Shown: positions 1 through 64,000 of the stretch, piece by piece | How positions within the stretch are numbered: the first letter of the stretch is position 1 | Layout of the letters: each line of letters starts with the position of its first letter | Assembly (NCBI GenBank): GCA_963745025.1 | Contig: CAVUWD010000016.1 | Location: 640,001-704,000 of the forward strand | From: an uncultured delta proteobacterium | Lineage (GTDB): Bacteria > Desulfobacterota > Binatia > JACPRU01 | Direction of reading: 5' to 3' | Length of the DNA stretch: 64,000 nt | Program-made: the position numbers and the translations under genes | Notes under the pieces: model-generated | The model's input: only the letters and a program-made list of their open reading frames with translations | What the model was told of the DNA's origin: nothing | The model's database searches: none

Positions 1-168
1 CTGATCGACGGCGGCCCGCGCGCGGCGACGGTGACCGCAGCGACCGACCTGGTTTGCTACGGGCTCACGTTCTGGGAGTTCCGCCCGCTCGTCGAAAAAA
101 ACGGCGCCATCGCATGGAAGCTCCTGCAGGCGCTAGCGAAGCGATTGCGCGCCACCAACCCGGGCTAG
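1..168 (+). CDS. cyclic-nucleotide-binding domain protein, C-terminal part (runs off the left edge)
   Basis: Frame 1 reads LIDGGPRAATVTAATDLVCYGLTFWEFRPLVEKNGAIAWKLLQALAKRLR*. The PRAATV phosphate-binding cassette and hinge helix are typical of cNMP domains. Confidence 0.75.
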   Translation: MIDGGPRAATVTAATDLVCYGLTFWEFRPLVEKNGAIAWKLLQALAKRLRATNPG

Positions 169-263
169 CACCGGACCTTCAGCCTCGTCGACGAAACGAC
201 CGCACCCCGCCAAGGTTACCGAGGGGATCCCGCTTCGATGAATCTCGGGGCGCCCCAAACAGC

Positions 264-306
264 ATGTTCCTGGTCCAAAGTGTTACCTATGTTCCAGGTC
301 GGTACT
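264..306. mobile_element. possible IS481-family-like terminal remnant
   Basis: ATGTTCC(T/A)GGTC occurs twice with a 25-bp period (264-275, 289-300) around AAAGTGTTACCTATGT. This resembles the internally repeated ends of IS481-type elements. No transposase is adjacent. Confidence 0.35.
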
Positions 307-377
307 CCCAGCTTCCTTAGCCCGCAGCACGCGGCCGACCGGCGCTGTGGCGCGGGCGCGAGAACGATCCGTGCGCC

Positions 378-1556
378 TTACCCGGAGCGCCCGTCTGGTC
401 GCGGCGCGGCGAGCATGGGCGCGTAGCGGATCACGAACGTCCCGTACGCGAGCATCCAGAGGACCCCGCTCGCCAGGAGACCGCTCGTCTGTGGCACCCA
501 GGCCAGCGCCGTGGCGACGCGGAGCGCGCCGGCCCCGAGGACAGCGGCGAACGCGAGCGTCATCCCGGGCGGCAGGTGGAGCGGCCGGCCGGTGTGTCCG
601 AGCGCGACGCGGCTCATGACGCCGAGGATGAGCGCCCCCGCCGCGCCCGCACCCGCCGCGTGGAGCCAGACCGTCGGCGTGACCGCGCCGACCGACGCCG
701 CCGCGAGGAGTACGAGTGCGACGGGGATCCAGGCGAGCGCGACGTGGAGGATCCAGAGGAGCGGCTCGCGGCGGACGAGCCAGCCACGCCACAGATAGAG
801 CCGGGCGGCGCTCGCCGCCGCGGCGACCGCCGCGATCGGTGCCGTCAGCGCCGGCGGCGCTTCGAACGAGACGAGCGGGAGGAGTGCGACCGTCGCCCCG
901 ATCGCCACGGACTCGAGCCACGGCACGATGCGGACCGCGGCGGCGTCGCCTCCGGTTCCGCGGAGCCAGTTGCTCGAGAACGCGGGCGTGATACGCCCGC
1001 CGACGACGAGCATCAGCGCGACGACGGCGAGCATGGCTGCTCGGGAAAAGGCCGGCCGGTTCGTGGCGTGGAAGCCGACGTCCAGGAGCCACAGGGCGCC
1101 GAGGACACCGACGATCACGAGCTGGCGGTGCTGCTTCGCTGCGACGATCCTCCGTCCCGCGTCGAGGACGACGAGCGGCAGGAAGGCGAGGTCTACGCCG
1201 TGGACGAGCGCCGCCGGCAGCGCACGGCCGAAGAGCATCGCCAGGCGACCCGCGAGCCACACCGCCCAGAGCGCGGCGAGCGGGGCGCCGTGCAGCCGGT
1301 CCGTGCTCGTCCAGACGCAGACCGCGGTCAGCAGGAAGCCGGCGATCGCGGCCTCGAGGAACCCGAAGACCATCTCGTGCTGGTGCCAAAGGAGGGCAGG
1401 CAGCGCGAGCGGTGGCGCGAAGCCGCCGAGGAGCACGAGAAGCCAGGCAGGAACGATCAGGACCGCGAGCAGAGCCGTCGAGAGGAAGAAGACGCGGAAC
1501 GGGTACGCGAAGAGCGGCAGCGTCCCCGCCGGGGCCGCCGGGTGCAGGGTGTCCAT
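378..1556 (-). CDS. nnrS: NnrS family membrane protein (nitrosative stress)
   Basis: Motifs FRVFF, WHQHEMVFGF, GFLLTA, GGRITPAF, LLWILH and MSRVALGHTGRPL, with many TM segments. Start trimmed to MDTLHP at 1556 because the upstream extension is antisense to an IS remnant. Confidence 0.9.
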   Translation of the reverse strand: MDTLHPAAPAGTLPLFAYPFRVFFLSTALLAVLIVPAWLLVLLGGFAPPLALPALLWHQHEMVFGFLEAAIAGFLLTAVCVWTSTDRLHGAPLAALWAVWLAGRLAMLFGRALPAALVHGVDLAFLPLVVLDAGRRIVAAKQHRQLVIVGVLGALWLLDVGFHATNRPAFSRAAMLAVVALMLVVGGRITPAFSSNWLRGTGGDAAAVRIVPWLESVAIGATVALLPLVSFEAPPALTAPIAAVAAAASAARLYLWRGWLVRREPLLWILHVALAWIPVALVLLAAASVGAVTPTVWLHAAGAGAAGALILGVMSRVALGHTGRPLHLPPGMTLAFAAVLGAGALRVATALAWVPQTSGLLASGVLWMLAYGTFVIRYAPMLAAPRPDGRSG

Positions 1557-1682
1557 GTCCCCGTTCTGGCCGCTTCCAAAGCGGAGGTCGAGAGGGGGCC
1601 GGTGGCGGCGACCGCGCCGAGCTCCGCGCCGAGCGCGAATTCCTCGGCGAAGGGCGAGCTTCGCCATCTCGCCCGTCGCTAG

Positions 1683-1960
1683 CTCGAGCGTCTGGCCCGC
1701 TCGCTCGAGCGGCAGCATCCGGGAGCGGCAGGGTCGCTGCGCGAAGGACTCGAGGAGACTCTCGCCCTTCAGCGGCTCGGGATCTGCGACTCGCTGTATC
1801 GGACGCTTCGCAGCACCAACGCCATCGAGAATCTCAACGGCTCGGTGATGCACTTCGCGCGCAACGTCCGTCGCTGGCGAGACGCCTTGATGATGCTGCG
1901 CCCGGTGGACACGGGTCTGGACGAGGCGCAGAAACAGTTTCGCCGACTGAAGGGCAGACC
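1683..1960 (+). mobile_element. IS256-family transposase C-terminal remnant
   Basis: Reads LERLARSLERQHPGAAGSLREGLEETL...RTLRSTNAIENLNGSVMHFARNVRRWRD...GLDEAQKQFRRLKG, including the IS256 TNxIExxN catalytic-Glu region. The N-terminal part is missing. Confidence 0.8.
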
Positions 1961-2087
1961 TCGGCCGATCTGCTCAAAAGACGCGAGCAAGCACTCCGCC
2001 GAGGCGGGCGCGTCGTTGCCCGCGATTCAATGCTTCGAAGGTGCGTCGAAACGGTCGCGCGCCGTGGGCACCCGAACCTACTGAAGA

Positions 2088-2410
2088 TCATGTTTCGGTG
2101 TGGCTCAGAGCACGCTCGATCGCCTGCAGGACGCGCTTCTCGTTGCCCGAGACCGTGAACGCCAGATTCAGGACTCCGCCGCTGGCTTCGGCGACTTGGC
2201 GCGCATTCTCCAACAAATCGTTGCGAAAGGTGGCGAGCTCTTGTGGGTTCAACACTTTGCGCAACGCCTCGGCGTAGGCATACCACACCTTTCGAGCGTC
2301 TTGCCGGAGGTGATGCTTGAGCGCGTTGTCCAGCATCTTGTAGGCGACGCTATCAGGCGCGATGCCATGGTTCTCGGCCGCGGTCAGAACCGCGCGGAGC
2401 TCTCGTTCGT
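2088..2410 (-). pseudogene. TerB-like protein, 5'-truncated
   Basis: The frame is open upstream of the annotated ATG (DERELRAVLTAAENHGIAPDSVAYKML...ARQVAEASGG...VSGNEKRVLQAIERAL), resembling TerB-like helical proteins. No suitable start was found upstream. Confidence 0.45.
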
Positions 2411-2655
2411 CGCCGAGATGGCGAAGTGCAAGAAGCGCGACGGCAGCCTGTGCATCGGGCCGACGCCGCCGGAGGATTGTGTTCCGCTCGGGAGCGGCCG
2501 AGTACTATAGGATCACGTGGGACGTGGTGCCCGCAGCGGAGCAGTGATTTCCACGAGAAGAACCGGGTAAGTGATAGGCGCATTGATGTCCGGCGACGGC
2601 TTCGAGCAAGCCGCGCCTGGCGCGTGGGGGGAGGTATCTTACGATGAGATTCAGG

Positions 2656-2913
2656 ATGGGGCGTTTCTATCTACTGGCAACGATGGTCGCCCTTGCGACC
2701 CTCACCCTGCTTTCACGGCGCGTCGCCGTCGCTCAGACTCCGGAGGAGACTCCGCCCGGAACCTTCACAGAGTTCCTAAAACAACAATGGGCTAGGCCCA
2801 AATCGGATGAACCCGCACCGGACACCGCTCGTGACACGATCGACGCAATGAAAAGAGCCAGGGAAAGGGCCAGCGGTACGCCGCAGCCAGAACCGACACC
2901 AAAGTGGGACTGA
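2656..2913 (+). CDS. small secreted hypothetical protein
   Basis: Signal-peptide-like N-terminus MGRFYLLATMVALATLTLLSRRVAVA-Q followed by a Pro/Thr/Glu-rich mature part. Confidence 0.45.
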   Translation: MGRFYLLATMVALATLTLLSRRVAVAQTPEETPPGTFTEFLKQQWARPKSDEPAPDTARDTIDAMKRARERASGTPQPEPTPKWD

Positions 2914-3167
2914 ACAACGCGCGACGGCTCGTCGCCGGCCGCACCTCGACTGCCGAGATCAGCGGGGCACTCGGCCGGCTCTCTTGAAAGACATGCTGTG
3001 CCGTGGTCGGCCTCGAGGCGCAGGCGGTCAGGGCGCGCCGCGACTAGAGCACCGCCAGCACGCCGAGGACGCCGTCATTTCCCCATGTCTGCCCGCTTTG
3101 AGCTAGCGGAACAATCCCGGCCGGAGGAGCCCCCACCCACGTACGAGAACCGGCAGACACGGGACGG

Positions 3168-4307
3168 TCAATTACCGTGACGCTCGCGATACTGTCGGAG
3201 CCACTCGCCCGCCACCAATTGATGCCCGGCAGTGGTCCAATGCACGTCGCCGGGAATGAAATCCAGCGCCAGAATTTGTTGCCGGACCGCCGGATCGGCC
3301 GGGAAAAATACCCCGTGGAGGTCATAGCACCCGAGGTGCTGCTCGGCGGAGAAGGTTTGCCAAAAGTTCCGGTAGCGTGAATGCGCGTCGTTGGCGCTGA
3401 TCTCCTGCGGCCAGGGATAGATCGCAATCTCGAAACCGATGGCGTGGGCCGCACACAGCGATGCGAGTTTGGTCACGTAATACGCCGCGCTCCCCTCCGC
3501 GGCCTGGAGCCAGTCAGGCGGTTGGCCGCGCGTCCACGCTTCGCGGTCGTTGGGGTCGAAGACAAAGCTCTCACCGGTGTGTGGCTCCGTGAAGACCGTT
3601 TTTCTCCAAGGGTCTCGACCCTGCCGCTTGAGAAGCGTGCGGTAGATCAGCGAGTACTGCGCCAGCGGTGGCGGCTGCGGCGTCTTGACGTAGCGTCGAG
3701 TCCACGCGTCATCCTGATCTTTGTTCGCCGGGAGGAAATCGTTGAAGATCAACTCATCCGCCATGTCCGAGACGTCGATGAAGAAGACAATGTTGCTAAG
3801 ACGTAAGCCACCATCCAGCAACGCCTTCGTCTTGTAGTAGACGGTCTTGGGGCAATACGACAATACGCCTCCATTGAGGACTTCGATGCCTTGGGTGGAC
3901 AGGACTTTGTCGACGAGGCCGACCCATGTTTGCGCATAGGGCAAGCCCATCCCCTCAGTGAACGAGTCGCCGATGAACATCAGCCGGGGCCCGGACGACT
4001 GCAGTGGCACATCGCGCGGACTGTCATCCTTGAACCCGAGGCTGTTGGTGGCCAAGGTGTGTGAAACCTTCCCCCACGTGGCGGTGGTCACGCGCTTGGC
4101 GGCGAGGCCGTGGCTATAGTCGCGATCTTGTCGGCGGAACCCGCTCGCGTCCGCGCTGATTCTGAAGACGCCCCGATTCCTGTCGCGATAGTCGCCGAGA
4201 TGGTAGGTCAGATACCCAGCGATCCAATCCACCGCGAGTGGCAGCGCAAGGCCCACCACGATGGCGAGGAGCCGTACTTGCCAGCGTGGCGGCCTGAAGT
4301 CACCCAT
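3168..4307 (-). CDS. membrane-anchored SGNH/GDSL hydrolase family protein
   Basis: N-terminal TM helix, TNSLGF, block I FIGDSFTEG, block II NGGV, and C-terminal GDVHW (DxH). Confidence 0.8.
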   Translation of the reverse strand: MGDFRPPRWQVRLLAIVVGLALPLAVDWIAGYLTYHLGDYRDRNRGVFRISADASGFRRQDRDYSHGLAAKRVTTATWGKVSHTLATNSLGFKDDSPRDVPLQSSGPRLMFIGDSFTEGMGLPYAQTWVGLVDKVLSTQGIEVLNGGVLSYCPKTVYYKTKALLDGGLRLSNIVFFIDVSDMADELIFNDFLPANKDQDDAWTRRYVKTPQPPPLAQYSLIYRTLLKRQGRDPWRKTVFTEPHTGESFVFDPNDREAWTRGQPPDWLQAAEGSAAYYVTKLASLCAAHAIGFEIAIYPWPQEISANDAHSRYRNFWQTFSAEQHLGCYDLHGVFFPADPAVRQQILALDFIPGDVHWTTAGHQLVAGEWLRQYRERHGN

Positions 4308-4418
4308 CTGACGGCTTCATCTTCGCCCCCTACTTCACCACCGAGACTCCGGGGGTCGCAGAAGACGCGACGGTGATGACCTGCATGATTCCACATGGAG
4401 GACAGCGGCTACAAGGGC

Positions 4419-4446
4419 CGAAAAGCTAGGTGTCGAAAAGCTAGGT
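4419..4446. repeat. 13-bp direct repeat CGAAAAGCTAGGT x2 (15-bp period)
   Basis: Copies at 4419-4431 and 4434-4446 in the divergent intergenic region. Confidence 0.7.
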
Positions 4447-4766
4447 CCGAATTGCGCCGCCGGGGTGGCGGCAAGGTGACCCACCCCGCGCGCCCCAGGC
4501 GCAGCAACGTCACGCGCACGCCCATCGCCTTCGCCCGCCCGACTCCGTCTCTCCGACCGAGCGCGGTGCACACCCGCTCCGCCAGTTCGCTACGTGGCGC
4601 GTCGTCGCCACGCGCAATCGCCCCGCCAATGATTGCGAGCCCTGTTGGCGCTCTCGGGGCGCTGGTCCGGTCGCGATCGGATCGCGATCGACGTGCCTTG
4701 CGATCCGACCGTGCTTTCGGCTAGGCGTGCAAACGAAGCGAACCGCCTGGGGACAGGAGGCACACG

Positions 4767-5927
4767 ATGAACCGCAGCGTGGACCGGATCCTGACGACTC
4801 ACGTCGGAAGCCTGCCCCGAAGCCGAGCGCTCAGCGACCTGTTGATTCGCCAGGAACGCGGCGAAGCGATCGACCGGGCGAAGCTCGATCGGGAATGTCA
4901 GGCCGCGGTCCGGCACGTCGTCGAGCACCAGGTGGCATGTGGGGTCGACGTGATCAACGACGGCGAACAGCCGCGCGTCGGCTTCCAAACCTACGTGGGG
5001 CTGCGGCTGAAAGGCTACGGGGGTCGGAGTCCGCGCCCGTTCTTCCGGGACTTCGTCGATTTTCCCGACTACGCGGAGATCTGGCAAAAGCGCGGCATGG
5101 TCACCTCGAAGGTCTTCGACGCGCCGCAGGCCGTCGCGGAAATCGAGTACGCGGACTTGAGCGAGGCGGAACGGGAGTGCGACCTGCTTCTCGAGGCTGC
5201 AGGGGAGTATGCGGGACGCTATCGCGAGCTCTTCATGACGGCCGCATCCCCCGGGATCGTGGCGACGACCCTCCTGAACGCATACTACGATTCCCACGAG
5301 AGCTACGTGAACGCCGTTGCCCGAGAGATGCGGAAGGAGTACGAACGGATCCACTCGAAGGGGCTCCTCCTCCAACTTGACTGTCCGGACCTTGCGATGG
5401 AGCGGGTCGGGCTTTTCCAGAAGGAACCGTTGTCGCGGTTTCTAGAGGTCGTGGAGACTCACATCGAGGCCATCAACCGGGCTCTCGAGAACGTTCCGCG
5501 AGAGAGTGTGCGGCTCCACGTCTGCTGGGGGAACTGGGACGGACCGCACGTCTACGACGTGGCGCTCGAGGACATTCTTCCGATCCTGTACCGCGCCCGG
5601 GTCGGCGCCTTATCCCTCGAGCTCGCCAACCCGCGGCACGAGCACGAGATCGCGGTCTTGAAAAAGCATCCGCTCCCGGACTCGATGATCTTCGTTCCGG
5701 GCGTGATCGACTCGAAGACGAACTTCGTCGAGCACCCGGAGCTCATCTGCAACCGCATCCTGCGGGCCGTCGACGCGGTCGGCGACCGCAGCCGCGTCAT
5801 CGCGAGCTCGGATTGTGGCTTCGGGACGTTCGCGGGCTGGGAGATGGTGGCGCCGAGCGTCGTTTGGGCCAAGCTCCGCGCGCTTCGGGAGGGAGCCGAA
5901 CTCGCATCGAAGCGACTGTGGGGATGA
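4767..5927 (+). CDS. cobalamin-independent methionine synthase II (MetE C-terminal-like) family protein
   Basis: THVGSLPR, NDGEQ, LQLDCPD, Zn-ligand HVCWGN, PGVID and SDCGF motifs. GGAGG RBS. Confidence 0.9.
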   Translation: MNRSVDRILTTHVGSLPRSRALSDLLIRQERGEAIDRAKLDRECQAAVRHVVEHQVACGVDVINDGEQPRVGFQTYVGLRLKGYGGRSPRPFFRDFVDFPDYAEIWQKRGMVTSKVFDAPQAVAEIEYADLSEAERECDLLLEAAGEYAGRYRELFMTAASPGIVATTLLNAYYDSHESYVNAVAREMRKEYERIHSKGLLLQLDCPDLAMERVGLFQKEPLSRFLEVVETHIEAINRALENVPRESVRLHVCWGNWDGPHVYDVALEDILPILYRARVGALSLELANPRHEHEIAVLKKHPLPDSMIFVPGVIDSKTNFVEHPELICNRILRAVDAVGDRSRVIASSDCGFGTFAGWEMVAPSVVWAKLRALREGAELASKRLWG

Positions 5928-5978
5928 GCCCTGCGGGCCCGACCGGCGCAAAGGCTCCCTTCATCGAGGAGGATGGTC

Positions 5979-6941
5979 ATGACGCGCAAGAAGCTTTCGT
6001 TCACGCTCGAGGACGTCCGGGAGATGGCGAAGCGGTTCTCGAACTGGGGACGGTGGGGCGACGACGACGAGCTCGGCACCGTGAACTTCATCACCCCCGA
6101 CAAGGTCGCGTCGGCCGCCCGGCTCGCGCGGACGGGAAAGATCTTGAGCCTGGCGATTCCCTTCGACTCCAAGGGTCCGCAGACTGGAGAGTTCGGCAGG
6201 ACGAATCCCATCCACTACATGATGCAGGACGGAGGGGACGTCGCCTCGGGAGCGCAGGATTGGATCCCGACCCTACGTTACACGGACGACGCCGTGATCA
6301 TGCCGCTCCAATGCGCGACCCAGTGGGATGCGCTCGCCCACATCTTCTTCGACGGGAAGATGTACAATGGTGGCGTGCCGGCGCTCGTCGACAGCACGGG
6401 AGCGAAGCGAAACAGCATCGTGCCGCTGCGGAACCGGCTCGCCACCCGCGGAGTCCTCCTCGACATCCCGCGGCTTCGAAGGAAGAGCTGGCTCGAGCCG
6501 GGCGAGGCGATCTACCCCGATGAACTGGATGCGGCGGCCAGCGAGGCAGGTGTGAAGGTCGAACGGGGGGACATCGTCCTCGTGCGGACCGGGCAGGTCG
6601 CCATGTGCAGGAGCCGCGGGGATTGGGCGGGCTACAACGGCGGAGATTCGCCCGGATTGAGCCTCTCCTGCGCAGAATGGATCTACCGGAAAGAGATCGC
6701 CGGGTACGCGACGGACACCTGGGGCACCGAAGTGATTCCCAACGAGACGCCGGACGTCTTTCAGCCGATCCACTGCGTCTCGCTCGTGCACACGGGTATT
6801 CTGATCGGAGAAATTTTCGATCTCGAAGGGCTCGCGGAGGATTGCGCGGCGGACGGGGTCTACGAGTTCTTCTTCGTGGCGCCGCCGCTGCCGATCACGG
6901 GAGCCGTCGGTTCGCCGATCAACCCGCAGGCGATCAAGTGA
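5979..6941 (+). CDS. cyclase family metal-dependent hydrolase
   Basis: NWGRWGxDDELG, QCATQWDALAH, RGVLLD, GDIVLVRTG and GAVGSPINP motifs. Start placed 6 nt after GAGGAGG. Confidence 0.9.
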   Translation: MTRKKLSFTLEDVREMAKRFSNWGRWGDDDELGTVNFITPDKVASAARLARTGKILSLAIPFDSKGPQTGEFGRTNPIHYMMQDGGDVASGAQDWIPTLRYTDDAVIMPLQCATQWDALAHIFFDGKMYNGGVPALVDSTGAKRNSIVPLRNRLATRGVLLDIPRLRRKSWLEPGEAIYPDELDAAASEAGVKVERGDIVLVRTGQVAMCRSRGDWAGYNGGDSPGLSLSCAEWIYRKEIAGYATDTWGTEVIPNETPDVFQPIHCVSLVHTGILIGEIFDLEGLAEDCAADGVYEFFFVAPPLPITGAVGSPINPQAIK

Positions 6942-7096
6942 CGCCGTGAGGACGCCACGAGTCGGTCAGAAACACAGCCGGGTGAGCCGGAGCGCTTCAC
7001 GGCCGTCGACGCCGAGAGCGTTCGGATCGAGGCCCAACCGGCGTGGAGGATCGCGGAGGAGTCTATCGTATTATCCCTGGGAAAGGAGGTATCCCC

Positions 7097-7870
7097 ATGA
7101 GGCGACAGATGGACGTCAACAGTGACATGGGCGAGAGCTTCGGAAACTGGGTGATGGGGAACGACGCCGCCCTCTTGCCCCTCGTGACGACGGCGAACGT
7201 CGCTTGTGGGTTTCACGCCGGGGATCCGGTGACGCTGCTCCGCACGGTCCGCCTCGCGAAGCGAAACGGCGTCGTCGTCGGGGCGCATCCCGGACTCCCG
7301 GACCTCCTCGGCTTCGGCCGCCGGGCGATGAAGATCTCCCCCGAAGACGCGTACGCCTACGTCGTCTATCAGGTCGGCGCGCTCCAGGCGACGCTCGCTG
7401 TGGAGGGGATGCGGCTCCACCACGTGAAGCCACACGGGGCGTTCTACTCGGTCCTGAAGGCCGAGGAGGAGCTTGCGGATGCCGTGGCGGAGGCGATCGC
7501 GTCCCTCTCGCCGGAGCCGATGCTCTACTGGCCCGCGCCCACCGACTCGGCGCTTCCCCGGGCGGTGCGGAAGCGGGGGATCCGCGTAGTCGGAGAAATC
7601 TACGTGGACCTCGACTACGCTCCCGACGGCTCGCTCATCATCCAGCGGACGAAGCACTCGACGGACCTCGCGAAGACGACCGCTCAGGTGCGGCGCTACA
7701 TCGACACCGGAGAGGTCCTCGCGCAGGACGGCACGGCCGTCGCTCTCGATGCGGAGAGCATCTGCGTCCACGGGGACGGTCCGAACGCCGTCGATGTCGC
7801 GCGCGCCGTGCGCCGAACCCTCGAAGAATCGGGCTGTCTCACCGAGCCGGTTCTCGCCTACGCCGCGTAG
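7097..7870 (+). CDS. pxpA: 5-oxoprolinase subunit A (LamB/YcsF family)
   Basis: DVNSDMGESFG, ANVACGFHAGDP, GAHPGLPDLLGFGRR, HVKPHGA and SICVHGD motifs. AGGAGG RBS. Confidence 0.9.
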   Translation: MRRQMDVNSDMGESFGNWVMGNDAALLPLVTTANVACGFHAGDPVTLLRTVRLAKRNGVVVGAHPGLPDLLGFGRRAMKISPEDAYAYVVYQVGALQATLAVEGMRLHHVKPHGAFYSVLKAEEELADAVAEAIASLSPEPMLYWPAPTDSALPRAVRKRGIRVVGEIYVDLDYAPDGSLIIQRTKHSTDLAKTTAQVRRYIDTGEVLAQDGTAVALDAESICVHGDGPNAVDVARAVRRTLEESGCLTEPVLAYAA

Positions 7871-7928
7871 CGGGTCGGAGGCCCGGCGACTCAATCCAGG
7901 AAGTTCCGAAGTTCCGAGGAGGCATGCG

Positions 7929-8957
7929 ATGAAATTCGGTTTGCTCTTCGCTCACCAGATCCCTCCCGAGAGCGGGATTCCGTGGAACGAGCCCTACCAG
8001 GACATGCTCCGCTGCCTGCCCCGCGCGGAGGAGCTCGGCTACGTCTCGGCGTTCCAGGTCTCTCACCACGTCCAGAAGGACGGTCTCTGTCCCGGGCCTC
8101 TCGTGGCGCTCGGCGGCGCCGCCGCCGTGACACAGCGGATGCGGGTCGGGACCGGGATCCTCCTCGTCCCCATGTACGCCCCGCTCAGGCTCGCCGAGGA
8201 CATCGCCGTCCTCGACAACCTTTCGAACGGTCGATTCATCCTCGGCGTCGCTCCGGGGTACGTGAGCGAGGAGTTCGCTGCGCACGGAGTTCCCCGGAAC
8301 CAGCGGGTCGGCCGGCTCGAAGAGACGCTCGACCTGATGACGCTCGCATGGAGAGAGGAGCGCTTCTCGTTCGACGGAAGGTACTTCAAGGTCCCGGAGG
8401 CGTGTCTCACGCCGAAGCCCGTCCAGAAGCCCCACCCGCCGATCTGGTACGGCGTCTCAGCCCCGGGCTCGATCCGCCGGGCGGCGCGCCGCCACGCGGT
8501 TCTCGTCGCCTCACCGCGACACGGAATCGCGGAGCTGAAGGAGCACTTCCGCATTTACGACGAGGCGGCGAGCGAGTTCGGCTTCAAGCCGGCGGAGCGG
8601 CCCGTCATCCGGCAGGTCTTCGTCGCCGAAACCCGCAACAAGGCCGAGAAGGTCGCTGCCCCGGCGGTCAGCTACCTCTACCGGGAACTCTATGGCGCCA
8701 AGTCCGCTCAGGGCGAGCGGGAGCTCCGCACCGACGACGGGCGGGTGATCTCGGACCGCCAGCAAGCCACGTACGAAGCGCTCAAGGGACGGTACGCGAT
8801 CGGCGAACCAGACTTCGTCTACGAATCACTCAAGAGTTGCGTGACGGAGCTCGGTGCAACCGAGATCATCTGCTGGATGCACATGCCGGGGATCCGCGGC
8901 GAGGAGGCGATGCGTTCTGTGGAACTCTTCGCGAAGGAGGTCATGCCCCGCTTCTGA
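7929..8957 (+). CDS. LLM-class flavin-dependent oxidoreductase
   Basis: MKFG...AEELGY..., PLRLAEDIAVLDNLSNGRFILGV, PKPVQKPHPPIW and SVELFAKEVMP motifs. Confidence 0.9.
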   Translation: MKFGLLFAHQIPPESGIPWNEPYQDMLRCLPRAEELGYVSAFQVSHHVQKDGLCPGPLVALGGAAAVTQRMRVGTGILLVPMYAPLRLAEDIAVLDNLSNGRFILGVAPGYVSEEFAAHGVPRNQRVGRLEETLDLMTLAWREERFSFDGRYFKVPEACLTPKPVQKPHPPIWYGVSAPGSIRRAARRHAVLVASPRHGIAELKEHFRIYDEAASEFGFKPAERPVIRQVFVAETRNKAEKVAAPAVSYLYRELYGAKSAQGERELRTDDGRVISDRQQATYEALKGRYAIGEPDFVYESLKSCVTELGATEIICWMHMPGIRGEEAMRSVELFAKEVMPRF

Positions 8958-9050
8958 TAGGGAACCACGGGACCGAGGTCTCCGCGGCGATCTTCCCGGC
9001 GGTCGGCCCGCTGGGTCATGCGAGGAGGAAGTCCCGCTAGGGGGAAGCTC

Positions 9051-9758
9051 ATGAACGAACGCCTGTTCTCCGAAGAAGAGCTCCGGGAGATGGAGAAGCG
9101 CACCGTCGATCGCCTCAAGGAGGCCATCGATGCGGGCGATCCGGAGAGAGCGAAACAGATCGCGGAACGCATGTACAACGAGTTCGTGTCGATGCACGAC
9201 CTCTACCGCGATTGGACCACGGCTATGCTGAGCGCGATCGGCCGCCGCTTCGGCGACGAGGTCCTCGAAGAGATCATGACCGAAGGGGTGCGGGCCTGGT
9301 GGTTGCCGACTCTTCAGAGGTTCCCCCAGGGTCCCGAGACGCTCCGCCACCGGGTGAAGATGTTCATCGGCGGCCTGCGCGGGCACCTTCAGCCCCTCCA
9401 CCTCCAGGAGGACGACGAGAAGATCGTCATCCAGATGCGGCCTTGTGGCAGCGGCGGCCGACTCGTGCTCGAAGGGAAGTACGACGGCCCGGAGGCGTTC
9501 CTGAAGATCCGGAAACCTCAGCGGATGACCTACGGCCGTTCCGACTTCCCCGTGTACTGCGCACACGAAGCGCCGATGGAGCTCGTCGACATCGAGCGCA
9601 ATGGCGCCCCCTTCGTCGTCGTCGAGCCCGCCGCCGTGCTCGGAAAGGAGCTCTGCTCCTTCGTCGTCTACAAGGACCCGCTCAAGATTCCCGCGCGCTA
9701 CTGGCGGCGGCTCGGGAAGACGAAGCCGCCCGGGAGCGCGGAGCCGGACTCGAAATAG
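9051..9758 (+). CDS. conserved-looking hypothetical protein with PCGSGG and CxH motifs
   Basis: Coding-like composition with an RBS. Motifs MHD, LRGH, RPCGSGG, YCAH and a C-terminal C...YKDP...P.RY. No family recognised. Confidence 0.75.
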   Translation: MNERLFSEEELREMEKRTVDRLKEAIDAGDPERAKQIAERMYNEFVSMHDLYRDWTTAMLSAIGRRFGDEVLEEIMTEGVRAWWLPTLQRFPQGPETLRHRVKMFIGGLRGHLQPLHLQEDDEKIVIQMRPCGSGGRLVLEGKYDGPEAFLKIRKPQRMTYGRSDFPVYCAHEAPMELVDIERNGAPFVVVEPAAVLGKELCSFVVYKDPLKIPARYWRRLGKTKPPGSAEPDSK

Positions 9759-9784
9759 CCGCGCTGCAGGGGCGCGTCGAGCGC

Positions 9785-9816
9785 GTCGAGGGCTCTGGCG
9801 TGTCGAGGGCTCTGGC
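9785..9816. repeat. 15-bp direct repeat GTCGAGGGCTCTGGC x2 directly upstream of TTGACG
   Basis: Copies at 9785-9799 and 9802-9816, abutting a -35-like TTGACG at 9817. Confidence 0.65.
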
Positions 9817-9894
9817 TTGACGGCGCCTGCGGTATCGTCGTAACGGCATTCGGCCCCGCTCGCTGCCGAGGCCGTAGTGGAGGGGAGGTGCATC

Positions 9895-11121
9895 ATGCAG
9901 GAGAAGCGTCCGCGCCACGTCCTCGACGGCTACCGCGTCCTCGACTTCACGCAGGTCCTCGCAGGGCCTGCGGCGACCCGGCTGCTCGTCGAGATGGGCG
10001 CCGAGGTCATCAAGGTCGAGCTGCCTCCGACGGGCGACTTCTCCCGGAACTTCCCGTTCCTGCAGGACGGACGGAGTGGTTACTACGTGCAGCAGAACCG
10101 GGGAAAGAAGAGTTTCTGCGTCGACGTGAAGCGGTCCGAAGGCCTCGCGCTCATCCAGGAGCTGATCCCCAAGGTAGACGTCCTCATCGAGAATTTCGCC
10201 CCTGGTGCGATCGGCCGCATGGGCCTCTCCTACGACGCCGTTCGCCGACTCAATCCGCGGATCGTCATGTGCTCGATCTCCGCGTTCGGGCAGACGGGCC
10301 CCCTGTCTGCCGAACCCGGATACGACTACATCGCTCAGGCGTACGCCGCGGTGACCTACATGATCGGCGATCCGGACGGACCGCCTTCGATCCCGATGCT
10401 CGGCCTCGGTGACGTCGCGACGGGAGCCCACGCGGTCGCGGCGATCGTCGCCGCTCTTCTCCACAGGGAGCGGACCGGCGAGGGACAGTACCTCGACGTC
10501 TCGATCCTCGACGCCTACTTTCACTGTCACGAGCTGAACGTACAGATCTACAGCAATTCGAAGGGAGCGGTGAAGCCGAAGCGGTCCGGGACGCAGCATC
10601 CGCAGATTTGCCCGACCGGCGTCTTCCGCGCACGCGACGGGTACCTGATCATCATGGCGTTCCTCGACCACCAGTGGCGCGCGCTGTGCGAGCTCATGGG
10701 TTGTGCGGAGCTGGTTCAGGATCCGCGGTTTGCGACCAACGCGGCGCGGCTCGAGCATCGAGATGAAGTCGTCGCGCGGATCGAGGGATGGCTCGCGTCG
10801 ATGCCGAGCGACGAGGCAGCAATGGAGGCCCTCCGGAAGGCACGGATCCCGAACGCGCCGGTCCTGTCGATCGAGCAGGCCGTGAAGCACCCGCATCACC
10901 GGGCCCGCGGAACCGTGCGGACGATCGAAGACCGGTTCCTCGGGGCGTTCGAGGTTCCGGGGTTTCCGCTGCGATTCTCCGCCTACCCGGATCGCCTCCC
11001 CCTGGACGCCCCGGTGCTCGGGGAACAGAACCGAGAGGTCCTGTCGACGTACCTCGGATACGACGCCGGGCGGATCGCCGCGCTCGAATCGGCGGGTGTC
11101 CTGGTACGCGGCGAGCGCTGA
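9895..11121 (+). CDS. class III CoA-transferase (CaiB/BaiF)
   Basis: LDGYRVLDFTQVLAGP, GAEVIKVE, NRGKKS, ENFAPG, FGQTGP, PGYD and the catalytic Asp region LGDVATG. Confidence 0.92.
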   Translation: MQEKRPRHVLDGYRVLDFTQVLAGPAATRLLVEMGAEVIKVELPPTGDFSRNFPFLQDGRSGYYVQQNRGKKSFCVDVKRSEGLALIQELIPKVDVLIENFAPGAIGRMGLSYDAVRRLNPRIVMCSISAFGQTGPLSAEPGYDYIAQAYAAVTYMIGDPDGPPSIPMLGLGDVATGAHAVAAIVAALLHRERTGEGQYLDVSILDAYFHCHELNVQIYSNSKGAVKPKRSGTQHPQICPTGVFRARDGYLIIMAFLDHQWRALCELMGCAELVQDPRFATNAARLEHRDEVVARIEGWLASMPSDEAAMEALRKARIPNAPVLSIEQAVKHPHHRARGTVRTIEDRFLGAFEVPGFPLRFSAYPDRLPLDAPVLGEQNREVLSTYLGYDAGRIAALESAGVLVRGER

Positions 11122-11288
11122 AGCACGCGCCGCTCCACGCCTGCCGCCGCGTGAGCGGAGGGACGTCGGTCACGGGCTGGACGCAGACCTGGCCTTGATC
11201 CGAGATTCCTACTCCGCTTCCCCGATCCGAAATCCGCGCGGGTCCTGTCGTCGGCGCAGCCCGCGCGGTGCTCGCTGGCGGCCCCACC

Positions 11289-11460
11289 GCGCGCAATTAC
11301 CAGTGCATCGGTATGCGCGACGATCTGCTTCTCGCAAACCTCGGCATGCATCTCGGTGCGCTCGACGTGGCACCCGTGTGGGTTCGTCGCGGCTCTTGGC
11401 TCAGCGTCGACCTCACGATTTTCATGATCGTCGCGTGATGACGGCGCGCATTGTCCCGAG
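11289..11460 (+). pseudogene. degenerate internal fragment of an NnrS-like gene
   Basis: Reads ARNYQ...LLLANLGMHLGALDVAPVWVRRGSWLSVDLTIFMIV, then after a frameshift VMTARIVP. This matches the NnrS RNY...AN..HL...GRIxP segment (compare VGGRITP in 378..1556). Confidence 0.45.
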
Positions 11461-11494
11461 GCGGTCGCGGTGCGCTCGCTGACCGCGCCGCGCT

Positions 11495-11878
11495 TCACTG
11501 CGTATCACGGGCGCGCGCCTGCGCGTAGCCCGAATACTGCGGCTGGTCGATCGCGAGTTTCTCCAGCGTGGTTGCGCGCAGATGCTGCGCGACGCCCGGG
11601 TCATCGATGCCGAGTTCCCGGTCGCGCAGGCGCCGGGCAAATTCCGCGTTCAAATCGGCAAGACTGCCGTCGTGGCCGAGGATCGCGACAAGCCGGCCGC
11701 GCTCGGCTGCGGCAAACGCCGGTGCGAGTTCCAGTTCGCGCTGCACGATATCGAGCGACTTCAACGCGACCATGAGATTGAAGGCCTTGTTGCCTTTGAG
11801 CTCGGGCTTGATCTCGTGTTCGAGAAACGCCTTGACGGCGCCGACCAGCTGCGCCGCGGTGGGTTTGTTCTGGGTCAT
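11495..11878 (-). CDS. DUF6285-like small protein (LvaB-like kinase partner)
   Basis: PTAAQLVGAVKAFL...LDIVQREL...KLAIDQPQY, located directly downstream of an APH kinase. Confidence 0.8.
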   Translation of the reverse strand: MTQNKPTAAQLVGAVKAFLEHEIKPELKGNKAFNLMVALKSLDIVQRELELAPAFAAAERGRLVAILGHDGSLADLNAEFARRLRDRELGIDDPGVAQHLRATTLEKLAIDQPQYSGYAQARARDTQ

Positions 11879-11885
11879 GACGTGC

Positions 11886-12887
11886 TCATGTCAGCAGGTT
11901 GAGGATGTCGATCTCCGACTCACACGTGCGCCGGCCAACATACGCGAGCTCGATCGCCCCGTCCGATCCCGATTCGTGGCGCGCGACGAACAGCTTGCAA
12001 ATCAAACCGTACTTGAGACAGGCGAACACCTCCCAGAAACGCACGTGGTTGCGGTCGACTGGGGCGCCGCCGGCTTCCTCGTACGCCGCGTAGACCGCCT
12101 CGCGCTCGCCGAAACCGCCCGCCGGAAGGGGGCTGTCGAAGCGCCAGACATTGATGCACAGCCATCCGAGGTCCTCCATGGGATCGCCGACGTGCGAAAA
12201 CTCCCAGTCGATCACGGCGCGGATTCCGTCGGGGCCGACGACGAAATTGCCGTTGCGATAATCGCCGTGCACGAGCACGGGCAGCGCGGGCGGCGGTTCG
12301 TGATCCTCGAGCCAGCGGATGGCCGCGTCGAACACCGGGTGTGGTTCGTGGAAATCACGATAAATGCCGCGGAACTTTGCCACCAGCGCAGCGGCCGGCA
12401 GCAGCGGCAGGTCCGCGATACCGCGCGTGTCGGCGCGCTGGATCGCGGCGAGGATCCGGCCGCATTGGGCGGTCATCGCGGCGCGTGCGCCGGCATACTC
12501 GGCATCCCGTAGGATGCGGCGCGGGAAGGTTTCCCCGGCGACGCGCTCCATGAGGTAACCCGCGCCGAGCCCATCGGACGGCCGCAGCACGTAACGTACC
12601 AGCGGCGAGGGCACGCCAGCCGCCGCGGCGCGCCGGATCAACTCGGCCTCGGTCGCCATCGGCACGCTGATGGTCCACGCCGCGCATTGGAGGTTGGTCG
12701 GCGCACGCCGCAGGATCAGCGGTAACGGGCCGTCGGCGCCGACGCCGTCGAACGCCCAGTTCTCCTGCGTCCCGCCACCCGAGAGCCGCGCGAGGCCGAC
12801 GATCCCGTGTACGCCGGGCAGGGCCTTGCGGACCACCGCAGTGAGCGCGGTTTCGACTTGGCCGGTGCTCGAAGGATGTGCAACCAT
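11886..12887 (-). CDS. APH-family phosphotransferase (LvaA/ACAD10-kinase-like)
   Basis: [44 protein letters not shown] and WRF motifs. Confidence 0.9.
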
Positions 12888-13025
12888 CGGTCTCCCGCCG
12901 GGACGGTCGCTTCGCCTGCCGCCGTTGCTCGAATTATGGCATCATGGACCTGCTTCGGGCCGGGCGGCCATGGCTGTAGACCGGCGGTAAAAGTAACACA
13001 CTACGCAGGGCAGGGGGAGACGGGC

Positions 13026-14240
<1,215 letters not shown>

Positions 14241-14413
14241 AAACTCCCCTGCGGGGCCCGCAGCGTGGGCCGCTCCGGCGCTGCGGTTTGCAAGCAAGAA
14301 AGTACGCGTTGTATTGCTTGAGCCGCTGGTGTGTCGCAATCCACTACCTGGCGCATGCCAGCGTGCGAATACAAGCGCTTGAGTGCTGCGCTAAACGAGG
14401 AAGGAGCAGAAAC

Positions 14414-14887
14414 ATGGATCTCGCGGAAATGGAGCGACGGCTAATCCGGCTGGAAGACATCGAGGCGATTAAACAGCTCAAGGCCAGATATTGTGAAATC
14501 TGCGACGACGATCACAATCCGGATCGGATCACTTCGGTGTTTGTCGAAGATGGTATCTGGGAGAGCGCAGAGTTTGGGACCGGCAGAGGTCATGCGGAGA
14601 TTCGAAAACTTTTCCAGGGTTTCCAAGAGCTCATCGAATTCTCGCAGCATAACGTGATGAACCCGATCATCGAGGTACACGGCGACCAGGCGACCGGGGA
14701 ATGGTACTTCATGGGCCCGTTCAGGTTTCGCGACGGCCATCAGCCGAAATGGATCGCGCTTCAGTACAAGGACGACTACGTAAAGCTCAACGGCCAGTGG
14801 AAGTACAAGCATCTGAGGATCAACCTGCGATTGCTGGCTTCCTATGACGAGGGTTGGGCCAAGCAGCTTGTCTCCGCTGTCAAATGA
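14414..14887 (+). CDS. NTF2/SnoaL-like protein (LinA/BaiE-type dehydratase fold)
   Basis: RLEDIEAIKQLKARYC...FVEDGIW...HNVMNPIIEVHGDQATGEWY...Y.D.Y....GQWK. AGGAG RBS. Confidence 0.85.
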   Translation: MDLAEMERRLIRLEDIEAIKQLKARYCEICDDDHNPDRITSVFVEDGIWESAEFGTGRGHAEIRKLFQGFQELIEFSQHNVMNPIIEVHGDQATGEWYFMGPFRFRDGHQPKWIALQYKDDYVKLNGQWKYKHLRINLRLLASYDEGWAKQLVSAVK

Positions 14888-14917
14888 AAGTTGACTACGA
14901 ATTGTAAGGAGGCGCGC

Positions 14918-15949
14918 ATGCGACTAGCTTACATGCCCGATACTCATTTTGGCGGCTACGCACAGAAGATTCCTGGACGCCGCGAAGTCTCGCAGGCAAC
15001 CGAGCAACTGCTGGACGAAGCCGAAACGGCCGAGCGCGTAGGCTTCGATGGCATTTGGCTGCCGGAGCGTCACGCTCGAACCGAAACTTTCTTTCCATCA
15101 ACGATCGTGCTTGCCACTGCCATAGCCGCACGCACGTCCCGCGTTCACGTCGCCACGACAGTTATCCAGCCCACGTATCACCATCCGGTCCATCTTGCAG
15201 AGCAGCTGGCCATGATCGATCAGCTCTCCAAGGGAAGGCTCATCTTTGGCGCCGGTGTGGGTTATCATGCCGACTACTTCCGACTGTTTGGCGTTCCGAT
15301 GAAGCGGCGTGAGGCTCGCTTCGAAGAGTCGCTGAAAGTAATCGAGGGTGTCTGGACTCAAGACCACTTTTCTTTTACGGGGCAGTTTTACGAATTTGAC
15401 AACATCCTCTTGACTCCCAAGCCGTACCAACGTCCTCGTCCCCCGATCTGGATCGGAGCGTTCTACGACAAGGCGATCGAGCGCGCGCTCGACTGGGACG
15501 GGTGGGTCTGGTGGTTCCCCAGCGAGCTTGAGAGTGCGGCGCAGAAGATCGAATATTGGCGAGAGAAAGCCTACAAACGAGGGAGAAAGAACTGGTGTGT
15601 CGGGCTCGCCTACGAAGGCTGGATTGGAGATGACGAAGCCGAGGTGCGAAGATTACATGGCCATCGCTGGGTCAGCGAACTACAATTTTACGAGCAGCAC
15701 GGTATGACGCCCGACATTGAGGAGCAGCCCACGACGCGACTGGAAAACCAATTCCTCATTCTGGGGCCTGCGCAGAAATGGATCGATAAATTGGGCGAAG
15801 TGCGGGAACGCCTCAAACCGGACTACGTCTGTATTCGGACGCGCAATCCGCGACCGCCTTCCGGCTACTACCCGGACAGGACGGAATTTCTGGAATGTCT
15901 CACCAGGTTGGGGGAAGAAGTCATTCGCTACTTCCAAACCCGAATATGA
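14918..15949 (+). CDS. LLM-class flavin-dependent oxidoreductase
   Basis: AERVGFDGIWLPERH, HPVHLAEQLAMIDQLSKGR and PKPYQRPRPPIWIG motifs. Confidence 0.9.
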   Translation: MRLAYMPDTHFGGYAQKIPGRREVSQATEQLLDEAETAERVGFDGIWLPERHARTETFFPSTIVLATAIAARTSRVHVATTVIQPTYHHPVHLAEQLAMIDQLSKGRLIFGAGVGYHADYFRLFGVPMKRREARFEESLKVIEGVWTQDHFSFTGQFYEFDNILLTPKPYQRPRPPIWIGAFYDKAIERALDWDGWVWWFPSELESAAQKIEYWREKAYKRGRKNWCVGLAYEGWIGDDEAEVRRLHGHRWVSELQFYEQHGMTPDIEEQPTTRLENQFLILGPAQKWIDKLGEVRERLKPDYVCIRTRNPRPPSGYYPDRTEFLECLTRLGEEVIRYFQTRI

Positions 15950-16200
15950 CCAGCTGATGGCTTTGACAGGAGCCAGCCGTTGCAGACGCGATGCCGCGGC
16001 ATCACCATCTTCGTGGTCCAGCCGCCGCGGTCGCTGTAGATCCTCGAGGCCTTCACCGGCGAGACCTGGCCGCCATCGACTGGGATCTCGGCGAGCAGCC
16101 GTGCTCGCCCGGGGAGCCCGGGTGGGCGCTTGGGTAGCGCGGCAAACCGACGGTCATGGCGCTACCTTTGTCTGAGGACGTCGACCGTGGCATCCCCGGC

Positions 16201-16962
16201 CTACTGCGCCGTCAGCGCGCCGTCTACCGCCATCGCACATCCGGTCACGAACGATGCGTGGTCGGAGCATAGCCAAAGTGCCGCCTCGGCAATCTCCTCA
16301 GGCTTGCCCTTGCGCCCGATCGGCTCGACGCTCACCAGGCGTTGATCCATCTTCGGGCGGCCTGCCACCAGCCGCTCCACCATCGGCGTGTCGATCACGC
16401 CCGGGCATACGGCGTTCACACGAATGCCGTCCTTGCTGTACTCGAGCCCTGCGACCTTGGTCAGGCCGACGACGCCATGCTTGGCTGCGGTGTAAGCCGG
16501 CATCCCGTGCGATCCCACTAGACCTGCGGTCGAGGCGGTGTTGACGATCGCGCCACCGGTCCCCTGCGTCAGCATCTGGCGGATCTCATATTTCATGCAC
16601 AAAAAGACGCCTTTCAGATCGATCGCAATCACCCGGTCGAAATTCTCTTCGGTGTCGTCAGCCAAGTGGAGCGTTTGACCCTCGATCCCCGCGTTGTTGA
16701 AGGCGCAATCGATTCGCCCGTACCGTTTCACTACTGCGTTGATCAGCGCCCCGACTTCGCCCGACTTCGAGACATCGCACTGAACGAACTCGACTTCCCC
16801 TCCCACCTTACGCACCATGTTGGCGGTCTCTTCACCGGCCTCGGCCACCACGTCGGCAATGCTGAGCTTGGCGCCTTCGCGCGTGAACGCGAGTGCCGCT
16901 GCCCTGCCGATACCCGAAGCCGCGCCGGTAATGAGCGCGATTTTGCGATCGAGTAGTCCCAT
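16201..16962 (-). CDS. SDR family NAD(P)-dependent oxidoreductase
   Basis: TGAASGIG, FNNAG, catalytic YTAAK and VNAVCPGVIDT motifs. Confidence 0.93.
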   Translation of the reverse strand: MGLLDRKIALITGAASGIGRAAALAFTREGAKLSIADVVAEAGEETANMVRKVGGEVEFVQCDVSKSGEVGALINAVVKRYGRIDCAFNNAGIEGQTLHLADDTEENFDRVIAIDLKGVFLCMKYEIRQMLTQGTGGAIVNTASTAGLVGSHGMPAYTAAKHGVVGLTKVAGLEYSKDGIRVNAVCPGVIDTPMVERLVAGRPKMDQRLVSVEPIGRKGKPEEIAEAALWLCSDHASFVTGCAMAVDGALTAQ

Positions 16963-17417
16963 CTTGGCTCCCCATTGGTTGAAGCGTGTCGCGTGGCGAC
17001 GATTCGCCGAACCGCGCCGCCAGATTCTACGACATTCTATCATCCCGTCAAGGAATGCCACCGAAGCGCCCCGGCAAAAGTAATTGTCGCTGATCACGGC
17101 GGGTCTCCACCGCCGCAATGTGCACCGACGGCAGATCCATCCGGCACGAGCTCTCGGATGACGGGGACTTGGCAGCCAAGCGGGTGAGCAGCCGTTCACA
17201 CGCTGGCGCTATCGCGCGAGTTTGACCCAGTTTGACCCTGGACCGTCACCTCTACACGGAAAGCCCTCTTCCAAGGGATTCGATTTTTGGTTGTCTCTTC
17301 GGCGATTCGTGGGATATCCTACATCGCGTCTGCCCACTTGCGGCCCGATGCTTCAAAACCCTAAGATCTTGCGTCAGCTACACGATTCCCGGAAGCACCG
17401 ACAAGAGAAACTCGATC

Positions 17418-18608
17418 ATGGCCTTTGAACGTCACGATACCCTGCGCGGCAAGACGGCCGTCATCGGCGTAGGATTGTCCGAGGTCGGCCGCGTTCCCGG
17501 CAGGAGCCCGTTGTTGCTCGCCGCCGACGCAGCCAGAAAAGCGTTGGCCGATGCCGGCATCAGTAGAGACCAGGTCGACGGTGTACTGGCAAGCAGCGCC
17601 TTCGCGTCACCATTCCATCGCTTCAGCGTCGCCTTCAGCGAGTATTTCGGCATTCAGCCGACGTTCTCGAATACCTTGCAGGTGTCGGGCGCCACCGCGG
17701 CCACAATGTTCAACATCGCGGCGGCAGCGATCGCCGGAGGATTGGCGGAAGCCGTACTGGTGGTAGGGGGCGACAGTCTGCTGACCGGCTTGTCGCCGGA
17801 TCTCGCGTTGCGCTCTATGACCGAGAGCCGCGACCAGCAGTACGAAATGCCTTTCGGCATTCCGGTCGCCAATACGTTCGCCATGACCGCGCATCGGCAC
17901 ATGAAGGAGTTCGGCACCACGCCCGAGCAACTGGCAAAGGTGGCGGTCATCCAGCGCGAACATGCGCGACGCACGCCCGGCGCGCAGATGACCAAGCCTA
18001 TTACGGTCGACGATGTGCTCACGTCCGGCATGGTTACTTCACCCTACCACAAGCTCGATTGCTCGCTGATCTCGGATGGAGGCGCGGCCTTCATCGTCAC
18101 GTCAGCTGACCGAGCCAAGTCACTCGGGATCAGGATGCCGGTCTACGTCCTCGGCTGCGGCGAGTGCTACACCCATGAACATATTTTCCTGATGCCTTCG
18201 CTGACCACGACGGGCGCCGTCCAATCCAGCCGCAAGGCATACGAGATGGCCGGTTACGGTCCGGCCGACATGGATGTCGCCGGCGTGTATGACTGCTTTA
18301 CCGGCACCGTCATCATGATGCTGGAAGACCTCGGCTTTTGCCCGAAGGGCGAGGGCGGCCGTTTCGTCGAGGACGGTCAGATGACCTACGGCGGAGCGAT
18401 TCCTTGCAACACGCATGGCGGTTTGCTTGCTTTTGCACATTCTGGCGTGCCGGGTGGCTTGTTCCATTTCTACGAAACGATTCGGCAGCTGCGAGGCGAG
18501 TGCGGAGAACGGCAGGTTGCGGATGCTACGCTGGGCCTGGTGCACAGCCTCGGTGCGGGGTTTGCGACTAATGCGACGACGATTCTGGGTACGGAGGCCA
18601 CGTTATGA
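17418..18608 (+). CDS. SCP-x-type thiolase-family protein
   Basis: AVIGVG, DCSLISDGGAA, YDCFT and NTHGGLL motifs, paired with a DUF35 gene. Confidence 0.88.
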   Translation: MAFERHDTLRGKTAVIGVGLSEVGRVPGRSPLLLAADAARKALADAGISRDQVDGVLASSAFASPFHRFSVAFSEYFGIQPTFSNTLQVSGATAATMFNIAAAAIAGGLAEAVLVVGGDSLLTGLSPDLALRSMTESRDQQYEMPFGIPVANTFAMTAHRHMKEFGTTPEQLAKVAVIQREHARRTPGAQMTKPITVDDVLTSGMVTSPYHKLDCSLISDGGAAFIVTSADRAKSLGIRMPVYVLGCGECYTHEHIFLMPSLTTTGAVQSSRKAYEMAGYGPADMDVAGVYDCFTGTVIMMLEDLGFCPKGEGGRFVEDGQMTYGGAIPCNTHGGLLAFAHSGVPGGLFHFYETIRQLRGECGERQVADATLGLVHSLGAGFATNATTILGTEATL

Positions 18609-19024
18609 TCAAGCCGGAAGAGGCGCTGATCAAGCCCTTGCCTATTCCGGACGGCGACACTGCCGTGTTCTGGAAGGCATTGAGTCGGGGCGAGCTGCTG
18701 CTGCAGCATTGCCTCGATTGCCGGCACGTCCATTACTACCAGCAGGGCATCTGCCGGAACTGCGGCTCGGCGCGGCTCGAACACCGGCCCGCCAGCGGAC
18801 GGGGCAAGGTGTATTCGTACAGCGTCGTCTATCGCGCGCCGGGGCCCGCGTTTAAGAATGATACGCCGTATGCTGTGCTGCTCGTGGAGCTGGAGGAGGG
18901 GCCGCGCATGATCAGTTCTCTCGTGGGCGGCAATCCTGAACAGGTGACCTTCGACATGCCGGTGCAGCTGGTGTGCGAGAAGGTCAGTGATGAAATTGCG
19001 CTGCCGCGATTCAAGCCGGCTTGA
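18605..19024 (+). CDS. Zn-ribbon/OB-fold protein (DUF35)
   Basis: CLDC...CRNC Zn ribbon, SGRGKVYSYSVV and VELEEGPRM. Overlaps the thiolase stop (ATGA coupling). Confidence 0.9.
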   Translation: MIKPEEALIKPLPIPDGDTAVFWKALSRGELLLQHCLDCRHVHYYQQGICRNCGSARLEHRPASGRGKVYSYSVVYRAPGPAFKNDTPYAVLLVELEEGPRMISSLVGGNPEQVTFDMPVQLVCEKVSDEIALPRFKPA

Positions 19025-19200
19025 GCCATGCGCACTCTGGACTCACCTCCCCCGCCATGCGCAGCTTTGCATAGCCGCGGGATTTCCACTCTTGTAATGC
19101 GCTAGAAGAAGCGCCGGAGGCGAGGCGCGATGCGATTACTTTGTCGCGCCGGCGCGGTGCACGGAAAGCCTCGAGCGCGTCGACGGTTTGACGGGCGAGG

Positions 19201-19983
19201 CTATTTGCCTTGCCAGACTGGCTTGCGTTTGTCCGCGAACGCGCGCGGGCCTTCCATCGCATCGGCACTACGGTAGACCGGCTCGTGGAATGCCATCGCA
19301 GCCTTGAAGCCTTCCTCGCAGCCTAGGCTCATGGCGGCGAGCACCGACTGTTTTGCAGCCCTCACCGACAGCGGCGCATTGTCACGGATCGACGCGGCGA
19401 GTGCCCTTGCGCATTGGCGCACGGCGTCGGGCGTCGCTTCGACGTGGTTGACGAAACCCAGGGCCTGTAGTCGCTCGATCGGCATCAATTCGCCGGTGAG
19501 CACCAGTTCCATCAGTATCGGCTGCGGCATCATCGACACCAGGGGCACAGCCCACGGAGAGCCACGTCCCATTTTGACTTCGGTGATGCCGAGGCGGGTC
19601 CCTGCCAGTCCCACGCGCAAATCGGAATTCAGCGACAGCAGCATGCCGCCGGCAGTCGCATGACCTGTCATCGCCGCGATGATCGGCTGCCGCACGCGCC
19701 GCATGCGCTGATGCATGGGATCCTTGATCAGGGTGAGCACGTCCTTCCCTTGTTCCTCCTGGATGCGCGCCGCCTCCTTGAGGTCCATACCGGCGCAAAA
19801 GGTGCCGCAGTCTGCGGAAGTGATGATGACCGCGTGGATCGATGCGGACGCATCCACCGCTTCCCACAGTTCATGAAGCCGGTTGGCCGCGCTTACGGAC
19901 AAGGCGTTGCGTGCTTCGGGTCGGTTGAGCACGATGGTGGCGATGCCATCCACCTCCTCGAACAGGACGTCGTTGTTACTCAT
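19201..19983 (-). CDS. enoyl-CoA hydratase/isomerase family protein
   Basis: LNRPEARNAL, FCAGMDLKE, PIIAA, EVKMG and EGPRAFADKRKPVWQGK motifs. Confidence 0.92.
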   Translation of the reverse strand: MSNNDVLFEEVDGIATIVLNRPEARNALSVSAANRLHELWEAVDASASIHAVIITSADCGTFCAGMDLKEAARIQEEQGKDVLTLIKDPMHQRMRRVRQPIIAAMTGHATAGGMLLSLNSDLRVGLAGTRLGITEVKMGRGSPWAVPLVSMMPQPILMELVLTGELMPIERLQALGFVNHVEATPDAVRQCARALAASIRDNAPLSVRAAKQSVLAAMSLGCEEGFKAAMAFHEPVYRSADAMEGPRAFADKRKPVWQGK

Positions 19984-20033
19984 GGAAACCTCGATTGGTG
20001 TTCAACTCGGAGTGGCTCGACGTAGCGTGCACT

Positions 20034-20468
20034 TCATGACGGACCGCGCCGCGGCCCCGAACTGGAGCGCGGCCGCGCGAACTCGAGGTAGCGGGGATTG
20101 GCGACCTCGAGCTTGCGGACGGCCATCTTGCGGAGCGCCTGCAGGACACGCGAGCGCCCTACCCCCGAATCCATCTCCCCAGTGCGGATCCGCTCCACGA
20201 GAAGGCAATTCAACCGCACGACCTCCTCGCGGAGGGCTCGGTCGCCGCGGGCACGCGGACGGGCCTCGCCAAGGAGCGCCGCGAGATCCTCCGCTTCCTC
20301 GCGGAGGTGGCGTTCGCCGAGGTCGATCTCGCGGGCGACGATGCGCAGTACGTTGGCGACGACGCGTATCTTGTAGCGGAGCGAGCCTTTGGCGACCTCG
20401 ACCACCTCCCCCGCCAGGAACTCGGCGGCGGCTTCGAGGAGCTCGATGGCGGTTGGACGATCCTGCAC
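20034..20468 (-). CDS. DUF6285-like small protein (second LvaB-like copy)
   Basis: MQDRPTAIELLEAAAEFL...ANVLRIVAREI...KLEVANPRY, downstream of an APH kinase. Confidence 0.8.
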   Translation of the reverse strand: MQDRPTAIELLEAAAEFLAGEVVEVAKGSLRYKIRVVANVLRIVAREIDLGERHLREEAEDLAALLGEARPRARGDRALREEVVRLNCLLVERIRTGEMDSGVGRSRVLQALRKMAVRKLEVANPRYLEFARPRSSSGPRRGPS

Positions 20469-20471
20469 GGG

Positions 20472-21509
20472 TCAACCTTCCTCGATCAGCTCGAGCAGCT
20501 CGAGTTCGTTCTCGGCCGCCCGGCGACCGATGGCCGCGAGCTCGACGTCGCGCCGGTACCCGTCCAGGTGGTTTCGCGCCTGAAGGATCGTGATCACCAC
20601 CCAGCGCAGGTTCGCGAACACCTCCCAGAAGCGGATCGCGCCACGATCAACCGGCTCTCCCCCAGCCCTCTCGTACTCCTCGAGGAAGTCCTCCAGGCGG
20701 CAGAGCCCACCGACCTCGCGTTCGTCCACGCCGAAGCGCCAGGTCCGCAGGCTCAGCCACGAGATGTCCTCCATCGGGTCGCCGAAGTGCGCGCCCTCCC
20801 AGTCGAGAATCGCCCGGATCCCTTCCGGGCCGTAGACGAAGTTTCCCACGCGGAAGTCGCCGTGCACCAGACCGCGCCGACTCGTCGACGGAACGTTGCC
20901 GAGCAGCCAACGAAAGCCGACCTCGAGCACGGGACGGGGCTCCGTGGCGAAGCGGCGGAACAGGGCCTGGTTGTGGAGCACGCTGCCGAGGGCCGGCGAC
21001 TTCCCCATCTGCCGGAGCGTCTCGAGCCCGCGGGTGGCGACGTCGAGGCGATGGAGCCGCGCGAGCGCCGCCGCGAGCTGCCGCGGTGCGGCTTCCCGGG
21101 CATGCGCGTACTTCTCTCCGCGAAGCAAGGGGCCGGGCGCGGTCTCGCCATCGATCCGCTTCATCACGAAGAACGGCGAGCCGAGGAGTAGGGGGTCCGA
21201 CGAGCACCAAAGCCCCTCCGGCACCGGAACGCCCGCCTGGCGGACCGCCTGCAACACCTGGAACTCCTCCGGCCGGCTGACGCTGTCGAGGCAGCTCGCC
21301 GGGGGATCGCAGCGCGCGATCAGAGCCTGCCGCTCCACTCGCCCGTCCTTCTCGAACACGGCCTCGAAGCTCCAGTGCGGTCGCGAGGTCCCGCCGCCGG
21401 CGCGAGCTAGGTTCTCGACCACGACGTGGTCGAAGCCCTGCTTCGCAATGAAGGTCGCGAGGGCGCGTGCGACATCGCCCTCCGTGCCCTCGGGCGTTCG
21501 CGCGGTCAG
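20472..21509 (-). CDS. APH-family phosphotransferase (second LvaA-like copy), probable CTG start
   Basis: GGGTSR, FFVMKRIDGE, LVHGDFRVGN and LDWEGAHFGDPMED motifs. The frame stays open above the GTG at 21422 up to a CTG at 21509 with GAGGAG upstream. Confidence 0.85.
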   Translation of the reverse strand: MTARTPEGTEGDVARALATFIAKQGFDHVVVENLARAGGGTSRPHWSFEAVFEKDGRVERQALIARCDPPASCLDSVSRPEEFQVLQAVRQAGVPVPEGLWCSSDPLLLGSPFFVMKRIDGETAPGPLLRGEKYAHAREAAPRQLAAALARLHRLDVATRGLETLRQMGKSPALGSVLHNQALFRRFATEPRPVLEVGFRWLLGNVPSTSRRGLVHGDFRVGNFVYGPEGIRAILDWEGAHFGDPMEDISWLSLRTWRFGVDEREVGGLCRLEDFLEEYERAGGEPVDRGAIRFWEVFANLRWVVITILQARNHLDGYRRDVELAAIGRRAAENELELLELIEEG

Positions 21510-21521
21510 CCGAGTCTCTCC

Positions 21522-22367
21522 TCAGGGCCCGGAGTCTCTTTTCTTTCGGAACTGCCAGAAATCGGGCTTCCGCTTCGCGAAGAAGGCTTCGCCGGCCTCC
21601 TTCGGGTCCGGGCCTTCGAAGAAGTCGGGCGCCATCAAGCTCGACAACCGGCCGAACGAGCCCGCCATGTAATCGATGTCGCTGTCGAAGGTCGCCTTCA
21701 GGACCTCGATGCAGGTGGGGTTCAGGTCGAGGATCTCCGCGCACCAGCGGTCCACCTCTTCCTCGACCTTGTCGAGCGGAACTACCACGTTGACCAGACC
21801 CATCTCCAGCGCCTGCCGGGCGTCATAACGTCGGCATAGCATCCACATCTCGCGCGCCTTCTTCGCGCCGACCACCCGGGTCAGATACGCGACCAGATAG
21901 CCGTCGGCCGGGCTCGCGACCCGCGGTCCGTTCTGGCCGAAGACAGCGTTCTCGGCGGCGATGGTGAAGTCGCAGCAGTAGGCCAGGTGATTTCCTCCGC
22001 CGATCGCATAGCCCCTGACCGCGGCGATGATGGGCTTGCGACACATGCGCAGGTAGTGATTCGGGGGAAAGGAGCCGTAGAACTGGTGCCTGAGCCCGCC
22101 CTCGGCCTCCCACTCCACATCGCCTCCGCTCGAGAACGCACGGTCTCCGGCTCCGGTGAGCACGACGACCCCGACCGTACGGTCGTGGCTCGCGTCGTCG
22201 AGGGCTGTCGCGATCTCCCCGATCGTCCGATCGGTGAAGGCGTTCAGCCTGTCCGGACGGTTGATCGTGATCCGGGCGACCCCGCCTCCCCGGTCGCTGT
22301 ACTTGCGCTCGTAGATGACGTCCTTGAAATCGAACCCTGTGACTCTTTCCAGGGAAGTCCAAGCCAT
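21522..22367 (-). CDS. MenB/BadI-like crotonase (ring-cleaving beta-ketoacyl-CoA hydrolase-type)
   Basis: INRPDRLNAF, AFSSGGD, GYAIGGG, FGQNGPRVAS, VVGAKKAREMW and AFFAKRKPDF motifs. Confidence 0.8.
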   Translation of the reverse strand: MAWTSLERVTGFDFKDVIYERKYSDRGGGVARITINRPDRLNAFTDRTIGEIATALDDASHDRTVGVVVLTGAGDRAFSSGGDVEWEAEGGLRHQFYGSFPPNHYLRMCRKPIIAAVRGYAIGGGNHLAYCCDFTIAAENAVFGQNGPRVASPADGYLVAYLTRVVGAKKAREMWMLCRRYDARQALEMGLVNVVVPLDKVEEEVDRWCAEILDLNPTCIEVLKATFDSDIDYMAGSFGRLSSLMAPDFFEGPDPKEAGEAFFAKRKPDFWQFRKKRDSGP

Positions 22368-22429
22368 TGGTCTCTATCCTCGCGCAGCTGTCATCCGCTT
22401 GATTCGACCTATCGTCTGCGCACCACGAT

Positions 22430-22461
22430 CGATGAGACGATCAAACGATGAGACGATCAAA
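22430..22461. repeat. perfect 16-bp tandem repeat CGATGAGACGATCAAA x2
   Basis: Copies at 22430-22445 and 22446-22461, abutting the -12 element of a minus-strand sigma54 promoter. Confidence 0.85.
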
Positions 22462-22477
22462 AGCATGGTCCGTGCCA
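22462..22477 (-). promoter_or_regulatory. sigma54 -24/-12 promoter
   Basis: TGGCAC-GGACC-ATGCT on the minus strand, ~95 bp upstream of the crotonase start. Confidence 0.7.
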
Positions 22478-22633
22478 TGCGATCCCGTCTTGATCGGAGA
22501 GGCGGTTCGGGAGAGTTCCGCAAGCTCGGCAGGCGGTGCCGGCCCATGGCCTCGGCCACCCGTGCCGGGGCGATCTCGGCGAGGGAGACAACCTCGTCGA
22601 GCGCGCCACGGCTCAGCTTCGCTTCGCGATCGA

Positions 22634-22722
22634 GACGCCGCCGGAGAAGGCGACGAGAGGACCTCGCGCATCTCAAGCAGTGACCTCCGCAAGCGGTCGA
22701 GCTTCGTTTCTATGGGCGACAT
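22634..22722 (-). pseudogene. larE: LarE-like (PP-loop sulfur transferase) N-terminal stub
   Basis: MSPIETKLDRLRRSLLEMREVL, then after a 2-nt slip VAFSGGV, then unrelated sequence. This is the typical LarE start and PP-loop. Confidence 0.6.
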
Positions 22723-22734
22723 CGCACGCCGCCA

Positions 22735-23565
22735 CTAGCGACGCGCTTCACCACCGGAGAGGAGTCCCTTCTTGCGGAGGAACTTGACGACCAGCGCCGC
22801 GATGCGTTCCGGGGCCTCGAACATCGGATAGTGGCCGACCTGGTCGAGCACCTCCATCTCGCAGTCCGGCAGCTCGCGGGCCGTCGCCTGAACGAGCTCG
22901 ACCGGCACCCAGAAGTCCTCGCGCCCCACGACCAGCAGCACCGGGCAGCGCGCACCGCGGAGACGCCCGCGCACGTCGTGATTCGCCCACCCGGAAAGAT
23001 CGCCCGCCGCCGCGAGCTGGCTGCCGCGATGCTGCCAGCGGAGCTCCGTCACCCTCTCCTCGGGCACGCATCGGGCGAGGGAGGAGATGGCGGCGCGTTC
23101 CATCACGTCCTGCCATCCTGGCATCCACGACGGTCTCGACATCTCCACGGGGTTCGGGAACGTCGGCGTCCAAGCCGCTCCCTCCATCGGCACCGCGGCG
23201 AGCAGCCCGTCGGAATGGTTCGCGACGAGATCGATCGTGATGTCGCCGCCGATCGAGCAGCCGATGACGACGAAGCGCTGGTCGCAGACCGCTCGGCCGA
23301 ACTGGTACACGAACTCGGCGTGCTCGTGGATCGTCTGCGTCGGCCGCCAGCCGACCGGGTAGGAGCGCGAGTGTCCCGGCAGGTCGACCGCGATGGCCCT
23401 CATTCCGCTCTTCGCGAGAAGCGGAAGAAGATAGCGGTATTCGCGAGAGTCGGACCCGGCCGTGTGCACACACACGATCGGGATTCCCGTGCCGATCTCG
23501 TCGAAGAAGGTCCTCGTTCCGCCGACCGACACGTAGCGACCGGTGATCTCTTCGAGTGGTTCCAT
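22735..23565 (-). CDS. alpha/beta hydrolase (HTAG subfamily)
   Basis: CVHTAG, DLPGHSRS, nucleophile GCSIGG and VGHYPMFE motifs. GAGGAGG RBS. Confidence 0.88.
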   Translation of the reverse strand: MEPLEEITGRYVSVGGTRTFFDEIGTGIPIVCVHTAGSDSREYRYLLPLLAKSGMRAIAVDLPGHSRSYPVGWRPTQTIHEHAEFVYQFGRAVCDQRFVVIGCSIGGDITIDLVANHSDGLLAAVPMEGAAWTPTFPNPVEMSRPSWMPGWQDVMERAAISSLARCVPEERVTELRWQHRGSQLAAAGDLSGWANHDVRGRLRGARCPVLLVVGREDFWVPVELVQATARELPDCEMEVLDQVGHYPMFEAPERIAALVVKFLRKKGLLSGGEARR

Positions 23566-23593
23566 CTCTCGGCTCCTCCTCGTCCCGATGCGG

Positions 23594-24019
23594 CTACTTC
23601 GCGACTTGCGACACGCAGTCCGCGAGGTGGAAGAGCGCCTCGTAGATCCGCATCGCTTCCAGCAGGTTTCCCTCGATGGCGATCCGGGGAGGGGCCGCCC
23701 CGTTCGCGCTCGAGAGAGACGGGTCGTTCTCGAAGCGCCGCTGGCCGGGCATGATGAGATCGGCGAAGCGCCGCTCGCCGGAGACGAGTTCCTCCCACGC
23801 CTGGCGCGACCCGCGCAGCCGAAACGTCGAGCCGAAGGGCGGGATCGAATCGAGCGCCTCGACGATGCGGCCACGGTAGACCTTCAGCCAACACCTCGAC
23901 TCGTCGGCCTCGAGCAGGATCGACCCGTCGAACCAGCGCGTCTCCAGCGCGAACCCCTCGTGTCGGCTCAGCGCTTCTTGCAGTCGGTCCCGAAACCGCG
24001 TGCTGCCAAAATCGATCAT
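23594..24019 (-). CDS. hypothetical protein, SCP2-like fold suspected
   Basis: About 141 aa with ...CWLKVYRGRI...F.LRGSRQAWEEL...IEGNLLEAMR. Same position and pattern as 48044..48436. Confidence 0.65.
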   Translation of the reverse strand: MIDFGSTRFRDRLQEALSRHEGFALETRWFDGSILLEADESRCWLKVYRGRIVEALDSIPPFGSTFRLRGSRQAWEELVSGERRFADLIMPGQRRFENDPSLSSANGAAPPRIAIEGNLLEAMRIYEALFHLADCVSQVAK

Positions 24020-24199
24020 CGTGGCGGCCTCCTTTCCCGGGCCCCGGCGATCGGAACCCGTCGCCGGGCGCGGACTTCCGGAAGCACCGGCGCTCCGATG
24101 GAACACTTCCGGTTCCATGCGAGCTGTTGCGCCCATTCCTTCGTCCTTCGCGTGGCGAATCTCCTTGGACGATCCGGCAGACTCGTCCGCTTTAAGCCA

Positions 24200-24215
24200 A
24201 GCACGTGACATGCCA
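24200..24215 (-). promoter_or_regulatory. sigma54 -24/-12 promoter
   Basis: TGGCAT-GTCAC-GTGCT on the minus strand. Confidence 0.6.
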
Positions 24216-24256
24216 TCGACCGTTTCACGGTTGCTGCACCGAAAACCGATAAGGGC

Positions 24257-24292
24257 CGAGGCGATTTGCACCAATTGATGCGATCCGCGTCA
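24257..24292. promoter_or_regulatory. tandem candidate activator sites
   Basis: CGAGGCGATTTGCACCA (24257-24273) and the palindromic TGATGCGATCCGCGTCA (24276-24292), 41 bp from the minus-strand -24 box. Confidence 0.4.
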
Positions 24293-24375
24293 GCCTATAC
24301 ATGATCGTGGATCGAGAGTATGGATCTGGGCACACCATGAATTGTCAATCGCTAAAAGGCTCGCTGCACCATCTG

Positions 24376-24391
24376 TGGCACGAAGCATGCT
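24376..24391 (+). promoter_or_regulatory. sigma54 -24/-12 promoter
   Basis: TGGCAC-GAAGC-ATGCT upstream of the AOR gene. Confidence 0.7.
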
Positions 24392-24463
24392 GCCTACAGA
24401 AGTCCAGAGGGAACATCCGATTGCGCTAAACGATTTTCATCCCTTCATTAGGAGGAGGACGCC

Positions 24464-26387
24464 ATGATTCGCGGAGGCTACGCGCGCAACATTCTGCGAG
24501 TAGATTTGGGCACCGGCGAGATCAGAAAGGACGATCTCCCGGAGGAGAAGGTGCTGCGGCAGTACATAGGAGGCACGGGGCTCGCTCTTTATTACCTGCT
24601 CAAGGAGGCGCCGGCTGGCGCCAGCGCCACCGATCCTCGGACCCCGCTCATATTCATGACCGGTCCGCTGGCCGGGACCGCCGCCCCGAGCTCCAGCAAC
24701 TACGTCGTGGTCTCCTTTCACTACGAGACTCCATATGCCGCGGGAACGGGCCATTCACACGGGTTTTGGGCCGCTTACCTGAAGCATGCCGGGTATGAGG
24801 GGATCATCATTACCGGACGAGCCGCAGCGCCGGTGTATCTTTGGATCGATGACGGTGCGGTGCAGCTCAGGGATGCCGGCGCGGTATGGGGCAAAGACAC
24901 GCGCGAGACCGAGCGGCGGATCAAGGCGGAGCTGGGAGGAGAGCCGGAAAAGATCAGCGTAGCGTGCATCGGCCCGGCGGGGGAGGCTCTGCTTCCCGGT
25001 GCGATGATCAAGAACGACCGGAACCATGGGGCGGGCAAGGGCAGTCCCGGCGCGATCATGGGCTCGAAGAACCTCAAGGCGATCGCCGTGCGCGGCACCG
25101 GCACCGTGCCGATCGCCAAGCCGGACTGCATTTTTCGAGACCGCGACCCAGTGGGAGCAGAACCTCTTCATCACTCCGGAGGGGGGAGTGCCCCCAGTGC
25201 TCGCTCTCGTTCACAACGCGGGAGTCACTAGGGGTTACAACATCATTGGTGAGCTCTCGATGCTCGCCGGCAAGAACCTGACCGATCCCGAATGGGGCAA
25301 GGTGTACGGCCAGAATTACGTCGATGGCTGCGCCCGCTGGATCGTTACCGCCAGACCTTCTTATAACTGCAAGATCGAGTGCGCCTACGACGTCACGGTC
25401 ACGGATGGTCCCCTGCTCGGGCTCAAGGCGAGCCCGTGCGGTGGCGGTGAAAATACGGAGGGGGCCGCCGCCATGATCGGTGTGGAAGACCCCGGGGCGG
25501 CGCTGGCCATGACGGAGTTCTACGACGCGATGGGGCTCGAGTCCTCCACCGCCGGCTGCGTCCTCGCCATGGCCTTCGAGGCCTACAACAGAGGGATCAT
25601 CACCAAAGAAGACACGGGCGGCCTGGAGCTCAAGTGGGGGAATTACGAGGCGGCGATGGCCCTGATCGAGCAGATGTTGAAGAGGGAGAAGTTCGGAGCG
25701 GTATTGGCTCGGGGGCTCAAAGAGGCCGCCCGAGTCATCGGCAAAGGCGTCGACAAGTTCGTCGTCCACATCAAGGGCGGCGGGATCAATCTTCATGACT
25801 GGCGGCCGGTGTGGAGCGTTCTCTTCGGCGAGGTGATCGCCGGTGCGGGCGTGTGCTGGCAGGCGCCCGGAGTGGATGCGTGGTGCGGGGAGCCGGACCT
25901 GGGCTACCTCACCCACCCCCCGGGGACAGCGGACGACCTCCCCCATGCGCTGGAAAAGGTCGAGCAGGTGCGGCGGACGCAATTCAAGAAGCTGTGGGAG
26001 GATTGTCTGGGAATCTGCTGGTTCGCGGCCTGGGGTGTGCAGGACGTGACGAAGCTTGCCCCGAAGGCGCTGGCGGAAGCCGTCGGATGGGACGACTTCA
26101 CGACCGAGGAGGCCATGGCCGCCGGAGAGAGGGTCGTCAACCTGATGCGCGTCGTCTATGCGCAGCGAGGATTCAAGAAGGAGGACGAATTCGACGTTTC
26201 GCCGCGCCTGCTCGAGCCCCCCACGAGCGGCAGCGCGAAGGGAAAGTCGATCGCAGCGTTTTTGCCCGCCATGGTAGATGAATACTACCGACAGATGGGC
26301 TGGGAGGTGGCGACCGGCATGCCAACGCGGCCGGGCCTCGCCCGGCTCGGGCTCGAGGAGTATACGGCCAGCGTCGAGCGGCGCTGA
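24464..26387 (+). CDS. aldehyde:ferredoxin oxidoreductase (W/Mo-pterin AOR family), +1 frameshift near 25127
   Basis: N-part ILRVDL, LKHAGYEGIIITG, IGPAGE and GAIMGSKNLKAIAVRG. C-part Cys motifs, LKWGN and DEYYRQMGW. The frames join at CCG GAC T GCA TTT. Confidence 0.85.
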
Positions 26388-26477
26388 CTCGACCAGTCGC
26401 AGGACGTTCCGATCGCTACGCGATACGCTGCGGTGGGCCGTCGAACTCGCCGGAAGCGCTGCTCAGGCAACCGTCGA

Positions 26478-26897
26478 TCACGAGGCCGCTGCCGCGGATG
26501 TGCGGTGCTCCGCAGCCAGGCGCCGTACGGTCTCGACGATCTCCCGGGATGAAGCCCCTGCCCCGAAGACTGCCGCGACTCCCTTCCCGACGAGAAGCTC
26601 TTCGTCTGATCGAGTCAGAATCGAACCGCCGAGCACGAGGGGGATTCTCGCACCTCCTTCCCCCAGGCGGCGGAGCAGTTCGTCGACGGAGTAGCGGTAC
26701 TCCCAGGAGTGGCAGCTAACTCCGACCACATCGGCGCTCTCGTCGCGTGCCGAGGCGGCGATGGTCTCGGGTGAAGCGAACCGACCGAGGTAAATCACCT
26801 CCATCCCGGAGTTGCGCAGAATAGAGGCGGCGGCGAGCGCCCCGGTCTCGTGGCCGTCGAAGCCGAGGATCGCGATGAGAACGCGGGACGGCCTCAT
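26478..26897 (-). CDS. B12-binding small subunit of an acyl-CoA mutase
   Basis: GFDGHETG (DxHxxG), GMEVIYLG, ADVVGVS and LGG motifs. Overlaps the large-subunit stop. Confidence 0.9.
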   Translation of the reverse strand: MRPSRVLIAILGFDGHETGALAAASILRNSGMEVIYLGRFASPETIAASARDESADVVGVSCHSWEYRYSVDELLRRLGEGGARIPLVLGGSILTRSDEELLVGKGVAAVFGAGASSREIVETVRRLAAEHRTSAAAAS

Positions 26898-28531
26898 GCG
26901 CTGGCCCTCGCGTCGAGGGAGCCGCCGTCGAGGGGTGGCGTCATCGCTCCGAAGGGGTCGTAGGCCGCACCGTAGGCGAGGCGCAGCATTCCCGCGACCT
27001 CACCCAGCGTGGCCTCGGCCTCGAACGCCGCGATGATCGCGGGCATGAGGGACTGCTCCCTGTTCTTGCCGGCCTCGAGAAGCGCGCGTAACGCCCCGCC
27101 GAGCCGCCCCATGTCGCGCGACCGCTTGAACTCGCGGATCCGCTCTACGTGGTCCCAGCAGGGCTCGACCTTGGTTTCGGCAACCTCGCGCAGCAGCCGG
27201 TCCTCTTCCTCCGGCACGGAGAAGACGTTGACGCCGACCCTCGGAACGGTTCCGTCCTCGACTTCGCGGGCTCGCTCGACCATCGCCCGCTCGAGAAGGC
27301 TTCGGAAGAAGCCGCGCGCGGCGAGATCGACCGGATCGCCCATGGCCTCGATGCGCCCCACGGCCTCGCGGATCTTCCCCTCCATCTCGTTCGTCAGGCG
27401 CTCCACGTAGTACGAGCCGCCGAGCGGATCCACGACGCCGGTGACTCCGGTTTCGAGGCCGATGATCTGCTGCGTCCGCAGCGCGACGACGTGCGCCTCG
27501 TGGCTGGGCGGCCGGTAGGCCTCGTCGAACGTGGAGATCTCCATGGCCTGGACGCCCGCCATCGCCAGCGCCAGCGCCTGCGACGTGCCGCGCACCACGT
27601 TGTTGATCGGCTGCTGCGCGGTGAGGGCGCTGCCCGCCGTGTGGGCCGTGATGTTCACGGACCACGAACGCGGGTCCTTGGCCCCGAACTCCTCGCGCAT
27701 CATGCGCGCGAAGAATCTGCGCGTCGCGCGGATCTTGGCCACCTCCTCGAAGAAGTTCATGCGGCAGTTGACCAGGATGGCGATCCGCGGAGCGAACCGG
27801 TCGATGTCGAGGCCGCGCGCGAGCAGCCCGCGCACCACCTTGCGGATCTCGACGAATCCGAGCGCCATCTCCTCCACGGCGTCGGGCCCGCCGTCGCTTA
27901 CGAAGTACGTGTCCTCGAGGAAGGAGTGGAACCTGGGCATCTCGCGCGTGCAGAACTCGATCGAGTCGAGCGCGAGGCGAAGGCGCAGCTCGACGGGCAT
28001 GTGGACGGCGTAGCTGTAGTCCTCGCCATAGAGCGGCATTTGCAACACCGAGCCTCGCAGCTCCTCCAGCGCGACCCCGCGGGCGCGGGCGACGAGATAC
28101 ACGGCGGCCACGCCGAACCAGCCCTGGACCGAGTGCGAGAGGGTCACGCGGTCGATCGGGATGCCGTCGTAGAGCTCGAGAAAGTCCTGCCGGCGGCAGA
28201 GCGAAACCCCTTGGGTGCCGACTCCATTGTGGGCCATCGGGTGGTCGGGATCGAAGCATGCGAAGGTCGGCGCGTCGCCGATCACGTCGAGGCCGCTCGC
28301 CCCGCTGTCGATCAGCCTGCGAAACTGGGCATTGGACCGAGCCGGTGGTCCTTCCCCGGAAAGCTCGCGCAGGATCCAGCCGCGGCTGCGATCCAGGCTG
28401 GCCCGCCGGCCGCGCGTGAACGGATACGAACCGGGATCGCCGAGGTCGCCGGCATAGTCGACCTCCGACAGATCGGCGGGTGAATAAAACGATTTGGCGG
28501 AATTTTGGGACCGCACGGGGTCAACGCTCAT
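26894..28531 (-). CDS. methylmalonyl-CoA-mutase-family large subunit (divergent specificity)
   Basis: GDPGSYPFTRG, FFEEVAKIRATRR, LTAQQPINNVVR, ALRTQQII, DPLGGSYYVE and VGVN motifs. Confidence 0.9.
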   Translation of the reverse strand: MSVDPVRSQNSAKSFYSPADLSEVDYAGDLGDPGSYPFTRGRRASLDRSRGWILRELSGEGPPARSNAQFRRLIDSGASGLDVIGDAPTFACFDPDHPMAHNGVGTQGVSLCRRQDFLELYDGIPIDRVTLSHSVQGWFGVAAVYLVARARGVALEELRGSVLQMPLYGEDYSYAVHMPVELRLRLALDSIEFCTREMPRFHSFLEDTYFVSDGGPDAVEEMALGFVEIRKVVRGLLARGLDIDRFAPRIAILVNCRMNFFEEVAKIRATRRFFARMMREEFGAKDPRSWSVNITAHTAGSALTAQQPINNVVRGTSQALALAMAGVQAMEISTFDEAYRPPSHEAHVVALRTQQIIGLETGVTGVVDPLGGSYYVERLTNEMEGKIREAVGRIEAMGDPVDLAARGFFRSLLERAMVERAREVEDGTVPRVGVNVFSVPEEEDRLLREVAETKVEPCWDHVERIREFKRSRDMGRLGGALRALLEAGKNREQSLMPAIIAAFEAEATLGEVAGMLRLAYGAAYDPFGAMTPPLDGGSLDARASA

Positions 28532-28660
28532 TGGGGGATCTCCCTGGCGACTCCAATGGGAGTCACATGCATCACATTTTGATTCCGACGGCGACAGAAG
28601 CAAACGGTATCTTCAGGCCGTGTCTTCCAAACTAACGTCTCGTTCACACCCGGTTTCCCC

Positions 28661-29182
28661 CTATTTTTTCCTCTGCATCTTGCCCACGTCCCAGCTGATG
28701 ATCTTGTCCGGAACAATCCTGATCGCAACACGGTCCGGGGTGTACAGGGTGTTGAAATAATCCTCCTGCTCTTTCGGGGAAAACTTGCCCCAGTATTTGT
28801 CCACGTATCCTCGGCAAACTTTGACAACGATCTCCTTGTTCTCGATGATTTCCGCCCGTCCCTTGATCGTCAGGGCCTGCTCCTTGGCAAGCGTGGTCTC
28901 CTCCCGTGAAACGGAGGCGGACGTGCGGTTGTCTCTCCGGTAGGAGATCTCCTTGACCCGGCCCTTGACCGTGCTGGTGTAAACATCATCCCCCAGCATG
29001 CAGTAGAACATGGGAGTTACCATAGGCCAGCCGTTCTTGGTGAGGTGTGTGAGGTACAGCACTTTGCCCGTGTGCAGGAGATCTTTGATATCCTCCGCGC
29101 TCATCCACCACTCGGCCTGTTCATGTACTTTCTTCCACGAATCAACTGTCTGTCCTGGGATGTCAGCCGCTCTTTCTGCCAT
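28661..29182 (-). CDS. pyridoxamine-5'-phosphate-oxidase-like split-barrel flavin/F420-binding protein
   Basis: LTHLTKNGWPMVTPMFY, K...RRDNR.S, IKGRAEI and RVAIRIVPDKIISWD motifs. AGGAG RBS. AT-richer than neighbours. Confidence 0.8.
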   Translation of the reverse strand: MAERAADIPGQTVDSWKKVHEQAEWWMSAEDIKDLLHTGKVLYLTHLTKNGWPMVTPMFYCMLGDDVYTSTVKGRVKEISYRRDNRTSASVSREETTLAKEQALTIKGRAEIIENKEIVVKVCRGYVDKYWGKFSPKEQEDYFNTLYTPDRVAIRIVPDKIISWDVGKMQRKK

Positions 29183-29225
29183 TTTGACTCTCCTTCTTGA
29201 GACTCTTAATTCTCAAATACTTTCT

Positions 29226-29241
29226 CGCATTTTCTATGCCA
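29226..29241 (-). promoter_or_regulatory. sigma54 -24/-12 promoter
   Basis: TGGCAT-AGAAA-ATGCG on the minus strand, 44 bp upstream of the PPOX-like start. Confidence 0.65.
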
Positions 29242-29346
29242 GAAAAATCAATTCGGATTCAGTAAAAGTTAAAGGTCTTTCGCCATTTTTTCGCAACTCA
29301 AGTGCCTCGGCTCAATAGTGGATTTGGCGAGCAGTTCCGGATTTGA

Positions 29347-29381
29347 GTTCGCGGATTGCGACAATGTGGCGAGATGCTACG
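29347..29381. promoter_or_regulatory. tandem candidate activator sites
   Basis: GTTCGCGGATTGCGACA plus TGTGGCGAGATGCTACG (29365-29381), 41 bp before the -24 box at 29423. Confidence 0.55.
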
Positions 29382-29422
29382 TTCCGATAAAACTATAAAC
29401 CGCTGAGTATTGTGTTTCTTTT

Positions 29423-29438
29423 TGGCACATACAATGCT
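29423..29438 (+). promoter_or_regulatory. sigma54 -24/-12 promoter
   Basis: TGGCAC-ATACA-ATGCT upstream of the fused CoA-transferase. Confidence 0.7.
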
Positions 29439-29495
29439 CGCATATCGGCAGGTAGCTCTTGCTCACGCGGCTCGAAAGGTGAGCTCTCTCGATAA

Positions 29496-31916
29496 ATGAA
29501 TTTCTCGGGAGCATTGGACGGTATCCGCGTACTCGAGTGTGGCGAGCTCGCGGCTGCTCCCTACGCTGCGAAGCTCCTGGCCCATCTAGGAGCCGATGTC
29601 GTGAAGATCGAGCCGCCGGCGGGTGACCCGGTGCGGCATCGGGGCCCGTTCCCGGCGAAGAAGCCACATCCCGAGCGAGGCGGGCTCCATCTTTATCTCG
29701 ATCAGGCAAAGCGGAGCGTCGTGATCGACTCTTCCCGGTCCGCCGACCGGGCCCGCTTCCGCAAGCTGGTGGCGAAGGCGGACGTCGTGATCGCCAACGG
29801 CTCTCCCGGCTCGCTCGAGAAGCGAGGCCTCACCTATGACGGACTGCGCGAGGCGAACCCGCGCATCGTCGTCACGACCATCACGCCGTTTGGCCTGACC
29901 GGTCCGCGGCGCGACTGGACGGCCGTCGAGATCGTCGAGGCCGCGGCGGGCGGCTGGCTCTATATCAGCCCGGGAGCGTTGCGAGATCCGTCCCTGCCCC
30001 CGCTCAAGGCCTTCGGCCAGCAAGCCGACTTCCAGGGCGGTGTGCATGCGGCGATCGCGACGCTCGGCGCCCTCTTCGCCCGGCAGCGCACGGGCCAGGG
30101 TCAGCACGTGGACGTCAACGTCCAGGCGGCGATCGCCTCGAACCTCGAGATGAACTTCATGCATTGGACGTACGCGCGCCGCGTCGCGTCCCGTCTCGGC
30201 CAGCGTGCCCTCGGGCCTTGGGGGATCATCCAGCTCGCCGACGGCCCATTCTTCGTGGTCTGCGTGGAGGAAGACCAGTGGCAGCGCCTCGCCGACTACC
30301 TTGGACGGCCCGAGTGGACCCAGTGGGAGATCTTCGCCGATCGTCTGGTGCGCGCCCAGAACGGGGACGTGCTGATGCCGCTACTCGAGCAGGCGCTGTC
30401 GCACCTCGCCTGTGAGCGCGCGTACGTGGAATTGCAGGAGCGGCGTATCCCCTGCTCGCCGATCTTCGACATGGCGATGCTGCTTCGCTCGGAGCACCTG
30501 AAGGCTCGCGACTTCTTCGTGAAGGTCGATCATCCGGACGCCGGCCCGCTCGTCTATCCGGGCGCACCGTTTCGCTTCTCGCGCACCCCCTGGCGCGCGA
30601 TCCGTCCTGCGCCGCGCCTAGGCGAGCACACCGCCGAGGTGCTCCAAGAATGGGGGAAGCGTCGGTCGCGGAAGGCTGCGTCAGACGCTCCTCGCTCTTC
30701 CGGGCGGGAGGCGCCGCTCGCCGGCGTGCGAGTGGCTGACTTCTGCTGGGTCTGGGCCGGCCCCGCCTGCACGCTGCAGCTCGCCCACCTTGGCGCGGAG
30801 GTGATCCGCATCGAAGCCCCGGGTCGCCCGTGCATCACCCGCCTCATCCCGCCCTTCGCCGACGACGTGCGAGGCATGAATCGCGCGGGTTACTTCAACC
30901 AATACAACCAGGGGAAGAAGAGCGTCGGCCTGAATCTCAAGCACCCCGACGGCCTCGCGCTGGCCAAGCGCCTTGTCGCGGTGTCGGACGTGGTCACCGA
31001 GAATTTTGCCGCGGGGGTCATGGAGCGCATCGGGCTCGGATACGAGGAGCTTCGGAAAATCAAGCCCGACATCGTCATGATCTCGTTCTCGGGTTATGGC
31101 GCCACCGGACCCGCGCGAAACTACATCGCTTACGGACCCGTCCAGGTGCCGATGATCGGTCTCGCGTCGCTCTCCGGCTACCCAGGAGGAGGACCCAGCG
31201 AGGTCGGCATCTCCTACGGCGACCCCAATGCCGGCATGCACGCCGCGTTCGCCGTGCTGGCGGGGCTAAGCCACCAGCGCCGCACCGGCGAAGGACAGTA
31301 CGTCGACATGTCCCAGTGGGAGGCGGCCGTGGGTCTCACGGCCGAGGCCTTCATGGAGTACACGATGGACGGCACGTATCCCCCGCGGCAAGGCAATCGG
31401 GACGTGATCGAGGCACCCCAGGGGGTGTTTCGCTGCGCGGGTGAGGACGAGTGGGTCGCGCTCGCGTGCTGGAGCGATGAACAGTGGCGGGAGCTCGCCC
31501 GGGCCATGGGTCGCGACGATCTGGCAGCGGACGCACATCTGTCGACGAAGGCCGGACGAAAGCGCAGCGAGCAGATGCTCGAGGCGGCGATCTCCGAATG
31601 GACGGGCTCGCGATCCGCGGAAGAGGTGGCGCAGCTCCTGCAGGCTCGGGGCGTTCCGAGCTATCCGGTGCTCAGCAACCGTGGGGTCGCCGAAGACGTG
31701 CAGCTCGATGCGTGGGGCGCCTTCGTCGATCTCGACCATCCGGAAGCGCGCGTTCGACGTCACATCGGCGCGCCCTGGCACTTCAGCGAAGCGGACGTCC
31801 GGGTGCGGCGAGCGGCTCCGCTACTCTATGCCGACACCGACTCGGTGCTCGGTGAGCTGTTCGGCTGCGACGAGGGGGAGATTCGCCGGCTGCGCGATGC
31901 CGGTGCGATCGCGTGA
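29496..31916 (+). CDS. two-domain fused class III CoA-transferase
   Basis: Two CaiB repeats, LDGIRVLE...GADVVKIE and LAGVRVADFCWVWAGP...NQGKKS...SYGDPNAG, joined after APRLGEHT. Confidence 0.92.
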   Translation: MNFSGALDGIRVLECGELAAAPYAAKLLAHLGADVVKIEPPAGDPVRHRGPFPAKKPHPERGGLHLYLDQAKRSVVIDSSRSADRARFRKLVAKADVVIANGSPGSLEKRGLTYDGLREANPRIVVTTITPFGLTGPRRDWTAVEIVEAAAGGWLYISPGALRDPSLPPLKAFGQQADFQGGVHAAIATLGALFARQRTGQGQHVDVNVQAAIASNLEMNFMHWTYARRVASRLGQRALGPWGIIQLADGPFFVVCVEEDQWQRLADYLGRPEWTQWEIFADRLVRAQNGDVLMPLLEQALSHLACERAYVELQERRIPCSPIFDMAMLLRSEHLKARDFFVKVDHPDAGPLVYPGAPFRFSRTPWRAIRPAPRLGEHTAEVLQEWGKRRSRKAASDAPRSSGREAPLAGVRVADFCWVWAGPACTLQLAHLGAEVIRIEAPGRPCITRLIPPFADDVRGMNRAGYFNQYNQGKKSVGLNLKHPDGLALAKRLVAVSDVVTENFAAGVMERIGLGYEELRKIKPDIVMISFSGYGATGPARNYIAYGPVQVPMIGLASLSGYPGGGPSEVGISYGDPNAGMHAAFAVLAGLSHQRRTGEGQYVDMSQWEAAVGLTAEAFMEYTMDGTYPPRQGNRDVIEAPQGVFRCAGEDEWVALACWSDEQWRELARAMGRDDLAADAHLSTKAGRKRSEQMLEAAISEWTGSRSAEEVAQLLQARGVPSYPVLSNRGVAEDVQLDAWGAFVDLDHPEARVRRHIGAPWHFSEADVRVRRAAPLLYADTDSVLGELFGCDEGEIRRLRDAGAIA

Positions 31917-32007
31917 GGTGACGGGATCCGGGTCGTCGGTGCGGGTGCGCGAGGTCGGTTCTGCAGCGCTCCGCCATGGCAGATTCCGGCGGCGCGAGCG
32001 AAATGTT

Positions 32008-33012
32008 TCACTGGCCGAGTAGGCCGACCCGGTCGAAGAGCGACAGGGATCGCGCGATTTCGGCGATCCGGGTCCGGTAGTCGTGCCGCGCCTGCATTGC
32101 GTCGTCGATATCGATGGCGCGAAACCTCACCTTCGAGCCCGGCGGCGCTTGCGCCAGCACGTCGATGTCGCACTGGATCGCCGTTCCGATTGTCGCGTAT
32201 CCTCCCCCGGTCACGGCGTCTCGCATCAACAGGATCGCTTCTTGGCCACCCGGCACCTGAACCGATCCAACGGGATAGCCGACGTCGACCACGTTCGATG
32301 CGTCGGAACCGGCACCGAATGGCGGCTCCCTATCCTTGAATCGAAATTCCGGCCCGCGCAGCCGGTAGCCGACCCGGTCGGCCTCGGTCGAAACCTCCCA
32401 CTTCGCTCGCAGGAAGTCCTCTACGCTCTCCTCGGTCAAGCGGTAGGAACATAGCCCCATGATGATCCGGAGCTCGACCTCTCTCTGCAGCCTCGGAAGG
32501 AATCGTGACGGAATCGTCCTTCCGATCAACGCCTCGGCCTCCGGGCGCAGTGGCCCGACGGGCAGGAGGTCGCCCGCCAGAAGTCGCCTGCCCTCGACAC
32601 CGCCGAAGCGGGCGAGAAGGTAGGTCGAGCGACTGCCGAGCAACGACGGGATCGTGATGCCGCCCGAAATACAGAAATACGCGCGGACTCCTCGCTCCAC
32701 CTGTCCACACGCGATGCGGTCGCCCTGACGCACCCGGTGCGCCACCCACTGCGGAACGCGCATGTCGTTCAGGTACACGCTGAGATCCGCGCCAGTGACG
32801 GCAACGACCGCCTCCTCGGTCGTCTCCATCACCGGACCGGCGAAGGTGATTTCCAGCGCCGCCGCATCGTCTCCGTTGCCGACCAGGATGTTGCCCACGC
32901 GGAAGGAGAACTGGTCCATCGCCCCGGCCGGCGGCATGCCGATGTGATACCAGCCGAACCGTCCCGCGTCCTGGACGGTCGTCTGCAGCCCTCCCTCGAG
33001 GATGTTCAGCAT
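32008..33012 (-). CDS. pxpC: 5-oxoprolinase subunit C / allophanate hydrolase subunit 2
   Basis: GGLQTTVQDAGR, GMPPAGAMD, GSRST, DRVGYRL, GSVQVP and TGGGY motifs. Confidence 0.88.
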   Translation of the reverse strand: MLNILEGGLQTTVQDAGRFGWYHIGMPPAGAMDQFSFRVGNILVGNGDDAAALEITFAGPVMETTEEAVVAVTGADLSVYLNDMRVPQWVAHRVRQGDRIACGQVERGVRAYFCISGGITIPSLLGSRSTYLLARFGGVEGRRLLAGDLLPVGPLRPEAEALIGRTIPSRFLPRLQREVELRIIMGLCSYRLTEESVEDFLRAKWEVSTEADRVGYRLRGPEFRFKDREPPFGAGSDASNVVDVGYPVGSVQVPGGQEAILLMRDAVTGGGYATIGTAIQCDIDVLAQAPPGSKVRFRAIDIDDAMQARHDYRTRIAEIARSLSLFDRVGLLGQ

Positions 33013-33878
33013 CCTTCGGCCTCGATCTGTAGCCGCTTCAGGTAGCCCTGCGGGTCGCCGAAGTACCGCGCCGGCTCGAACTCCTGCACGACGGTTCTGT
33101 AGCGGTACGTGCCCGCCTCGACCTCGGCGCGGATCGAGAGGAACTCGTCCATGTCGATCGGCCTGAGCTTCCAGCGATCGCCGGGGAGGGCGAGGATGTA
33201 GCGCTCCCGCAAGTCGACAAGGCTTCCGGTGGGATCGTAGATCGGCACCGGCGTCATTCCCAGCAGCTGATATCCGCCGGGACCTCGCACCGGATAGATC
33301 GCCAGGAACACGCCGCCATGCGACACGGCTCGCTCCGGCGTATCCGTCCGCGGCCGCACGTACTTGGGAGCCTGGATGGCACGGTCGCGGCTCACCATCT
33401 GGAAGCCCCACGCGGTCCCCGGAACGAAGCCGATCATCGACACCCAGTACGGGGTGCCAGAGTGAACGGCGATGAATTCCTCCTTGCTCGAGTAACCATT
33501 GATTGCCATCAGGTATTCGAGATTCGATACCGAGGCGTCCTGATGGCGATCCGCGAAATTTTTCGCGCACTCCTTGGTCCAGGGATCGTCGTAAAGCACG
33601 GGAATGTCGACCAGCCGCGAATCCAACGATTCGATATGCTGCGCCTCGCGCTCGATGTCGCGCAGCACCCGCATCAATCTCCGCGGTTCGATCTTTTCCG
33701 GCTCATAGTGGACCAGGTACGACGTGTTGGCCGGGCACACTTCGATGACGCCGTCGATCCGCTGCCGCTCGATCTCCTGGCATACCGAGAGGACCTTGAA
33801 GTTCACCTCCAGGCTCATCTCGATATCGAAATCGACGAAGATGAACTCGTCGCCGCCGTAGTCGTAGCGGGTATCCAT
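33006..33878 (-). CDS. pxpB: 5-oxoprolinase subunit B / allophanate hydrolase subunit 1 (long type)
   Basis: GGDE, EVCPANTSYLVHY, GFVPG, PRTDTP and GPGGYQLLG motifs. Confidence 0.85.
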   Translation of the reverse strand: MDTRYDYGGDEFIFVDFDIEMSLEVNFKVLSVCQEIERQRIDGVIEVCPANTSYLVHYEPEKIEPRRLMRVLRDIEREAQHIESLDSRLVDIPVLYDDPWTKECAKNFADRHQDASVSNLEYLMAINGYSSKEEFIAVHSGTPYWVSMIGFVPGTAWGFQMVSRDRAIQAPKYVRPRTDTPERAVSHGGVFLAIYPVRGPGGYQLLGMTPVPIYDPTGSLVDLRERYILALPGDRWKLRPIDMDEFLSIRAEVEAGTYRYRTVVQEFEPARYFGDPQGYLKRLQIEAEGC

Positions 33879-33895
33879 GCGCCCGCACCCCTCCG

Positions 33896-35242
33896 TCAGT
33901 AGGCCATCTCTGTCAACACGTCGCCGGCAACCCGCAGGACCTCGTCAACGTCGCTCTCGCTGTGGGCGGCGGACAGAAAGCCCGGATGAGCCGGAGGAAG
34001 CAGCACGCCCTTCGAAATCATCCCGATGCTGAACGCATATTGCCTGACTGGATCGGCCCGTATCGCGGAGCGCTTGTCGCGTATCGGCTCGCCCGCGAAG
34101 TGAACGTGGAAGATCGAACCGACGCCGGTCGCCTGAAGCTCCAGTCCTTCCCTTCGCGCCGCTTCGCGCAGTCCCGCCCTAAGCCTGTCCCCGCGTCGAG
34201 CGAGGGCCTCGTAGACGTCGTCGCGCTCGAGCTCCGCGATCATGGCGAGCCCGGCAACCATGCTGACGGGATTCCCGGAAAACGTTCCCGACGCGAAGAT
34301 CTTCTCCTTGACGTCCGATGGCTCTTTGGTCGGAGTGACCACCTTCTCCATGACGTCCCGCCGCCCGCCGAACCCGCCGATCGGAAAGCCGCCGCCGACG
34401 ATCTTGCCGATCGCACCGAGATCGGGATGGACGCCGAAATAGGAGGAGGCGCCGCCCAGACCGAGGCGAAAGCCGGTGACGATCTCGTCGAAGACCAGGA
34501 GGATTCCTTTCTCCGCGGTGAGGTCACGTAGGGCGGCGAGCCAATCACGGTCCGCCGGTATCGCTCCGATTCCGAACCCGGCCACCGGCTCGATGAAGAC
34601 CGCGGCCAACTCGTTGGCGTGCTCGCGAACGATGTCGAGCGCCGCCGCATCGTTGTACGGCAGCAACAGCAGGTCGTTCAGCGACGACCGCTCCGTTCCG
34701 GCGCAGCCGGCGATCGGCTCCGGACGATGATCCGATCCGGCTCCGGCGACGAAGGCGCCGGTGAGACCGAAGTCGTGCTGGCCGTGATAGTTTCCCTCGA
34801 ACTTCGCGATGCGCTCTCTTCCGGTGAAGGCACGCGCCGCGCGCGCCAGCAGGAAGGTCGCCTCGGAGCCGCTGTTCACGAAGCGCACCATCTCCATGTA
34901 GCGCATGTGCGTCGTGACCTTCCTCGCGAGCCGGATCTCGAGCTCCGTCGCGAAGATCGGCGAGATCGCCTGTCCGAGCTGCGTCGTCACCGCACGGGTC
35001 ACGGCCTCCGGGCCGTGACCGAGGATCGCCGACCCGGCGCCGGCGAGGAGGTCGATGTACACGTTGCCGTCGGCGTCGACGACTCTCGAGCCCGACGCCT
35101 TCTCCACGTAGATCGGATAGGGCTTGAAGAACTTGGCGTTGCCGCTGACCCCTCCGGGAAGAAATCGCCGCGCCTCCTCCCAGAGCTGCCGTGAACGAGG
35201 GGTCCGCGCCGCATAGGCCTGTTTGAATCGTTCCGCAGCCAT
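33896..35242 (-). CDS. class III PLP aminotransferase (GSA-aminomutase-like)
   Basis: LPGGVSG, DADGNVYID, ILGH, NSGSEA, FEGNYHG, FDEIVTGFR, GKIVGGG and GTFSGNP motifs. Confidence 0.88.
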   Translation of the reverse strand: MAAERFKQAYAARTPRSRQLWEEARRFLPGGVSGNAKFFKPYPIYVEKASGSRVVDADGNVYIDLLAGAGSAILGHGPEAVTRAVTTQLGQAISPIFATELEIRLARKVTTHMRYMEMVRFVNSGSEATFLLARAARAFTGRERIAKFEGNYHGQHDFGLTGAFVAGAGSDHRPEPIAGCAGTERSSLNDLLLLPYNDAAALDIVREHANELAAVFIEPVAGFGIGAIPADRDWLAALRDLTAEKGILLVFDEIVTGFRLGLGGASSYFGVHPDLGAIGKIVGGGFPIGGFGGRRDVMEKVVTPTKEPSDVKEKIFASGTFSGNPVSMVAGLAMIAELERDDVYEALARRGDRLRAGLREAARREGLELQATGVGSIFHVHFAGEPIRDKRSAIRADPVRQYAFSIGMISKGVLLPPAHPGFLSAAHSESDVDEVLRVAGDVLTEMAY

Positions 35243-35261
35243 GCGCTCCACCATCCCCGGA

Positions 35262-35390
35262 CTATGCGCGGACACCTTCGCGAAGATTCTCGGCCAGCCG
35301 GATCTGGTCCAGCATCTCACGATACAGATCGGCGTGCGCTCTCGTCGAACCGGGCAACTGCATCGTATAGGCGCCTACGCCGAATCGCAT
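35262..35390 (-). pseudogene. LLM oxidoreductase N-terminal stub
   Basis: AAGGAG RBS followed by MRFGVGAYTMQLPGSTRAHADLYREMLDQIRLAENL-REGVRA*, a typical LLM start cut after about 36 aa. Confidence 0.7.
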
Positions 35391-35606
35391 GGCTGCTCCT
35401 TCCGGTGCCACGTCACAACGTGCCGAGCGAGGACGCGCCTGCTCATCATTGCCATAAGCAGGTTCCGTTCCGGACCAACCCCGCTTTGTCGGGACGGCTC
35501 AGCGCGGCGATCGGGCGGCGGTGAGAAGAGGGACGCCATTGGGTCGAATAGCCATCGTGGCGCCCGTCGCGCCGAAGGGTTCATCTAGGGCCCCGGTAAT
35601 TCTCTC

Positions 35607-35622
35607 TGGCATGGCGTATGCA
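35607..35622 (+). promoter_or_regulatory. sigma54 -24/-12 promoter
   Basis: TGGCAT-GGCGT-ATGCA upstream of the cupin gene. Confidence 0.6.
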
Positions 35623-35759
35623 ATTGGTTCTGCTTCAGAAGACAAAGGACTCAGATCAAGCCTAATTTCAAGTGAGGTCATCGTCGCGATTTGCCACGGC
35701 GGAAAAATACATCGTCGTTCTCTGCAACAGGAACGTGCATGGCAATAAGGAGATTCGTC

Positions 35760-36176
35760 ATGTCTGGTGGCGCCGCATTCCCGTATCCCTACTCCGACCT
35801 GAAGGTTTTCAAGGTGAATCCCGAGGATATGCAGCCCTCGTTCATCGAGACTCGCGGTGTCACGTTCGATATCGCCGTCTACAATGATGAGCCGGGCGGC
35901 ACGACGGGCGTGGAGGATTTTCGCCCAGGCGATGAGGTCGAATGGAACTTTTTTCACGACGAAGTGCAGTACATCCTGAAGGGCAAGGCGGAAATCACAT
36001 ACTCACTGCCGCCTCTTCACCGGAAATGGTACAAGACCGAGGCCGACGAGGGTTGCGTCTATCTGATTCCGCGCGGGGCGCGATTGAAGTTCAAGGTGAT
36101 CGGAGACCAGCCGTACCGGCACTTCTTCGTCGTCATGCCGGGCGGCTTCTATCCGCGGGACAAGTTCGACCGTTAG
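35760..36176 (+). CDS. cupin-domain protein
   Basis: WNFFHDEVQYILKGKAEI...G.VYLIPRGA...F motif pattern. AAGGAG RBS. Confidence 0.8.
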   Translation: MSGGAAFPYPYSDLKVFKVNPEDMQPSFIETRGVTFDIAVYNDEPGGTTGVEDFRPGDEVEWNFFHDEVQYILKGKAEITYSLPPLHRKWYKTEADEGCVYLIPRGARLKFKVIGDQPYRHFFVVMPGGFYPRDKFDR

Positions 36177-36238
36177 CGGCCGTTGAAGGACGTCGACCGG
36201 CAACGCCGGCACGCCGATTTCCCGAACGGAGGTGTGAC

Positions 36239-36709
36239 ATGGGCTCGGGATCGCTGGAGGAGCGGCTTCAGGTGCTCGAGGACGTCGAAGCCATCAAGAA
36301 GCTCAAGGCGCGGTATTGCCTCGCCGTGGACGATAGGGACGCCGAAAAGATCGCCTCGCTGTTCACGGCGAACGGTGTGTGGGATGGCGGCAGCTTCGGC
36401 CGCTATGAGGGGACGGACGCATTACGCTCCTTCTTCCGCTCCGTGCCCGAGATCCTCTCCTTCTTCGTCCATTACGTCTCGAACCCGTTGATCGAGATCG
36501 GCGGCGACCGCGCAACGGGCTCCTGGTACCTGCTCGAACCCTGCACGTTCGCCGAGGAGAACCGCCCCGTGTGGGGCTCGGCACGCTACGAGGAGCGCTA
36601 CCGCCGGGTCGGCGGAGAGTGGAAGTTCGAGGAGATGAAGCTCGTCTCACTGTTCTGGACGCCGTACGAGGAAGGGTGGGTCAAGAAGAGGTTCGTTCAG
36701 AACGCTTGA
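36239..36709 (+). CDS. NTF2/SnoaL-like protein
   Basis: LEDVEAIKKLKARYC...FTANGVW...HYVSNPLIEIGGDRATGSWY. Paralog of 14414..14887. Confidence 0.85.
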   Translation: MGSGSLEERLQVLEDVEAIKKLKARYCLAVDDRDAEKIASLFTANGVWDGGSFGRYEGTDALRSFFRSVPEILSFFVHYVSNPLIEIGGDRATGSWYLLEPCTFAEENRPVWGSARYEERYRRVGGEWKFEEMKLVSLFWTPYEEGWVKKRFVQNA

Positions 36710-36780
36710 GAACAGGTCGCTCCACCGAGCCGCTCGGTGGCAACCGCGAGGCGCGCGAGCGCGCCGGCAGCATCGGGATC

Positions 36781-38265
36781 TCAAGCGGGAAACGGATCGG
36801 GAATCTCCGCGCCGAGATCCACCCACACACTCTTGACCTGGGTGTATTCCCGAATGACCTCGAGCCCGTTCTCGCGGCCGAAGCCGCTCAGCTTGTAACC
36901 GCCGAACGGGGAGGCGAAGTGGATTCGCCGGTAATTGTTCACCCACACCGTTCCCGCCCGGATCCGGCTCGCGACCCGGTGCGCCCGCTTCACGTTGCCG
37001 GTCCAGACGCCGGCCGCCAGTCCGTACTTCACGTCGTTGGCGAGCTCCACGGCCTCCTCTTCCTCGCGGAACGTCAGCACGCAGACGACCGGACCGAAGA
37101 TCTCCTCCTGCGCGATCCGCATCGAGTTCCGGACGCGCGCGAAGACGGTGGGCAGGAAGAAGCATCCCCGGGCGAGGGCCTCCTCCCGTGGTGGGCCGCC
37201 GCAGAGGAGCTCCGCTCCCTCCTCCTTTCCGAGGCGGACGTAGTCCTCGACCTTCTGCCGCTGCTCCCGCGACGCCAGCGACCCGATGTGGGTCCGCGGG
37301 TCGAGGGGATCCCCCACGCGGATCCGCTGCACGCGCTCGACCAGGCGGGCCACGAATTCGTCCGCGATTCGTTCGTGCAGGAGCAGGCGCGACCCGGCGA
37401 CGCACGTCTGACCGGCCGCCACGAAGACTCCGGCCATCGCTCCGCGCACGGCGTTGTCCATTTCCGCGTCGTCGAACACGATGTTCGGTGACTTCCCTCC
37501 GAGCTCGCAAGTGACTCGCTTGAGGTTCCCCGTCGTCTCCCTGCAGATGGCCTGCCCCGTCGCGGTCTCCCCGGTGAATGCGATCTTGTCGACACCCGGA
37601 TGGCGCACGAGGGCCGCCCCCGCGCTCTCGCCGTATCCGGGCACCACGTTCACGACTCCCGGCGGGAACTCGGCGCGCTGAATCAGCTTCGCCAGCTCGA
37701 GCGCGGTCACGGGCGTCTGCTCGGCCGGCTTCACGATTACCGCGTTGCCCGCGGCCAAAGCCGGCGCGAGCTTCATCGCGTACATGAGGAGCGGCGAGTT
37801 CCACGGAGTGATCGCGCCGACCACGCCCACCGGCTCCCGAACCGTGTAGTTGAGGAAGTCCGGTCCCAGCGGGACCGTTTCGCCTTGGATCTTGTCGGCG
37901 AGGCCGCCGAAGTAATGGTACCAGTTCGGGATCGCCGCGAGCTCGACCCCGAGCGTCTCCCGGATCGCCTTGCCGTTGTCCAGGGTTTCGAGCCGGGCCA
38001 GCTCCGCGGCGTTCTCCGCGATGAGCTCGCCGAGCCGCCGTAAGCGTTTGCCCCGTTCGATCGGCGTCATCTTCCGCCAAGGTCCGTCCTCGAAGGCCTT
38101 CCGCGCCGCGGCAACTGCCCGATCGATGTCCTCTGCCCCGCCCTCCGAAACCTCCGCCCAGACCTCGCCGGTCGCCGGGTTGACCGAGGCCAGCATACGA
38201 CCTGACGCCGAGTCCACCCATTCGTTGTTGATGAACATCTGGTAGGCTTTCCGAGGCGCAATCAT
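36781..38265 (-). CDS. NAD(P)-dependent aldehyde dehydrogenase
   Basis: ITPWN, VKPAEQT, ELGGKS, catalytic GQTCVAG, EEIFGPV and PFGGYKLSG motifs. Confidence 0.95.
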   Translation of the reverse strand: MIAPRKAYQMFINNEWVDSASGRMLASVNPATGEVWAEVSEGGAEDIDRAVAAARKAFEDGPWRKMTPIERGKRLRRLGELIAENAAELARLETLDNGKAIRETLGVELAAIPNWYHYFGGLADKIQGETVPLGPDFLNYTVREPVGVVGAITPWNSPLLMYAMKLAPALAAGNAVIVKPAEQTPVTALELAKLIQRAEFPPGVVNVVPGYGESAGAALVRHPGVDKIAFTGETATGQAICRETTGNLKRVTCELGGKSPNIVFDDAEMDNAVRGAMAGVFVAAGQTCVAGSRLLLHERIADEFVARLVERVQRIRVGDPLDPRTHIGSLASREQRQKVEDYVRLGKEEGAELLCGGPPREEALARGCFFLPTVFARVRNSMRIAQEEIFGPVVCVLTFREEEEAVELANDVKYGLAAGVWTGNVKRAHRVASRIRAGTVWVNNYRRIHFASPFGGYKLSGFGRENGLEVIREYTQVKSVWVDLGAEIPDPFPA

Positions 38266-38325
38266 TGGAAGACCTCCTGTTCTGCTCCTTCGTCGACGAA
38301 GCCGGGCGCCGGTGGCGTCGGAGGA

Positions 38326-39390
38326 TCAGATCCTGCGGATCACCACATCCGCGAAGTCGTCGATCACGGCGCTCATGGTCTGCCGCGTACCCCCGTGGAT
38401 CGCGATCTGCCGGATTCCCGCAGCCGCCATTCTCTTCACGCGCTCGGCGAGCTCTCCGGGCGTCCCCGTGAGCGTCGTCTCCTTGATCATCTTCGCCATC
38501 ACGATTTCCGAGTGCTCGGCCCGGAAGTCGTGCACGTAGCCGGAGTAGCGGTCGAGGTGACGCGTCTCGATCGGAGCATCTGGCGTCCGGTACGCGTCCC
38601 GAAAGGCCATGATCTCGTGGCGGACGTCGGCGGGGAGATCGCGCGGATCCTTCACCGACAGGGCGAAGATGTTGCATTCCGACGAGACGTACGCGCCAAC
38701 GGCATTCTGAAGGTCGGCGAGGCTCTCACCGGGCTTCACCGCGTGAAACGCCGTGACCACCATGAGATAGAGGTCGTCGAGCTTCCTTCCGGCCCGCTCG
38801 GCGCCTCTGCGAACGTGGCTCAGCGCGTACTCGAGGAGACTGTCTCCCACGGTCCCGAAAAGAATCACCCCGTCGCCGATCTCGCCGGCGAGCTCCAGGG
38901 TCTTCGGCCCGCTTGCCGCGATGAAGATCGGGATCGGGTTGTCGATGTTGATCCAGCCACCGGTCGGGTTCAGGAAACGGATCATTCGCGTCCGATCCTC
39001 CTCGGCGTAGGGCACCGTCTCCCCCTTGAAGAGGGCGCGGCAGACCCGAACGTGGTCCGCGAGCTCGGAGAGGCGGGCCGCCGGCATGCCGAGCGTGCGC
39101 CGCGCGGTATTGCCGGTGCCGATGCCCATGACCACTCGGCCGGGCGCGAGCTGGTTCAGCGTGGCGAAATTGCACGCGGTCACGGGAGCGATCCGCGACT
39201 TCGGGTTCGTGACATTCGTACCGAGCCGGATCTTCTTCGTCTTCGCGGCACAGAGCGCGAGGCAGGGAAAGGGATCCGCGCACACCATCTGTGAGTCGTA
39301 GAGCCACATGTGCGTGAAGCCCCGCTTTTCCGCCTGCACCGCCTCTCGATGGATATCCACGGCCGAGAGAAATGCGAGCCCGTAATCCAT
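38326..39390 (-). CDS. LLM-class oxidoreductase (DSQM subfamily)
   Basis: WLYDSQM, RIAPVTA, LAPGR, GIGTGNTARR and AASGPK motifs. Confidence 0.9.
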   Translation of the reverse strand: MDYGLAFLSAVDIHREAVQAEKRGFTHMWLYDSQMVCADPFPCLALCAAKTKKIRLGTNVTNPKSRIAPVTACNFATLNQLAPGRVVMGIGTGNTARRTLGMPAARLSELADHVRVCRALFKGETVPYAEEDRTRMIRFLNPTGGWINIDNPIPIFIAASGPKTLELAGEIGDGVILFGTVGDSLLEYALSHVRRGAERAGRKLDDLYLMVVTAFHAVKPGESLADLQNAVGAYVSSECNIFALSVKDPRDLPADVRHEIMAFRDAYRTPDAPIETRHLDRYSGYVHDFRAEHSEIVMAKMIKETTLTGTPGELAERVKRMAAAGIRQIAIHGGTRQTMSAVIDDFADVVIRRI

Positions 39391-39447
39391 GTCTTCACTC
39401 CTTCAATCTTCGCCGGCAGGCGATCCAAAATCCTCTCCTCGCGGAGG

Positions 39448-39463
39448 AGCGAAAACCGTACCA
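39448..39463 (-). promoter_or_regulatory. sigma54 -24/-12 promoter
   Basis: TGGTAC-GGTTT-TCGCT on the minus strand upstream of the LLM/ALDH pair. Confidence 0.55.
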
Positions 39464-39505
39464 TGTTCTCTCGATGAAGAACGGGCGCACGGCAAGGTTC
39501 GGGGA

Positions 39506-39522
39506 TGTGGCGATACGCCACA
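39506..39522. promoter_or_regulatory. perfect palindrome TGTGGCG-ATA-CGCCACA, candidate activator site
   Basis: Perfect 7-3-7 inverted repeat 42 bp from the -24 box at 39463. Confidence 0.7.
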
Positions 39523-39695
39523 ATCGTCGTTTTCCGCTCCAGGACGGGGAGAATCTTGCCGCGGCGTCATGGAGCGGATGCGTCTACGCGAGCCTGCCAG
39601 CGTGCACCAGGTATTTCTGCGAGAGCGACGAAGGCGGAACGGAATGGCCCGACCCGGGAGCCCGGCTTGACCGGCGTACGGCGCCCGCCAGCCGG

Positions 39696-39711
39696 TGGCA
39701 CGGAAATGGCT
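39696..39711 (+). promoter_or_regulatory. sigma54 -24/-12 promoter
   Basis: TGGCAC-GGAAA-TGGCT upstream of a CoA-transferase. Confidence 0.55.
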
Positions 39712-39752
39712 TTCCTTTGGGATGAGCAATGAATCGAGCGGAAGCACTCGAC

Positions 39753-40919
39753 ATGAAACAACTAGAGGGATTACGCGTTCTCAGCATCGAGCAGTTCGGC
39801 GCGGCGCCGTACGGCTCGATGTTCCTGGCCGATCTCGGCGCCGAGGTCATCAAGATCGAGAACGGCGCGACCGGCGGAGATGCGTCCCGTCACGTCGGTC
39901 CCTACCTGCTCGGTCCCGGCGACAGCATGTATTTCCAGGGCTGGAACCTCAACAAGCGCAGCGTGCTCCTGGACCTGAAGTCGGACAGCGGGCGCGCCGC
40001 CTTCGAGCGGCTGGTGAGCACCGCCGATGCGGTGATCAACAATCTGCGCGGGGACCAGCCGGGTAAGCTGGGACTGGACTACGCCAGCCTGTCGAAGATC
40101 AATCCGGCGGTCGTGTGTCTGCACATCTCGGCCTACGGCCGTGACAACGAGCGGGCCTCGCGGCCCGGCTACGACTTCCTGATGCAGGCGGAAGCCGGGC
40201 TCATGAGCCTCACCGGCGAGCCCGACGGCCCGCCGTCCCGGTTCGGCCCCTCGATCATCGACTACATGACTGGCGTCATCGGCATGGTCGGACTTCTGAG
40301 TTGCCTGATGCGGGCGCAGAAAAGCGGCAAGGGCTGTGACGTGGACACCTGTCTGTTCGATGTAGCATTGCATCAGCTCAATTATGCCGCGACCTGGTAC
40401 TTGAACGAGGGCCACGTTTCCACACGGCAGCCGCGCAGCGCGCATTTCTCGCTATCGCCGGTCCAGACCTTTCCCACCGCGGATGGATGGATCTTCGTGA
40501 TGTGCATGACGGACAAGTTCTGGAAAACCTTGCTCCAGGGCTTGGGGCGTCCCGATCTCGGAGAGGATCCCCGGTTCAAGGACCAGGGCTCACGCCATCA
40601 CGAACGCGAGGCACTGACCAACATCCTGGACGAGGAGTTCAAGAAGCAGCCCAGCGCCTACTGGCTGGCCAAGTTCTCGAACGAGCTGCCGATCGGGCCC
40701 GTGTACGACCTACCCCAGGCGCTCGAAAACCCGTTCGTCCGGCAAACCGGCATGATCCGCACCGTCCCCCATCCCCGGCGACCGAATTTCAAAGTCCTGG
40801 CCAGCCCGCTCAAAGTCGATGGCGTGAGGCCGGAGCAGAATGCGGCGCCCATGGCGGGCGCCGACAACGAAGCACTGCTCGGCGCGGCCGTCGGCAGCGC
40901 CGAGGCTCCCGCGAAGTAG
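39753..40919 (+). CDS. class III CoA-transferase
   Basis: LEGLRVLSIEQFGAAPYG, GAEVIKIE, NLNKRS, RPGYD and IIDYMTG motifs. Alternative start at 39729. Confidence 0.92.
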   Translation: MKQLEGLRVLSIEQFGAAPYGSMFLADLGAEVIKIENGATGGDASRHVGPYLLGPGDSMYFQGWNLNKRSVLLDLKSDSGRAAFERLVSTADAVINNLRGDQPGKLGLDYASLSKINPAVVCLHISAYGRDNERASRPGYDFLMQAEAGLMSLTGEPDGPPSRFGPSIIDYMTGVIGMVGLLSCLMRAQKSGKGCDVDTCLFDVALHQLNYAATWYLNEGHVSTRQPRSAHFSLSPVQTFPTADGWIFVMCMTDKFWKTLLQGLGRPDLGEDPRFKDQGSRHHEREALTNILDEEFKKQPSAYWLAKFSNELPIGPVYDLPQALENPFVRQTGMIRTVPHPRRPNFKVLASPLKVDGVRPEQNAAPMAGADNEALLGAAVGSAEAPAK

Positions 40920-40925
40920 AGATCC

Positions 40926-41045
40926 ATGAATCTCTCCGGACTTCGCGTCATCGATTTTTCAGTGTTTCTGCCGGGGCCGTATCTGACTCAGATCCTCGCG
41001 GAGCACGCTGCCGAAGTGATCAAGGTCGAGCGGCCCGGTGAGTGA
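40926..41045 (+). pseudogene. class III CoA-transferase N-terminal stub
   Basis: [39 protein letters not shown], only the first 39 aa of a CaiB protein. Confidence 0.8.
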
Positions 41046-41055
41046 AGGAGACTCC

Positions 41056-41562
41056 ATGGTTGCCATCGCCCAAAAGGTCGGGCCAGCGCGCTACCGTGAA
41101 AGCTTCGGACGCTACTACGAAGACTTCGTCGTCGGCGACGTCTACGAGCATCGGCCAGGAAGGACCGTCACCGAGACGGACAACATCTGGTTCACGCTGC
41201 TCACAATGAACACCCATCCGCTCCATTTCGACAACGCCTACGCGGAAAAGTCGGAGTTCAAGAAGGCGCTCGTCAACAGCTGCCTGACGCTCTCGATCGT
41301 CGTAGGAATGAGCGTGAGCGATGTCAGTCAGAAGGCCATCGGCAATCTCGGTTGGAACGACATCAAGCTGACGGCGCCCGTGTTCGTCGGCGATACCCTC
41401 TATGCCGAGTCCGAAGTCCTGTCGAAGCGCGAGTCGTCTTCACGTCCGACGCAGGGAATCGTCGCGGTGCGCACCCTCGGCAAGAAGGCCGACGGCACTC
41501 AGTTCATGAGCTTCGAACGGACGGTACTAGTGCCGAAGCGAGGCTACGCCGTGGACGACTGA
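41056..41562 (+). CDS. MaoC-family (R)-specific hydratase/dehydratase
   Basis: GRYYEDFVVGDVYEHRPGRT, NTHPLHFD, NLGW and PVFVGDTLYAESEV motifs. AAGGAG RBS. Confidence 0.88.
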   Translation: MVAIAQKVGPARYRESFGRYYEDFVVGDVYEHRPGRTVTETDNIWFTLLTMNTHPLHFDNAYAEKSEFKKALVNSCLTLSIVVGMSVSDVSQKAIGNLGWNDIKLTAPVFVGDTLYAESEVLSKRESSSRPTQGIVAVRTLGKKADGTQFMSFERTVLVPKRGYAVDD

Positions 41563-41661
41563 GGGCCGGGTCGCGGCCGTTCGCGATCGTTCTCGTCTGA
41601 GGGCGCCGCGAACGATTTCGAGCGGAAAACGGATCGAAAATCTCTGCGCACGGGGGAGAAC

Positions 41662-41724
41662 ATGGAATACGCGATCGCGCTTGCCCCTGCCGCCGATTCC
41701 TGGAGGGTGGAACTTGGAGAATGA
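41662..41724 (+). pseudogene. LLM oxidoreductase N-terminal stub
   Basis: GGGGAG RBS followed by MEYAIALAPAADSWRV-ELGE*, similar to the starts of neighbouring DSQM-type LLMs. Confidence 0.5.
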
Positions 41725-41782
41725 CTGACAAAATTCGGCACTTGGGTTGCGGGCGTCAGCCCGCGTTACGGAGGCTTCTCAC

Positions 41783-42679
41783 GTGACCACCGATTACCGC
41801 AATTTCGAGTCCGCCTTGCGGACGCCCGGTGTCTTCTGTTTTCTCGACGGAATGAGCGGCGCGGAAACCGGACGATTCGCCCGGAAGGTCGAGCGGCTCG
41901 GATATAGCTCGATCTGGTTTGCCGAGCTCTTCGGGCGCGAAATCTTCACCCACGCCGCCTACCTCTTGAGCAATACCGAGAAGCTGATCGTCGCCGCGGC
42001 CGTCGCGATCGTGCAGAAGCGCGAACCGGTCACGGCGTGGGGTGCGGCCAACACGCTCGCCGAGCTCTTCGAAGGCCGCTTCGTCCTCGGCCTCGGTATC
42101 AGTCACCGGGAGCTCCAAGCGATGCGAGGCCTCGGCTACGAAAAGCCCTTGAGCACCATGCGCGGGTACCTGGCGAGGCTGAGAGCCGTTGAATATCAGG
42201 CGCCAAAGCCGAAAGAATCCCCGCCGGTCGTGCTTGGCGCGCTCCTGCCCAAGATGATGCGGCTCGCGCTCGAGGAGACTCAAGGCGTGCATACCTACTT
42301 CGTGCCGCCCGAGCACACCGCCAGGACGCGCGCGACCGCTGGGCCGGACAAGTGGGTCTGCGCCGCGCAGGCGGTGCACCTCGAAACCGACCCGGTAAAG
42401 GCTCGAGGCGCCGCTCGCAAGTACACCAGCTTCTATCTCGGCCTCCGTACCTACTCGAAGCATCTGGCGCCGTTGGGCTTCGGCCCGGCCGACCTTGTCG
42501 GTGGCGGCAGCGATCGCCTGGTCGACGCGATCGTCGCGTGGGGCTCGGTAGACGAGATCCGTCAGCGGATCGCGGCCCATTATGAAGCCGGAGCCACTCA
42601 CGTCTGCATCGTACCGATCGCTTCCGACGGCAGCATGATTCCCGACCAACGCACGATCGAGGCGCTTGCCCCGCGCTGA
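41783..42679 (+). CDS. LLM-class oxidoreductase, probably F420-dependent type
   Basis: VERLGYSSIW, GRFVLGLGISH, KPLSTMRGYL, YFVPPEHT, GGSDRLVDAIVAWG and AGATHVCI motifs. Confidence 0.85.
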   Translation: MTTDYRNFESALRTPGVFCFLDGMSGAETGRFARKVERLGYSSIWFAELFGREIFTHAAYLLSNTEKLIVAAAVAIVQKREPVTAWGAANTLAELFEGRFVLGLGISHRELQAMRGLGYEKPLSTMRGYLARLRAVEYQAPKPKESPPVVLGALLPKMMRLALEETQGVHTYFVPPEHTARTRATAGPDKWVCAAQAVHLETDPVKARGAARKYTSFYLGLRTYSKHLAPLGFGPADLVGGGSDRLVDAIVAWGSVDEIRQRIAAHYEAGATHVCIVPIASDGSMIPDQRTIEALAPR

Positions 42680-42738
42680 ACTGAACCGGAGAGGCCCGCC
42701 CAACGGTTCCGTCTGACGCAGTAGAAGGAGGGTTCGAC

Positions 42739-43821
42739 ATGCAGTTCGGCATCACGTTGGATACGCACATCGGCAAGTGGGACGCGGTTCGCTATGCCGA
42801 GGAGCTCGGTTACGACAGGGCGTGGGTGCCCGACTCGCAGATGATTTGGTCGGACTGCTACGCGACCCTGGCGTTGGCCGCAGCCAATACCAAGCGGATC
42901 AAGATCGGGACCGGGGTTGCCGTTTCCGGCACGCGCATCGCGCCGGTCACCGCGCATTCGATCGCTAGCATCAACGAGCTGGCGCCCGGCAGGGCCTTCC
43001 TCGGAATCGGCACCGGGAACACCGCGATGCGAGTGATGGGGCAGGATCCGATGCCGGTCAAGGAGTTCAAGGAGTACCTACGCGTCGTGCGCGCTCTGCT
43101 CGACGGCAAGGCAGTCGATTATACCTACCGCGGCAAGACTCGCGAGATACAGTTTCTCCATCGCGACCGCCATTTCATCAATCTCGACAATCACATTCCG
43201 ATCTACGTCGCAGCCAACGGTCCTAAGGCGTGCGAGGCGGCCGGCGCCTATGGTGACGGCTGGAGCACAATCGGGCGGGATGCGGGCGCGATCGACGAGC
43301 GGCTGAAGAACGTGCGCGTGGGCGCGAAGGCCGCGGGGCGGGAGCTCGGAAAGGATTTCCACACGGTACTCTTGACCGCGGCTTGCGTACTGAGGCCAGG
43401 CGAGAAGGTGACGGACGACCGTGTGATCGACGAAACGGGCGCCTGGGTGACCTGCGAGCTACACATGTTCTACGAGATCTGGCACCAGCTCGGGAAAAAG
43501 GACGAGCTCGTCCCGAGCTATTTCGCCAACGTCTGGGATGACTACACAAAGCGCGTCGCCGGTTACAGCCTGCCGGAAAGCGCCCGTTTCCGTCAGATCC
43601 ATGACGGGCATTGCACCTTCGTCCAGCCGGACGAGCGGCGCTTCGTGACCCCGGAAGCCGTCCGCGTGAGCTGCCTCGTCGGCGCGCCGGAGGAGATCAT
43701 CGAAACGGTGCGTTCGCTCGAGAAGAGCGGCATCAAGGAGATCAACCTGCTGCCGAGCGCGGATCGACAGAAGAGCGTGTGGCGTGACTTCGCCGAGCTG
43801 GTCATGCCCGCGTTCCGCTAG
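42739..43821 (+). CDS. LLM-class oxidoreductase (DSQM subfamily)
   Basis: AWVPDSQMIWSDCY, RIAPVTA, GIGTGNTAMR and AANGPKA motifs. Confidence 0.9.
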   Translation: MQFGITLDTHIGKWDAVRYAEELGYDRAWVPDSQMIWSDCYATLALAAANTKRIKIGTGVAVSGTRIAPVTAHSIASINELAPGRAFLGIGTGNTAMRVMGQDPMPVKEFKEYLRVVRALLDGKAVDYTYRGKTREIQFLHRDRHFINLDNHIPIYVAANGPKACEAAGAYGDGWSTIGRDAGAIDERLKNVRVGAKAAGRELGKDFHTVLLTAACVLRPGEKVTDDRVIDETGAWVTCELHMFYEIWHQLGKKDELVPSYFANVWDDYTKRVAGYSLPESARFRQIHDGHCTFVQPDERRFVTPEAVRVSCLVGAPEEIIETVRSLEKSGIKEINLLPSADRQKSVWRDFAELVMPAFR

Positions 43822-43867
43822 CTCGCCGCCCGGCGACGGCATGACCGAATTCATCCTGCCGAACAGA

Positions 43868-44935
43868 TTACTTCATCCGCTTAATGATCTCACTCGAAAA
43901 TGTCTCGATGGTTTCTTTCGAATCGGTTACCGCTTGCACGGCGACCTGATTGATCCCCGCCTTCTTCATCGCGTGAATCGATTCGATGATTTCTTCGCGC
44001 GTTCCGGTCAGCGTGGTGGCGCGGATCATTTTCTCGGTCACCAAGGGTTCGTGCTCTTTCTTGAAGCCTTGGAGATAATCGCCGTACAGCTTCAAGTGTC
44101 GCGTCTCAATTGGTTCGTCCGGTGCGCGATAGGCGTTCTTGAATGCCATCAAATCCTCACGGAGGTCCGCTGGTAGATCCTCGGGATTCGGGCTCGCAAA
44201 GGCAATGAGGTTACTCGAAGACGACACGAAAGGCCCAACCGCTCTACGCACCCGCGGGGTCTCTAGCCGCTCTCCCGGCTTCGTCTGGTGAAAAGCGGTC
44301 ATGCACAGCTTGTAGATTTTCTTGTGGTCCCGTCCGACGCGCTCAGCGCCGGCGCGAACATGGCTCATATGAAAGTCGATGAGGCTTGGGGCGACGGCGC
44401 CAAACATGATGACGCCATCGGCAATCTCCCCTGCCAATTCCAAGCTCTTTGCCCCACTTGCCGCCATATAGATGGGAATCTTCTTCTTGATGTCGATCGC
44501 GCCACTTCTCGGGTTGAGAAACTTGATCATGCGCCGGCGCTCGCCTTCTTGATAGGGCGTCGTTTTCCCCGCCAGCAGATCGCGGCAGACGCGAATGTGT
44601 TCACGCAACACGTCGAGACGCGCCGCGGGCATGCCCAAGGTCCGCCGAGCGGTGTTGCCAGTGCCAATACCAAGGATCGTCCGTCCCGGCGCCAGGGCGT
44701 TAATCGAGGCGATCGCACTCGCCGTCATCGGCGCAATACGCGACGCAGGGTTGGTCACCCCAGGTCCCAGAAAAATCGTCTTCGTATGCTCGGCGCACAG
44801 CGCCAACGCCGCATACACATCGCTGGCCAACATCTGCGAGTCATACAACCAGGCGTGCGTAAATCCGCGTTTCTCCGCCAACGCGACGGCCGGATGAATT
44901 TGCACGCTGCCAAAAAAGACGAAACCGAAATCCAT
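43868..44935 (-). CDS. LLM-class oxidoreductase (DSQM subfamily, close paralog of 38326..39390)
   Basis: AEKRGFTHAWLYDSQM, GTGNTARRTLGMPAARL and YRAPDEPIETRHL motifs. Confidence 0.9.
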   Translation of the reverse strand: MDFGFVFFGSVQIHPAVALAEKRGFTHAWLYDSQMLASDVYAALALCAEHTKTIFLGPGVTNPASRIAPMTASAIASINALAPGRTILGIGTGNTARRTLGMPAARLDVLREHIRVCRDLLAGKTTPYQEGERRRMIKFLNPRSGAIDIKKKIPIYMAASGAKSLELAGEIADGVIMFGAVAPSLIDFHMSHVRAGAERVGRDHKKIYKLCMTAFHQTKPGERLETPRVRRAVGPFVSSSSNLIAFASPNPEDLPADLREDLMAFKNAYRAPDEPIETRHLKLYGDYLQGFKKEHEPLVTEKMIRATTLTGTREEIIESIHAMKKAGINQVAVQAVTDSKETIETFSSEIIKRMK

Positions 44936-44958
44936 AGTTCCCCCTCAAACCATGTACT

Positions 44959-45418
44959 TCATCGCGTGGTCAAGCGTTCCGGATGGCGAATGACGTACAC
45001 TGGGCAGTGAACACTTCTAAGGACTTTCTCGACGACGCTTCCGAGCAGCATATGGGCAAGTCCGCTACGGCCATGAGTGCTCACCACGATGGTGCCGATG
45101 GCTTTTTCTGTCTCGACCTTCAGAATTTCTGCCAGCGATATCTCCCTCACGAAGAAGGATTTCATGATTGGGAAAATCGCGTAATTCCTTGGTGGTATAC
45201 TCTTGGAGCCACGTCCGGGCCTTTTCCCGCGCGTTCATTTCCATCGCCAAATAATCCCCTTCAACCCGTCCATATATGCTACTGGTCGGATTGTCGATGA
45301 CGTGCATGAGGTACAGTTTGGTCTTGTACAGTTCCGCTAGTGTGTGCGCGTACGCCAACGCATGAGCCGAGTCCTGGGAAAAATCGGTGAGCCACAGAAT
45401 GTTTTGAATTTGAACCAT
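44959..45418 (-). CDS. universal stress protein, +1 frameshift near 45136
   Basis: N-part NILWLTDFSQDS...LMHV...LREGD and C-part LAEIL...IVVSTHGRSGLAHMLLGSVVEKVLRSVHCPV are in different frames. Confidence 0.8.
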
Positions 45419-45623
45419 GTCCCCCTCCTTCTGGCTGAAGACAACCGCGTCCCCGGCAGTTCGGCCGTTCGGAGCCGGACGTGAGCAGCGTCAGGATCGA
45501 GCTCTCGGTCGCCGAAGATCTCGCCCTCCCTCCGGCGAGCGGACCGGCTGACGGGGCGGGTGGTTTCGATCGGACCCTTTGTCGCGCAGCGGCCGGAAGT
45601 TGACCCGACGGGGCTCGTCGTTC

Positions 45624-46589
45624 CTACTTGATCGCCGCCGGATTCACCGGCGAGCCGGCGCCGTTCACGACCTTCAGCGGCAAGCCGACGAACAGGAACG
45701 TGTACTGGCCGTCCTTCGCGCAATCTTCGGCGAGATCGTGCGTCCAACTGATCTCGTTGAACACGATCCCGAGATGGTAGAGGAGCGCCATGTGGAGCGG
45801 GATCATCGTCCCGCTCTCGTGGTGCCACGTCTGCTCGGTCGCGATCGTGTCACTGCCGATCGAAGGGATCTCCATCTCGTGGAACCATTGCACGAGCTCC
45901 TTCGAATACGCGAGCCCGGGCTCCTCCATCTGACCGCCGGGGAAGAAGCCGGCGAGGCCCTCGTCGTAGTACCGCTTCAGCCAGCCGGTGTGGATGAGCA
46001 AGATGTCGTGCTTCTCGATCGGCGAGTTCTGCTTCTTCGCCGCCGCCTCGAGGTCCGCGACGTGGATCGATTCGTTCGGATCGAGGTGCTTCTTGCCTTT
46101 CAAGCGCGCGATGTCGAGGAGGACACCCCGACCGATCACCCCCTTGTTCGCGATCGGCTCGATCGAGCACTTTTGTAGACCCCCGATCGTCGTCTTCGCG
46201 TCGTAACCGTTATAGATCTTATCGCCGTACCAAACGTGGCCGAGCGCATCGTACTGCGTGGTGCCTTGCAGGTACATGACGATCACATCGTCGGCATACT
46301 CCAAACCGCCGGGAAGCGGCTGTGTTCGGCCGCTCATGTACATGCCTTTGTCGCTCACCATCGTGCGGATCGGCTGGCCGCGCGAAGGGTAGAGCGGGTC
46401 GCCTTGGGGCCGGGCGAGCGGAATCCCCAGCGTGAACGTCTTTCCCTGCCGGACCGCCTTCACGCCGCGCAGGACTTCTTCGTTCGTGAGGAAGTTGAGG
46501 CAGCCGAGCTCGTCGTTCGCTCCCCATCGGCCCCAGTTCTTCGGCGAGTCCTTGAGCATCTGTTCGAACTTCATTGGCTCTTTCGGCAT
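45624..46589 (-). CDS. cyclase family metal-dependent hydrolase
   Basis: NWGRWGANDELG, QGTTQYDALGH, RGVLLD and GAGSPVNP motifs. Confidence 0.9.
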   Translation of the reverse strand: MPKEPMKFEQMLKDSPKNWGRWGANDELGCLNFLTNEEVLRGVKAVRQGKTFTLGIPLARPQGDPLYPSRGQPIRTMVSDKGMYMSGRTQPLPGGLEYADDVIVMYLQGTTQYDALGHVWYGDKIYNGYDAKTTIGGLQKCSIEPIANKGVIGRGVLLDIARLKGKKHLDPNESIHVADLEAAAKKQNSPIEKHDILLIHTGWLKRYYDEGLAGFFPGGQMEEPGLAYSKELVQWFHEMEIPSIGSDTIATEQTWHHESGTMIPLHMALLYHLGIVFNEISWTHDLAEDCAKDGQYTFLFVGLPLKVVNGAGSPVNPAAIK

Positions 46590-46716
46590 GATGCTTCTCC
46601 TTCTTAATGGGGACGTCTAATGCCTTCAGTTTCTGCCAGAACGCTCAAGCACGAATGACGAACGCGGCCGGCCGCAACCGCGCGGAGCGCGGAAGGCAAT
46701 AGCCCTCCGCCATCCT

Positions 46717-47148
46717 TCAGTCCGCCGGCGCGCCGAGAGCGGCGAGACCCGCCTTCGCAACCTGCATGTCCTGCGTGTAGTGACCGCCGCTCACCCCGAT
46801 GCCCCCGGCGACCTGGCCCTCGAGCTTGATCGGATAGCCGCCGCCGAAGACGACGAGCCTCGGCCACTTGGTGATGCCGTGCAGCAGCGGCGGGTCGTTC
46901 TTGATGAAGTCGAACCAGGCATGCGTCGGGATGCCGAAGGAGATCGCGGTGTAGGCCTTGTCGGCGGCGATCTCGACGCTCAGCAAAGCCGCGCCGTCCA
47001 TGCGCGTGAATGCCTTGAGCGTACCCGATTCGTCGACGACGGCGATGCACATCGGAACGCCGATCTTGCCGGCTTCGCCCTGCGCGGCCGCGATGGCCTT
47101 CTCGGCCCCCTCGAGGGTGATGCTCTTCTTGGTGATCGTGTTCGACAC
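46717..47148 (-). CDS. GlcG/HbpS-family heme-binding protein
   Basis: IAVVDESG, RMDGA, AADKAYTA, FGGGYPI, GGIGVSGG and QD motifs. GTG start after AGGAG. Confidence 0.88.
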   Translation of the reverse strand: MSNTITKKSITLEGAEKAIAAAQGEAGKIGVPMCIAVVDESGTLKAFTRMDGAALLSVEIAADKAYTAISFGIPTHAWFDFIKNDPPLLHGITKWPRLVVFGGGYPIKLEGQVAGGIGVSGGHYTQDMQVAKAGLAALGAPAD

Positions 47149-47183
47149 CGTTCTCGCTCCTTGTCCGAATCTTCCCTGGGCGG

Positions 47184-48032
47184 TCACCCTTGTGCGCGAA
47201 TCTTTTCGAGCACCGGCATCAGGTACTTCTTGAAGTTCTCCGGATTCTCCGACATCGGGAAGTGCCCGTTGCCCTTCATGATGATGACTTCGGAGTTCTT
47301 GACCTTCGCGGCGGTGTCCCTCGTCATCTCGGGTGTGCACGCGAAGTCATACTCTCCGGTGATGAAATACGTCGGGATCTTTCCCTTGATCGCCTCGCAC
47401 TTGCCGCGAAAGTCGTGGTCGACGCTGTAGAAGTAGAGGTCGCCCTTGAATACGCCAGGGCCGCCCTGCGAGTAGTACCACCAGGTCTCCCAGCGGTAGT
47501 CGTCGGGGCTTTGCGGCGCCATCAGGCCGAACACCGACGTCGCACAGACCTCTCCGCCGTGGACGTGGGGGTGGTTGAGCCAGCTCAGCCACCAGCCGGG
47601 CGAGTATTCGCAGGCCTCGATGGCGATCAACGCGCGGAGCTTGTCGGAGTAATTGAGGGCGAGCGGAAGGCAGATGTTGCCTCCCATCGACGAGCCCATC
47701 ACGACGGGCTTTTCCAGCCCGAGGGCACCGCAGAACGCGATCACGAACTCCGAGTAGAACTTCGACGTGAGCTTGTACTCCTCGGTCTCCTTCCACCAGG
47801 CCGCGGGAGGAATCGACTTGCCGTGTCGCGGCAGGTCGAAGGCGACGACGCGGAAGCTCTTGGTGATCTCCGGGTCACAGAGCTGGTGGCGCCACTCGCG
47901 CGTGTCGGTGCCCGCCGTGTGGAGGCACACCAGCGGAATCCCTTGTCCCGCTTCTTCGTAGTAGATCCGGTAGTCCTGGCCTTCGTAGTCGACGTGCACG
48001 TAGCGGCCGACGATCGGTTCGATCTTTGCCAT
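47184..48032 (-). CDS. alpha/beta hydrolase (HTAG subfamily)
   Basis: CLHTAG, DLPRHGKS, GSSMGG, GEYD and GHFPMSENP motifs. Confidence 0.9.
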   Translation of the reverse strand: MAKIEPIVGRYVHVDYEGQDYRIYYEEAGQGIPLVCLHTAGTDTREWRHQLCDPEITKSFRVVAFDLPRHGKSIPPAAWWKETEEYKLTSKFYSEFVIAFCGALGLEKPVVMGSSMGGNICLPLALNYSDKLRALIAIEACEYSPGWWLSWLNHPHVHGGEVCATSVFGLMAPQSPDDYRWETWWYYSQGGPGVFKGDLYFYSVDHDFRGKCEAIKGKIPTYFITGEYDFACTPEMTRDTAAKVKNSEVIIMKGNGHFPMSENPENFKKYLMPVLEKIRAQG

Positions 48033-48043
48033 CGTGAACCTCC

Positions 48044-48436
48044 TCAGTGAGCCACTTCGCGCATCAGCGCGAGCGCCCACGTGAACGCGCGTAGGTTCTG
48101 CCACACGACTTGGACGTCGCCCTCGATCTTCAGGCGGCCGTGCAGTGGATGCGCCATCGCCCAGATGTCGTTGTACATCGGCGGCGGCGTCCGCTGGACG
48201 AACTTCTGCCAGCTGGACTTCGGCGCGCGAAGCGCGAACGCGTACCGGTCCTCGGGTCCGGCCTTGTCGACGATGCGCTCGACCCGGCCGCTCCGGAAAT
48301 GCACGACGTAAGCCGTGTCTTCGCCGAAGTCGAGAAGGACGTTCTCGTCGAAGTAACGACCGACGTTCTTCATGACCCCGTTCTTGTTGACGCAGCTTTG
48401 CCACTGCTGCATCCACTGCGAACCGAACTGATCCAT
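48044..48436 (-). CDS. hypothetical protein, SCP2-like fold suspected
   Basis: About 130 aa with FGSQWMQQW...F.LRAPKSSWQKF...PPPMYND...LKIEGD, upstream of the hydrolase. Confidence 0.75.
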   Translation of the reverse strand: MDQFGSQWMQQWQSCVNKNGVMKNVGRYFDENVLLDFGEDTAYVVHFRSGRVERIVDKAGPEDRYAFALRAPKSSWQKFVQRTPPPMYNDIWAMAHPLHGRLKIEGDVQVVWQNLRAFTWALALMREVAH

Positions 48437-48504
48437 ATCGACCTCCCTCTTGACGGAAGCCGCAGCTCGCCTGCCGCGCGCTTCCGGATCGGTCCTGGCT
48501 TCCG

Positions 48505-48825
48505 TTAGCCCTGAGACAGGGTCTTCAGGTCCTCTGCCCAGTTCTCGTACGCACGCAGCGGTATCATCTCGAGCTCGGTGACGAAATGGGAGAGGCCGAG
48601 CTTCCAGAGCGGAAGGCCGAGGATGGCCTGGTCGAGCGCGTCGCCTGACTCGACGTCGAGCACGGCGTAGACGTCAGGCGTTCCGGCGGCCTTCCAAATC
48701 GCCTTGATCACACCCGCTCGGTAGGCTTGCAGGGCGGCCTCGGACTCTTTCTTCCAGGCGCCGTAGAACTCTCGGTTCGACGTCCCCGCGGGCTTTTCCA
48801 GATGGGCCTTCAACAAGAAAAGCAT
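48505..48825 (-). CDS. muconolactone delta-isomerase-like protein
   Basis: MLFL...E...A......G.IKAIWK..G......DVES...LD..I..LPL...E..PL pattern of the CatC-like alpha/beta barrel family. Confidence 0.7.
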   Translation of the reverse strand: MLFLLKAHLEKPAGTSNREFYGAWKKESEAALQAYRAGVIKAIWKAAGTPDVYAVLDVESGDALDQAILGLPLWKLGLSHFVTELEMIPLRAYENWAEDLKTLSQG

Positions 48826-48853
48826 CTGGTATCTCCTTATTTACGGTTACGGG

Positions 48854-49870
48854 TTACAGGCGCGGCAGAACCTTGTCGCCGAAGAGCCGGATCGCCTCCA
48901 CGACGCGCACATGTGGGGGGCCGCCGGGATGGCGCATGCGAAGGATCAGGTAGTCGGGATGAACCTCCTCGCACCAGCGGTTCAGCTCGTCGCGACACTC
49001 CTCGGGGGAGCCGATGACGAACCGGTCCTTCACGGCTCGCTCGAACGTCCATTCCTCCTCGGACCCCACGCCCTGGATGTACGGATCGTCCGGGGCGTAA
49101 GCTCCGTACCGGAAGTAGAAGCGGTGCGTGTACATGATCGGGCCACTCTCCGCGCGCGCCCCACTCCTCGTCGGAGCCACCCACACGTCGCGCATCAAGG
49201 CCACCGACGCAGGGCGGCCCAGCTTCTCGGCCTCCTTCCGGTAGATGCCGGCGAAGCGCTGGATCACGGGCAGGCTCTGCAGGGGGTCGGTAAGCCAGGC
49301 GTCGGCGATGCGCGCCGCGCGGCGAAGACCCGGGGGCGTCCACGCGGCCATCCAGATCGGCAGGCGTGACTGCTGGATCGGGCGGGGAGTGACCTGGACG
49401 CTGCCGATCTGAAAGTGACGCCCCTCGAAGGAGAAGCGCTCCCCGGTCCACGCGCGACGCAGGATCTCGATGCCCTCCTCGCACCGCCCAATCCGCTCCG
49501 CGAACGGAACCCCGAAGGTGTCGAAGTCCGGTTGCTGGTAACCGACGCCGACTCCTAGGATGAGCCGGCCTCCCGTGGCGATGTCGACGACCGCCGCATC
49601 CTCGGCCACGCGCACGGGGTGATACAGTGGGAGGAGGAGAACGCAGGTTCCCACCCGGATCCGCTGCGTGGCGGCGCCCACGAGTCCCGCGAGGAGCAGA
49701 GGGTTCGGCAGGTAACCGTCGGCCTGCTGGTGATGCTCGCTGAAGAGACAGCTATCGAAGCCGGCCTGCTCCGCCACGCCCGCCTCGACGATCACCTCCT
49801 TCCACAGCCGAGCGATGTGCTCGGCGTTGGGCGGATCCTGCTGGCAGGGAAAATATCCGACCTTGATCAC
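48854..49870 (-). CDS. LLM-class flavin-dependent oxidoreductase
   Basis: AEQAGFDSCLFSEHH, LPLYHPVRVAED, PRPIQ and IRLFGDKVLP motifs. Confidence 0.9.
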   Translation of the reverse strand: MIKVGYFPCQQDPPNAEHIARLWKEVIVEAGVAEQAGFDSCLFSEHHQQADGYLPNPLLLAGLVGAATQRIRVGTCVLLLPLYHPVRVAEDAAVVDIATGGRLILGVGVGYQQPDFDTFGVPFAERIGRCEEGIEILRRAWTGERFSFEGRHFQIGSVQVTPRPIQQSRLPIWMAAWTPPGLRRAARIADAWLTDPLQSLPVIQRFAGIYRKEAEKLGRPASVALMRDVWVAPTRSGARAESGPIMYTHRFYFRYGAYAPDDPYIQGVGSEEEWTFERAVKDRFVIGSPEECRDELNRWCEEVHPDYLILRMRHPGGPPHVRVVEAIRLFGDKVLPRL

Positions 49871-49893
49871 GCTCGGATGCTCTGTCCTACCGC

Positions 49894-51327
49894 TTAGCGG
49901 TGCAGTTCCTCCAGGCGGCTCACGTCGTAGAGCCGGTCAACGTCCGCGCCGCTCCCCACGTCGGGATACCCCCGGCCGTAGCAGGGCACGAGCGTGCCGC
50001 GATCGTTTTGCAGGTCGAGCACGTTAATCGATTGGAAGGTCAGGACCCTCTGCCCCACGTTCATCTCCTTGATGGTGGGCTCTGTCATCTCCTCGCTCCA
50101 CTTCTTCTGCCACTGCCAGAACTTCCAGAGCTTTCCTTTCTTGTCCCACGCCATGCTGTACGAGGGCTCGAAGGTCTGGGTGTCCCAGAGCATGACCACG
50201 GCGCTGTAGGGGTGGCGCGGGTTCCTCGGGGTGCGCTCGACTATCGCGTAGTTGCGGAGCTCCCACCGATCGTTGTTTGGAACGATCCCCTTGGGGCCGC
50301 CGTAGTGGCTGTCCAGGTACTTCGAGTTCATCACGTGCACCACTTTCTTCCAGCCGAGAAACCGCCAGTTCCAGTCGAGCACCCGGCCCGAGAACGAGTA
50401 GAAGTCCTCCAGCGTGTGGTCGGTGCCGAGCAGCGAGTCGGACTTCGTCTCGACCGAGATGCGGCGCACGCGCCGCAGGCTCGGCACATAGGCCCAGGCG
50501 TCGTCCGCCCGCAGCGGGTCGGTGTAGCGGTAGATGATGAACGCCGTTCCGCGGATGTCGAACGGATCGTGAAAGCCGGTGTACTCCTTGAACTCGAAGT
50601 CCTGCGAATCCTTTCCCGGCAGTAAAGCGCCATGCTCGCGCTGCTTTGCGACGTGCGAGAAGTAAGCCCGCTGGTAGGGCCCCTGCAGAGCGCGCTGGAA
50701 CGTACCGCCCCCCTGGTAGGCCGCGGAGTTGTCGGCGGGGACGTCGGCCTTGACGGTCGCAAGGTGGTCGGGTGGCTTGGTCAAGACGAACGGCCCGTGC
50801 GTGCCGCCGTCGAAGCGGTCCCAGATCCAACCGACGTCCGTGATCGCCAGACCGTAGTTCTGCCAGCGGAAGTTGTAGTTCCAAGCCGCCTTGAGACCGG
50901 AGGCCTCCGCCTCTTCGACCTTCAGCTTGGTCGGGGCGAACGGTAGGCCGCACACGTAGTTCTTGAGCGCCCCGTTCGCCTCGAGCGTGACCTGGGACTG
51001 GTACTGCTCGGTGCACTGTATGTAGTCCTTGTGCTGGCTGTAGTCGCCCGGCGCGCCGATCTCTGCGCGGAAATCAGGGAAGTCGAGCTGCTCGATGTAC
51101 CCCGGTGGAATGAACGGGCGGAGCTTGTCTAGATCCTTCTGGGTGATGACGTCGCCCGCCTTGAACGTGGGCTCCGCATCCTGGTACTTCTTGACCCACT
51201 CGTCGAACGTCGCCCGGGTGTAACTCTTCACATCGTCGGCGGCCAGCGCCGCCGAGGCGAGGAGAACCCAGGCGATCGCGATTGGCATCCAGCGCCGAGC
51301 GTATTTGTTCGTCCCACTGCTGTTCAT
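49894..51327 (-). CDS. DUF1329-family periplasmic protein
   Basis: Signal peptide, GLPF, AWN, DDAWAYVPSLRRVRR, D...GTD...D, HPYS and D.KG.LWK motifs. Confidence 0.85.
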   Translation of the reverse strand: MNSSGTNKYARRWMPIAIAWVLLASAALAADDVKSYTRATFDEWVKKYQDAEPTFKAGDVITQKDLDKLRPFIPPGYIEQLDFPDFRAEIGAPGDYSQHKDYIQCTEQYQSQVTLEANGALKNYVCGLPFAPTKLKVEEAEASGLKAAWNYNFRWQNYGLAITDVGWIWDRFDGGTHGPFVLTKPPDHLATVKADVPADNSAAYQGGGTFQRALQGPYQRAYFSHVAKQREHGALLPGKDSQDFEFKEYTGFHDPFDIRGTAFIIYRYTDPLRADDAWAYVPSLRRVRRISVETKSDSLLGTDHTLEDFYSFSGRVLDWNWRFLGWKKVVHVMNSKYLDSHYGGPKGIVPNNDRWELRNYAIVERTPRNPRHPYSAVVMLWDTQTFEPSYSMAWDKKGKLWKFWQWQKKWSEEMTEPTIKEMNVGQRVLTFQSINVLDLQNDRGTLVPCYGRGYPDVGSGADVDRLYDVSRLEELHR

Positions 51328-51353
51328 GAGCTTTTCCTCCTCCGTGCTCTTCG

Positions 51354-52701
51354 TTAATCCCGCGCAGGCACGGGCGCGAGCGCGCCCTGCTGCGGAGCGT
51401 TTTCCTCCGTCCGGATCAACCGGGTTGCCGTCCGGGCCAGAGCTTCCGCGGCGGTGTAACGTACCGCCGGCGCCTTCTCCTGGACCAGCTCGGTGAGCGG
51501 GTCGATGACTCTGCGGCTAGGTATCCGTCCCAGGGCCCACGCCACCTCGGCTCGCAAGATCGGGTTCTCGTCCATGCGCAGCATTGCGGTGAGCGCACCG
51601 ATCTCCCCGGCGCCGCCCGCGACGCCGACCACCTGCGCGGCCGCGAGCCTCACTCCCAGGTCGGAGACGGTGAGCCCGGCGAGCAAGACCTCGCGAGCGA
51701 TGGCGTAGTCCACGTGCTCGAGCGCCATCGCCGCGTGGCGCCGTGTGAAGCCGTCGTCGTCTTCCAGCGCCTGCCGGAGCCGCGGAAGGCCATCCTTGTT
51801 CCTGTACCGGCTGAGCGCCGCCGCAGCGGCGATCGTCACGTCGATCTCGGGATCGCGGAGCAGCTTCGTGAGCACGGGGACGATCCGCTCCTCCTTCGCG
51901 TAGCCGAGCGCCAGCGCCGCGGCGGCTCGGCCGGTGCCCGGAGCGCCTTCGAGCGCCACGAGCAGCAGCGGGACGCCGGAGCGGTCGCCGAGACGCAGGA
52001 GCGCCTGCGCGGCGGTGACTCGCTCGAACATCCGCGCGTCCTCGCGCGCGAGGACGCCCCGCACCGCGGGGACCGCCGAGGCGTCGCCGAGCAGCCCGAG
52101 ATCCTCGACCGCCTGCAGCCGCAGGCTCGGGTCGGCGTCTCGGACGGCCTGCGATCAGCAGATCGAACCCATCCCGGCTTGCGGCGCCCTTGAGCCCCTG
52201 GATGACGAGGACCCGCCCGAAGGTGTCCGACTCGGCGTAGATCCGCCGCAGGATGCGCAGGGCTTCGCCGCGCCCGATCTCACCGAGCCCCTCGATCGCG
52301 GCGCGGCGGACGCCCGGATCCGAGGACGCGACGCCATCCTCGAGAACGCCGGCTCCCGACCAGTCTCCCTGCCCCGCGAGCGCGCTGGCGGCGTAACAGC
52401 GTTCGTAGGGATCCTCGTCCTTCAGCCCCTCGCGCAGCACGCCCAGCGAGAACCCGCGCAAGGCGGTGAGCCCTTCCGGGGTGTCAAGCCGGAAGCGCGC
52501 TCGGAGGGCCGCAACGGCCTCATGGAGGTTTCCGTCCGCGACCGAGTGCGCGACGGTCAGCAGGCCCGGGACGCTTCCCGCAGACGGCGCGTTCTCGGAC
52601 AGCGGGGCAGCCGCCGAAAGCGCGAGGACGGCGGCGATCCCGCAGAGAGTCCTCCACATGGCGACGATCCCGGACATGGTTTCCGACGGTTGTACCCGCA
52701 T
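51354..52701 (-). CDS. secreted HEAT/PBS-lyase repeat protein, +1 frameshift near 52152
   Basis: Signal-like N-terminus and repeated D.D..VR.AA..ALG units in both 51517..52701 and 51354..52064. The frames join at ATC G CAG. Confidence 0.75.
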
Positions 52702-55092
52702 TCACTCAGCCAGAGCCCGGACGGTCGGTCGCTGGGCCTCAGGGGGTTCCTCGAGAGGCGACGCTTCGGTGGTCATGAAGCGCGGCCGCACGATCGAAAA
52801 GATCGCCGGAACTAGCGTGATGGCGGCGAGCCAGTGTGTCAGCATCAGAAGCGCGAGCAACATCGCCATCTCCGCCGAGAATCGCAAGCTGGACAAGAAG
52901 TACCACGGCATCACGCCCCCGACCAGCGTCGTCGCCGTGAACGTCACCGCCATCCCGGAGGTCGCGACGGCGCGTTTGATGGCCATGTCTGCATCCCCAA
53001 GGCGCCCGTACTCCCGCTTGATGCGGTCCACGACGTACAAGATGTAGTCTACGCCGATTCCCATGCCGACGGCGGTCACCGGCAGCGTGTTGATGTTCAT
53101 GCCGATGCCTTTCAGTCCGATGTATAGGAAGCTCACGACTCCGGCCGCGATGAGTGTCGTCATCACCATGTTGCCAGCCACGAACGACTGATAGCTCAGG
53201 CTCACCAACACGTAGATGGCGACGATGATGAGGATGGTGTTGACCCGATCGGAATGGGCGATTTCGTCGTTCAGTGCGGCGGTCGTCCCGATGGTCCCGC
53301 CACCGAGCCGGAAGTTGAGCCCATCCACAGGGTGCGTCGCGATGAAGGCCTTGGCACGTGCCACCGCGTTCTCGATCGTCACCCCGCGCGCGTCCTTGTA
53401 GAAAATGACCAGCTGGCCATCTTTTGCGTCGAAGTCCATGTACTCGAGGATCACGCCGGGCACCGGGGCTCCGGCCTCGTACATGAAGATCATGTTTCCC
53501 ACGCCCGCGGCATCCGGCGGAATCACCTGCCACTTGGGATCGTTGTAGTGATACAGGCGGTTGACGGACCTGACTAGCGAGGGCGCATCGCGCGTCCCCC
53601 CAGCCTCGGGTTGCTCCAACATGTAACGGCGGAAACTCTCGAGCGTCTCGAGGACGACAGGCTCCTTCAACACGTTCGAGCGACCGCCTTCGAGGTAGAT
53701 GACGAACTGGTTCGCGCCGGCAAAGTTGGCGTTGATGTTGCGGGTGGAGATGTTGAAATGCGAGTTCGGCCACAGCAGCGGCGAGCCGGCCTCCGTCTCT
53801 CCGATCTGAACGTGCACCGCCTGCTGAAGGCCGAGCGCCACGATTACCGCCGCCGTCACGACGATGACCCACCGGTAGGTCCGATGCGTACAGAATTCCC
53901 CCACGCCATGCAGAAAGGAGACCATCCACCGCGGGACGTAGTGCTTGGTCACATGCGGAGTTGGCAGGGTATTCAAGAGCAGCGGCATCAACATGAGAAT
54001 CGTGAAGATATTCGAAAAGCCCCAAAAGGAGCCGAAGAAAGCCAGCTTGCGAATTAGGGGGATCGTCGCCACGCTGAGCACCAGGATCCCGGCAGCATCG
54101 GCCAGGACCCCGATGACGCCGGGAATGACGAGCTCGGTAAACGCTCGCTCTATGGCGAGATGGCGGTCGCCGCCCGTGTTCTCGAGCTCCTCGAAGTAAC
54201 GCTCGATCATCTGCACGGCGTGACTCGCGGCGCGCGCCGAGATGAGAAGGGGGATCACCAGAATGAGCGGGTCGAGGTTGTATCCGAGGACCGCCGTGAA
54301 ACCGAGGCCCCAGATCGCCTGCACGCAAGTGCCGATGACCGGCAGGATCCAACCGTAAAGGCGCCGGAAGTAAACCACCAGGGTGACGAACACGAAGAGG
54401 CCGGTCGCGGTGAAGATCAGAGCGAGCTCGCCCGTGTGGAACCATACCCACCCCTTGAGAACGGGCTCGCCAGAGGCGTACAAGACGGTGTTCTCGTCCT
54501 CGACCTTCTGCTTGATCTTCATGATCTCGCGGTGGATGTTGCGGTAGTCGAGGCGCTCCTCGTTGAAGCCGGCGAGGATCAGTGCGGACTTCCCGTCCGC
54601 CGCGATGTATTTCCCGTAGACGATGTCGTTGTTGAACATTGCCTCCTTGAGCCGCAGGAGTTCCTTCGGGTCGGGTGTAATGTCCTCGGGGAGGACGGGC
54701 CGTGAGACGATCAGACCCCCCGAGCCAGTCTCGAGCCTGCGGATCTTCACGTGGGCGATCGAGGCGACCTGATAATGGTTCACGCCGTCGATCTGGTCGA
54801 CCGCCTCGGTCACGTAGCGGATCTTCTGCAGGGTCTGCGCATTGAAGATGTCGCCTTGCTTGACCGCGACCGCGAGCACCACCACGTTCGCACCACCGAA
54901 AGTCTGGCGGAAATGGTTGTAGGCCTTGATGTAGGGGTGTCCTTGCGGAAGCAGGTCGGCGAACTGGCTGTACATCTCGACCTTGCGCGCGTGGTAGCCG
55001 AAGAAGATGGTGATCATGAGGATCGCGCTGAGCGAGATCCAGGAATGCCGCAGGACCCACCGGGCAGCCGCTACGAGAAATCGTTCAAGCAC
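52702..55092 (-). CDS. MMPL/RND-family transporter
   Basis: Two repeats of a periplasmic domain plus TM bundle. LLPQGHPY, FGGAN, ISARAASHAVQ and GMGIGVDY motifs. Confidence 0.9.
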   Translation of the reverse strand: MLERFLVAAARWVLRHSWISLSAILMITIFFGYHARKVEMYSQFADLLPQGHPYIKAYNHFRQTFGGANVVVLAVAVKQGDIFNAQTLQKIRYVTEAVDQIDGVNHYQVASIAHVKIRRLETGSGGLIVSRPVLPEDITPDPKELLRLKEAMFNNDIVYGKYIAADGKSALILAGFNEERLDYRNIHREIMKIKQKVEDENTVLYASGEPVLKGWVWFHTGELALIFTATGLFVFVTLVVYFRRLYGWILPVIGTCVQAIWGLGFTAVLGYNLDPLILVIPLLISARAASHAVQMIERYFEELENTGGDRHLAIERAFTELVIPGVIGVLADAAGILVLSVATIPLIRKLAFFGSFWGFSNIFTILMLMPLLLNTLPTPHVTKHYVPRWMVSFLHGVGEFCTHRTYRWVIVVTAAVIVALGLQQAVHVQIGETEAGSPLLWPNSHFNISTRNINANFAGANQFVIYLEGGRSNVLKEPVVLETLESFRRYMLEQPEAGGTRDAPSLVRSVNRLYHYNDPKWQVIPPDAAGVGNMIFMYEAGAPVPGVILEYMDFDAKDGQLVIFYKDARGVTIENAVARAKAFIATHPVDGLNFRLGGGTIGTTAALNDEIAHSDRVNTILIIVAIYVLVSLSYQSFVAGNMVMTTLIAAGVVSFLYIGLKGIGMNINTLPVTAVGMGIGVDYILYVVDRIKREYGRLGDADMAIKRAVATSGMAVTFTATTLVGGVMPWYFLSSLRFSAEMAMLLALLMLTHWLAAITLVPAIFSIVRPRFMTTEASPLEEPPEAQRPTVRALAE

Positions 55093-55118
55093 GGGTCACC
55101 TCGGCTCGAGCCGGATCT

Positions 55119-56306
55119 TCAGGAAGAGCTCCCGGGCAAGGCCGCCGCGAGACGCTCGCGCGGCAGGCTTTCCCAGGTTTCTCCGCGGTCGCGGGAGAGG
55201 AGCACCGCGGCCTTGCCGCCGACGGCGACGCCGAGCGCCCCATCCGCCGAGAAATCCGCGCCGCGGATCCACGTGAAGAGTCTGTGGGAGATCTCCTCGT
55301 CGGCAACCCAGCCCTCTGCGCGATGGTGCACGACCGTACCGAGCACTCCGGTGGCGATCAGGCCGCCGATCGGCGTTGGGAGGACCTTGAAGAGAGTGTT
55401 CCGCGTGCCGGCGCGCGCCGCCGTCCAGTGGTGGCCGCGATCGACGGTCGTCAGCACGAAGCCGCCGGCGCCCACCACGTAGCCCGCGTCGGGCGTGACG
55501 AAGGCGGCGTCGAAGAGGTAGAGGTCTTCCTTGCTGAGCGGAGGGATGCCTACGCGCAGCGCGACCTCCTCGGTGACATCCTCGACGTAGGGAGGCAGCC
55601 CCGTGATCTCTTCGTCCCGCTGCCACGTCTCGCCCCCGTCCCCGGTGTGCAGTATCGTCCCGAACTCCCCTACGACCCATCCCTCCTGGTCGTCGACGAA
55701 CGTCACCGCGTTCAGGGTCACGTCCTTGCTGAGGGACCGGTCCTCCCAGGTGACGCCGTCGTCCGTCGAGCGCAGCAGCATCCCCACCGGCCCCACGGCC
55801 CAGATCCGGCGGGGATCGCGGCTCCGCGCGAAGCCAAGGACGTTCTCCTTCACGCTGCCCGGGGCCACCGGCGACCAAGATCGCCCGCCGTCGGTGGTGC
55901 GGAGGATGAGGCCGCCGCGCCCGCCGATCACGCCGGTCGACGGGTCGCGGAAGCTCACGCAGAAGAGCGGCTCGCGGACGGCAGGTGCGCGGAGCTCGGC
56001 CTTGCGGCCCCGCTCGCCGAGCAGGATCGCGGCCCCGTACGAGCCGACGATCCACACGTGGTCAGCGTCGACGACGTCGACCGCGTAGTAGTCCTCCTCC
56101 GCGGGTAGGATCCCGCCTTCCACGGCGGTACGGCTTGATGCCGACGGCGGCGCCTCGGCGGCGAAATGCAACTTGGCGTAGGTGGTCCCGACCAGTAGCG
56201 CGACGACGGCGAGCCCGGTAGGTCCGCGCGGAGACTTGCGTGCCCTGCCGGCCGCGCGTGAGTCGCGCGGCCGGGTTTCGAGAGGTGGTCGATTTGGAGT
56301 GGACAC
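55119..56306 (-). CDS. YCF48-like BNR/beta-propeller protein
   Basis: Repeats of G..G.IL.T.DGG.(S/T)W and an N-terminal TM/signal segment. Confidence 0.88.
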   Translation of the reverse strand: MSTPNRPPLETRPRDSRAAGRARKSPRGPTGLAVVALLVGTTYAKLHFAAEAPPSASSRTAVEGGILPAEEDYYAVDVVDADHVWIVGSYGAAILLGERGRKAELRAPAVREPLFCVSFRDPSTGVIGGRGGLILRTTDGGRSWSPVAPGSVKENVLGFARSRDPRRIWAVGPVGMLLRSTDDGVTWEDRSLSKDVTLNAVTFVDDQEGWVVGEFGTILHTGDGGETWQRDEEITGLPPYVEDVTEEVALRVGIPPLSKEDLYLFDAAFVTPDAGYVVGAGGFVLTTVDRGHHWTAARAGTRNTLFKVLPTPIGGLIATGVLGTVVHHRAEGWVADEEISHRLFTWIRGADFSADGALGVAVGGKAAVLLSRDRGETWESLPRERLAAALPGSSS

Positions 56307-56329
56307 TTCTCGTGCTTTAGGGCGAGCTG

Positions 56330-58375
56330 CTAGAACCGGTACCGCGCCCTTGCCCAGAACTCGTCCATCTGGTTGCGCTCGGAGCCGCCGGCCTGCATGT
56401 GACCGATGCCGAAGCCTGTCTCGGTGAACGGAATGTGGTTCAGGGGATTGGCGGCCAGCTGGGCCGCTGGCGTGTTAGTGGTGAAGAGGGAGAAGGGACC
56501 GATGTCGTGCACTTGGCGCGAGCCGAGGAACCCGGTGATTCCGAGCTGCAGGGACATGTGGTTGTTGACCAGGTACTCGAGGTTGCCGCCGAGGGTGGCG
56601 TCCTTGCCGGTCAGGCCGTACGCGCCGAAGATGAGGGCGACGAGCTGATCCTGCATATACTGGGTCTGCGCGAAAGACGTGAAGATGAAGTTGTTGTTGT
56701 CTCCGCCCGTGTACCCGAAGCGCCCGGACTTCACGTCGGGCACGTGGGTCCCAAAGACCTGGGCGCTCAGGAAGAAGCTCCGCAGAGGATTCAGCGCGCG
56801 GATCATCGTCGGCCGATCGACGCCCATCACCCAGCGCACGATGTTCGAGCTGTTCAGCCAGTTCTTCTGCGTCGTGTCGGTGACCAGGGCGTTCGCCGTC
56901 CACGAGTTCTCACTGCGGATGACGAGGCCCGTGTTCGGCTCGAACCAGTCGAACGAGATTCCGAGTGTGTTCTGCTTCCGATACCGGGCCGTGAGCTCGC
57001 CGGTCAGGGCGCACATGTCTATGTACCGGGCCTGCTTGAGCGCGTTGGGCTCGTTGGCGACGATAGGTGCGGCCGCCATGTTGATCGCGTTCGGATTGAC
57101 GTGGACCCGCACGGGAAGCGGAACGCCCGTGGCGGCGGGATTCGTCAGGGTCGTGTGCCCGCCGGCCCCGTCCACGCCCGGCGCAGGCAGCACCTCGTTG
57201 CAGCCCGGGAGGTCCAGGACGTGAAACTGGCTCCAGCCGAAGGCGGGCACGTCCTGGAAGGCGAACCAATCCGTCAGCTGAACGCGGACGTTGCCGAACA
57301 GCCACGCCCACTTCGAGCCGACGCCCGTGTTCTTGAGGTTCCAGTCCGGCCTCCGGTCGAAGGTGAGCGCCGCGTTGACCGAGTTGACGGGCTCGTTCGA
57401 GAAGATGGCATTGCCGAAGTCGTTGGAGCCGAACGCGAAGGAGCCGAGCTCGCGGCCGAAGCCGATCGCCCAGGGCTGGCCTCCGTTCCCGAACCCCAGC
57501 GAAGTGTAGCGGTCGAACACCCAGACCGCGCTGCCTGCGAGCTGTTTGAACACGCCGACGTCGCCGAAGCGGTGCTCGAACAGCGCCGACCACAGCGGGA
57601 CCCGCGTGTCGTCGAACGGGTCGATGAAGAAGTGATCGGCGAAGTTGACCGGGTTGACGACGTCCTGGAGACGGAAGAAGTCCGCCTTGCCCCACACGTG
57701 CTGCTGCTTCCCCAGCCGGAGCCAGTTCAGCCCGCCGGCGGCGTCGAAGTACATGTCGACGTAGGTCTCGCGGATCGGGTAGTAGAGGTCCGCGTTGGTT
57801 GCATGGAGCCTTCCCCAACGCAGGTCGCTCCCGCTCGCGTCGAGGTCGATCCACGCGCCCTTTTGCGTCTGGGGGTTGAGGAATCTTACGTCCGGGCTTC
57901 TCGGGCTCGGTATGCGGAGGTTGCTCTTCGCGTAGATCTCCTCGAAGTCGTGAGTATTGTAGCCGAATGCGTTGAGGAGATCGGCGGTGCCACCAACGCC
58001 AGGAGTGGGCGGTACGCCGCGTCCCGATGTCGCGCGTCCCGGATCGCCGTAGCGTCCGCTCACGTCGTAGATCGACTCGTACTCGGGCCTGAGCTCCATG
58101 AAGTACTCGAGGCGGTTGAAAAAACCGCCGTCTGGGATCGGACCGCTGAACTGCAGGCTCGCCCGGTACCGAGAGGAGGCGGCGTGATAGTCATCCTTGA
58201 ACGTGTCGGAGCGGAGGATCGTGAAGTTGTCCAGGTACCCGTGTGTGTGGGTCTGGAAGTAGTCCAACACTCCCTGCGCACGGACGACACTGGGTGAGAG
58301 AAGCAGTAACCAGACCGCAGCGATCCGCGCGGCTGTCGATGCTCCTCTCGCAAGCGACTTTACGCGGTGGGCCAT
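56330..58375 (-). CDS. DUF1302-like outer-membrane beta-barrel protein
   Basis: Signal peptide, IRETYVD, LRLGKQQHVWGKADFFRLQDVVNP and a C-terminal aromatic RYRF. Confidence 0.8.
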   Translation of the reverse strand: MAHRVKSLARGASTAARIAAVWLLLLSPSVVRAQGVLDYFQTHTHGYLDNFTILRSDTFKDDYHAASSRYRASLQFSGPIPDGGFFNRLEYFMELRPEYESIYDVSGRYGDPGRATSGRGVPPTPGVGGTADLLNAFGYNTHDFEEIYAKSNLRIPSPRSPDVRFLNPQTQKGAWIDLDASGSDLRWGRLHATNADLYYPIRETYVDMYFDAAGGLNWLRLGKQQHVWGKADFFRLQDVVNPVNFADHFFIDPFDDTRVPLWSALFEHRFGDVGVFKQLAGSAVWVFDRYTSLGFGNGGQPWAIGFGRELGSFAFGSNDFGNAIFSNEPVNSVNAALTFDRRPDWNLKNTGVGSKWAWLFGNVRVQLTDWFAFQDVPAFGWSQFHVLDLPGCNEVLPAPGVDGAGGHTTLTNPAATGVPLPVRVHVNPNAINMAAAPIVANEPNALKQARYIDMCALTGELTARYRKQNTLGISFDWFEPNTGLVIRSENSWTANALVTDTTQKNWLNSSNIVRWVMGVDRPTMIRALNPLRSFFLSAQVFGTHVPDVKSGRFGYTGGDNNNFIFTSFAQTQYMQDQLVALIFGAYGLTGKDATLGGNLEYLVNNHMSLQLGITGFLGSRQVHDIGPFSLFTTNTPAAQLAANPLNHIPFTETGFGIGHMQAGGSERNQMDEFWARARYRF

Positions 58376-58425
58376 TTCGGGTCCCTCCTTCCCATCTAGC
58401 ACCGAGTCATCCGGGTATATTGAAC

Positions 58426-58441
58426 AGCAAAGCGTGTGCCG
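58426..58441 (-). promoter_or_regulatory. sigma54 -24/-12 promoter of the envelope/catabolic operon
   Basis: CGGCAC-ACGCT-TTGCT on the minus strand. Confidence 0.75.
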
Positions 58442-58472
58442 TCGTCGATCTGCATTATTCTGAACACAGATT

Positions 58473-58485
58473 CAATTCATTGATT
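58473..58485 (-). promoter_or_regulatory. IHF-binding site
   Basis: AATCAATGAATTG matches WATCAANNNNTTR, lies in an AT tract, and sits between the activator sites and the -24 box. Confidence 0.65.
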
Positions 58486-58492
58486 TAAAAAA

Positions 58493-58527
58493 TGCGGCAG
58501 GATGCAACGGCGTGGAAGATTGCCACA
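58493..58527. promoter_or_regulatory. tandem candidate activator sites
   Basis: TGCGGCAGGATGCAACG (58493-58509) and CGTGGAAGATTGCCACA (58511-58527). Confidence 0.6.
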
Positions 58528-58550
58528 GTCGATTCTTTGTATTTCCAACA

Positions 58551-60557
58551 TTACTCTGGCCGGCCATTACCGGATGATCTGAAACGGCGAAGCCTCCGAT
58601 AAATCGTTGAGCGGTCGATGCTGAGCTGTCGCGCCGCTTCCGAGATATTCCCGCCGTGCGCTTCGACGGAGCGGCGGATCAGGTCGTCCTCGATCGTGTG
58701 CAGTGAGCACTCTGGTAACGGGCTTACCAATTCCGGCCCGTCACGGAGCGTCGTCGGCAGGTCCTCGACCGTGACCACGTCGTCGTCGACGAGGGCCACT
58801 AAGCGGGCGACCACGTTACGCAGCTCGCGCACGTTGCCCGGCCAAGAGTATCTCAGCAACAAATCCTCGATCTCGGGCGTCAGGCGCAGCGCGGTTCGCC
58901 CGCTCTGCTGGCACATCGTCTCGATGAACGAGCGGGTGAGCTCGAGAATGTCGGTGCCCCGCGTCCGCAGGGGAGGAAGCTCGATCTTGATCACGTCGAG
59001 CCGATAGAAGAGGTCCGAGCGGAATCCCCCCGTCGCCAGCGCATGGACCAGGTCACGGTTCGTGGCCGCGACGATGCGCACGTCGATTGGCCGCGGCCGG
59101 CTGCCTCCCACGCGGAACACGGTGCCCTCTTCGAGGACCCGCAGCAGCTTCGCTTGGACGTCGAGCGGAAGCTCGCCGACCTCGTCCAGGAAGAGCGTTC
59201 CCCCGTCAGCAAGTTCGAAGCGGCCCGGCTTGCCCTCCTTGCGCGCGCCCGTGAACGCCCCGGGCTCGTAGCCGAACAGCTCCGACTCGATGAGCTCTCG
59301 GGCCATGGCCGCGCAGTTGACGCACACGAGAGGCTTGCTCGCACGGCGGCTGCTGCGGTGAATGGCCGCCGCGACGAGTTCCTTCCCGGTCCCCGTAGCG
59401 CCGGTGATCAGCACCGATTCGTCCGAGGCGGCCGCTCGTGCCGCGATGCGAAGCGTCCTGCGAAACTCGGGATCGCGACCGATCAGGTGCTCGAACGCGG
59501 GGCCGAGCTTGGGATCCCCGGCCGCCGAGGTGGAGAAGACGCCGTGACGCTCGAGAACGACGACGAGACCGGCGACCCGGTTTCCCGCCTGCACGCTGTT
59601 CACGACCACGACTCGAGCCTCTGCGACCGGCAGGTGGACGCGGACCTCCTGCTTCAACGAGGGGCTCTTCAGAAACTCGGCGATCGCCTGTTCCCGGATC
59701 CGCAGGCAGCCATCCGCACCGAGCCGCTTCTCCACTTCCCGCCAGCGGCCGTTCGCGGCGACGAGGTGGCCCGCGGAATCGAAAGCGGCAATGGCGTCGA
59801 GCGGCCAGCGGCTCTCGGCGCGATCATACGCATCCGACACCCGCTCCCTCCAGTACCGTCGGGATTCCGTCAGCAGATACTCGATCGAGTGGCCGACCGA
59901 GACGGCGAGCGGCATCCGGTCTGCCGTCGCGCGCTCGGCGAGTCCCGCGACAGTGATGACCCCGAGCACCTCCGTGCTCAGTGGGTCTCTGACGGGAGCG
60001 CCGTAGCAGACCCATTCGTGCCAGCCCTTACAGAAGTGCTCGGCTCCGAACACCACGACCGGCGTCCGGGAGGAGAGCGCCGTCCCCGCTCCGTTCGGAC
60101 CGACGGCTTCCTCCGCCCATACTCCTCCCGGTTGCGCGTTGATCCGGCAGAGAGCGTCTTCCACCTCACGGTCGCCCACCACGTGCAGGATTCGTCCGCC
60201 CGCATCCGAGAGCAGGAGCACGTGCCCGCCACCGGCAAGCACGTCCTTCATGTCGTCGAACACGCGCCGCCCCGCCAGCGCGAAGTCGTCTTCCTCGAGA
60301 ACGCGACTGAGCTCGTCTGTCGCACGATCGACCGGCGCTCGCTCGAGAAAGGGATCGATGCCGCGCTGGAGCGCGGCTCGCCAGCAATCGAGAGTGAAGG
60401 CGCGAACGGGGAGCGATTCGGGGACGACGCCGTCCGCAACGAAGCGCTCCCATCCTTCCCGAAGGAGCTTACAGATTGCGGAGGCCTCGGCCGCCGGAGG
60501 CACTCTGAATGTCGGGAATTGCTTCAGCACATCACGAACGCTTGCGTTCGCCATCAT
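58551..60557 (-). CDS. GAF-domain sigma54-dependent activator (AcoR-like, Fis HTH)
   Basis: GAF region W.E..VGPNGAG...EHFC...W.C.GAP, Walker A GATGTGKE, ESELFG, GAFTGA, LFLDE, WPGNVREL and a C-terminal HTH. Confidence 0.95.
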   Translation of the reverse strand: MMANASVRDVLKQFPTFRVPPAAEASAICKLLREGWERFVADGVVPESLPVRAFTLDCWRAALQRGIDPFLERAPVDRATDELSRVLEEDDFALAGRRVFDDMKDVLAGGGHVLLLSDAGGRILHVVGDREVEDALCRINAQPGGVWAEEAVGPNGAGTALSSRTPVVVFGAEHFCKGWHEWVCYGAPVRDPLSTEVLGVITVAGLAERATADRMPLAVSVGHSIEYLLTESRRYWRERVSDAYDRAESRWPLDAIAAFDSAGHLVAANGRWREVEKRLGADGCLRIREQAIAEFLKSPSLKQEVRVHLPVAEARVVVVNSVQAGNRVAGLVVVLERHGVFSTSAAGDPKLGPAFEHLIGRDPEFRRTLRIAARAAASDESVLITGATGTGKELVAAAIHRSSRRASKPLVCVNCAAMARELIESELFGYEPGAFTGARKEGKPGRFELADGGTLFLDEVGELPLDVQAKLLRVLEEGTVFRVGGSRPRPIDVRIVAATNRDLVHALATGGFRSDLFYRLDVIKIELPPLRTRGTDILELTRSFIETMCQQSGRTALRLTPEIEDLLLRYSWPGNVRELRNVVARLVALVDDDVVTVEDLPTTLRDGPELVSPLPECSLHTIEDDLIRRSVEAHGGNISEAARQLSIDRSTIYRRLRRFRSSGNGRPE

Positions 60558-60617
60558 GCTTGTATCCCGGACTTACGTCCGGAGGTGAAATCAAAATCAG
60601 TGAGCATCTGTCAAGGA

Positions 60618-60651
60618 TGTGGCGGATGCCACGATTCGGCAAAATGCGGAA
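60618..60651. promoter_or_regulatory. candidate activator sites in the divergent regulator/lipoprotein region
   Basis: TGTGGCGGATGCCACG (60618-60633) plus TTCGGCAAAATGCGGAA. Confidence 0.55.
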
Positions 60652-60673
60652 TCTGGCCTGCGAGCTCTCTCGA

Positions 60674-60689
60674 TGGCACTCACCCTGCA
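60674..60689 (+). promoter_or_regulatory. sigma54 -24/-12 promoter
   Basis: TGGCAC-TCACC-CTGCA upstream of the lipoprotein gene. Confidence 0.6.
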
Positions 60690-60702
60690 TCCAATAGGGA
60701 GT

Positions 60703-61479
60703 ATGCGTCCTCACCTCGCGGCAATGAGCGCCCGCTTGGTCATCATGCTCGCCCTGGCTTCGTGCGCGAGCCCCCTCGCCGATTACAGCGGCTACGTGGC
60801 CCCTCGCGCGTACGCGATCGACTGCGAGGCGGGGTGGCAGCACGCGGGGACCGCGCTCAGGACGAACGGCTTCGTGATCGTCGAGGTGCGGCGAGAGGCG
60901 TCGGGAGGGGTCGTGGTGGGGAAGCGGGGCTCCGAGACGATGACGATGGCGGTGTCTTGCGAGGCGGACGGTGTCCACGTGACGCCGTCCGGCCTCACCC
61001 CTTTCGCGCGGAACGGGATGCTGATCGCCTTCGAGCGCGTCATGGAGACGGCCCGCATCGAGCGGCCGCCCATGGGCATGGAGGTGAGCGCCGAACTCAT
61101 CACCGGGCCGGAGAGCGCGCTCTACTTTTCGAGCGGCCTCGGCGCCTCCTCGACGGTCGCCGTTCGCTTCCGCATCGCCAACGGCGGCTCCCGGCCCCTG
61201 AGGCTCCTCACGCAGAACATCCGGCTGCGCACGCCATCCGGAGCGTGGGGAACCGCCCTCGGCCGCGACGAGATCCAGCGGCGCCTGCCGGGGCTCGCGA
61301 CAGAGATCCTGCCTCGTTTGCTGACTTCGGCGGTTCTCGAGACGGGGAAGCAGGCCGAGGGCTTCCTGATCTTTCCTGAAGATCGCTACGAGGGCGCCGT
61401 AATCGGGCTGATCGACGTCGAGACTGAAGAGCCCGAGGAATTCGACGTTACTTTTCATCTTGATAATGTCGGCTCATAG
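60703..61479 (+). CDS. hypothetical lipoprotein
   Basis: Hydrophobic signal with lipobox LASC. Alternative start at 60724. Confidence 0.7.
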   Translation: MRPHLAAMSARLVIMLALASCASPLADYSGYVAPRAYAIDCEAGWQHAGTALRTNGFVIVEVRREASGGVVVGKRGSETMTMAVSCEADGVHVTPSGLTPFARNGMLIAFERVMETARIERPPMGMEVSAELITGPESALYFSSGLGASSTVAVRFRIANGGSRPLRLLTQNIRLRTPSGAWGTALGRDEIQRRLPGLATEILPRLLTSAVLETGKQAEGFLIFPEDRYEGAVIGLIDVETEEPEEFDVTFHLDNVGS

Positions 61480-61510
61480 GAATCCGTCCTCGAATGCCGA
61501 ATCATAATTA

Positions 61511-61547
61511 AGTGGCGTTTCGCAACAGTCTGTGGCTCCTGGCCACA
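61511..61547. promoter_or_regulatory. tandem candidate activator sites
   Basis: AGTGGCGTTTCGCAACA (61511-61527) and TGTGGCTCCTGGCCACA (61531-61547), 43 bp before the -24 box. Confidence 0.65.
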
Positions 61548-61590
61548 AAAAGAAATCATCGCCCATTTGTTCTATGGACACTTTTGTACA

Positions 61591-61606
61591 TGGCATACAT
61601 CGTGCG
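61591..61606 (+). promoter_or_regulatory. sigma54 -24/-12 promoter
   Basis: TGGCAT-ACATC-GTGCG upstream of the LLM gene. Confidence 0.6.
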
Positions 61607-61721
61607 TTTAGTTTTCGACCTCTAGTCCTATGTGACAGGACGCATGAGCCGGATCTGACATGAAAACCCACTTACGGAAGATCTCGTTGAACCGACGAGG
61701 AGGAACACGAGGAGAAACACA

Positions 61722-62948
61722 ATGAAGTTCATCTACTTTCCACTCCCTGCGATCCCGGCCACACTCGAAGACCGCCGTCGCGAACGACCGATCGCTTACC
61801 GCACCGAGCGCTGGCAGAAGATGTTCGACGAGGTCGTCGAGCTCGCTCGGATGTGCGAGGATCTCGGCTTCGAAGTCGTCAGCTTCCCCGAGCACCATCT
61901 CGCGACCGAGGGCCTCGAGGTCGGTTCGATCCCACTCCTGTCACTCTACGTCGCCATGCACACGAAGACGATCAAGGTAGGCCCGGTCGGCTACGTGCTC
62001 CCCGGCTGGGATCCGCTGCGCCTCGCGGTCGAGATCGGCTGGCTCGATCAGCTGACGAAGGGCCGGACGATCGTCGGCATGGCGCGCGGCTACCAGACGC
62101 GGTGGCTGAATCAGATGGGCCAGTTTCTCCACGTCGGCGCCACCGTCTCCGACCAGAGCGAGGTCGACCAGGCAAACCGCCGCGCCTTCGAGGAGGTCTT
62201 CCAGATCCTGAGGCTCGCGTGGAAGGACGACGCGTTCCGCTTCAAGGGCGAGTTCTATCAATACCCGTATCCCTATACGGAGGGCACGCCGTGGCCGCCG
62301 ACCGGCTGGACGACGGAGTTCGGCGACCCCCACGAGGTCGGCAAGGACGGCCGCCTGCACGCGATCTCGGTGGTGCCGAAGCCCTACCAGAAGCCTCACC
62401 CGCCCCTCTTCCAGGCGTTCTCGGTCTCCGAGGCGACGATCCGCTGGTGCGCCAAGGAAGACATCGTCCCCATGATCCTGATGTCCCACCCGGAAGTCCT
62501 GCGCGGCCTCGTCAGCGCGTACGTGGATTCCGCGGCTCAGGCCGGACGGAAGCTCGAGCGGGGCAAGTCGGTCGGCGTGCTTCGCCAGGTCTATTTCGGG
62601 GACAGTGACGAGGAGATCTTTCGGCTGTCGGAGACCGGCGCCGTGGGACTTCTCTGGAAGCGCTTCTGGGGGCACTTCGGCTTCTGGGAGGCGTTCAAGA
62701 GCCCCGAGGAGCAAGCGGCCGGTAGGGTGCTGCCGCCGAGCGAGTGGACGATCGATCGCTTGCGGAAGTTCCACTACGTCTACGCGGGCTCCGTCTCCGA
62801 CGTACGCAAGGGCATGGATACGCTCGTCGAGGCCGGAAACCCAGAGTATTTCGCCTGGCTCTCCGACCAGGGAATGCTGCCGATCGAGGAGGTGAAGAAG
62901 CAGCTCCGGATCTTCGGCGAACAGGTGCTGCCACACTATCGCTCTTGA
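61722..62948 (+). CDS. LLM-class flavin-dependent oxidoreductase
   Basis: FPEHH, WDPLRLAVEIGWLDQLTKGR, GMARGYQ and PKPYQKPHPPLF motifs. Confidence 0.9.
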   Translation: MKFIYFPLPAIPATLEDRRRERPIAYRTERWQKMFDEVVELARMCEDLGFEVVSFPEHHLATEGLEVGSIPLLSLYVAMHTKTIKVGPVGYVLPGWDPLRLAVEIGWLDQLTKGRTIVGMARGYQTRWLNQMGQFLHVGATVSDQSEVDQANRRAFEEVFQILRLAWKDDAFRFKGEFYQYPYPYTEGTPWPPTGWTTEFGDPHEVGKDGRLHAISVVPKPYQKPHPPLFQAFSVSEATIRWCAKEDIVPMILMSHPEVLRGLVSAYVDSAAQAGRKLERGKSVGVLRQVYFGDSDEEIFRLSETGAVGLLWKRFWGHFGFWEAFKSPEEQAAGRVLPPSEWTIDRLRKFHYVYAGSVSDVRKGMDTLVEAGNPEYFAWLSDQGMLPIEEVKKQLRIFGEQVLPHYRS

Positions 62949-63117
62949 AGATTCGGGGAGTTCCCGTTTCACGCATAGCACGTGCGCGAGCGGGCCCGTC
63001 AGCGGCGCGAACGGAGAATCTTGGCGCCGACGCCGCGCGAAAGCCTTTGAGCATCTGTTCGCCGCGCCCGGATGGGGCACGACGTCCGAGCCGGGTCCGG
63101 CCGAACGGTGAAACGCG

Positions 63118-64000
63118 ATGAAGCCCTGGCAAGAGCGATTCGGAGACAAACGGATCACCGCGCGACGCGCGGCCGCCCTCGTCAAGTGCGGCGACATCGT
63201 GCGCTTCCCGATCGGGAAGCCGCCGATCCCGATCCTCAAGGCTCTCGCCGAGCGTGCGGGAGAGCTCCGGGAGGTCACGCTGATCCAGTGCTTCCCGAGC
63301 TACCCGCACGAGATCTGGAACGACCCGCGGCTCGATCGCTCGTTCCGTCGCGTCGTCGACTACGTCGGCGCGGGATGTCGGGAGGGAATGCGTAGGCACG
63401 TGATCGACTTCATGCCGCTCGACTATTCGCACTATGGAAAACAGCTCGAAGAGGGGCGGACGAACACGTGGGCGGCGGACGTCTTCTTCGGCGTCGTATC
63501 GCCCCCGGATGAGCACGGCTTCTCGAGCTTCGGCAACGCTCTCTGGTACTCGAAGGATCTCGCGAAAAGCGCGAAGCTCTTCGTGGCGGAGGTCGATCCC
63601 ACCCTCATCCGTACGCACGGCGACAACTTCGTTCACGTCTCGGAGATCGACTACCTGGTGGAGGAGAACGAGCCCCTCCTCGTGTCCACGCCTCCGCCGC
63701 CGGAGGAGGAGCAGGGCGACCTGGAGGTCATCGCCAGCTTCGTCGCCAGCCTGATCCGCGACGCCGACACCGTGCAGATGGGGATCGGCGGAATCTCCGA
63801 ATCGCTCGGTCAATTTCTCACCGGGCGGAACGATCTCGGGATCCACAGCGAGATCCTGACGGCGAGCCACGTCGAGCTGGTGAAGCGAGGGGTCGCCACC
63901 GGCAAGTACAAGACGCTGCACCCGGGTCGAGCCGTCGCCGCGGTGGTCGTCGGGGACGCGGACCTCGAGTACGTGAACGGCAATCCGCTCTTCGAGCTCT
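63118..64000 (+). CDS. acetyl-CoA hydrolase/4-hydroxybutyrate CoA-transferase family protein (runs off the right edge)
   Basis: Manual translation gives VSPPDEHGFSSFG...AEVD...HVSEIDYLVE...IRDADTVQMGIGGI...DLGIHSE...GKYKTLHPG. Not in the ORF track because it has no stop in the window. Confidence 0.88.
   Translation, partial: MKPWQERFGDKRITARRAAALVKCGDIVRFPIGKPPIPILKALAERAGELREVTLIQCFPSYPHEIWNDPRLDRSFRRVVDYVGAGCREGMRRHVIDFMPLDYSHYGKQLEEGRTNTWAADVFFGVVSPPDEHGFSSFGNALWYSKDLAKSAKLFVAEVDPTLIRTHGDNFVHVSEIDYLVEENEPLLVSTPPPPEEEQGDLEVIASFVASLIRDADTVQMGIGGISESLGQFLTGRNDLGIHSEILTASHVELVKRGVATGKYKTLHPGRAVAAVVVGDADLEYVNGNPLFEL

Follow-up and report, generated by a model that had tools for sequence, protein, structure and literature searches.

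A conserved 17-bp dyad at sigma-54 promoters of a catabolic gene cluster and its probable assignment to a neighbouring AcoR/DhaR-type activator

Sigma-54 promoters are densely packed in the 64-kb stretch of DNA analysed here (the window), accompanied by a palindrome that is a genuine, conserved and promoter-associated element. Based on its adjacency to the activator gene and on a single comparator genome, we propose that this dyad, YGTnGCR-N3-YGCnACR, probably serves the AcoR/DhaR-type activator encoded at 58551-60557 as its upstream activating sequence. On the whole the original observation stands; the cluster is real, but it is an unremarkable instance of a familiar mode of control.

Sigma-54 promoters were searched across the whole window by holding GG and GC invariant and tolerating up to two mismatches to TGGCAC-N5-TTGC. 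Fifteen of the 37 matches are intergenic (intergenic DNA is 13.1% of the window; binomial p = 3e-5) and 13 of these 15 aim at a gene start at most 350 bp away. All 11 GG-N10-GC promoters of the original prediction were recovered to within 1 bp, and four of them have an orthologous promoter in a related genome locus, L001. Additional candidates lie at 29293(-), 41736(+), 4614(-) and 4684(-). The promoters and the genes they precede are:

22463-22477, minus strand: promoter P22463, 1 mismatch, L001 orthologue P4155; BadI/MenB-like crotonase, APH, DUF6285 and crotonase genes (19201-22367)
24201-24215, minus strand: promoter P24201, 2 mismatches; 148-aa protein (23594-24040) and alpha/beta hydrolase (22735 to about 23565), a pair delimited by comparison with L001 6281-7582
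24376-24390, plus strand: promoter P24376, 1 mismatch, L001 orthologue P4332; aldehyde:ferredoxin oxidoreductase (24464-26387), interrupted by a frameshift
29227-29241, minus strand: promoter P29227 of the original prediction, 2 mismatches, start codon 45 bp away; PNPOx-like protein and acyl-CoA mutase large and B12-binding subunits (26478-29182)
29293-29307, minus strand: promoter P29293, an alternative for the P29227 operon, 1 mismatch
29423-29437, plus strand: promoter P29423, 1 mismatch; fused family-III CoA-transferase (29496-31916)
35607-35621, plus strand: promoter P35607, 2 mismatches; cupin/EutQ-like and SnoaL-like proteins (35739-36709; Pfam)
39449-39463, minus strand: promoter P39449, 2 mismatches; luciferase-like oxidoreductase and aldehyde dehydrogenase (36781-39390)
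39696-39710, plus strand: promoter P39696, 1 mismatch; CoA-transferase and MaoC hydratase (39729-41562), the likely start codon being the second ATG
41736-41750, plus strand: extra candidate promoter P41736, 1 mismatch, followed by an RBS and GTG; two luciferase-like proteins (about 41783-43821)
58427-58441, minus strand: promoter P58427, 1 mismatch, kept in L001 as P10099; operon 47184-58402, possibly down to 43868, starting with an AmeABCD-like transporter set (DUF1302, BNR, HAE3-RND, HEAT, DUF1329; Pfam, composition as in AmeABCD), followed after DUF1329 by luciferase-like, muconolactone-isomerase-like and hydrolase genes
60674-60688, plus strand: promoter P60674, 1 mismatch, divergent from the activator gene; putative lipoprotein with a signal-peptide-like N-terminus (60706-61479)
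61591-61605, plus strand: promoter P61591, 2 mismatches, kept in L001 as P2334; luciferase-like protein (61722-62948) and acetyl-CoA hydrolase/transferase-like protein (63118 onward)

The palindrome, originally described as recurring near TGTGGCG-N3-CGCCACA, is real and occurs in this ideal form at 39506, but it is looser and rarer than that description suggested. Counted literally, the consensus exceeds shuffled sequence at two or fewer mismatches (3 matches versus 0.48 expected; 1 of 100 shuffles reaches 3) but is not above chance at three or fewer (9 versus 5.75; 6 of 100 shuffles reach 9). The exact core GTnGC-N5-GCnAC has five matches in the window, each in an intergenic region bearing sigma-54 promoters, and positions G2, T3, G5 and C6 are present in 23 to 26 of 26 half-sites. 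Window sites were scored with a weight matrix built solely from five L001 sites and ranked among 63,984 positions. Five of the predicted sites are strong by this measure, those at 29347, 58493 and 24257 are weak, and that at 60618 is a 16-bp variant. The sites, given without strand and with centres relative to the promoters, are:

39506-39522: perfect 17-bp palindrome, candidate activator site, 0 mismatches, rank 1; -77 of P39449(-) and -208 of P39696(+)
29347-29381: tandem pair between divergent promoters, 18 bp apart; weak 29347-29363 (rank 15), -74 of P29293(-), and strong 29365-29381 (rank 2), -76 of P29423(+)
58493-58527: tandem pair upstream of P58427; strong 58511-58527 (rank 4), -86, and weak 58493-58509 (rank 21), -104
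61511-61547: tandem pair, 20 bp apart, 2 mismatches each; 61511-61527 (rank 5), -98, and 61531-61547 (rank 7), -78 of P61591(+)
60618-60651: 16-bp variant palindrome 60618-60633, GTGGC-N4-GCCAC, and weak 17-bp partner 60635-60651 (score 7.5); between the activator gene and P60674(+), centre -74.5, in register with the other sites
35682-35698: strong site absent from the original prediction, rank 3, exact core match; in the leader of the cupin-like gene, +57 and thus downstream of P35607(+)
24257-24273: weak site, 5 mismatches to the consensus, score 7.8, rank 33; -76 of P24201(-) and -137 of P24376(+)

The variant at 60618 ranks 579th with the 17-bp matrix because its half-sites stand 1 bp closer together. 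P29293 and P29423 mirror each other across the tandem sites 29347/29365. The predicted prevalence of tandem pairs was borne out at 29347/29365, 58493/58511 and 61511/61531, with spacings of 18 to 20 bp; for four of seven strong sites, a partner with a score of 7.5 or more stands 17 to 21 bp away (chance 0.5% per site; binomial p = 3e-8).

What decides the matter is L001. There the activator is 78% identical and its DNA-binding HTH is identical, and the same palindrome stands before orthologous sigma-54 promoters. A perfect palindrome lies between the divergent promoters P4155 and P4332, and tandem pairs lie upstream of P2334 and P10099, the pair 61511/61531 being conserved at 2401/2420. In alignments of orthologous intergenic regions the flanks have diverged around tandem sites and -24/-12 elements that are retained in both genomes; around 58493/58511 a block of about 40 bp is conserved amid diverged DNA. 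The L001 position orthologous to the weak site 24257 is a perfect palindrome, and the window copy looks disrupted. The five best window matches of the L001-only matrix all fall in intergenic regions with sigma-54 promoters. Five matches score at least 14, versus 0.35 expected in 100 whole-window simulations and 0.07 in 500 intergenic-composition simulations (maximum 3 in both). Reciprocally, a matrix from seven window sites places the five L001 sites as the top five of about 17,900 positions, although the two tests are not fully independent because the L001 sites were first found with a window-derived consensus. Four unrelated activator loci (L002-L005, 54 kb) yielded a single match scoring at least 14, in a probable coding region. 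Dyad sites flank the activator gene in both genomes, lying on either side of it in the window and at most 8 kb from it in L001.

At five promoters the nearest site is separated from the -24 box by 40 to 51 bp, practically the predicted 41 to 51 bp, with centres at -77, -74.5, -78, -86 and -76; in L001 the nearest centres are at -87, -119, -96 and -97, and orthologous sites lie 9 to 11 bp farther out than in the window. Taken together, these nine nearest sites occupy one helical face (Rayleigh R 0.82 at 10.5 bp, with no other period from 5 to 20 bp doing better; Monte Carlo p = 0.0024), in a test designed once the distances were known and with five of the nine values bunched at 74.5 to 78. P39696, whose sole site is at -208, is out of phase. 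To call these sites unusually close, as was done originally, overstates the case: centres of -74.5 to -86 compare with a textbook distance of 80 to 150 bp (excerpt of PMC6755734), but in Desulfovibrio vulgaris most sigma-54 promoters have their closest activator site within 100 nt (excerpt of PMC4641369), and the orthologous L001 sites stand farther out by the 9 to 11 bp given above. One promoter also has a candidate bending site:

58473-58485, minus strand: IHF-consensus match between tandem sites 58493/58511 and P58427, the sole exact match in the window (1 versus 0.25 expected)

This predicted IHF site is present as an exact consensus, but it is not kept in L001, where the spacer is GC-rich. 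Promoters, sites, site conservation and geometry are in this way demonstrated features of the cluster.

The candidate binding protein is encoded next to the sites:

58551-60557, minus strand: AcoR/DhaR-group enhancer-binding protein, 668 aa (Pfam PF00158, PF25601, PF02954)

It consists of an N-terminal sensor, an AAA+ sigma-54 interaction domain and a C-terminal Fis-type HTH, and its translation contains an intact GAFTGA loop and Walker motifs. The sensor aligns with residues 56-293 of E. coli DhaR in the sensor structure 4LRX (E = 2e-5). The NCBIfam DhaR model aligns full-length (residues 90-660), yet the protein was rejected as a DhaR equivalog because its 305.6 bits are far below the 551-bit cut-off. 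The original description as a GAF/AcoR-like activator stands as far as the AcoR/DhaR-like architecture and a GAF/PAS-like sensor are concerned, but no Pfam GAF domain was detected in the protein. Homologues at 50% and 44% identity occur in public data, and database sources call them 'regulator of acetoin/glycerol metabolism'. Among the 84 window ORFs scanned, this is the one PF00158 protein, and no other enhancer-binding protein or recognisable DNA-binding regulator was found; rpoN, like any paralogous activators, is encoded beyond the window.

The proposal that the motif is the operator of this activator is well supported by its conservation in L001 alongside an identical HTH, while binding itself is inferred, and the same holds for the signal, for DNA looping and for the substrate. 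In our model, dimers of the C-terminal HTH would bind the dyads, usually a strong site with a weak partner 18 to 20 bp away. The GAF/PAS-like sensor would receive a small-molecule signal, upon which the AAA+ domains would assemble and, through a short DNA loop from a single helix face, contact sigma-54 RNA polymerase bound 40 to 85 bp downstream; an IHF-like bend may assist at one promoter. The activator would in this manner open seven or more promoters, spread over five intergenic regions: P29293/P29227, P29423, P39449, probably P39696, P58427, P60674 and P61591. The presumed targets are the operon for the AmeABCD-like outer-membrane/RND transporter and genes for enzymes whose CoA-activated substrates are probably alicyclic or terpenoid-like. 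Control of all 11 promoters over about 40 kb by one activator, as originally envisaged, is not supported in that form, since a strong or 16-bp-variant upstream site is found at these seven promoters, whereas the matrix scan gave no upstream site scoring at least 8 at 22463, 24201, 24376 and 35607. P24201 has a weak upstream site and P22463, P24376 and P35607 no good one (best score 4.5 at P22463); the same scan found no dyad near P41736.

These promoters leave some room for a refinement, tentative at present but compatible with the best explanation, in which several activators serve the island. The neighbouring activator would then govern a conserved core (the transporter operon, the lipoprotein, the CoA-transferase-like gene and possibly also the units near 29 kb and 39 kb), and the dyad-less promoters 22463, 24201, 24376, 35607 and 41736, with best upstream scores of 4.5 to 7.8, would answer to other enhancer-binding proteins. 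D. vulgaris likewise has 23 sigma-54-promoter operons lacking a predicted activator site (excerpt of PMC4641369). Against this, no second motif or dyad common to the dyad-less promoters emerged from a search of their upstream DNA, which gave GC-rich, low-information words only. Moreover, the L001 orthologues of P22463 and P24376 share a perfect dyad, so that the window copy may instead have been lost or have decayed, and enhancers can work over kilobases, as is established for NtrC.

That the dyad is genuine but bound by a protein encoded outside the window, with the neighbouring activator using a different and unrecognised site, appears unlikely. The binder might then be an enhancer-binding paralogue whose HTH is similar, or else a repressor or activator of unrelated type. 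In favour of this, the window covers no more than 64 kb of the genome, related lineages can encode dozens of enhancer-binding proteins (37 in D. vulgaris Hildenborough; excerpt of PMC4641369), and the activator has the homologues mentioned above. The four sigma-54 promoters without a good dyad make at least one further input plausible. This reading has to contend with the linkage of motif and activator gene in both genomes despite rearrangements, with an HTH that is identical where the motif is identical, with sites at a fixed helical phase before sigma-54 promoters, as an enhancer-binding protein needs, and with the lack of any other regulator among the scanned ORFs. We regard it as highly improbable that the palindromes are chance matches or structural DNA or RNA elements (REP-like repeats, terminator hairpins) without a role in activation. 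Short palindromes do abound in high-GC genomes, the literal consensus at up to three mismatches is not above chance, and a perfect copy could form a 7-bp hairpin; but the enrichment, the confinement to promoter-bearing intergenic DNA and the cross-genome conservation argue otherwise, what stays constant from site to site is the letters of the half-sites and not their base-pairing, the sites stand before promoters and not at gene ends, and the window has no Rfam match.

The preferred reading, a dyad bound by the neighbouring activator, has clear parallels. Classical sigma-54 enhancers consist of tandem 17-bp dyads, as for NtrC at glnAp2, with NifA sites of the form TGT-N10-ACA, a classical half-site TGCACCA and a nearest site at -100 to -140. 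Similar to NtrC and NifA systems are the 7-N3-7 dyad for a Fis-type HTH dimer, the two adjoining sites nucleating an AAA+ oligomer, the optional IHF bend and the helix-face dependence at short distances. Here, however, the half-site is TGTGGCG, the activator is a one-component GAF/PAS-type protein instead of a response regulator, and the nearest site is closer, with its centre at about -76. The domain order (sensor, AAA+, HTH_8) is that of the AcoR/DhaR group, but no acetoin or dihydroxyacetone genes are among the targets.

In D. vulgaris Hildenborough, many one-component regulons are local with palindromic sites (excerpt of PMC4641369). As here, the closest sites are mostly within 100 nt and some sigma-54 promoters are site-less; occasional sites 40 to 70 bp downstream of the promoter provide a precedent for site 35682 at +57. 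The excerpted regulon account does not contain the present motif, and our cluster differs in having up to 11 to 13 sigma-54 promoters crowded into about 40 kb of catabolic genes around a single visible activator. In Pseudomonas putida, DUF1302/DUF1329 genes are linked to a LuxR-type regulator (bioRxiv 10.1101/2020.07.04.188060, in part), and the available part of PMC6394551 does not describe sigma-54 control of AmeABCD, the transporter cassette in the monoterpene island of Castellaniella defragrans. The gene order of the window operon differs from that of AmeABCD and a HEAT-repeat gene is added, yet, as in that cassette (excerpt of PMC6394551), DUF1302 outer-membrane, DUF1329/LolA-like, BNR/Ycf48-like and HAE3-type RND pump genes are combined in one operon set among genes for the catabolism of hydrophobic substrates.

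Upstream of sigma-54 promoters of the window we find dyad-symmetric sites that are enriched, often arranged in tandem and conserved, as is characteristic of upstream activating sequences. The original prediction described them by the palindrome TGTGGCG-N3-CGCCACA. Read literally, this consensus does not exceed chance convincingly when up to three mismatches are allowed (9 copies vs. 5.75 expected), but does at up to two mismatches (3 vs. 0.48). Across 26 half-sites, conservation is found at G2 (25), T3 (23), G5 (26) and C6 (24), a looser core than the literal consensus, with A and T prevailing in the 3-nt spacer. Exact copies of the core GTnGC-N5-GCnAC number five in 64 kb, each of them in an intergenic region with sigma-54 promoters. 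Two of the predicted sites are present in altered form: the palindrome at 60618 spans 16 bp instead of 17, its half-sites lying one base closer, and the one at 24257 is weak, with five mismatches to the consensus. When exact dyads of 4- and 5-mers with spacers of 0–12 were counted in the DNA preceding the 11 predicted promoters (1,593 bp), GTGG-N7-CCAC alone reached three copies, which are all the copies in the window; this count is suggestive but weak after correction for ~16,000 tests. An Rfam scan of the window returned no matches. A narrow literature search yielded no description of this motif, the half-site words retrieving only eukaryotic papers.

The main evidence comes from comparison with a related genome. 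Searching genome contigs with the activator protein yielded one true orthologous locus (L001), on a groundwater MAG labelled Deltaproteobacteria, where the activator is 78% identical. Four further loci match the AAA+/HTH part alone (43–47% identity) and were consequently used as negative controls, and the closest plasmid match by tblastn reaches 35% identity for the sensor domain and 66% for the HTH. A matrix was built from five L001 sites alone, which, as a caveat to the cross-genome tests, had first been located with the window's consensus; its top five window positions are 39506, 29365, 35682, 58511 and 61511, all intergenic. The motif exceeds chance, with five scores of at least 14 against 0.35 expected from whole-window Markov simulations (100 simulations, maximum 3) and 0.07 with intergenic composition (500 simulations, maximum 3). 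In the reverse direction, with a matrix of seven window sites, the five highest-ranking L001 positions are the five sites identified there. The 54 kb of the four unrelated activator loci contain a single score of at least 14, in a probable coding region. The first 19 kb of the window serve as an internal negative control, since they hold no dyad, with matrix scores that never reach 11, and only weak sigma-54-like matches. L001 itself carries a perfect copy of the palindrome between divergent crotonase and aldehyde:ferredoxin oxidoreductase (AOR) promoters, together with one tandem pair upstream of a CoA-hydrolase/transferase-like gene and another upstream of the DUF1302 operon. In alignments of orthologous intergenic DNA with L001, a block of ~40 bp over the tandem sites and the -24/-12 elements are kept while the rest has diverged.

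The sigma-54 consensus has a TGGCAC-N5-TTGC-like context, with exactly 10 bp between its GG and GC doublets. All 11 predicted GG-N10-GC elements were recovered, each with at most two mismatches and with GG and GC intact. With both doublets fixed and up to two mismatches allowed, 15 of 37 matches are intergenic (p = 3e-5), the intergenic fraction being 13.1% of the window by our own gene call, and 13 of the 15 are followed within 350 bp by a start codon in the correct orientation. Two genes missed by the first gene call were found later:

11495–11878, minus strand, second DUF6285 gene
46717–47340, minus strand, HbpS/GlcG-like gene

Both slightly reduce the intergenic fraction and thus only strengthen the enrichment. 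In addition, the HbpS/GlcG-like gene occupies most of what had seemed a 594-bp gap, and the operon behind the promoter P58427 (promoters are named by coordinate) may accordingly run to ~43.9 kb. The consensus scan also gave four extra candidates:

29293, minus strand, candidate sigma-54 promoter
41736, plus strand, candidate sigma-54 promoter
4614, minus strand, candidate sigma-54 promoter
4684, minus strand, candidate sigma-54 promoter

Apart from the weak matches at 4614 and 4684, the first 19 kb contain no sigma-54-like promoter, and the window scan found none at the head of the units at 32.0–35.3 kb and 43.9–46.6 kb. Of the 11 promoters, the four that can be compared with L001 are conserved at orthologous genes (P22463/P4155, P24376/P4332, P58427/P10099 and P61591/P2334). 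The rpoN gene is absent from the window, and the GAFTGA-bearing activator would imply sigma-54 only indirectly. Two repeats were also noted. A perfect 16-nt tandem duplication (two copies, 100% identity) at 22430–22461 directly follows the -12 element of P22463 and spans the position where transcription is predicted to begin; slippage may have produced it, or it may serve a further regulator as operator. At 36777–36812 and 41614–41649, at gene ends, stand two directly repeated copies of a 36-nt element that are 83% identical and have internal dyad symmetry; one of them lies ~90–120 bp upstream of the candidate P41736.

The sites stand in a recurrent geometry relative to these promoters. For four of seven strong sites a weaker partner is found 17–21 bp away (p = 3e-8). 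The nearest site lies 40–51 bp from the -24 box at five window promoters, in agreement with the prediction, and 52–84 bp from it in L001. Measured from the predicted start of transcription, the centres of the nearest sites fall at -77, -74.5, -78, -86 and -76 in the window and at -87, -119, -96 and -97 in L001. These centres are spaced by approximately whole helical turns (Rayleigh R = 0.82 at 10.5 bp, n = 9 promoters, Monte Carlo p = 0.0024); in this phasing test, which was post hoc, no other period from 5 to 20 bp did better than 10.5 bp. At 29.2–29.5 kb, P29423(+) and the newly listed P29293(-) flank a tandem pair symmetrically, their nearest site centres being at -76 and -74, respectively, and the weak site 24257 is centred at -76 of P24201. 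At the predicted IHF site, between the tandem sites and P58427, a scan with the IHF consensus gave an exact WATCAANNNNTTR match (58473–58485), the only one in the window and a candidate IHF site; it is missing from the orthologous L001 spacer, which is GC-rich there.

A candidate for the protein acting on these sites is encoded nearby. Among the 84 open reading frames, chosen by third-position GC bias and scanned with Pfam and NCBIfam, the only regulator recognized is a 668-amino-acid enhancer-binding protein at 58551–60557(-). It carries PF00158 (E = 1.7e-67), an AAA lid and a PF02954 HTH_8 domain at residues 620–659, and its translation contains a GAFTGA loop and the Walker motifs GTGKE and LFLDEV. 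Its HTH region is identical to that of the L001 orthologue. Residues 1–350 match no Pfam family at E up to 1; residues 95–336 match the sensor structure of E. coli DhaR (PDB 4LRX) in phmmer (E = 2.2e-5). The NCBIfam DhaR model aligns over nearly the full length at 305.6 bits, below its cut-off of 551, and the remaining NCBIfam models align to the AAA+/HTH part alone, all below their cut-offs. Homologues are named "regulator of acetoin/glycerol metabolism" in their sources, and more distant ones have Pfam GAF. The proposed label "GAF/AcoR-like" is therefore fair for the group, but not for a specific equivalog. The eight homologues with 72–95% identity over the sensor region are all metagenomic and none has a characterized function; the clade is thus known from metagenomic proteins alone. 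A sigma-70 scan around the activator gene gave no promoter-like sites. Within the first 50 bp of its coding sequence, at -182 of P60674, 60510–60526 reaches a matrix score of 13.0, which may reflect a third site or mere coincidence.

The window has ~65% G+C and may come from a Binatota-like genome of the kind labelled "Deltaproteobacteria". Its catabolic part extends over ~19–64 kb and encodes many luciferase-like (flavin/F420) oxidoreductases, family-III CoA-transferases and crotonases including a BadI/MenB-like one, as well as a MaoC hydratase, an acyl-CoA mutase with its B12 subunit, AOR, hydrolases and an aldehyde dehydrogenase. One operon combines DUF1302, BNR/Ycf48-like, HAE3/MMPL-type RND, HEAT and DUF1329 genes according to Pfam and NCBIfam. 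The first 19 kb carry beta-oxidation and steroid-side-chain-like genes, among them ACAD, pairs of APH and DUF6285, thiolase-like with ChsH2-type OB-fold, SnoaL-like, luciferase-like and 5-oxoprolinase-like LamB/YcsF genes.

By blastn, L001 is collinear with window blocks 50.6–61.4, 21.5–26.4 and 63.1–64.0 kb, in different order and orientation. The unit of a 148-amino-acid gene and a hydrolase is inverted in the window and has moved between the crotonase and AOR genes, and the luciferase-like gene 61722–62948, missing in L001, is inserted before the CoA-hydrolase/transferase-like gene. The 23.5 kb of additional operons from AOR to DUF1329 (26.4–49.9 kb) have no counterpart in the 17.9 kb available for L001. 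Relative to the compact core, the window cluster is both rearranged and expanded. The AOR gene (24464–26387) lies in two overlapping frames, 24464–25231 and 25026–26387, where the L001 orthologue is a single 632-amino-acid frame; the break falls near residue 220, and either the gene is a pseudogene or the assembly is wrong at this point. Its upstream palindrome looks disrupted in the window as well. In the transporter operon, the HEAT-repeat gene (51354–52701) is split between two frames that match L001 residues 2–183 and 213–447 separately, which makes it the second gene frameshifted in comparison with L001. A 49-amino-acid frame with a good RBS, at 35262–35411(-) and thus ahead of the aminotransferase operon, looks by eye like the N-terminal part of a luciferase-like oxidoreductase. 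Apparently it is what remains of a gene, in keeping with past rearrangements.

Some promoters do not fit the original proposal that one activator governs the whole ~40 kb. Seven promoters in five intergenic regions, heading ~22–25 kb of genes, have direct support from the sequence, but matrix scoring gives no good site upstream of P22463, P24376 or P35607. In L001, the orthologues of P22463 and P24376 have the perfect palindrome in common, and the corresponding window position looks disrupted, the hydrolase unit having been inserted there in inverted orientation. At P35607 the strong site 35682 is found downstream, at +57; in D. vulgaris, sites 40–70 bp downstream of promoters are reported (PMC4641369). 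P39696 has as its only site a shared palindrome at -208. When the DNA preceding the dyad-poor promoters was searched for another motif or dyad in common, only GC-rich words emerged. The remaining promoters may have lost their sites, use distant ones or respond to other activators.

The most economical reading would be a standard enhancer system with the neighbouring AcoR/DhaR-type activator, which would bind the dyads via its HTH and activate sigma-54 polymerase over a short distance, from a single face of the helix. A more far-reaching version, which we regard as possible but rather unlikely, is that this single one-component activator directly fires at least 11 sigma-54 promoters over ~40 kb via a compact enhancer of fixed geometry, with the proximal dyad at about -76 or whole helical turns further out and mostly without IHF, and that the regulon grew from ~4 promoters in the L001 arrangement to 11–13 by capturing catabolic operons with new promoter-and-dyad modules. 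If so, an uncultured lineage would harbour a modular catabolic regulon of unusual size, in which the spread of enhancer-promoter modules could be studied in a natural setting. The analysis yields YGTnGCR-N3-YGCnACR as a candidate operator, together with a list of targets for an uncharacterized AcoR/DhaR-like clade; both can be tested. The motif allows regulon prediction in related genomes and could underlie a biosensor once the inducer is found. Together with the L001 comparison, the phased short-range geometry illustrates how a sigma-54 regulon may expand and decay as gene blocks rearrange.

With respect to known systems, the mechanism class is the textbook, established enhancer-binding-protein paradigm. 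According to one paper, activator sites lie 80–150 bp upstream of the -12/-24 sequence (PMC6755734) or, in a survey of Clostridiales, at 100–250 bp (PMC6615313), and in D. vulgaris Hildenborough more sigma-54 promoters fall within 100 nt of the closest site than in any other distance class (PMC4641369). The spacing, originally described as unusually close, is thus among the shorter known distances but still within their limits. The DUF1302 operon, a predicted transporter, has the composition of the AmeABCD cassette of the Castellaniella defragrans monoterpene island (PMC6394551). Combined with the BadI-like hydrolase, luciferase-like oxygenases and CoA-transferases, this leads us to guess at an alicyclic or terpenoid-like hydrophobic substrate, and the motif ties the AmeABCD-like transporter to specific CoA-dependent and flavin/F420-type enzymes.
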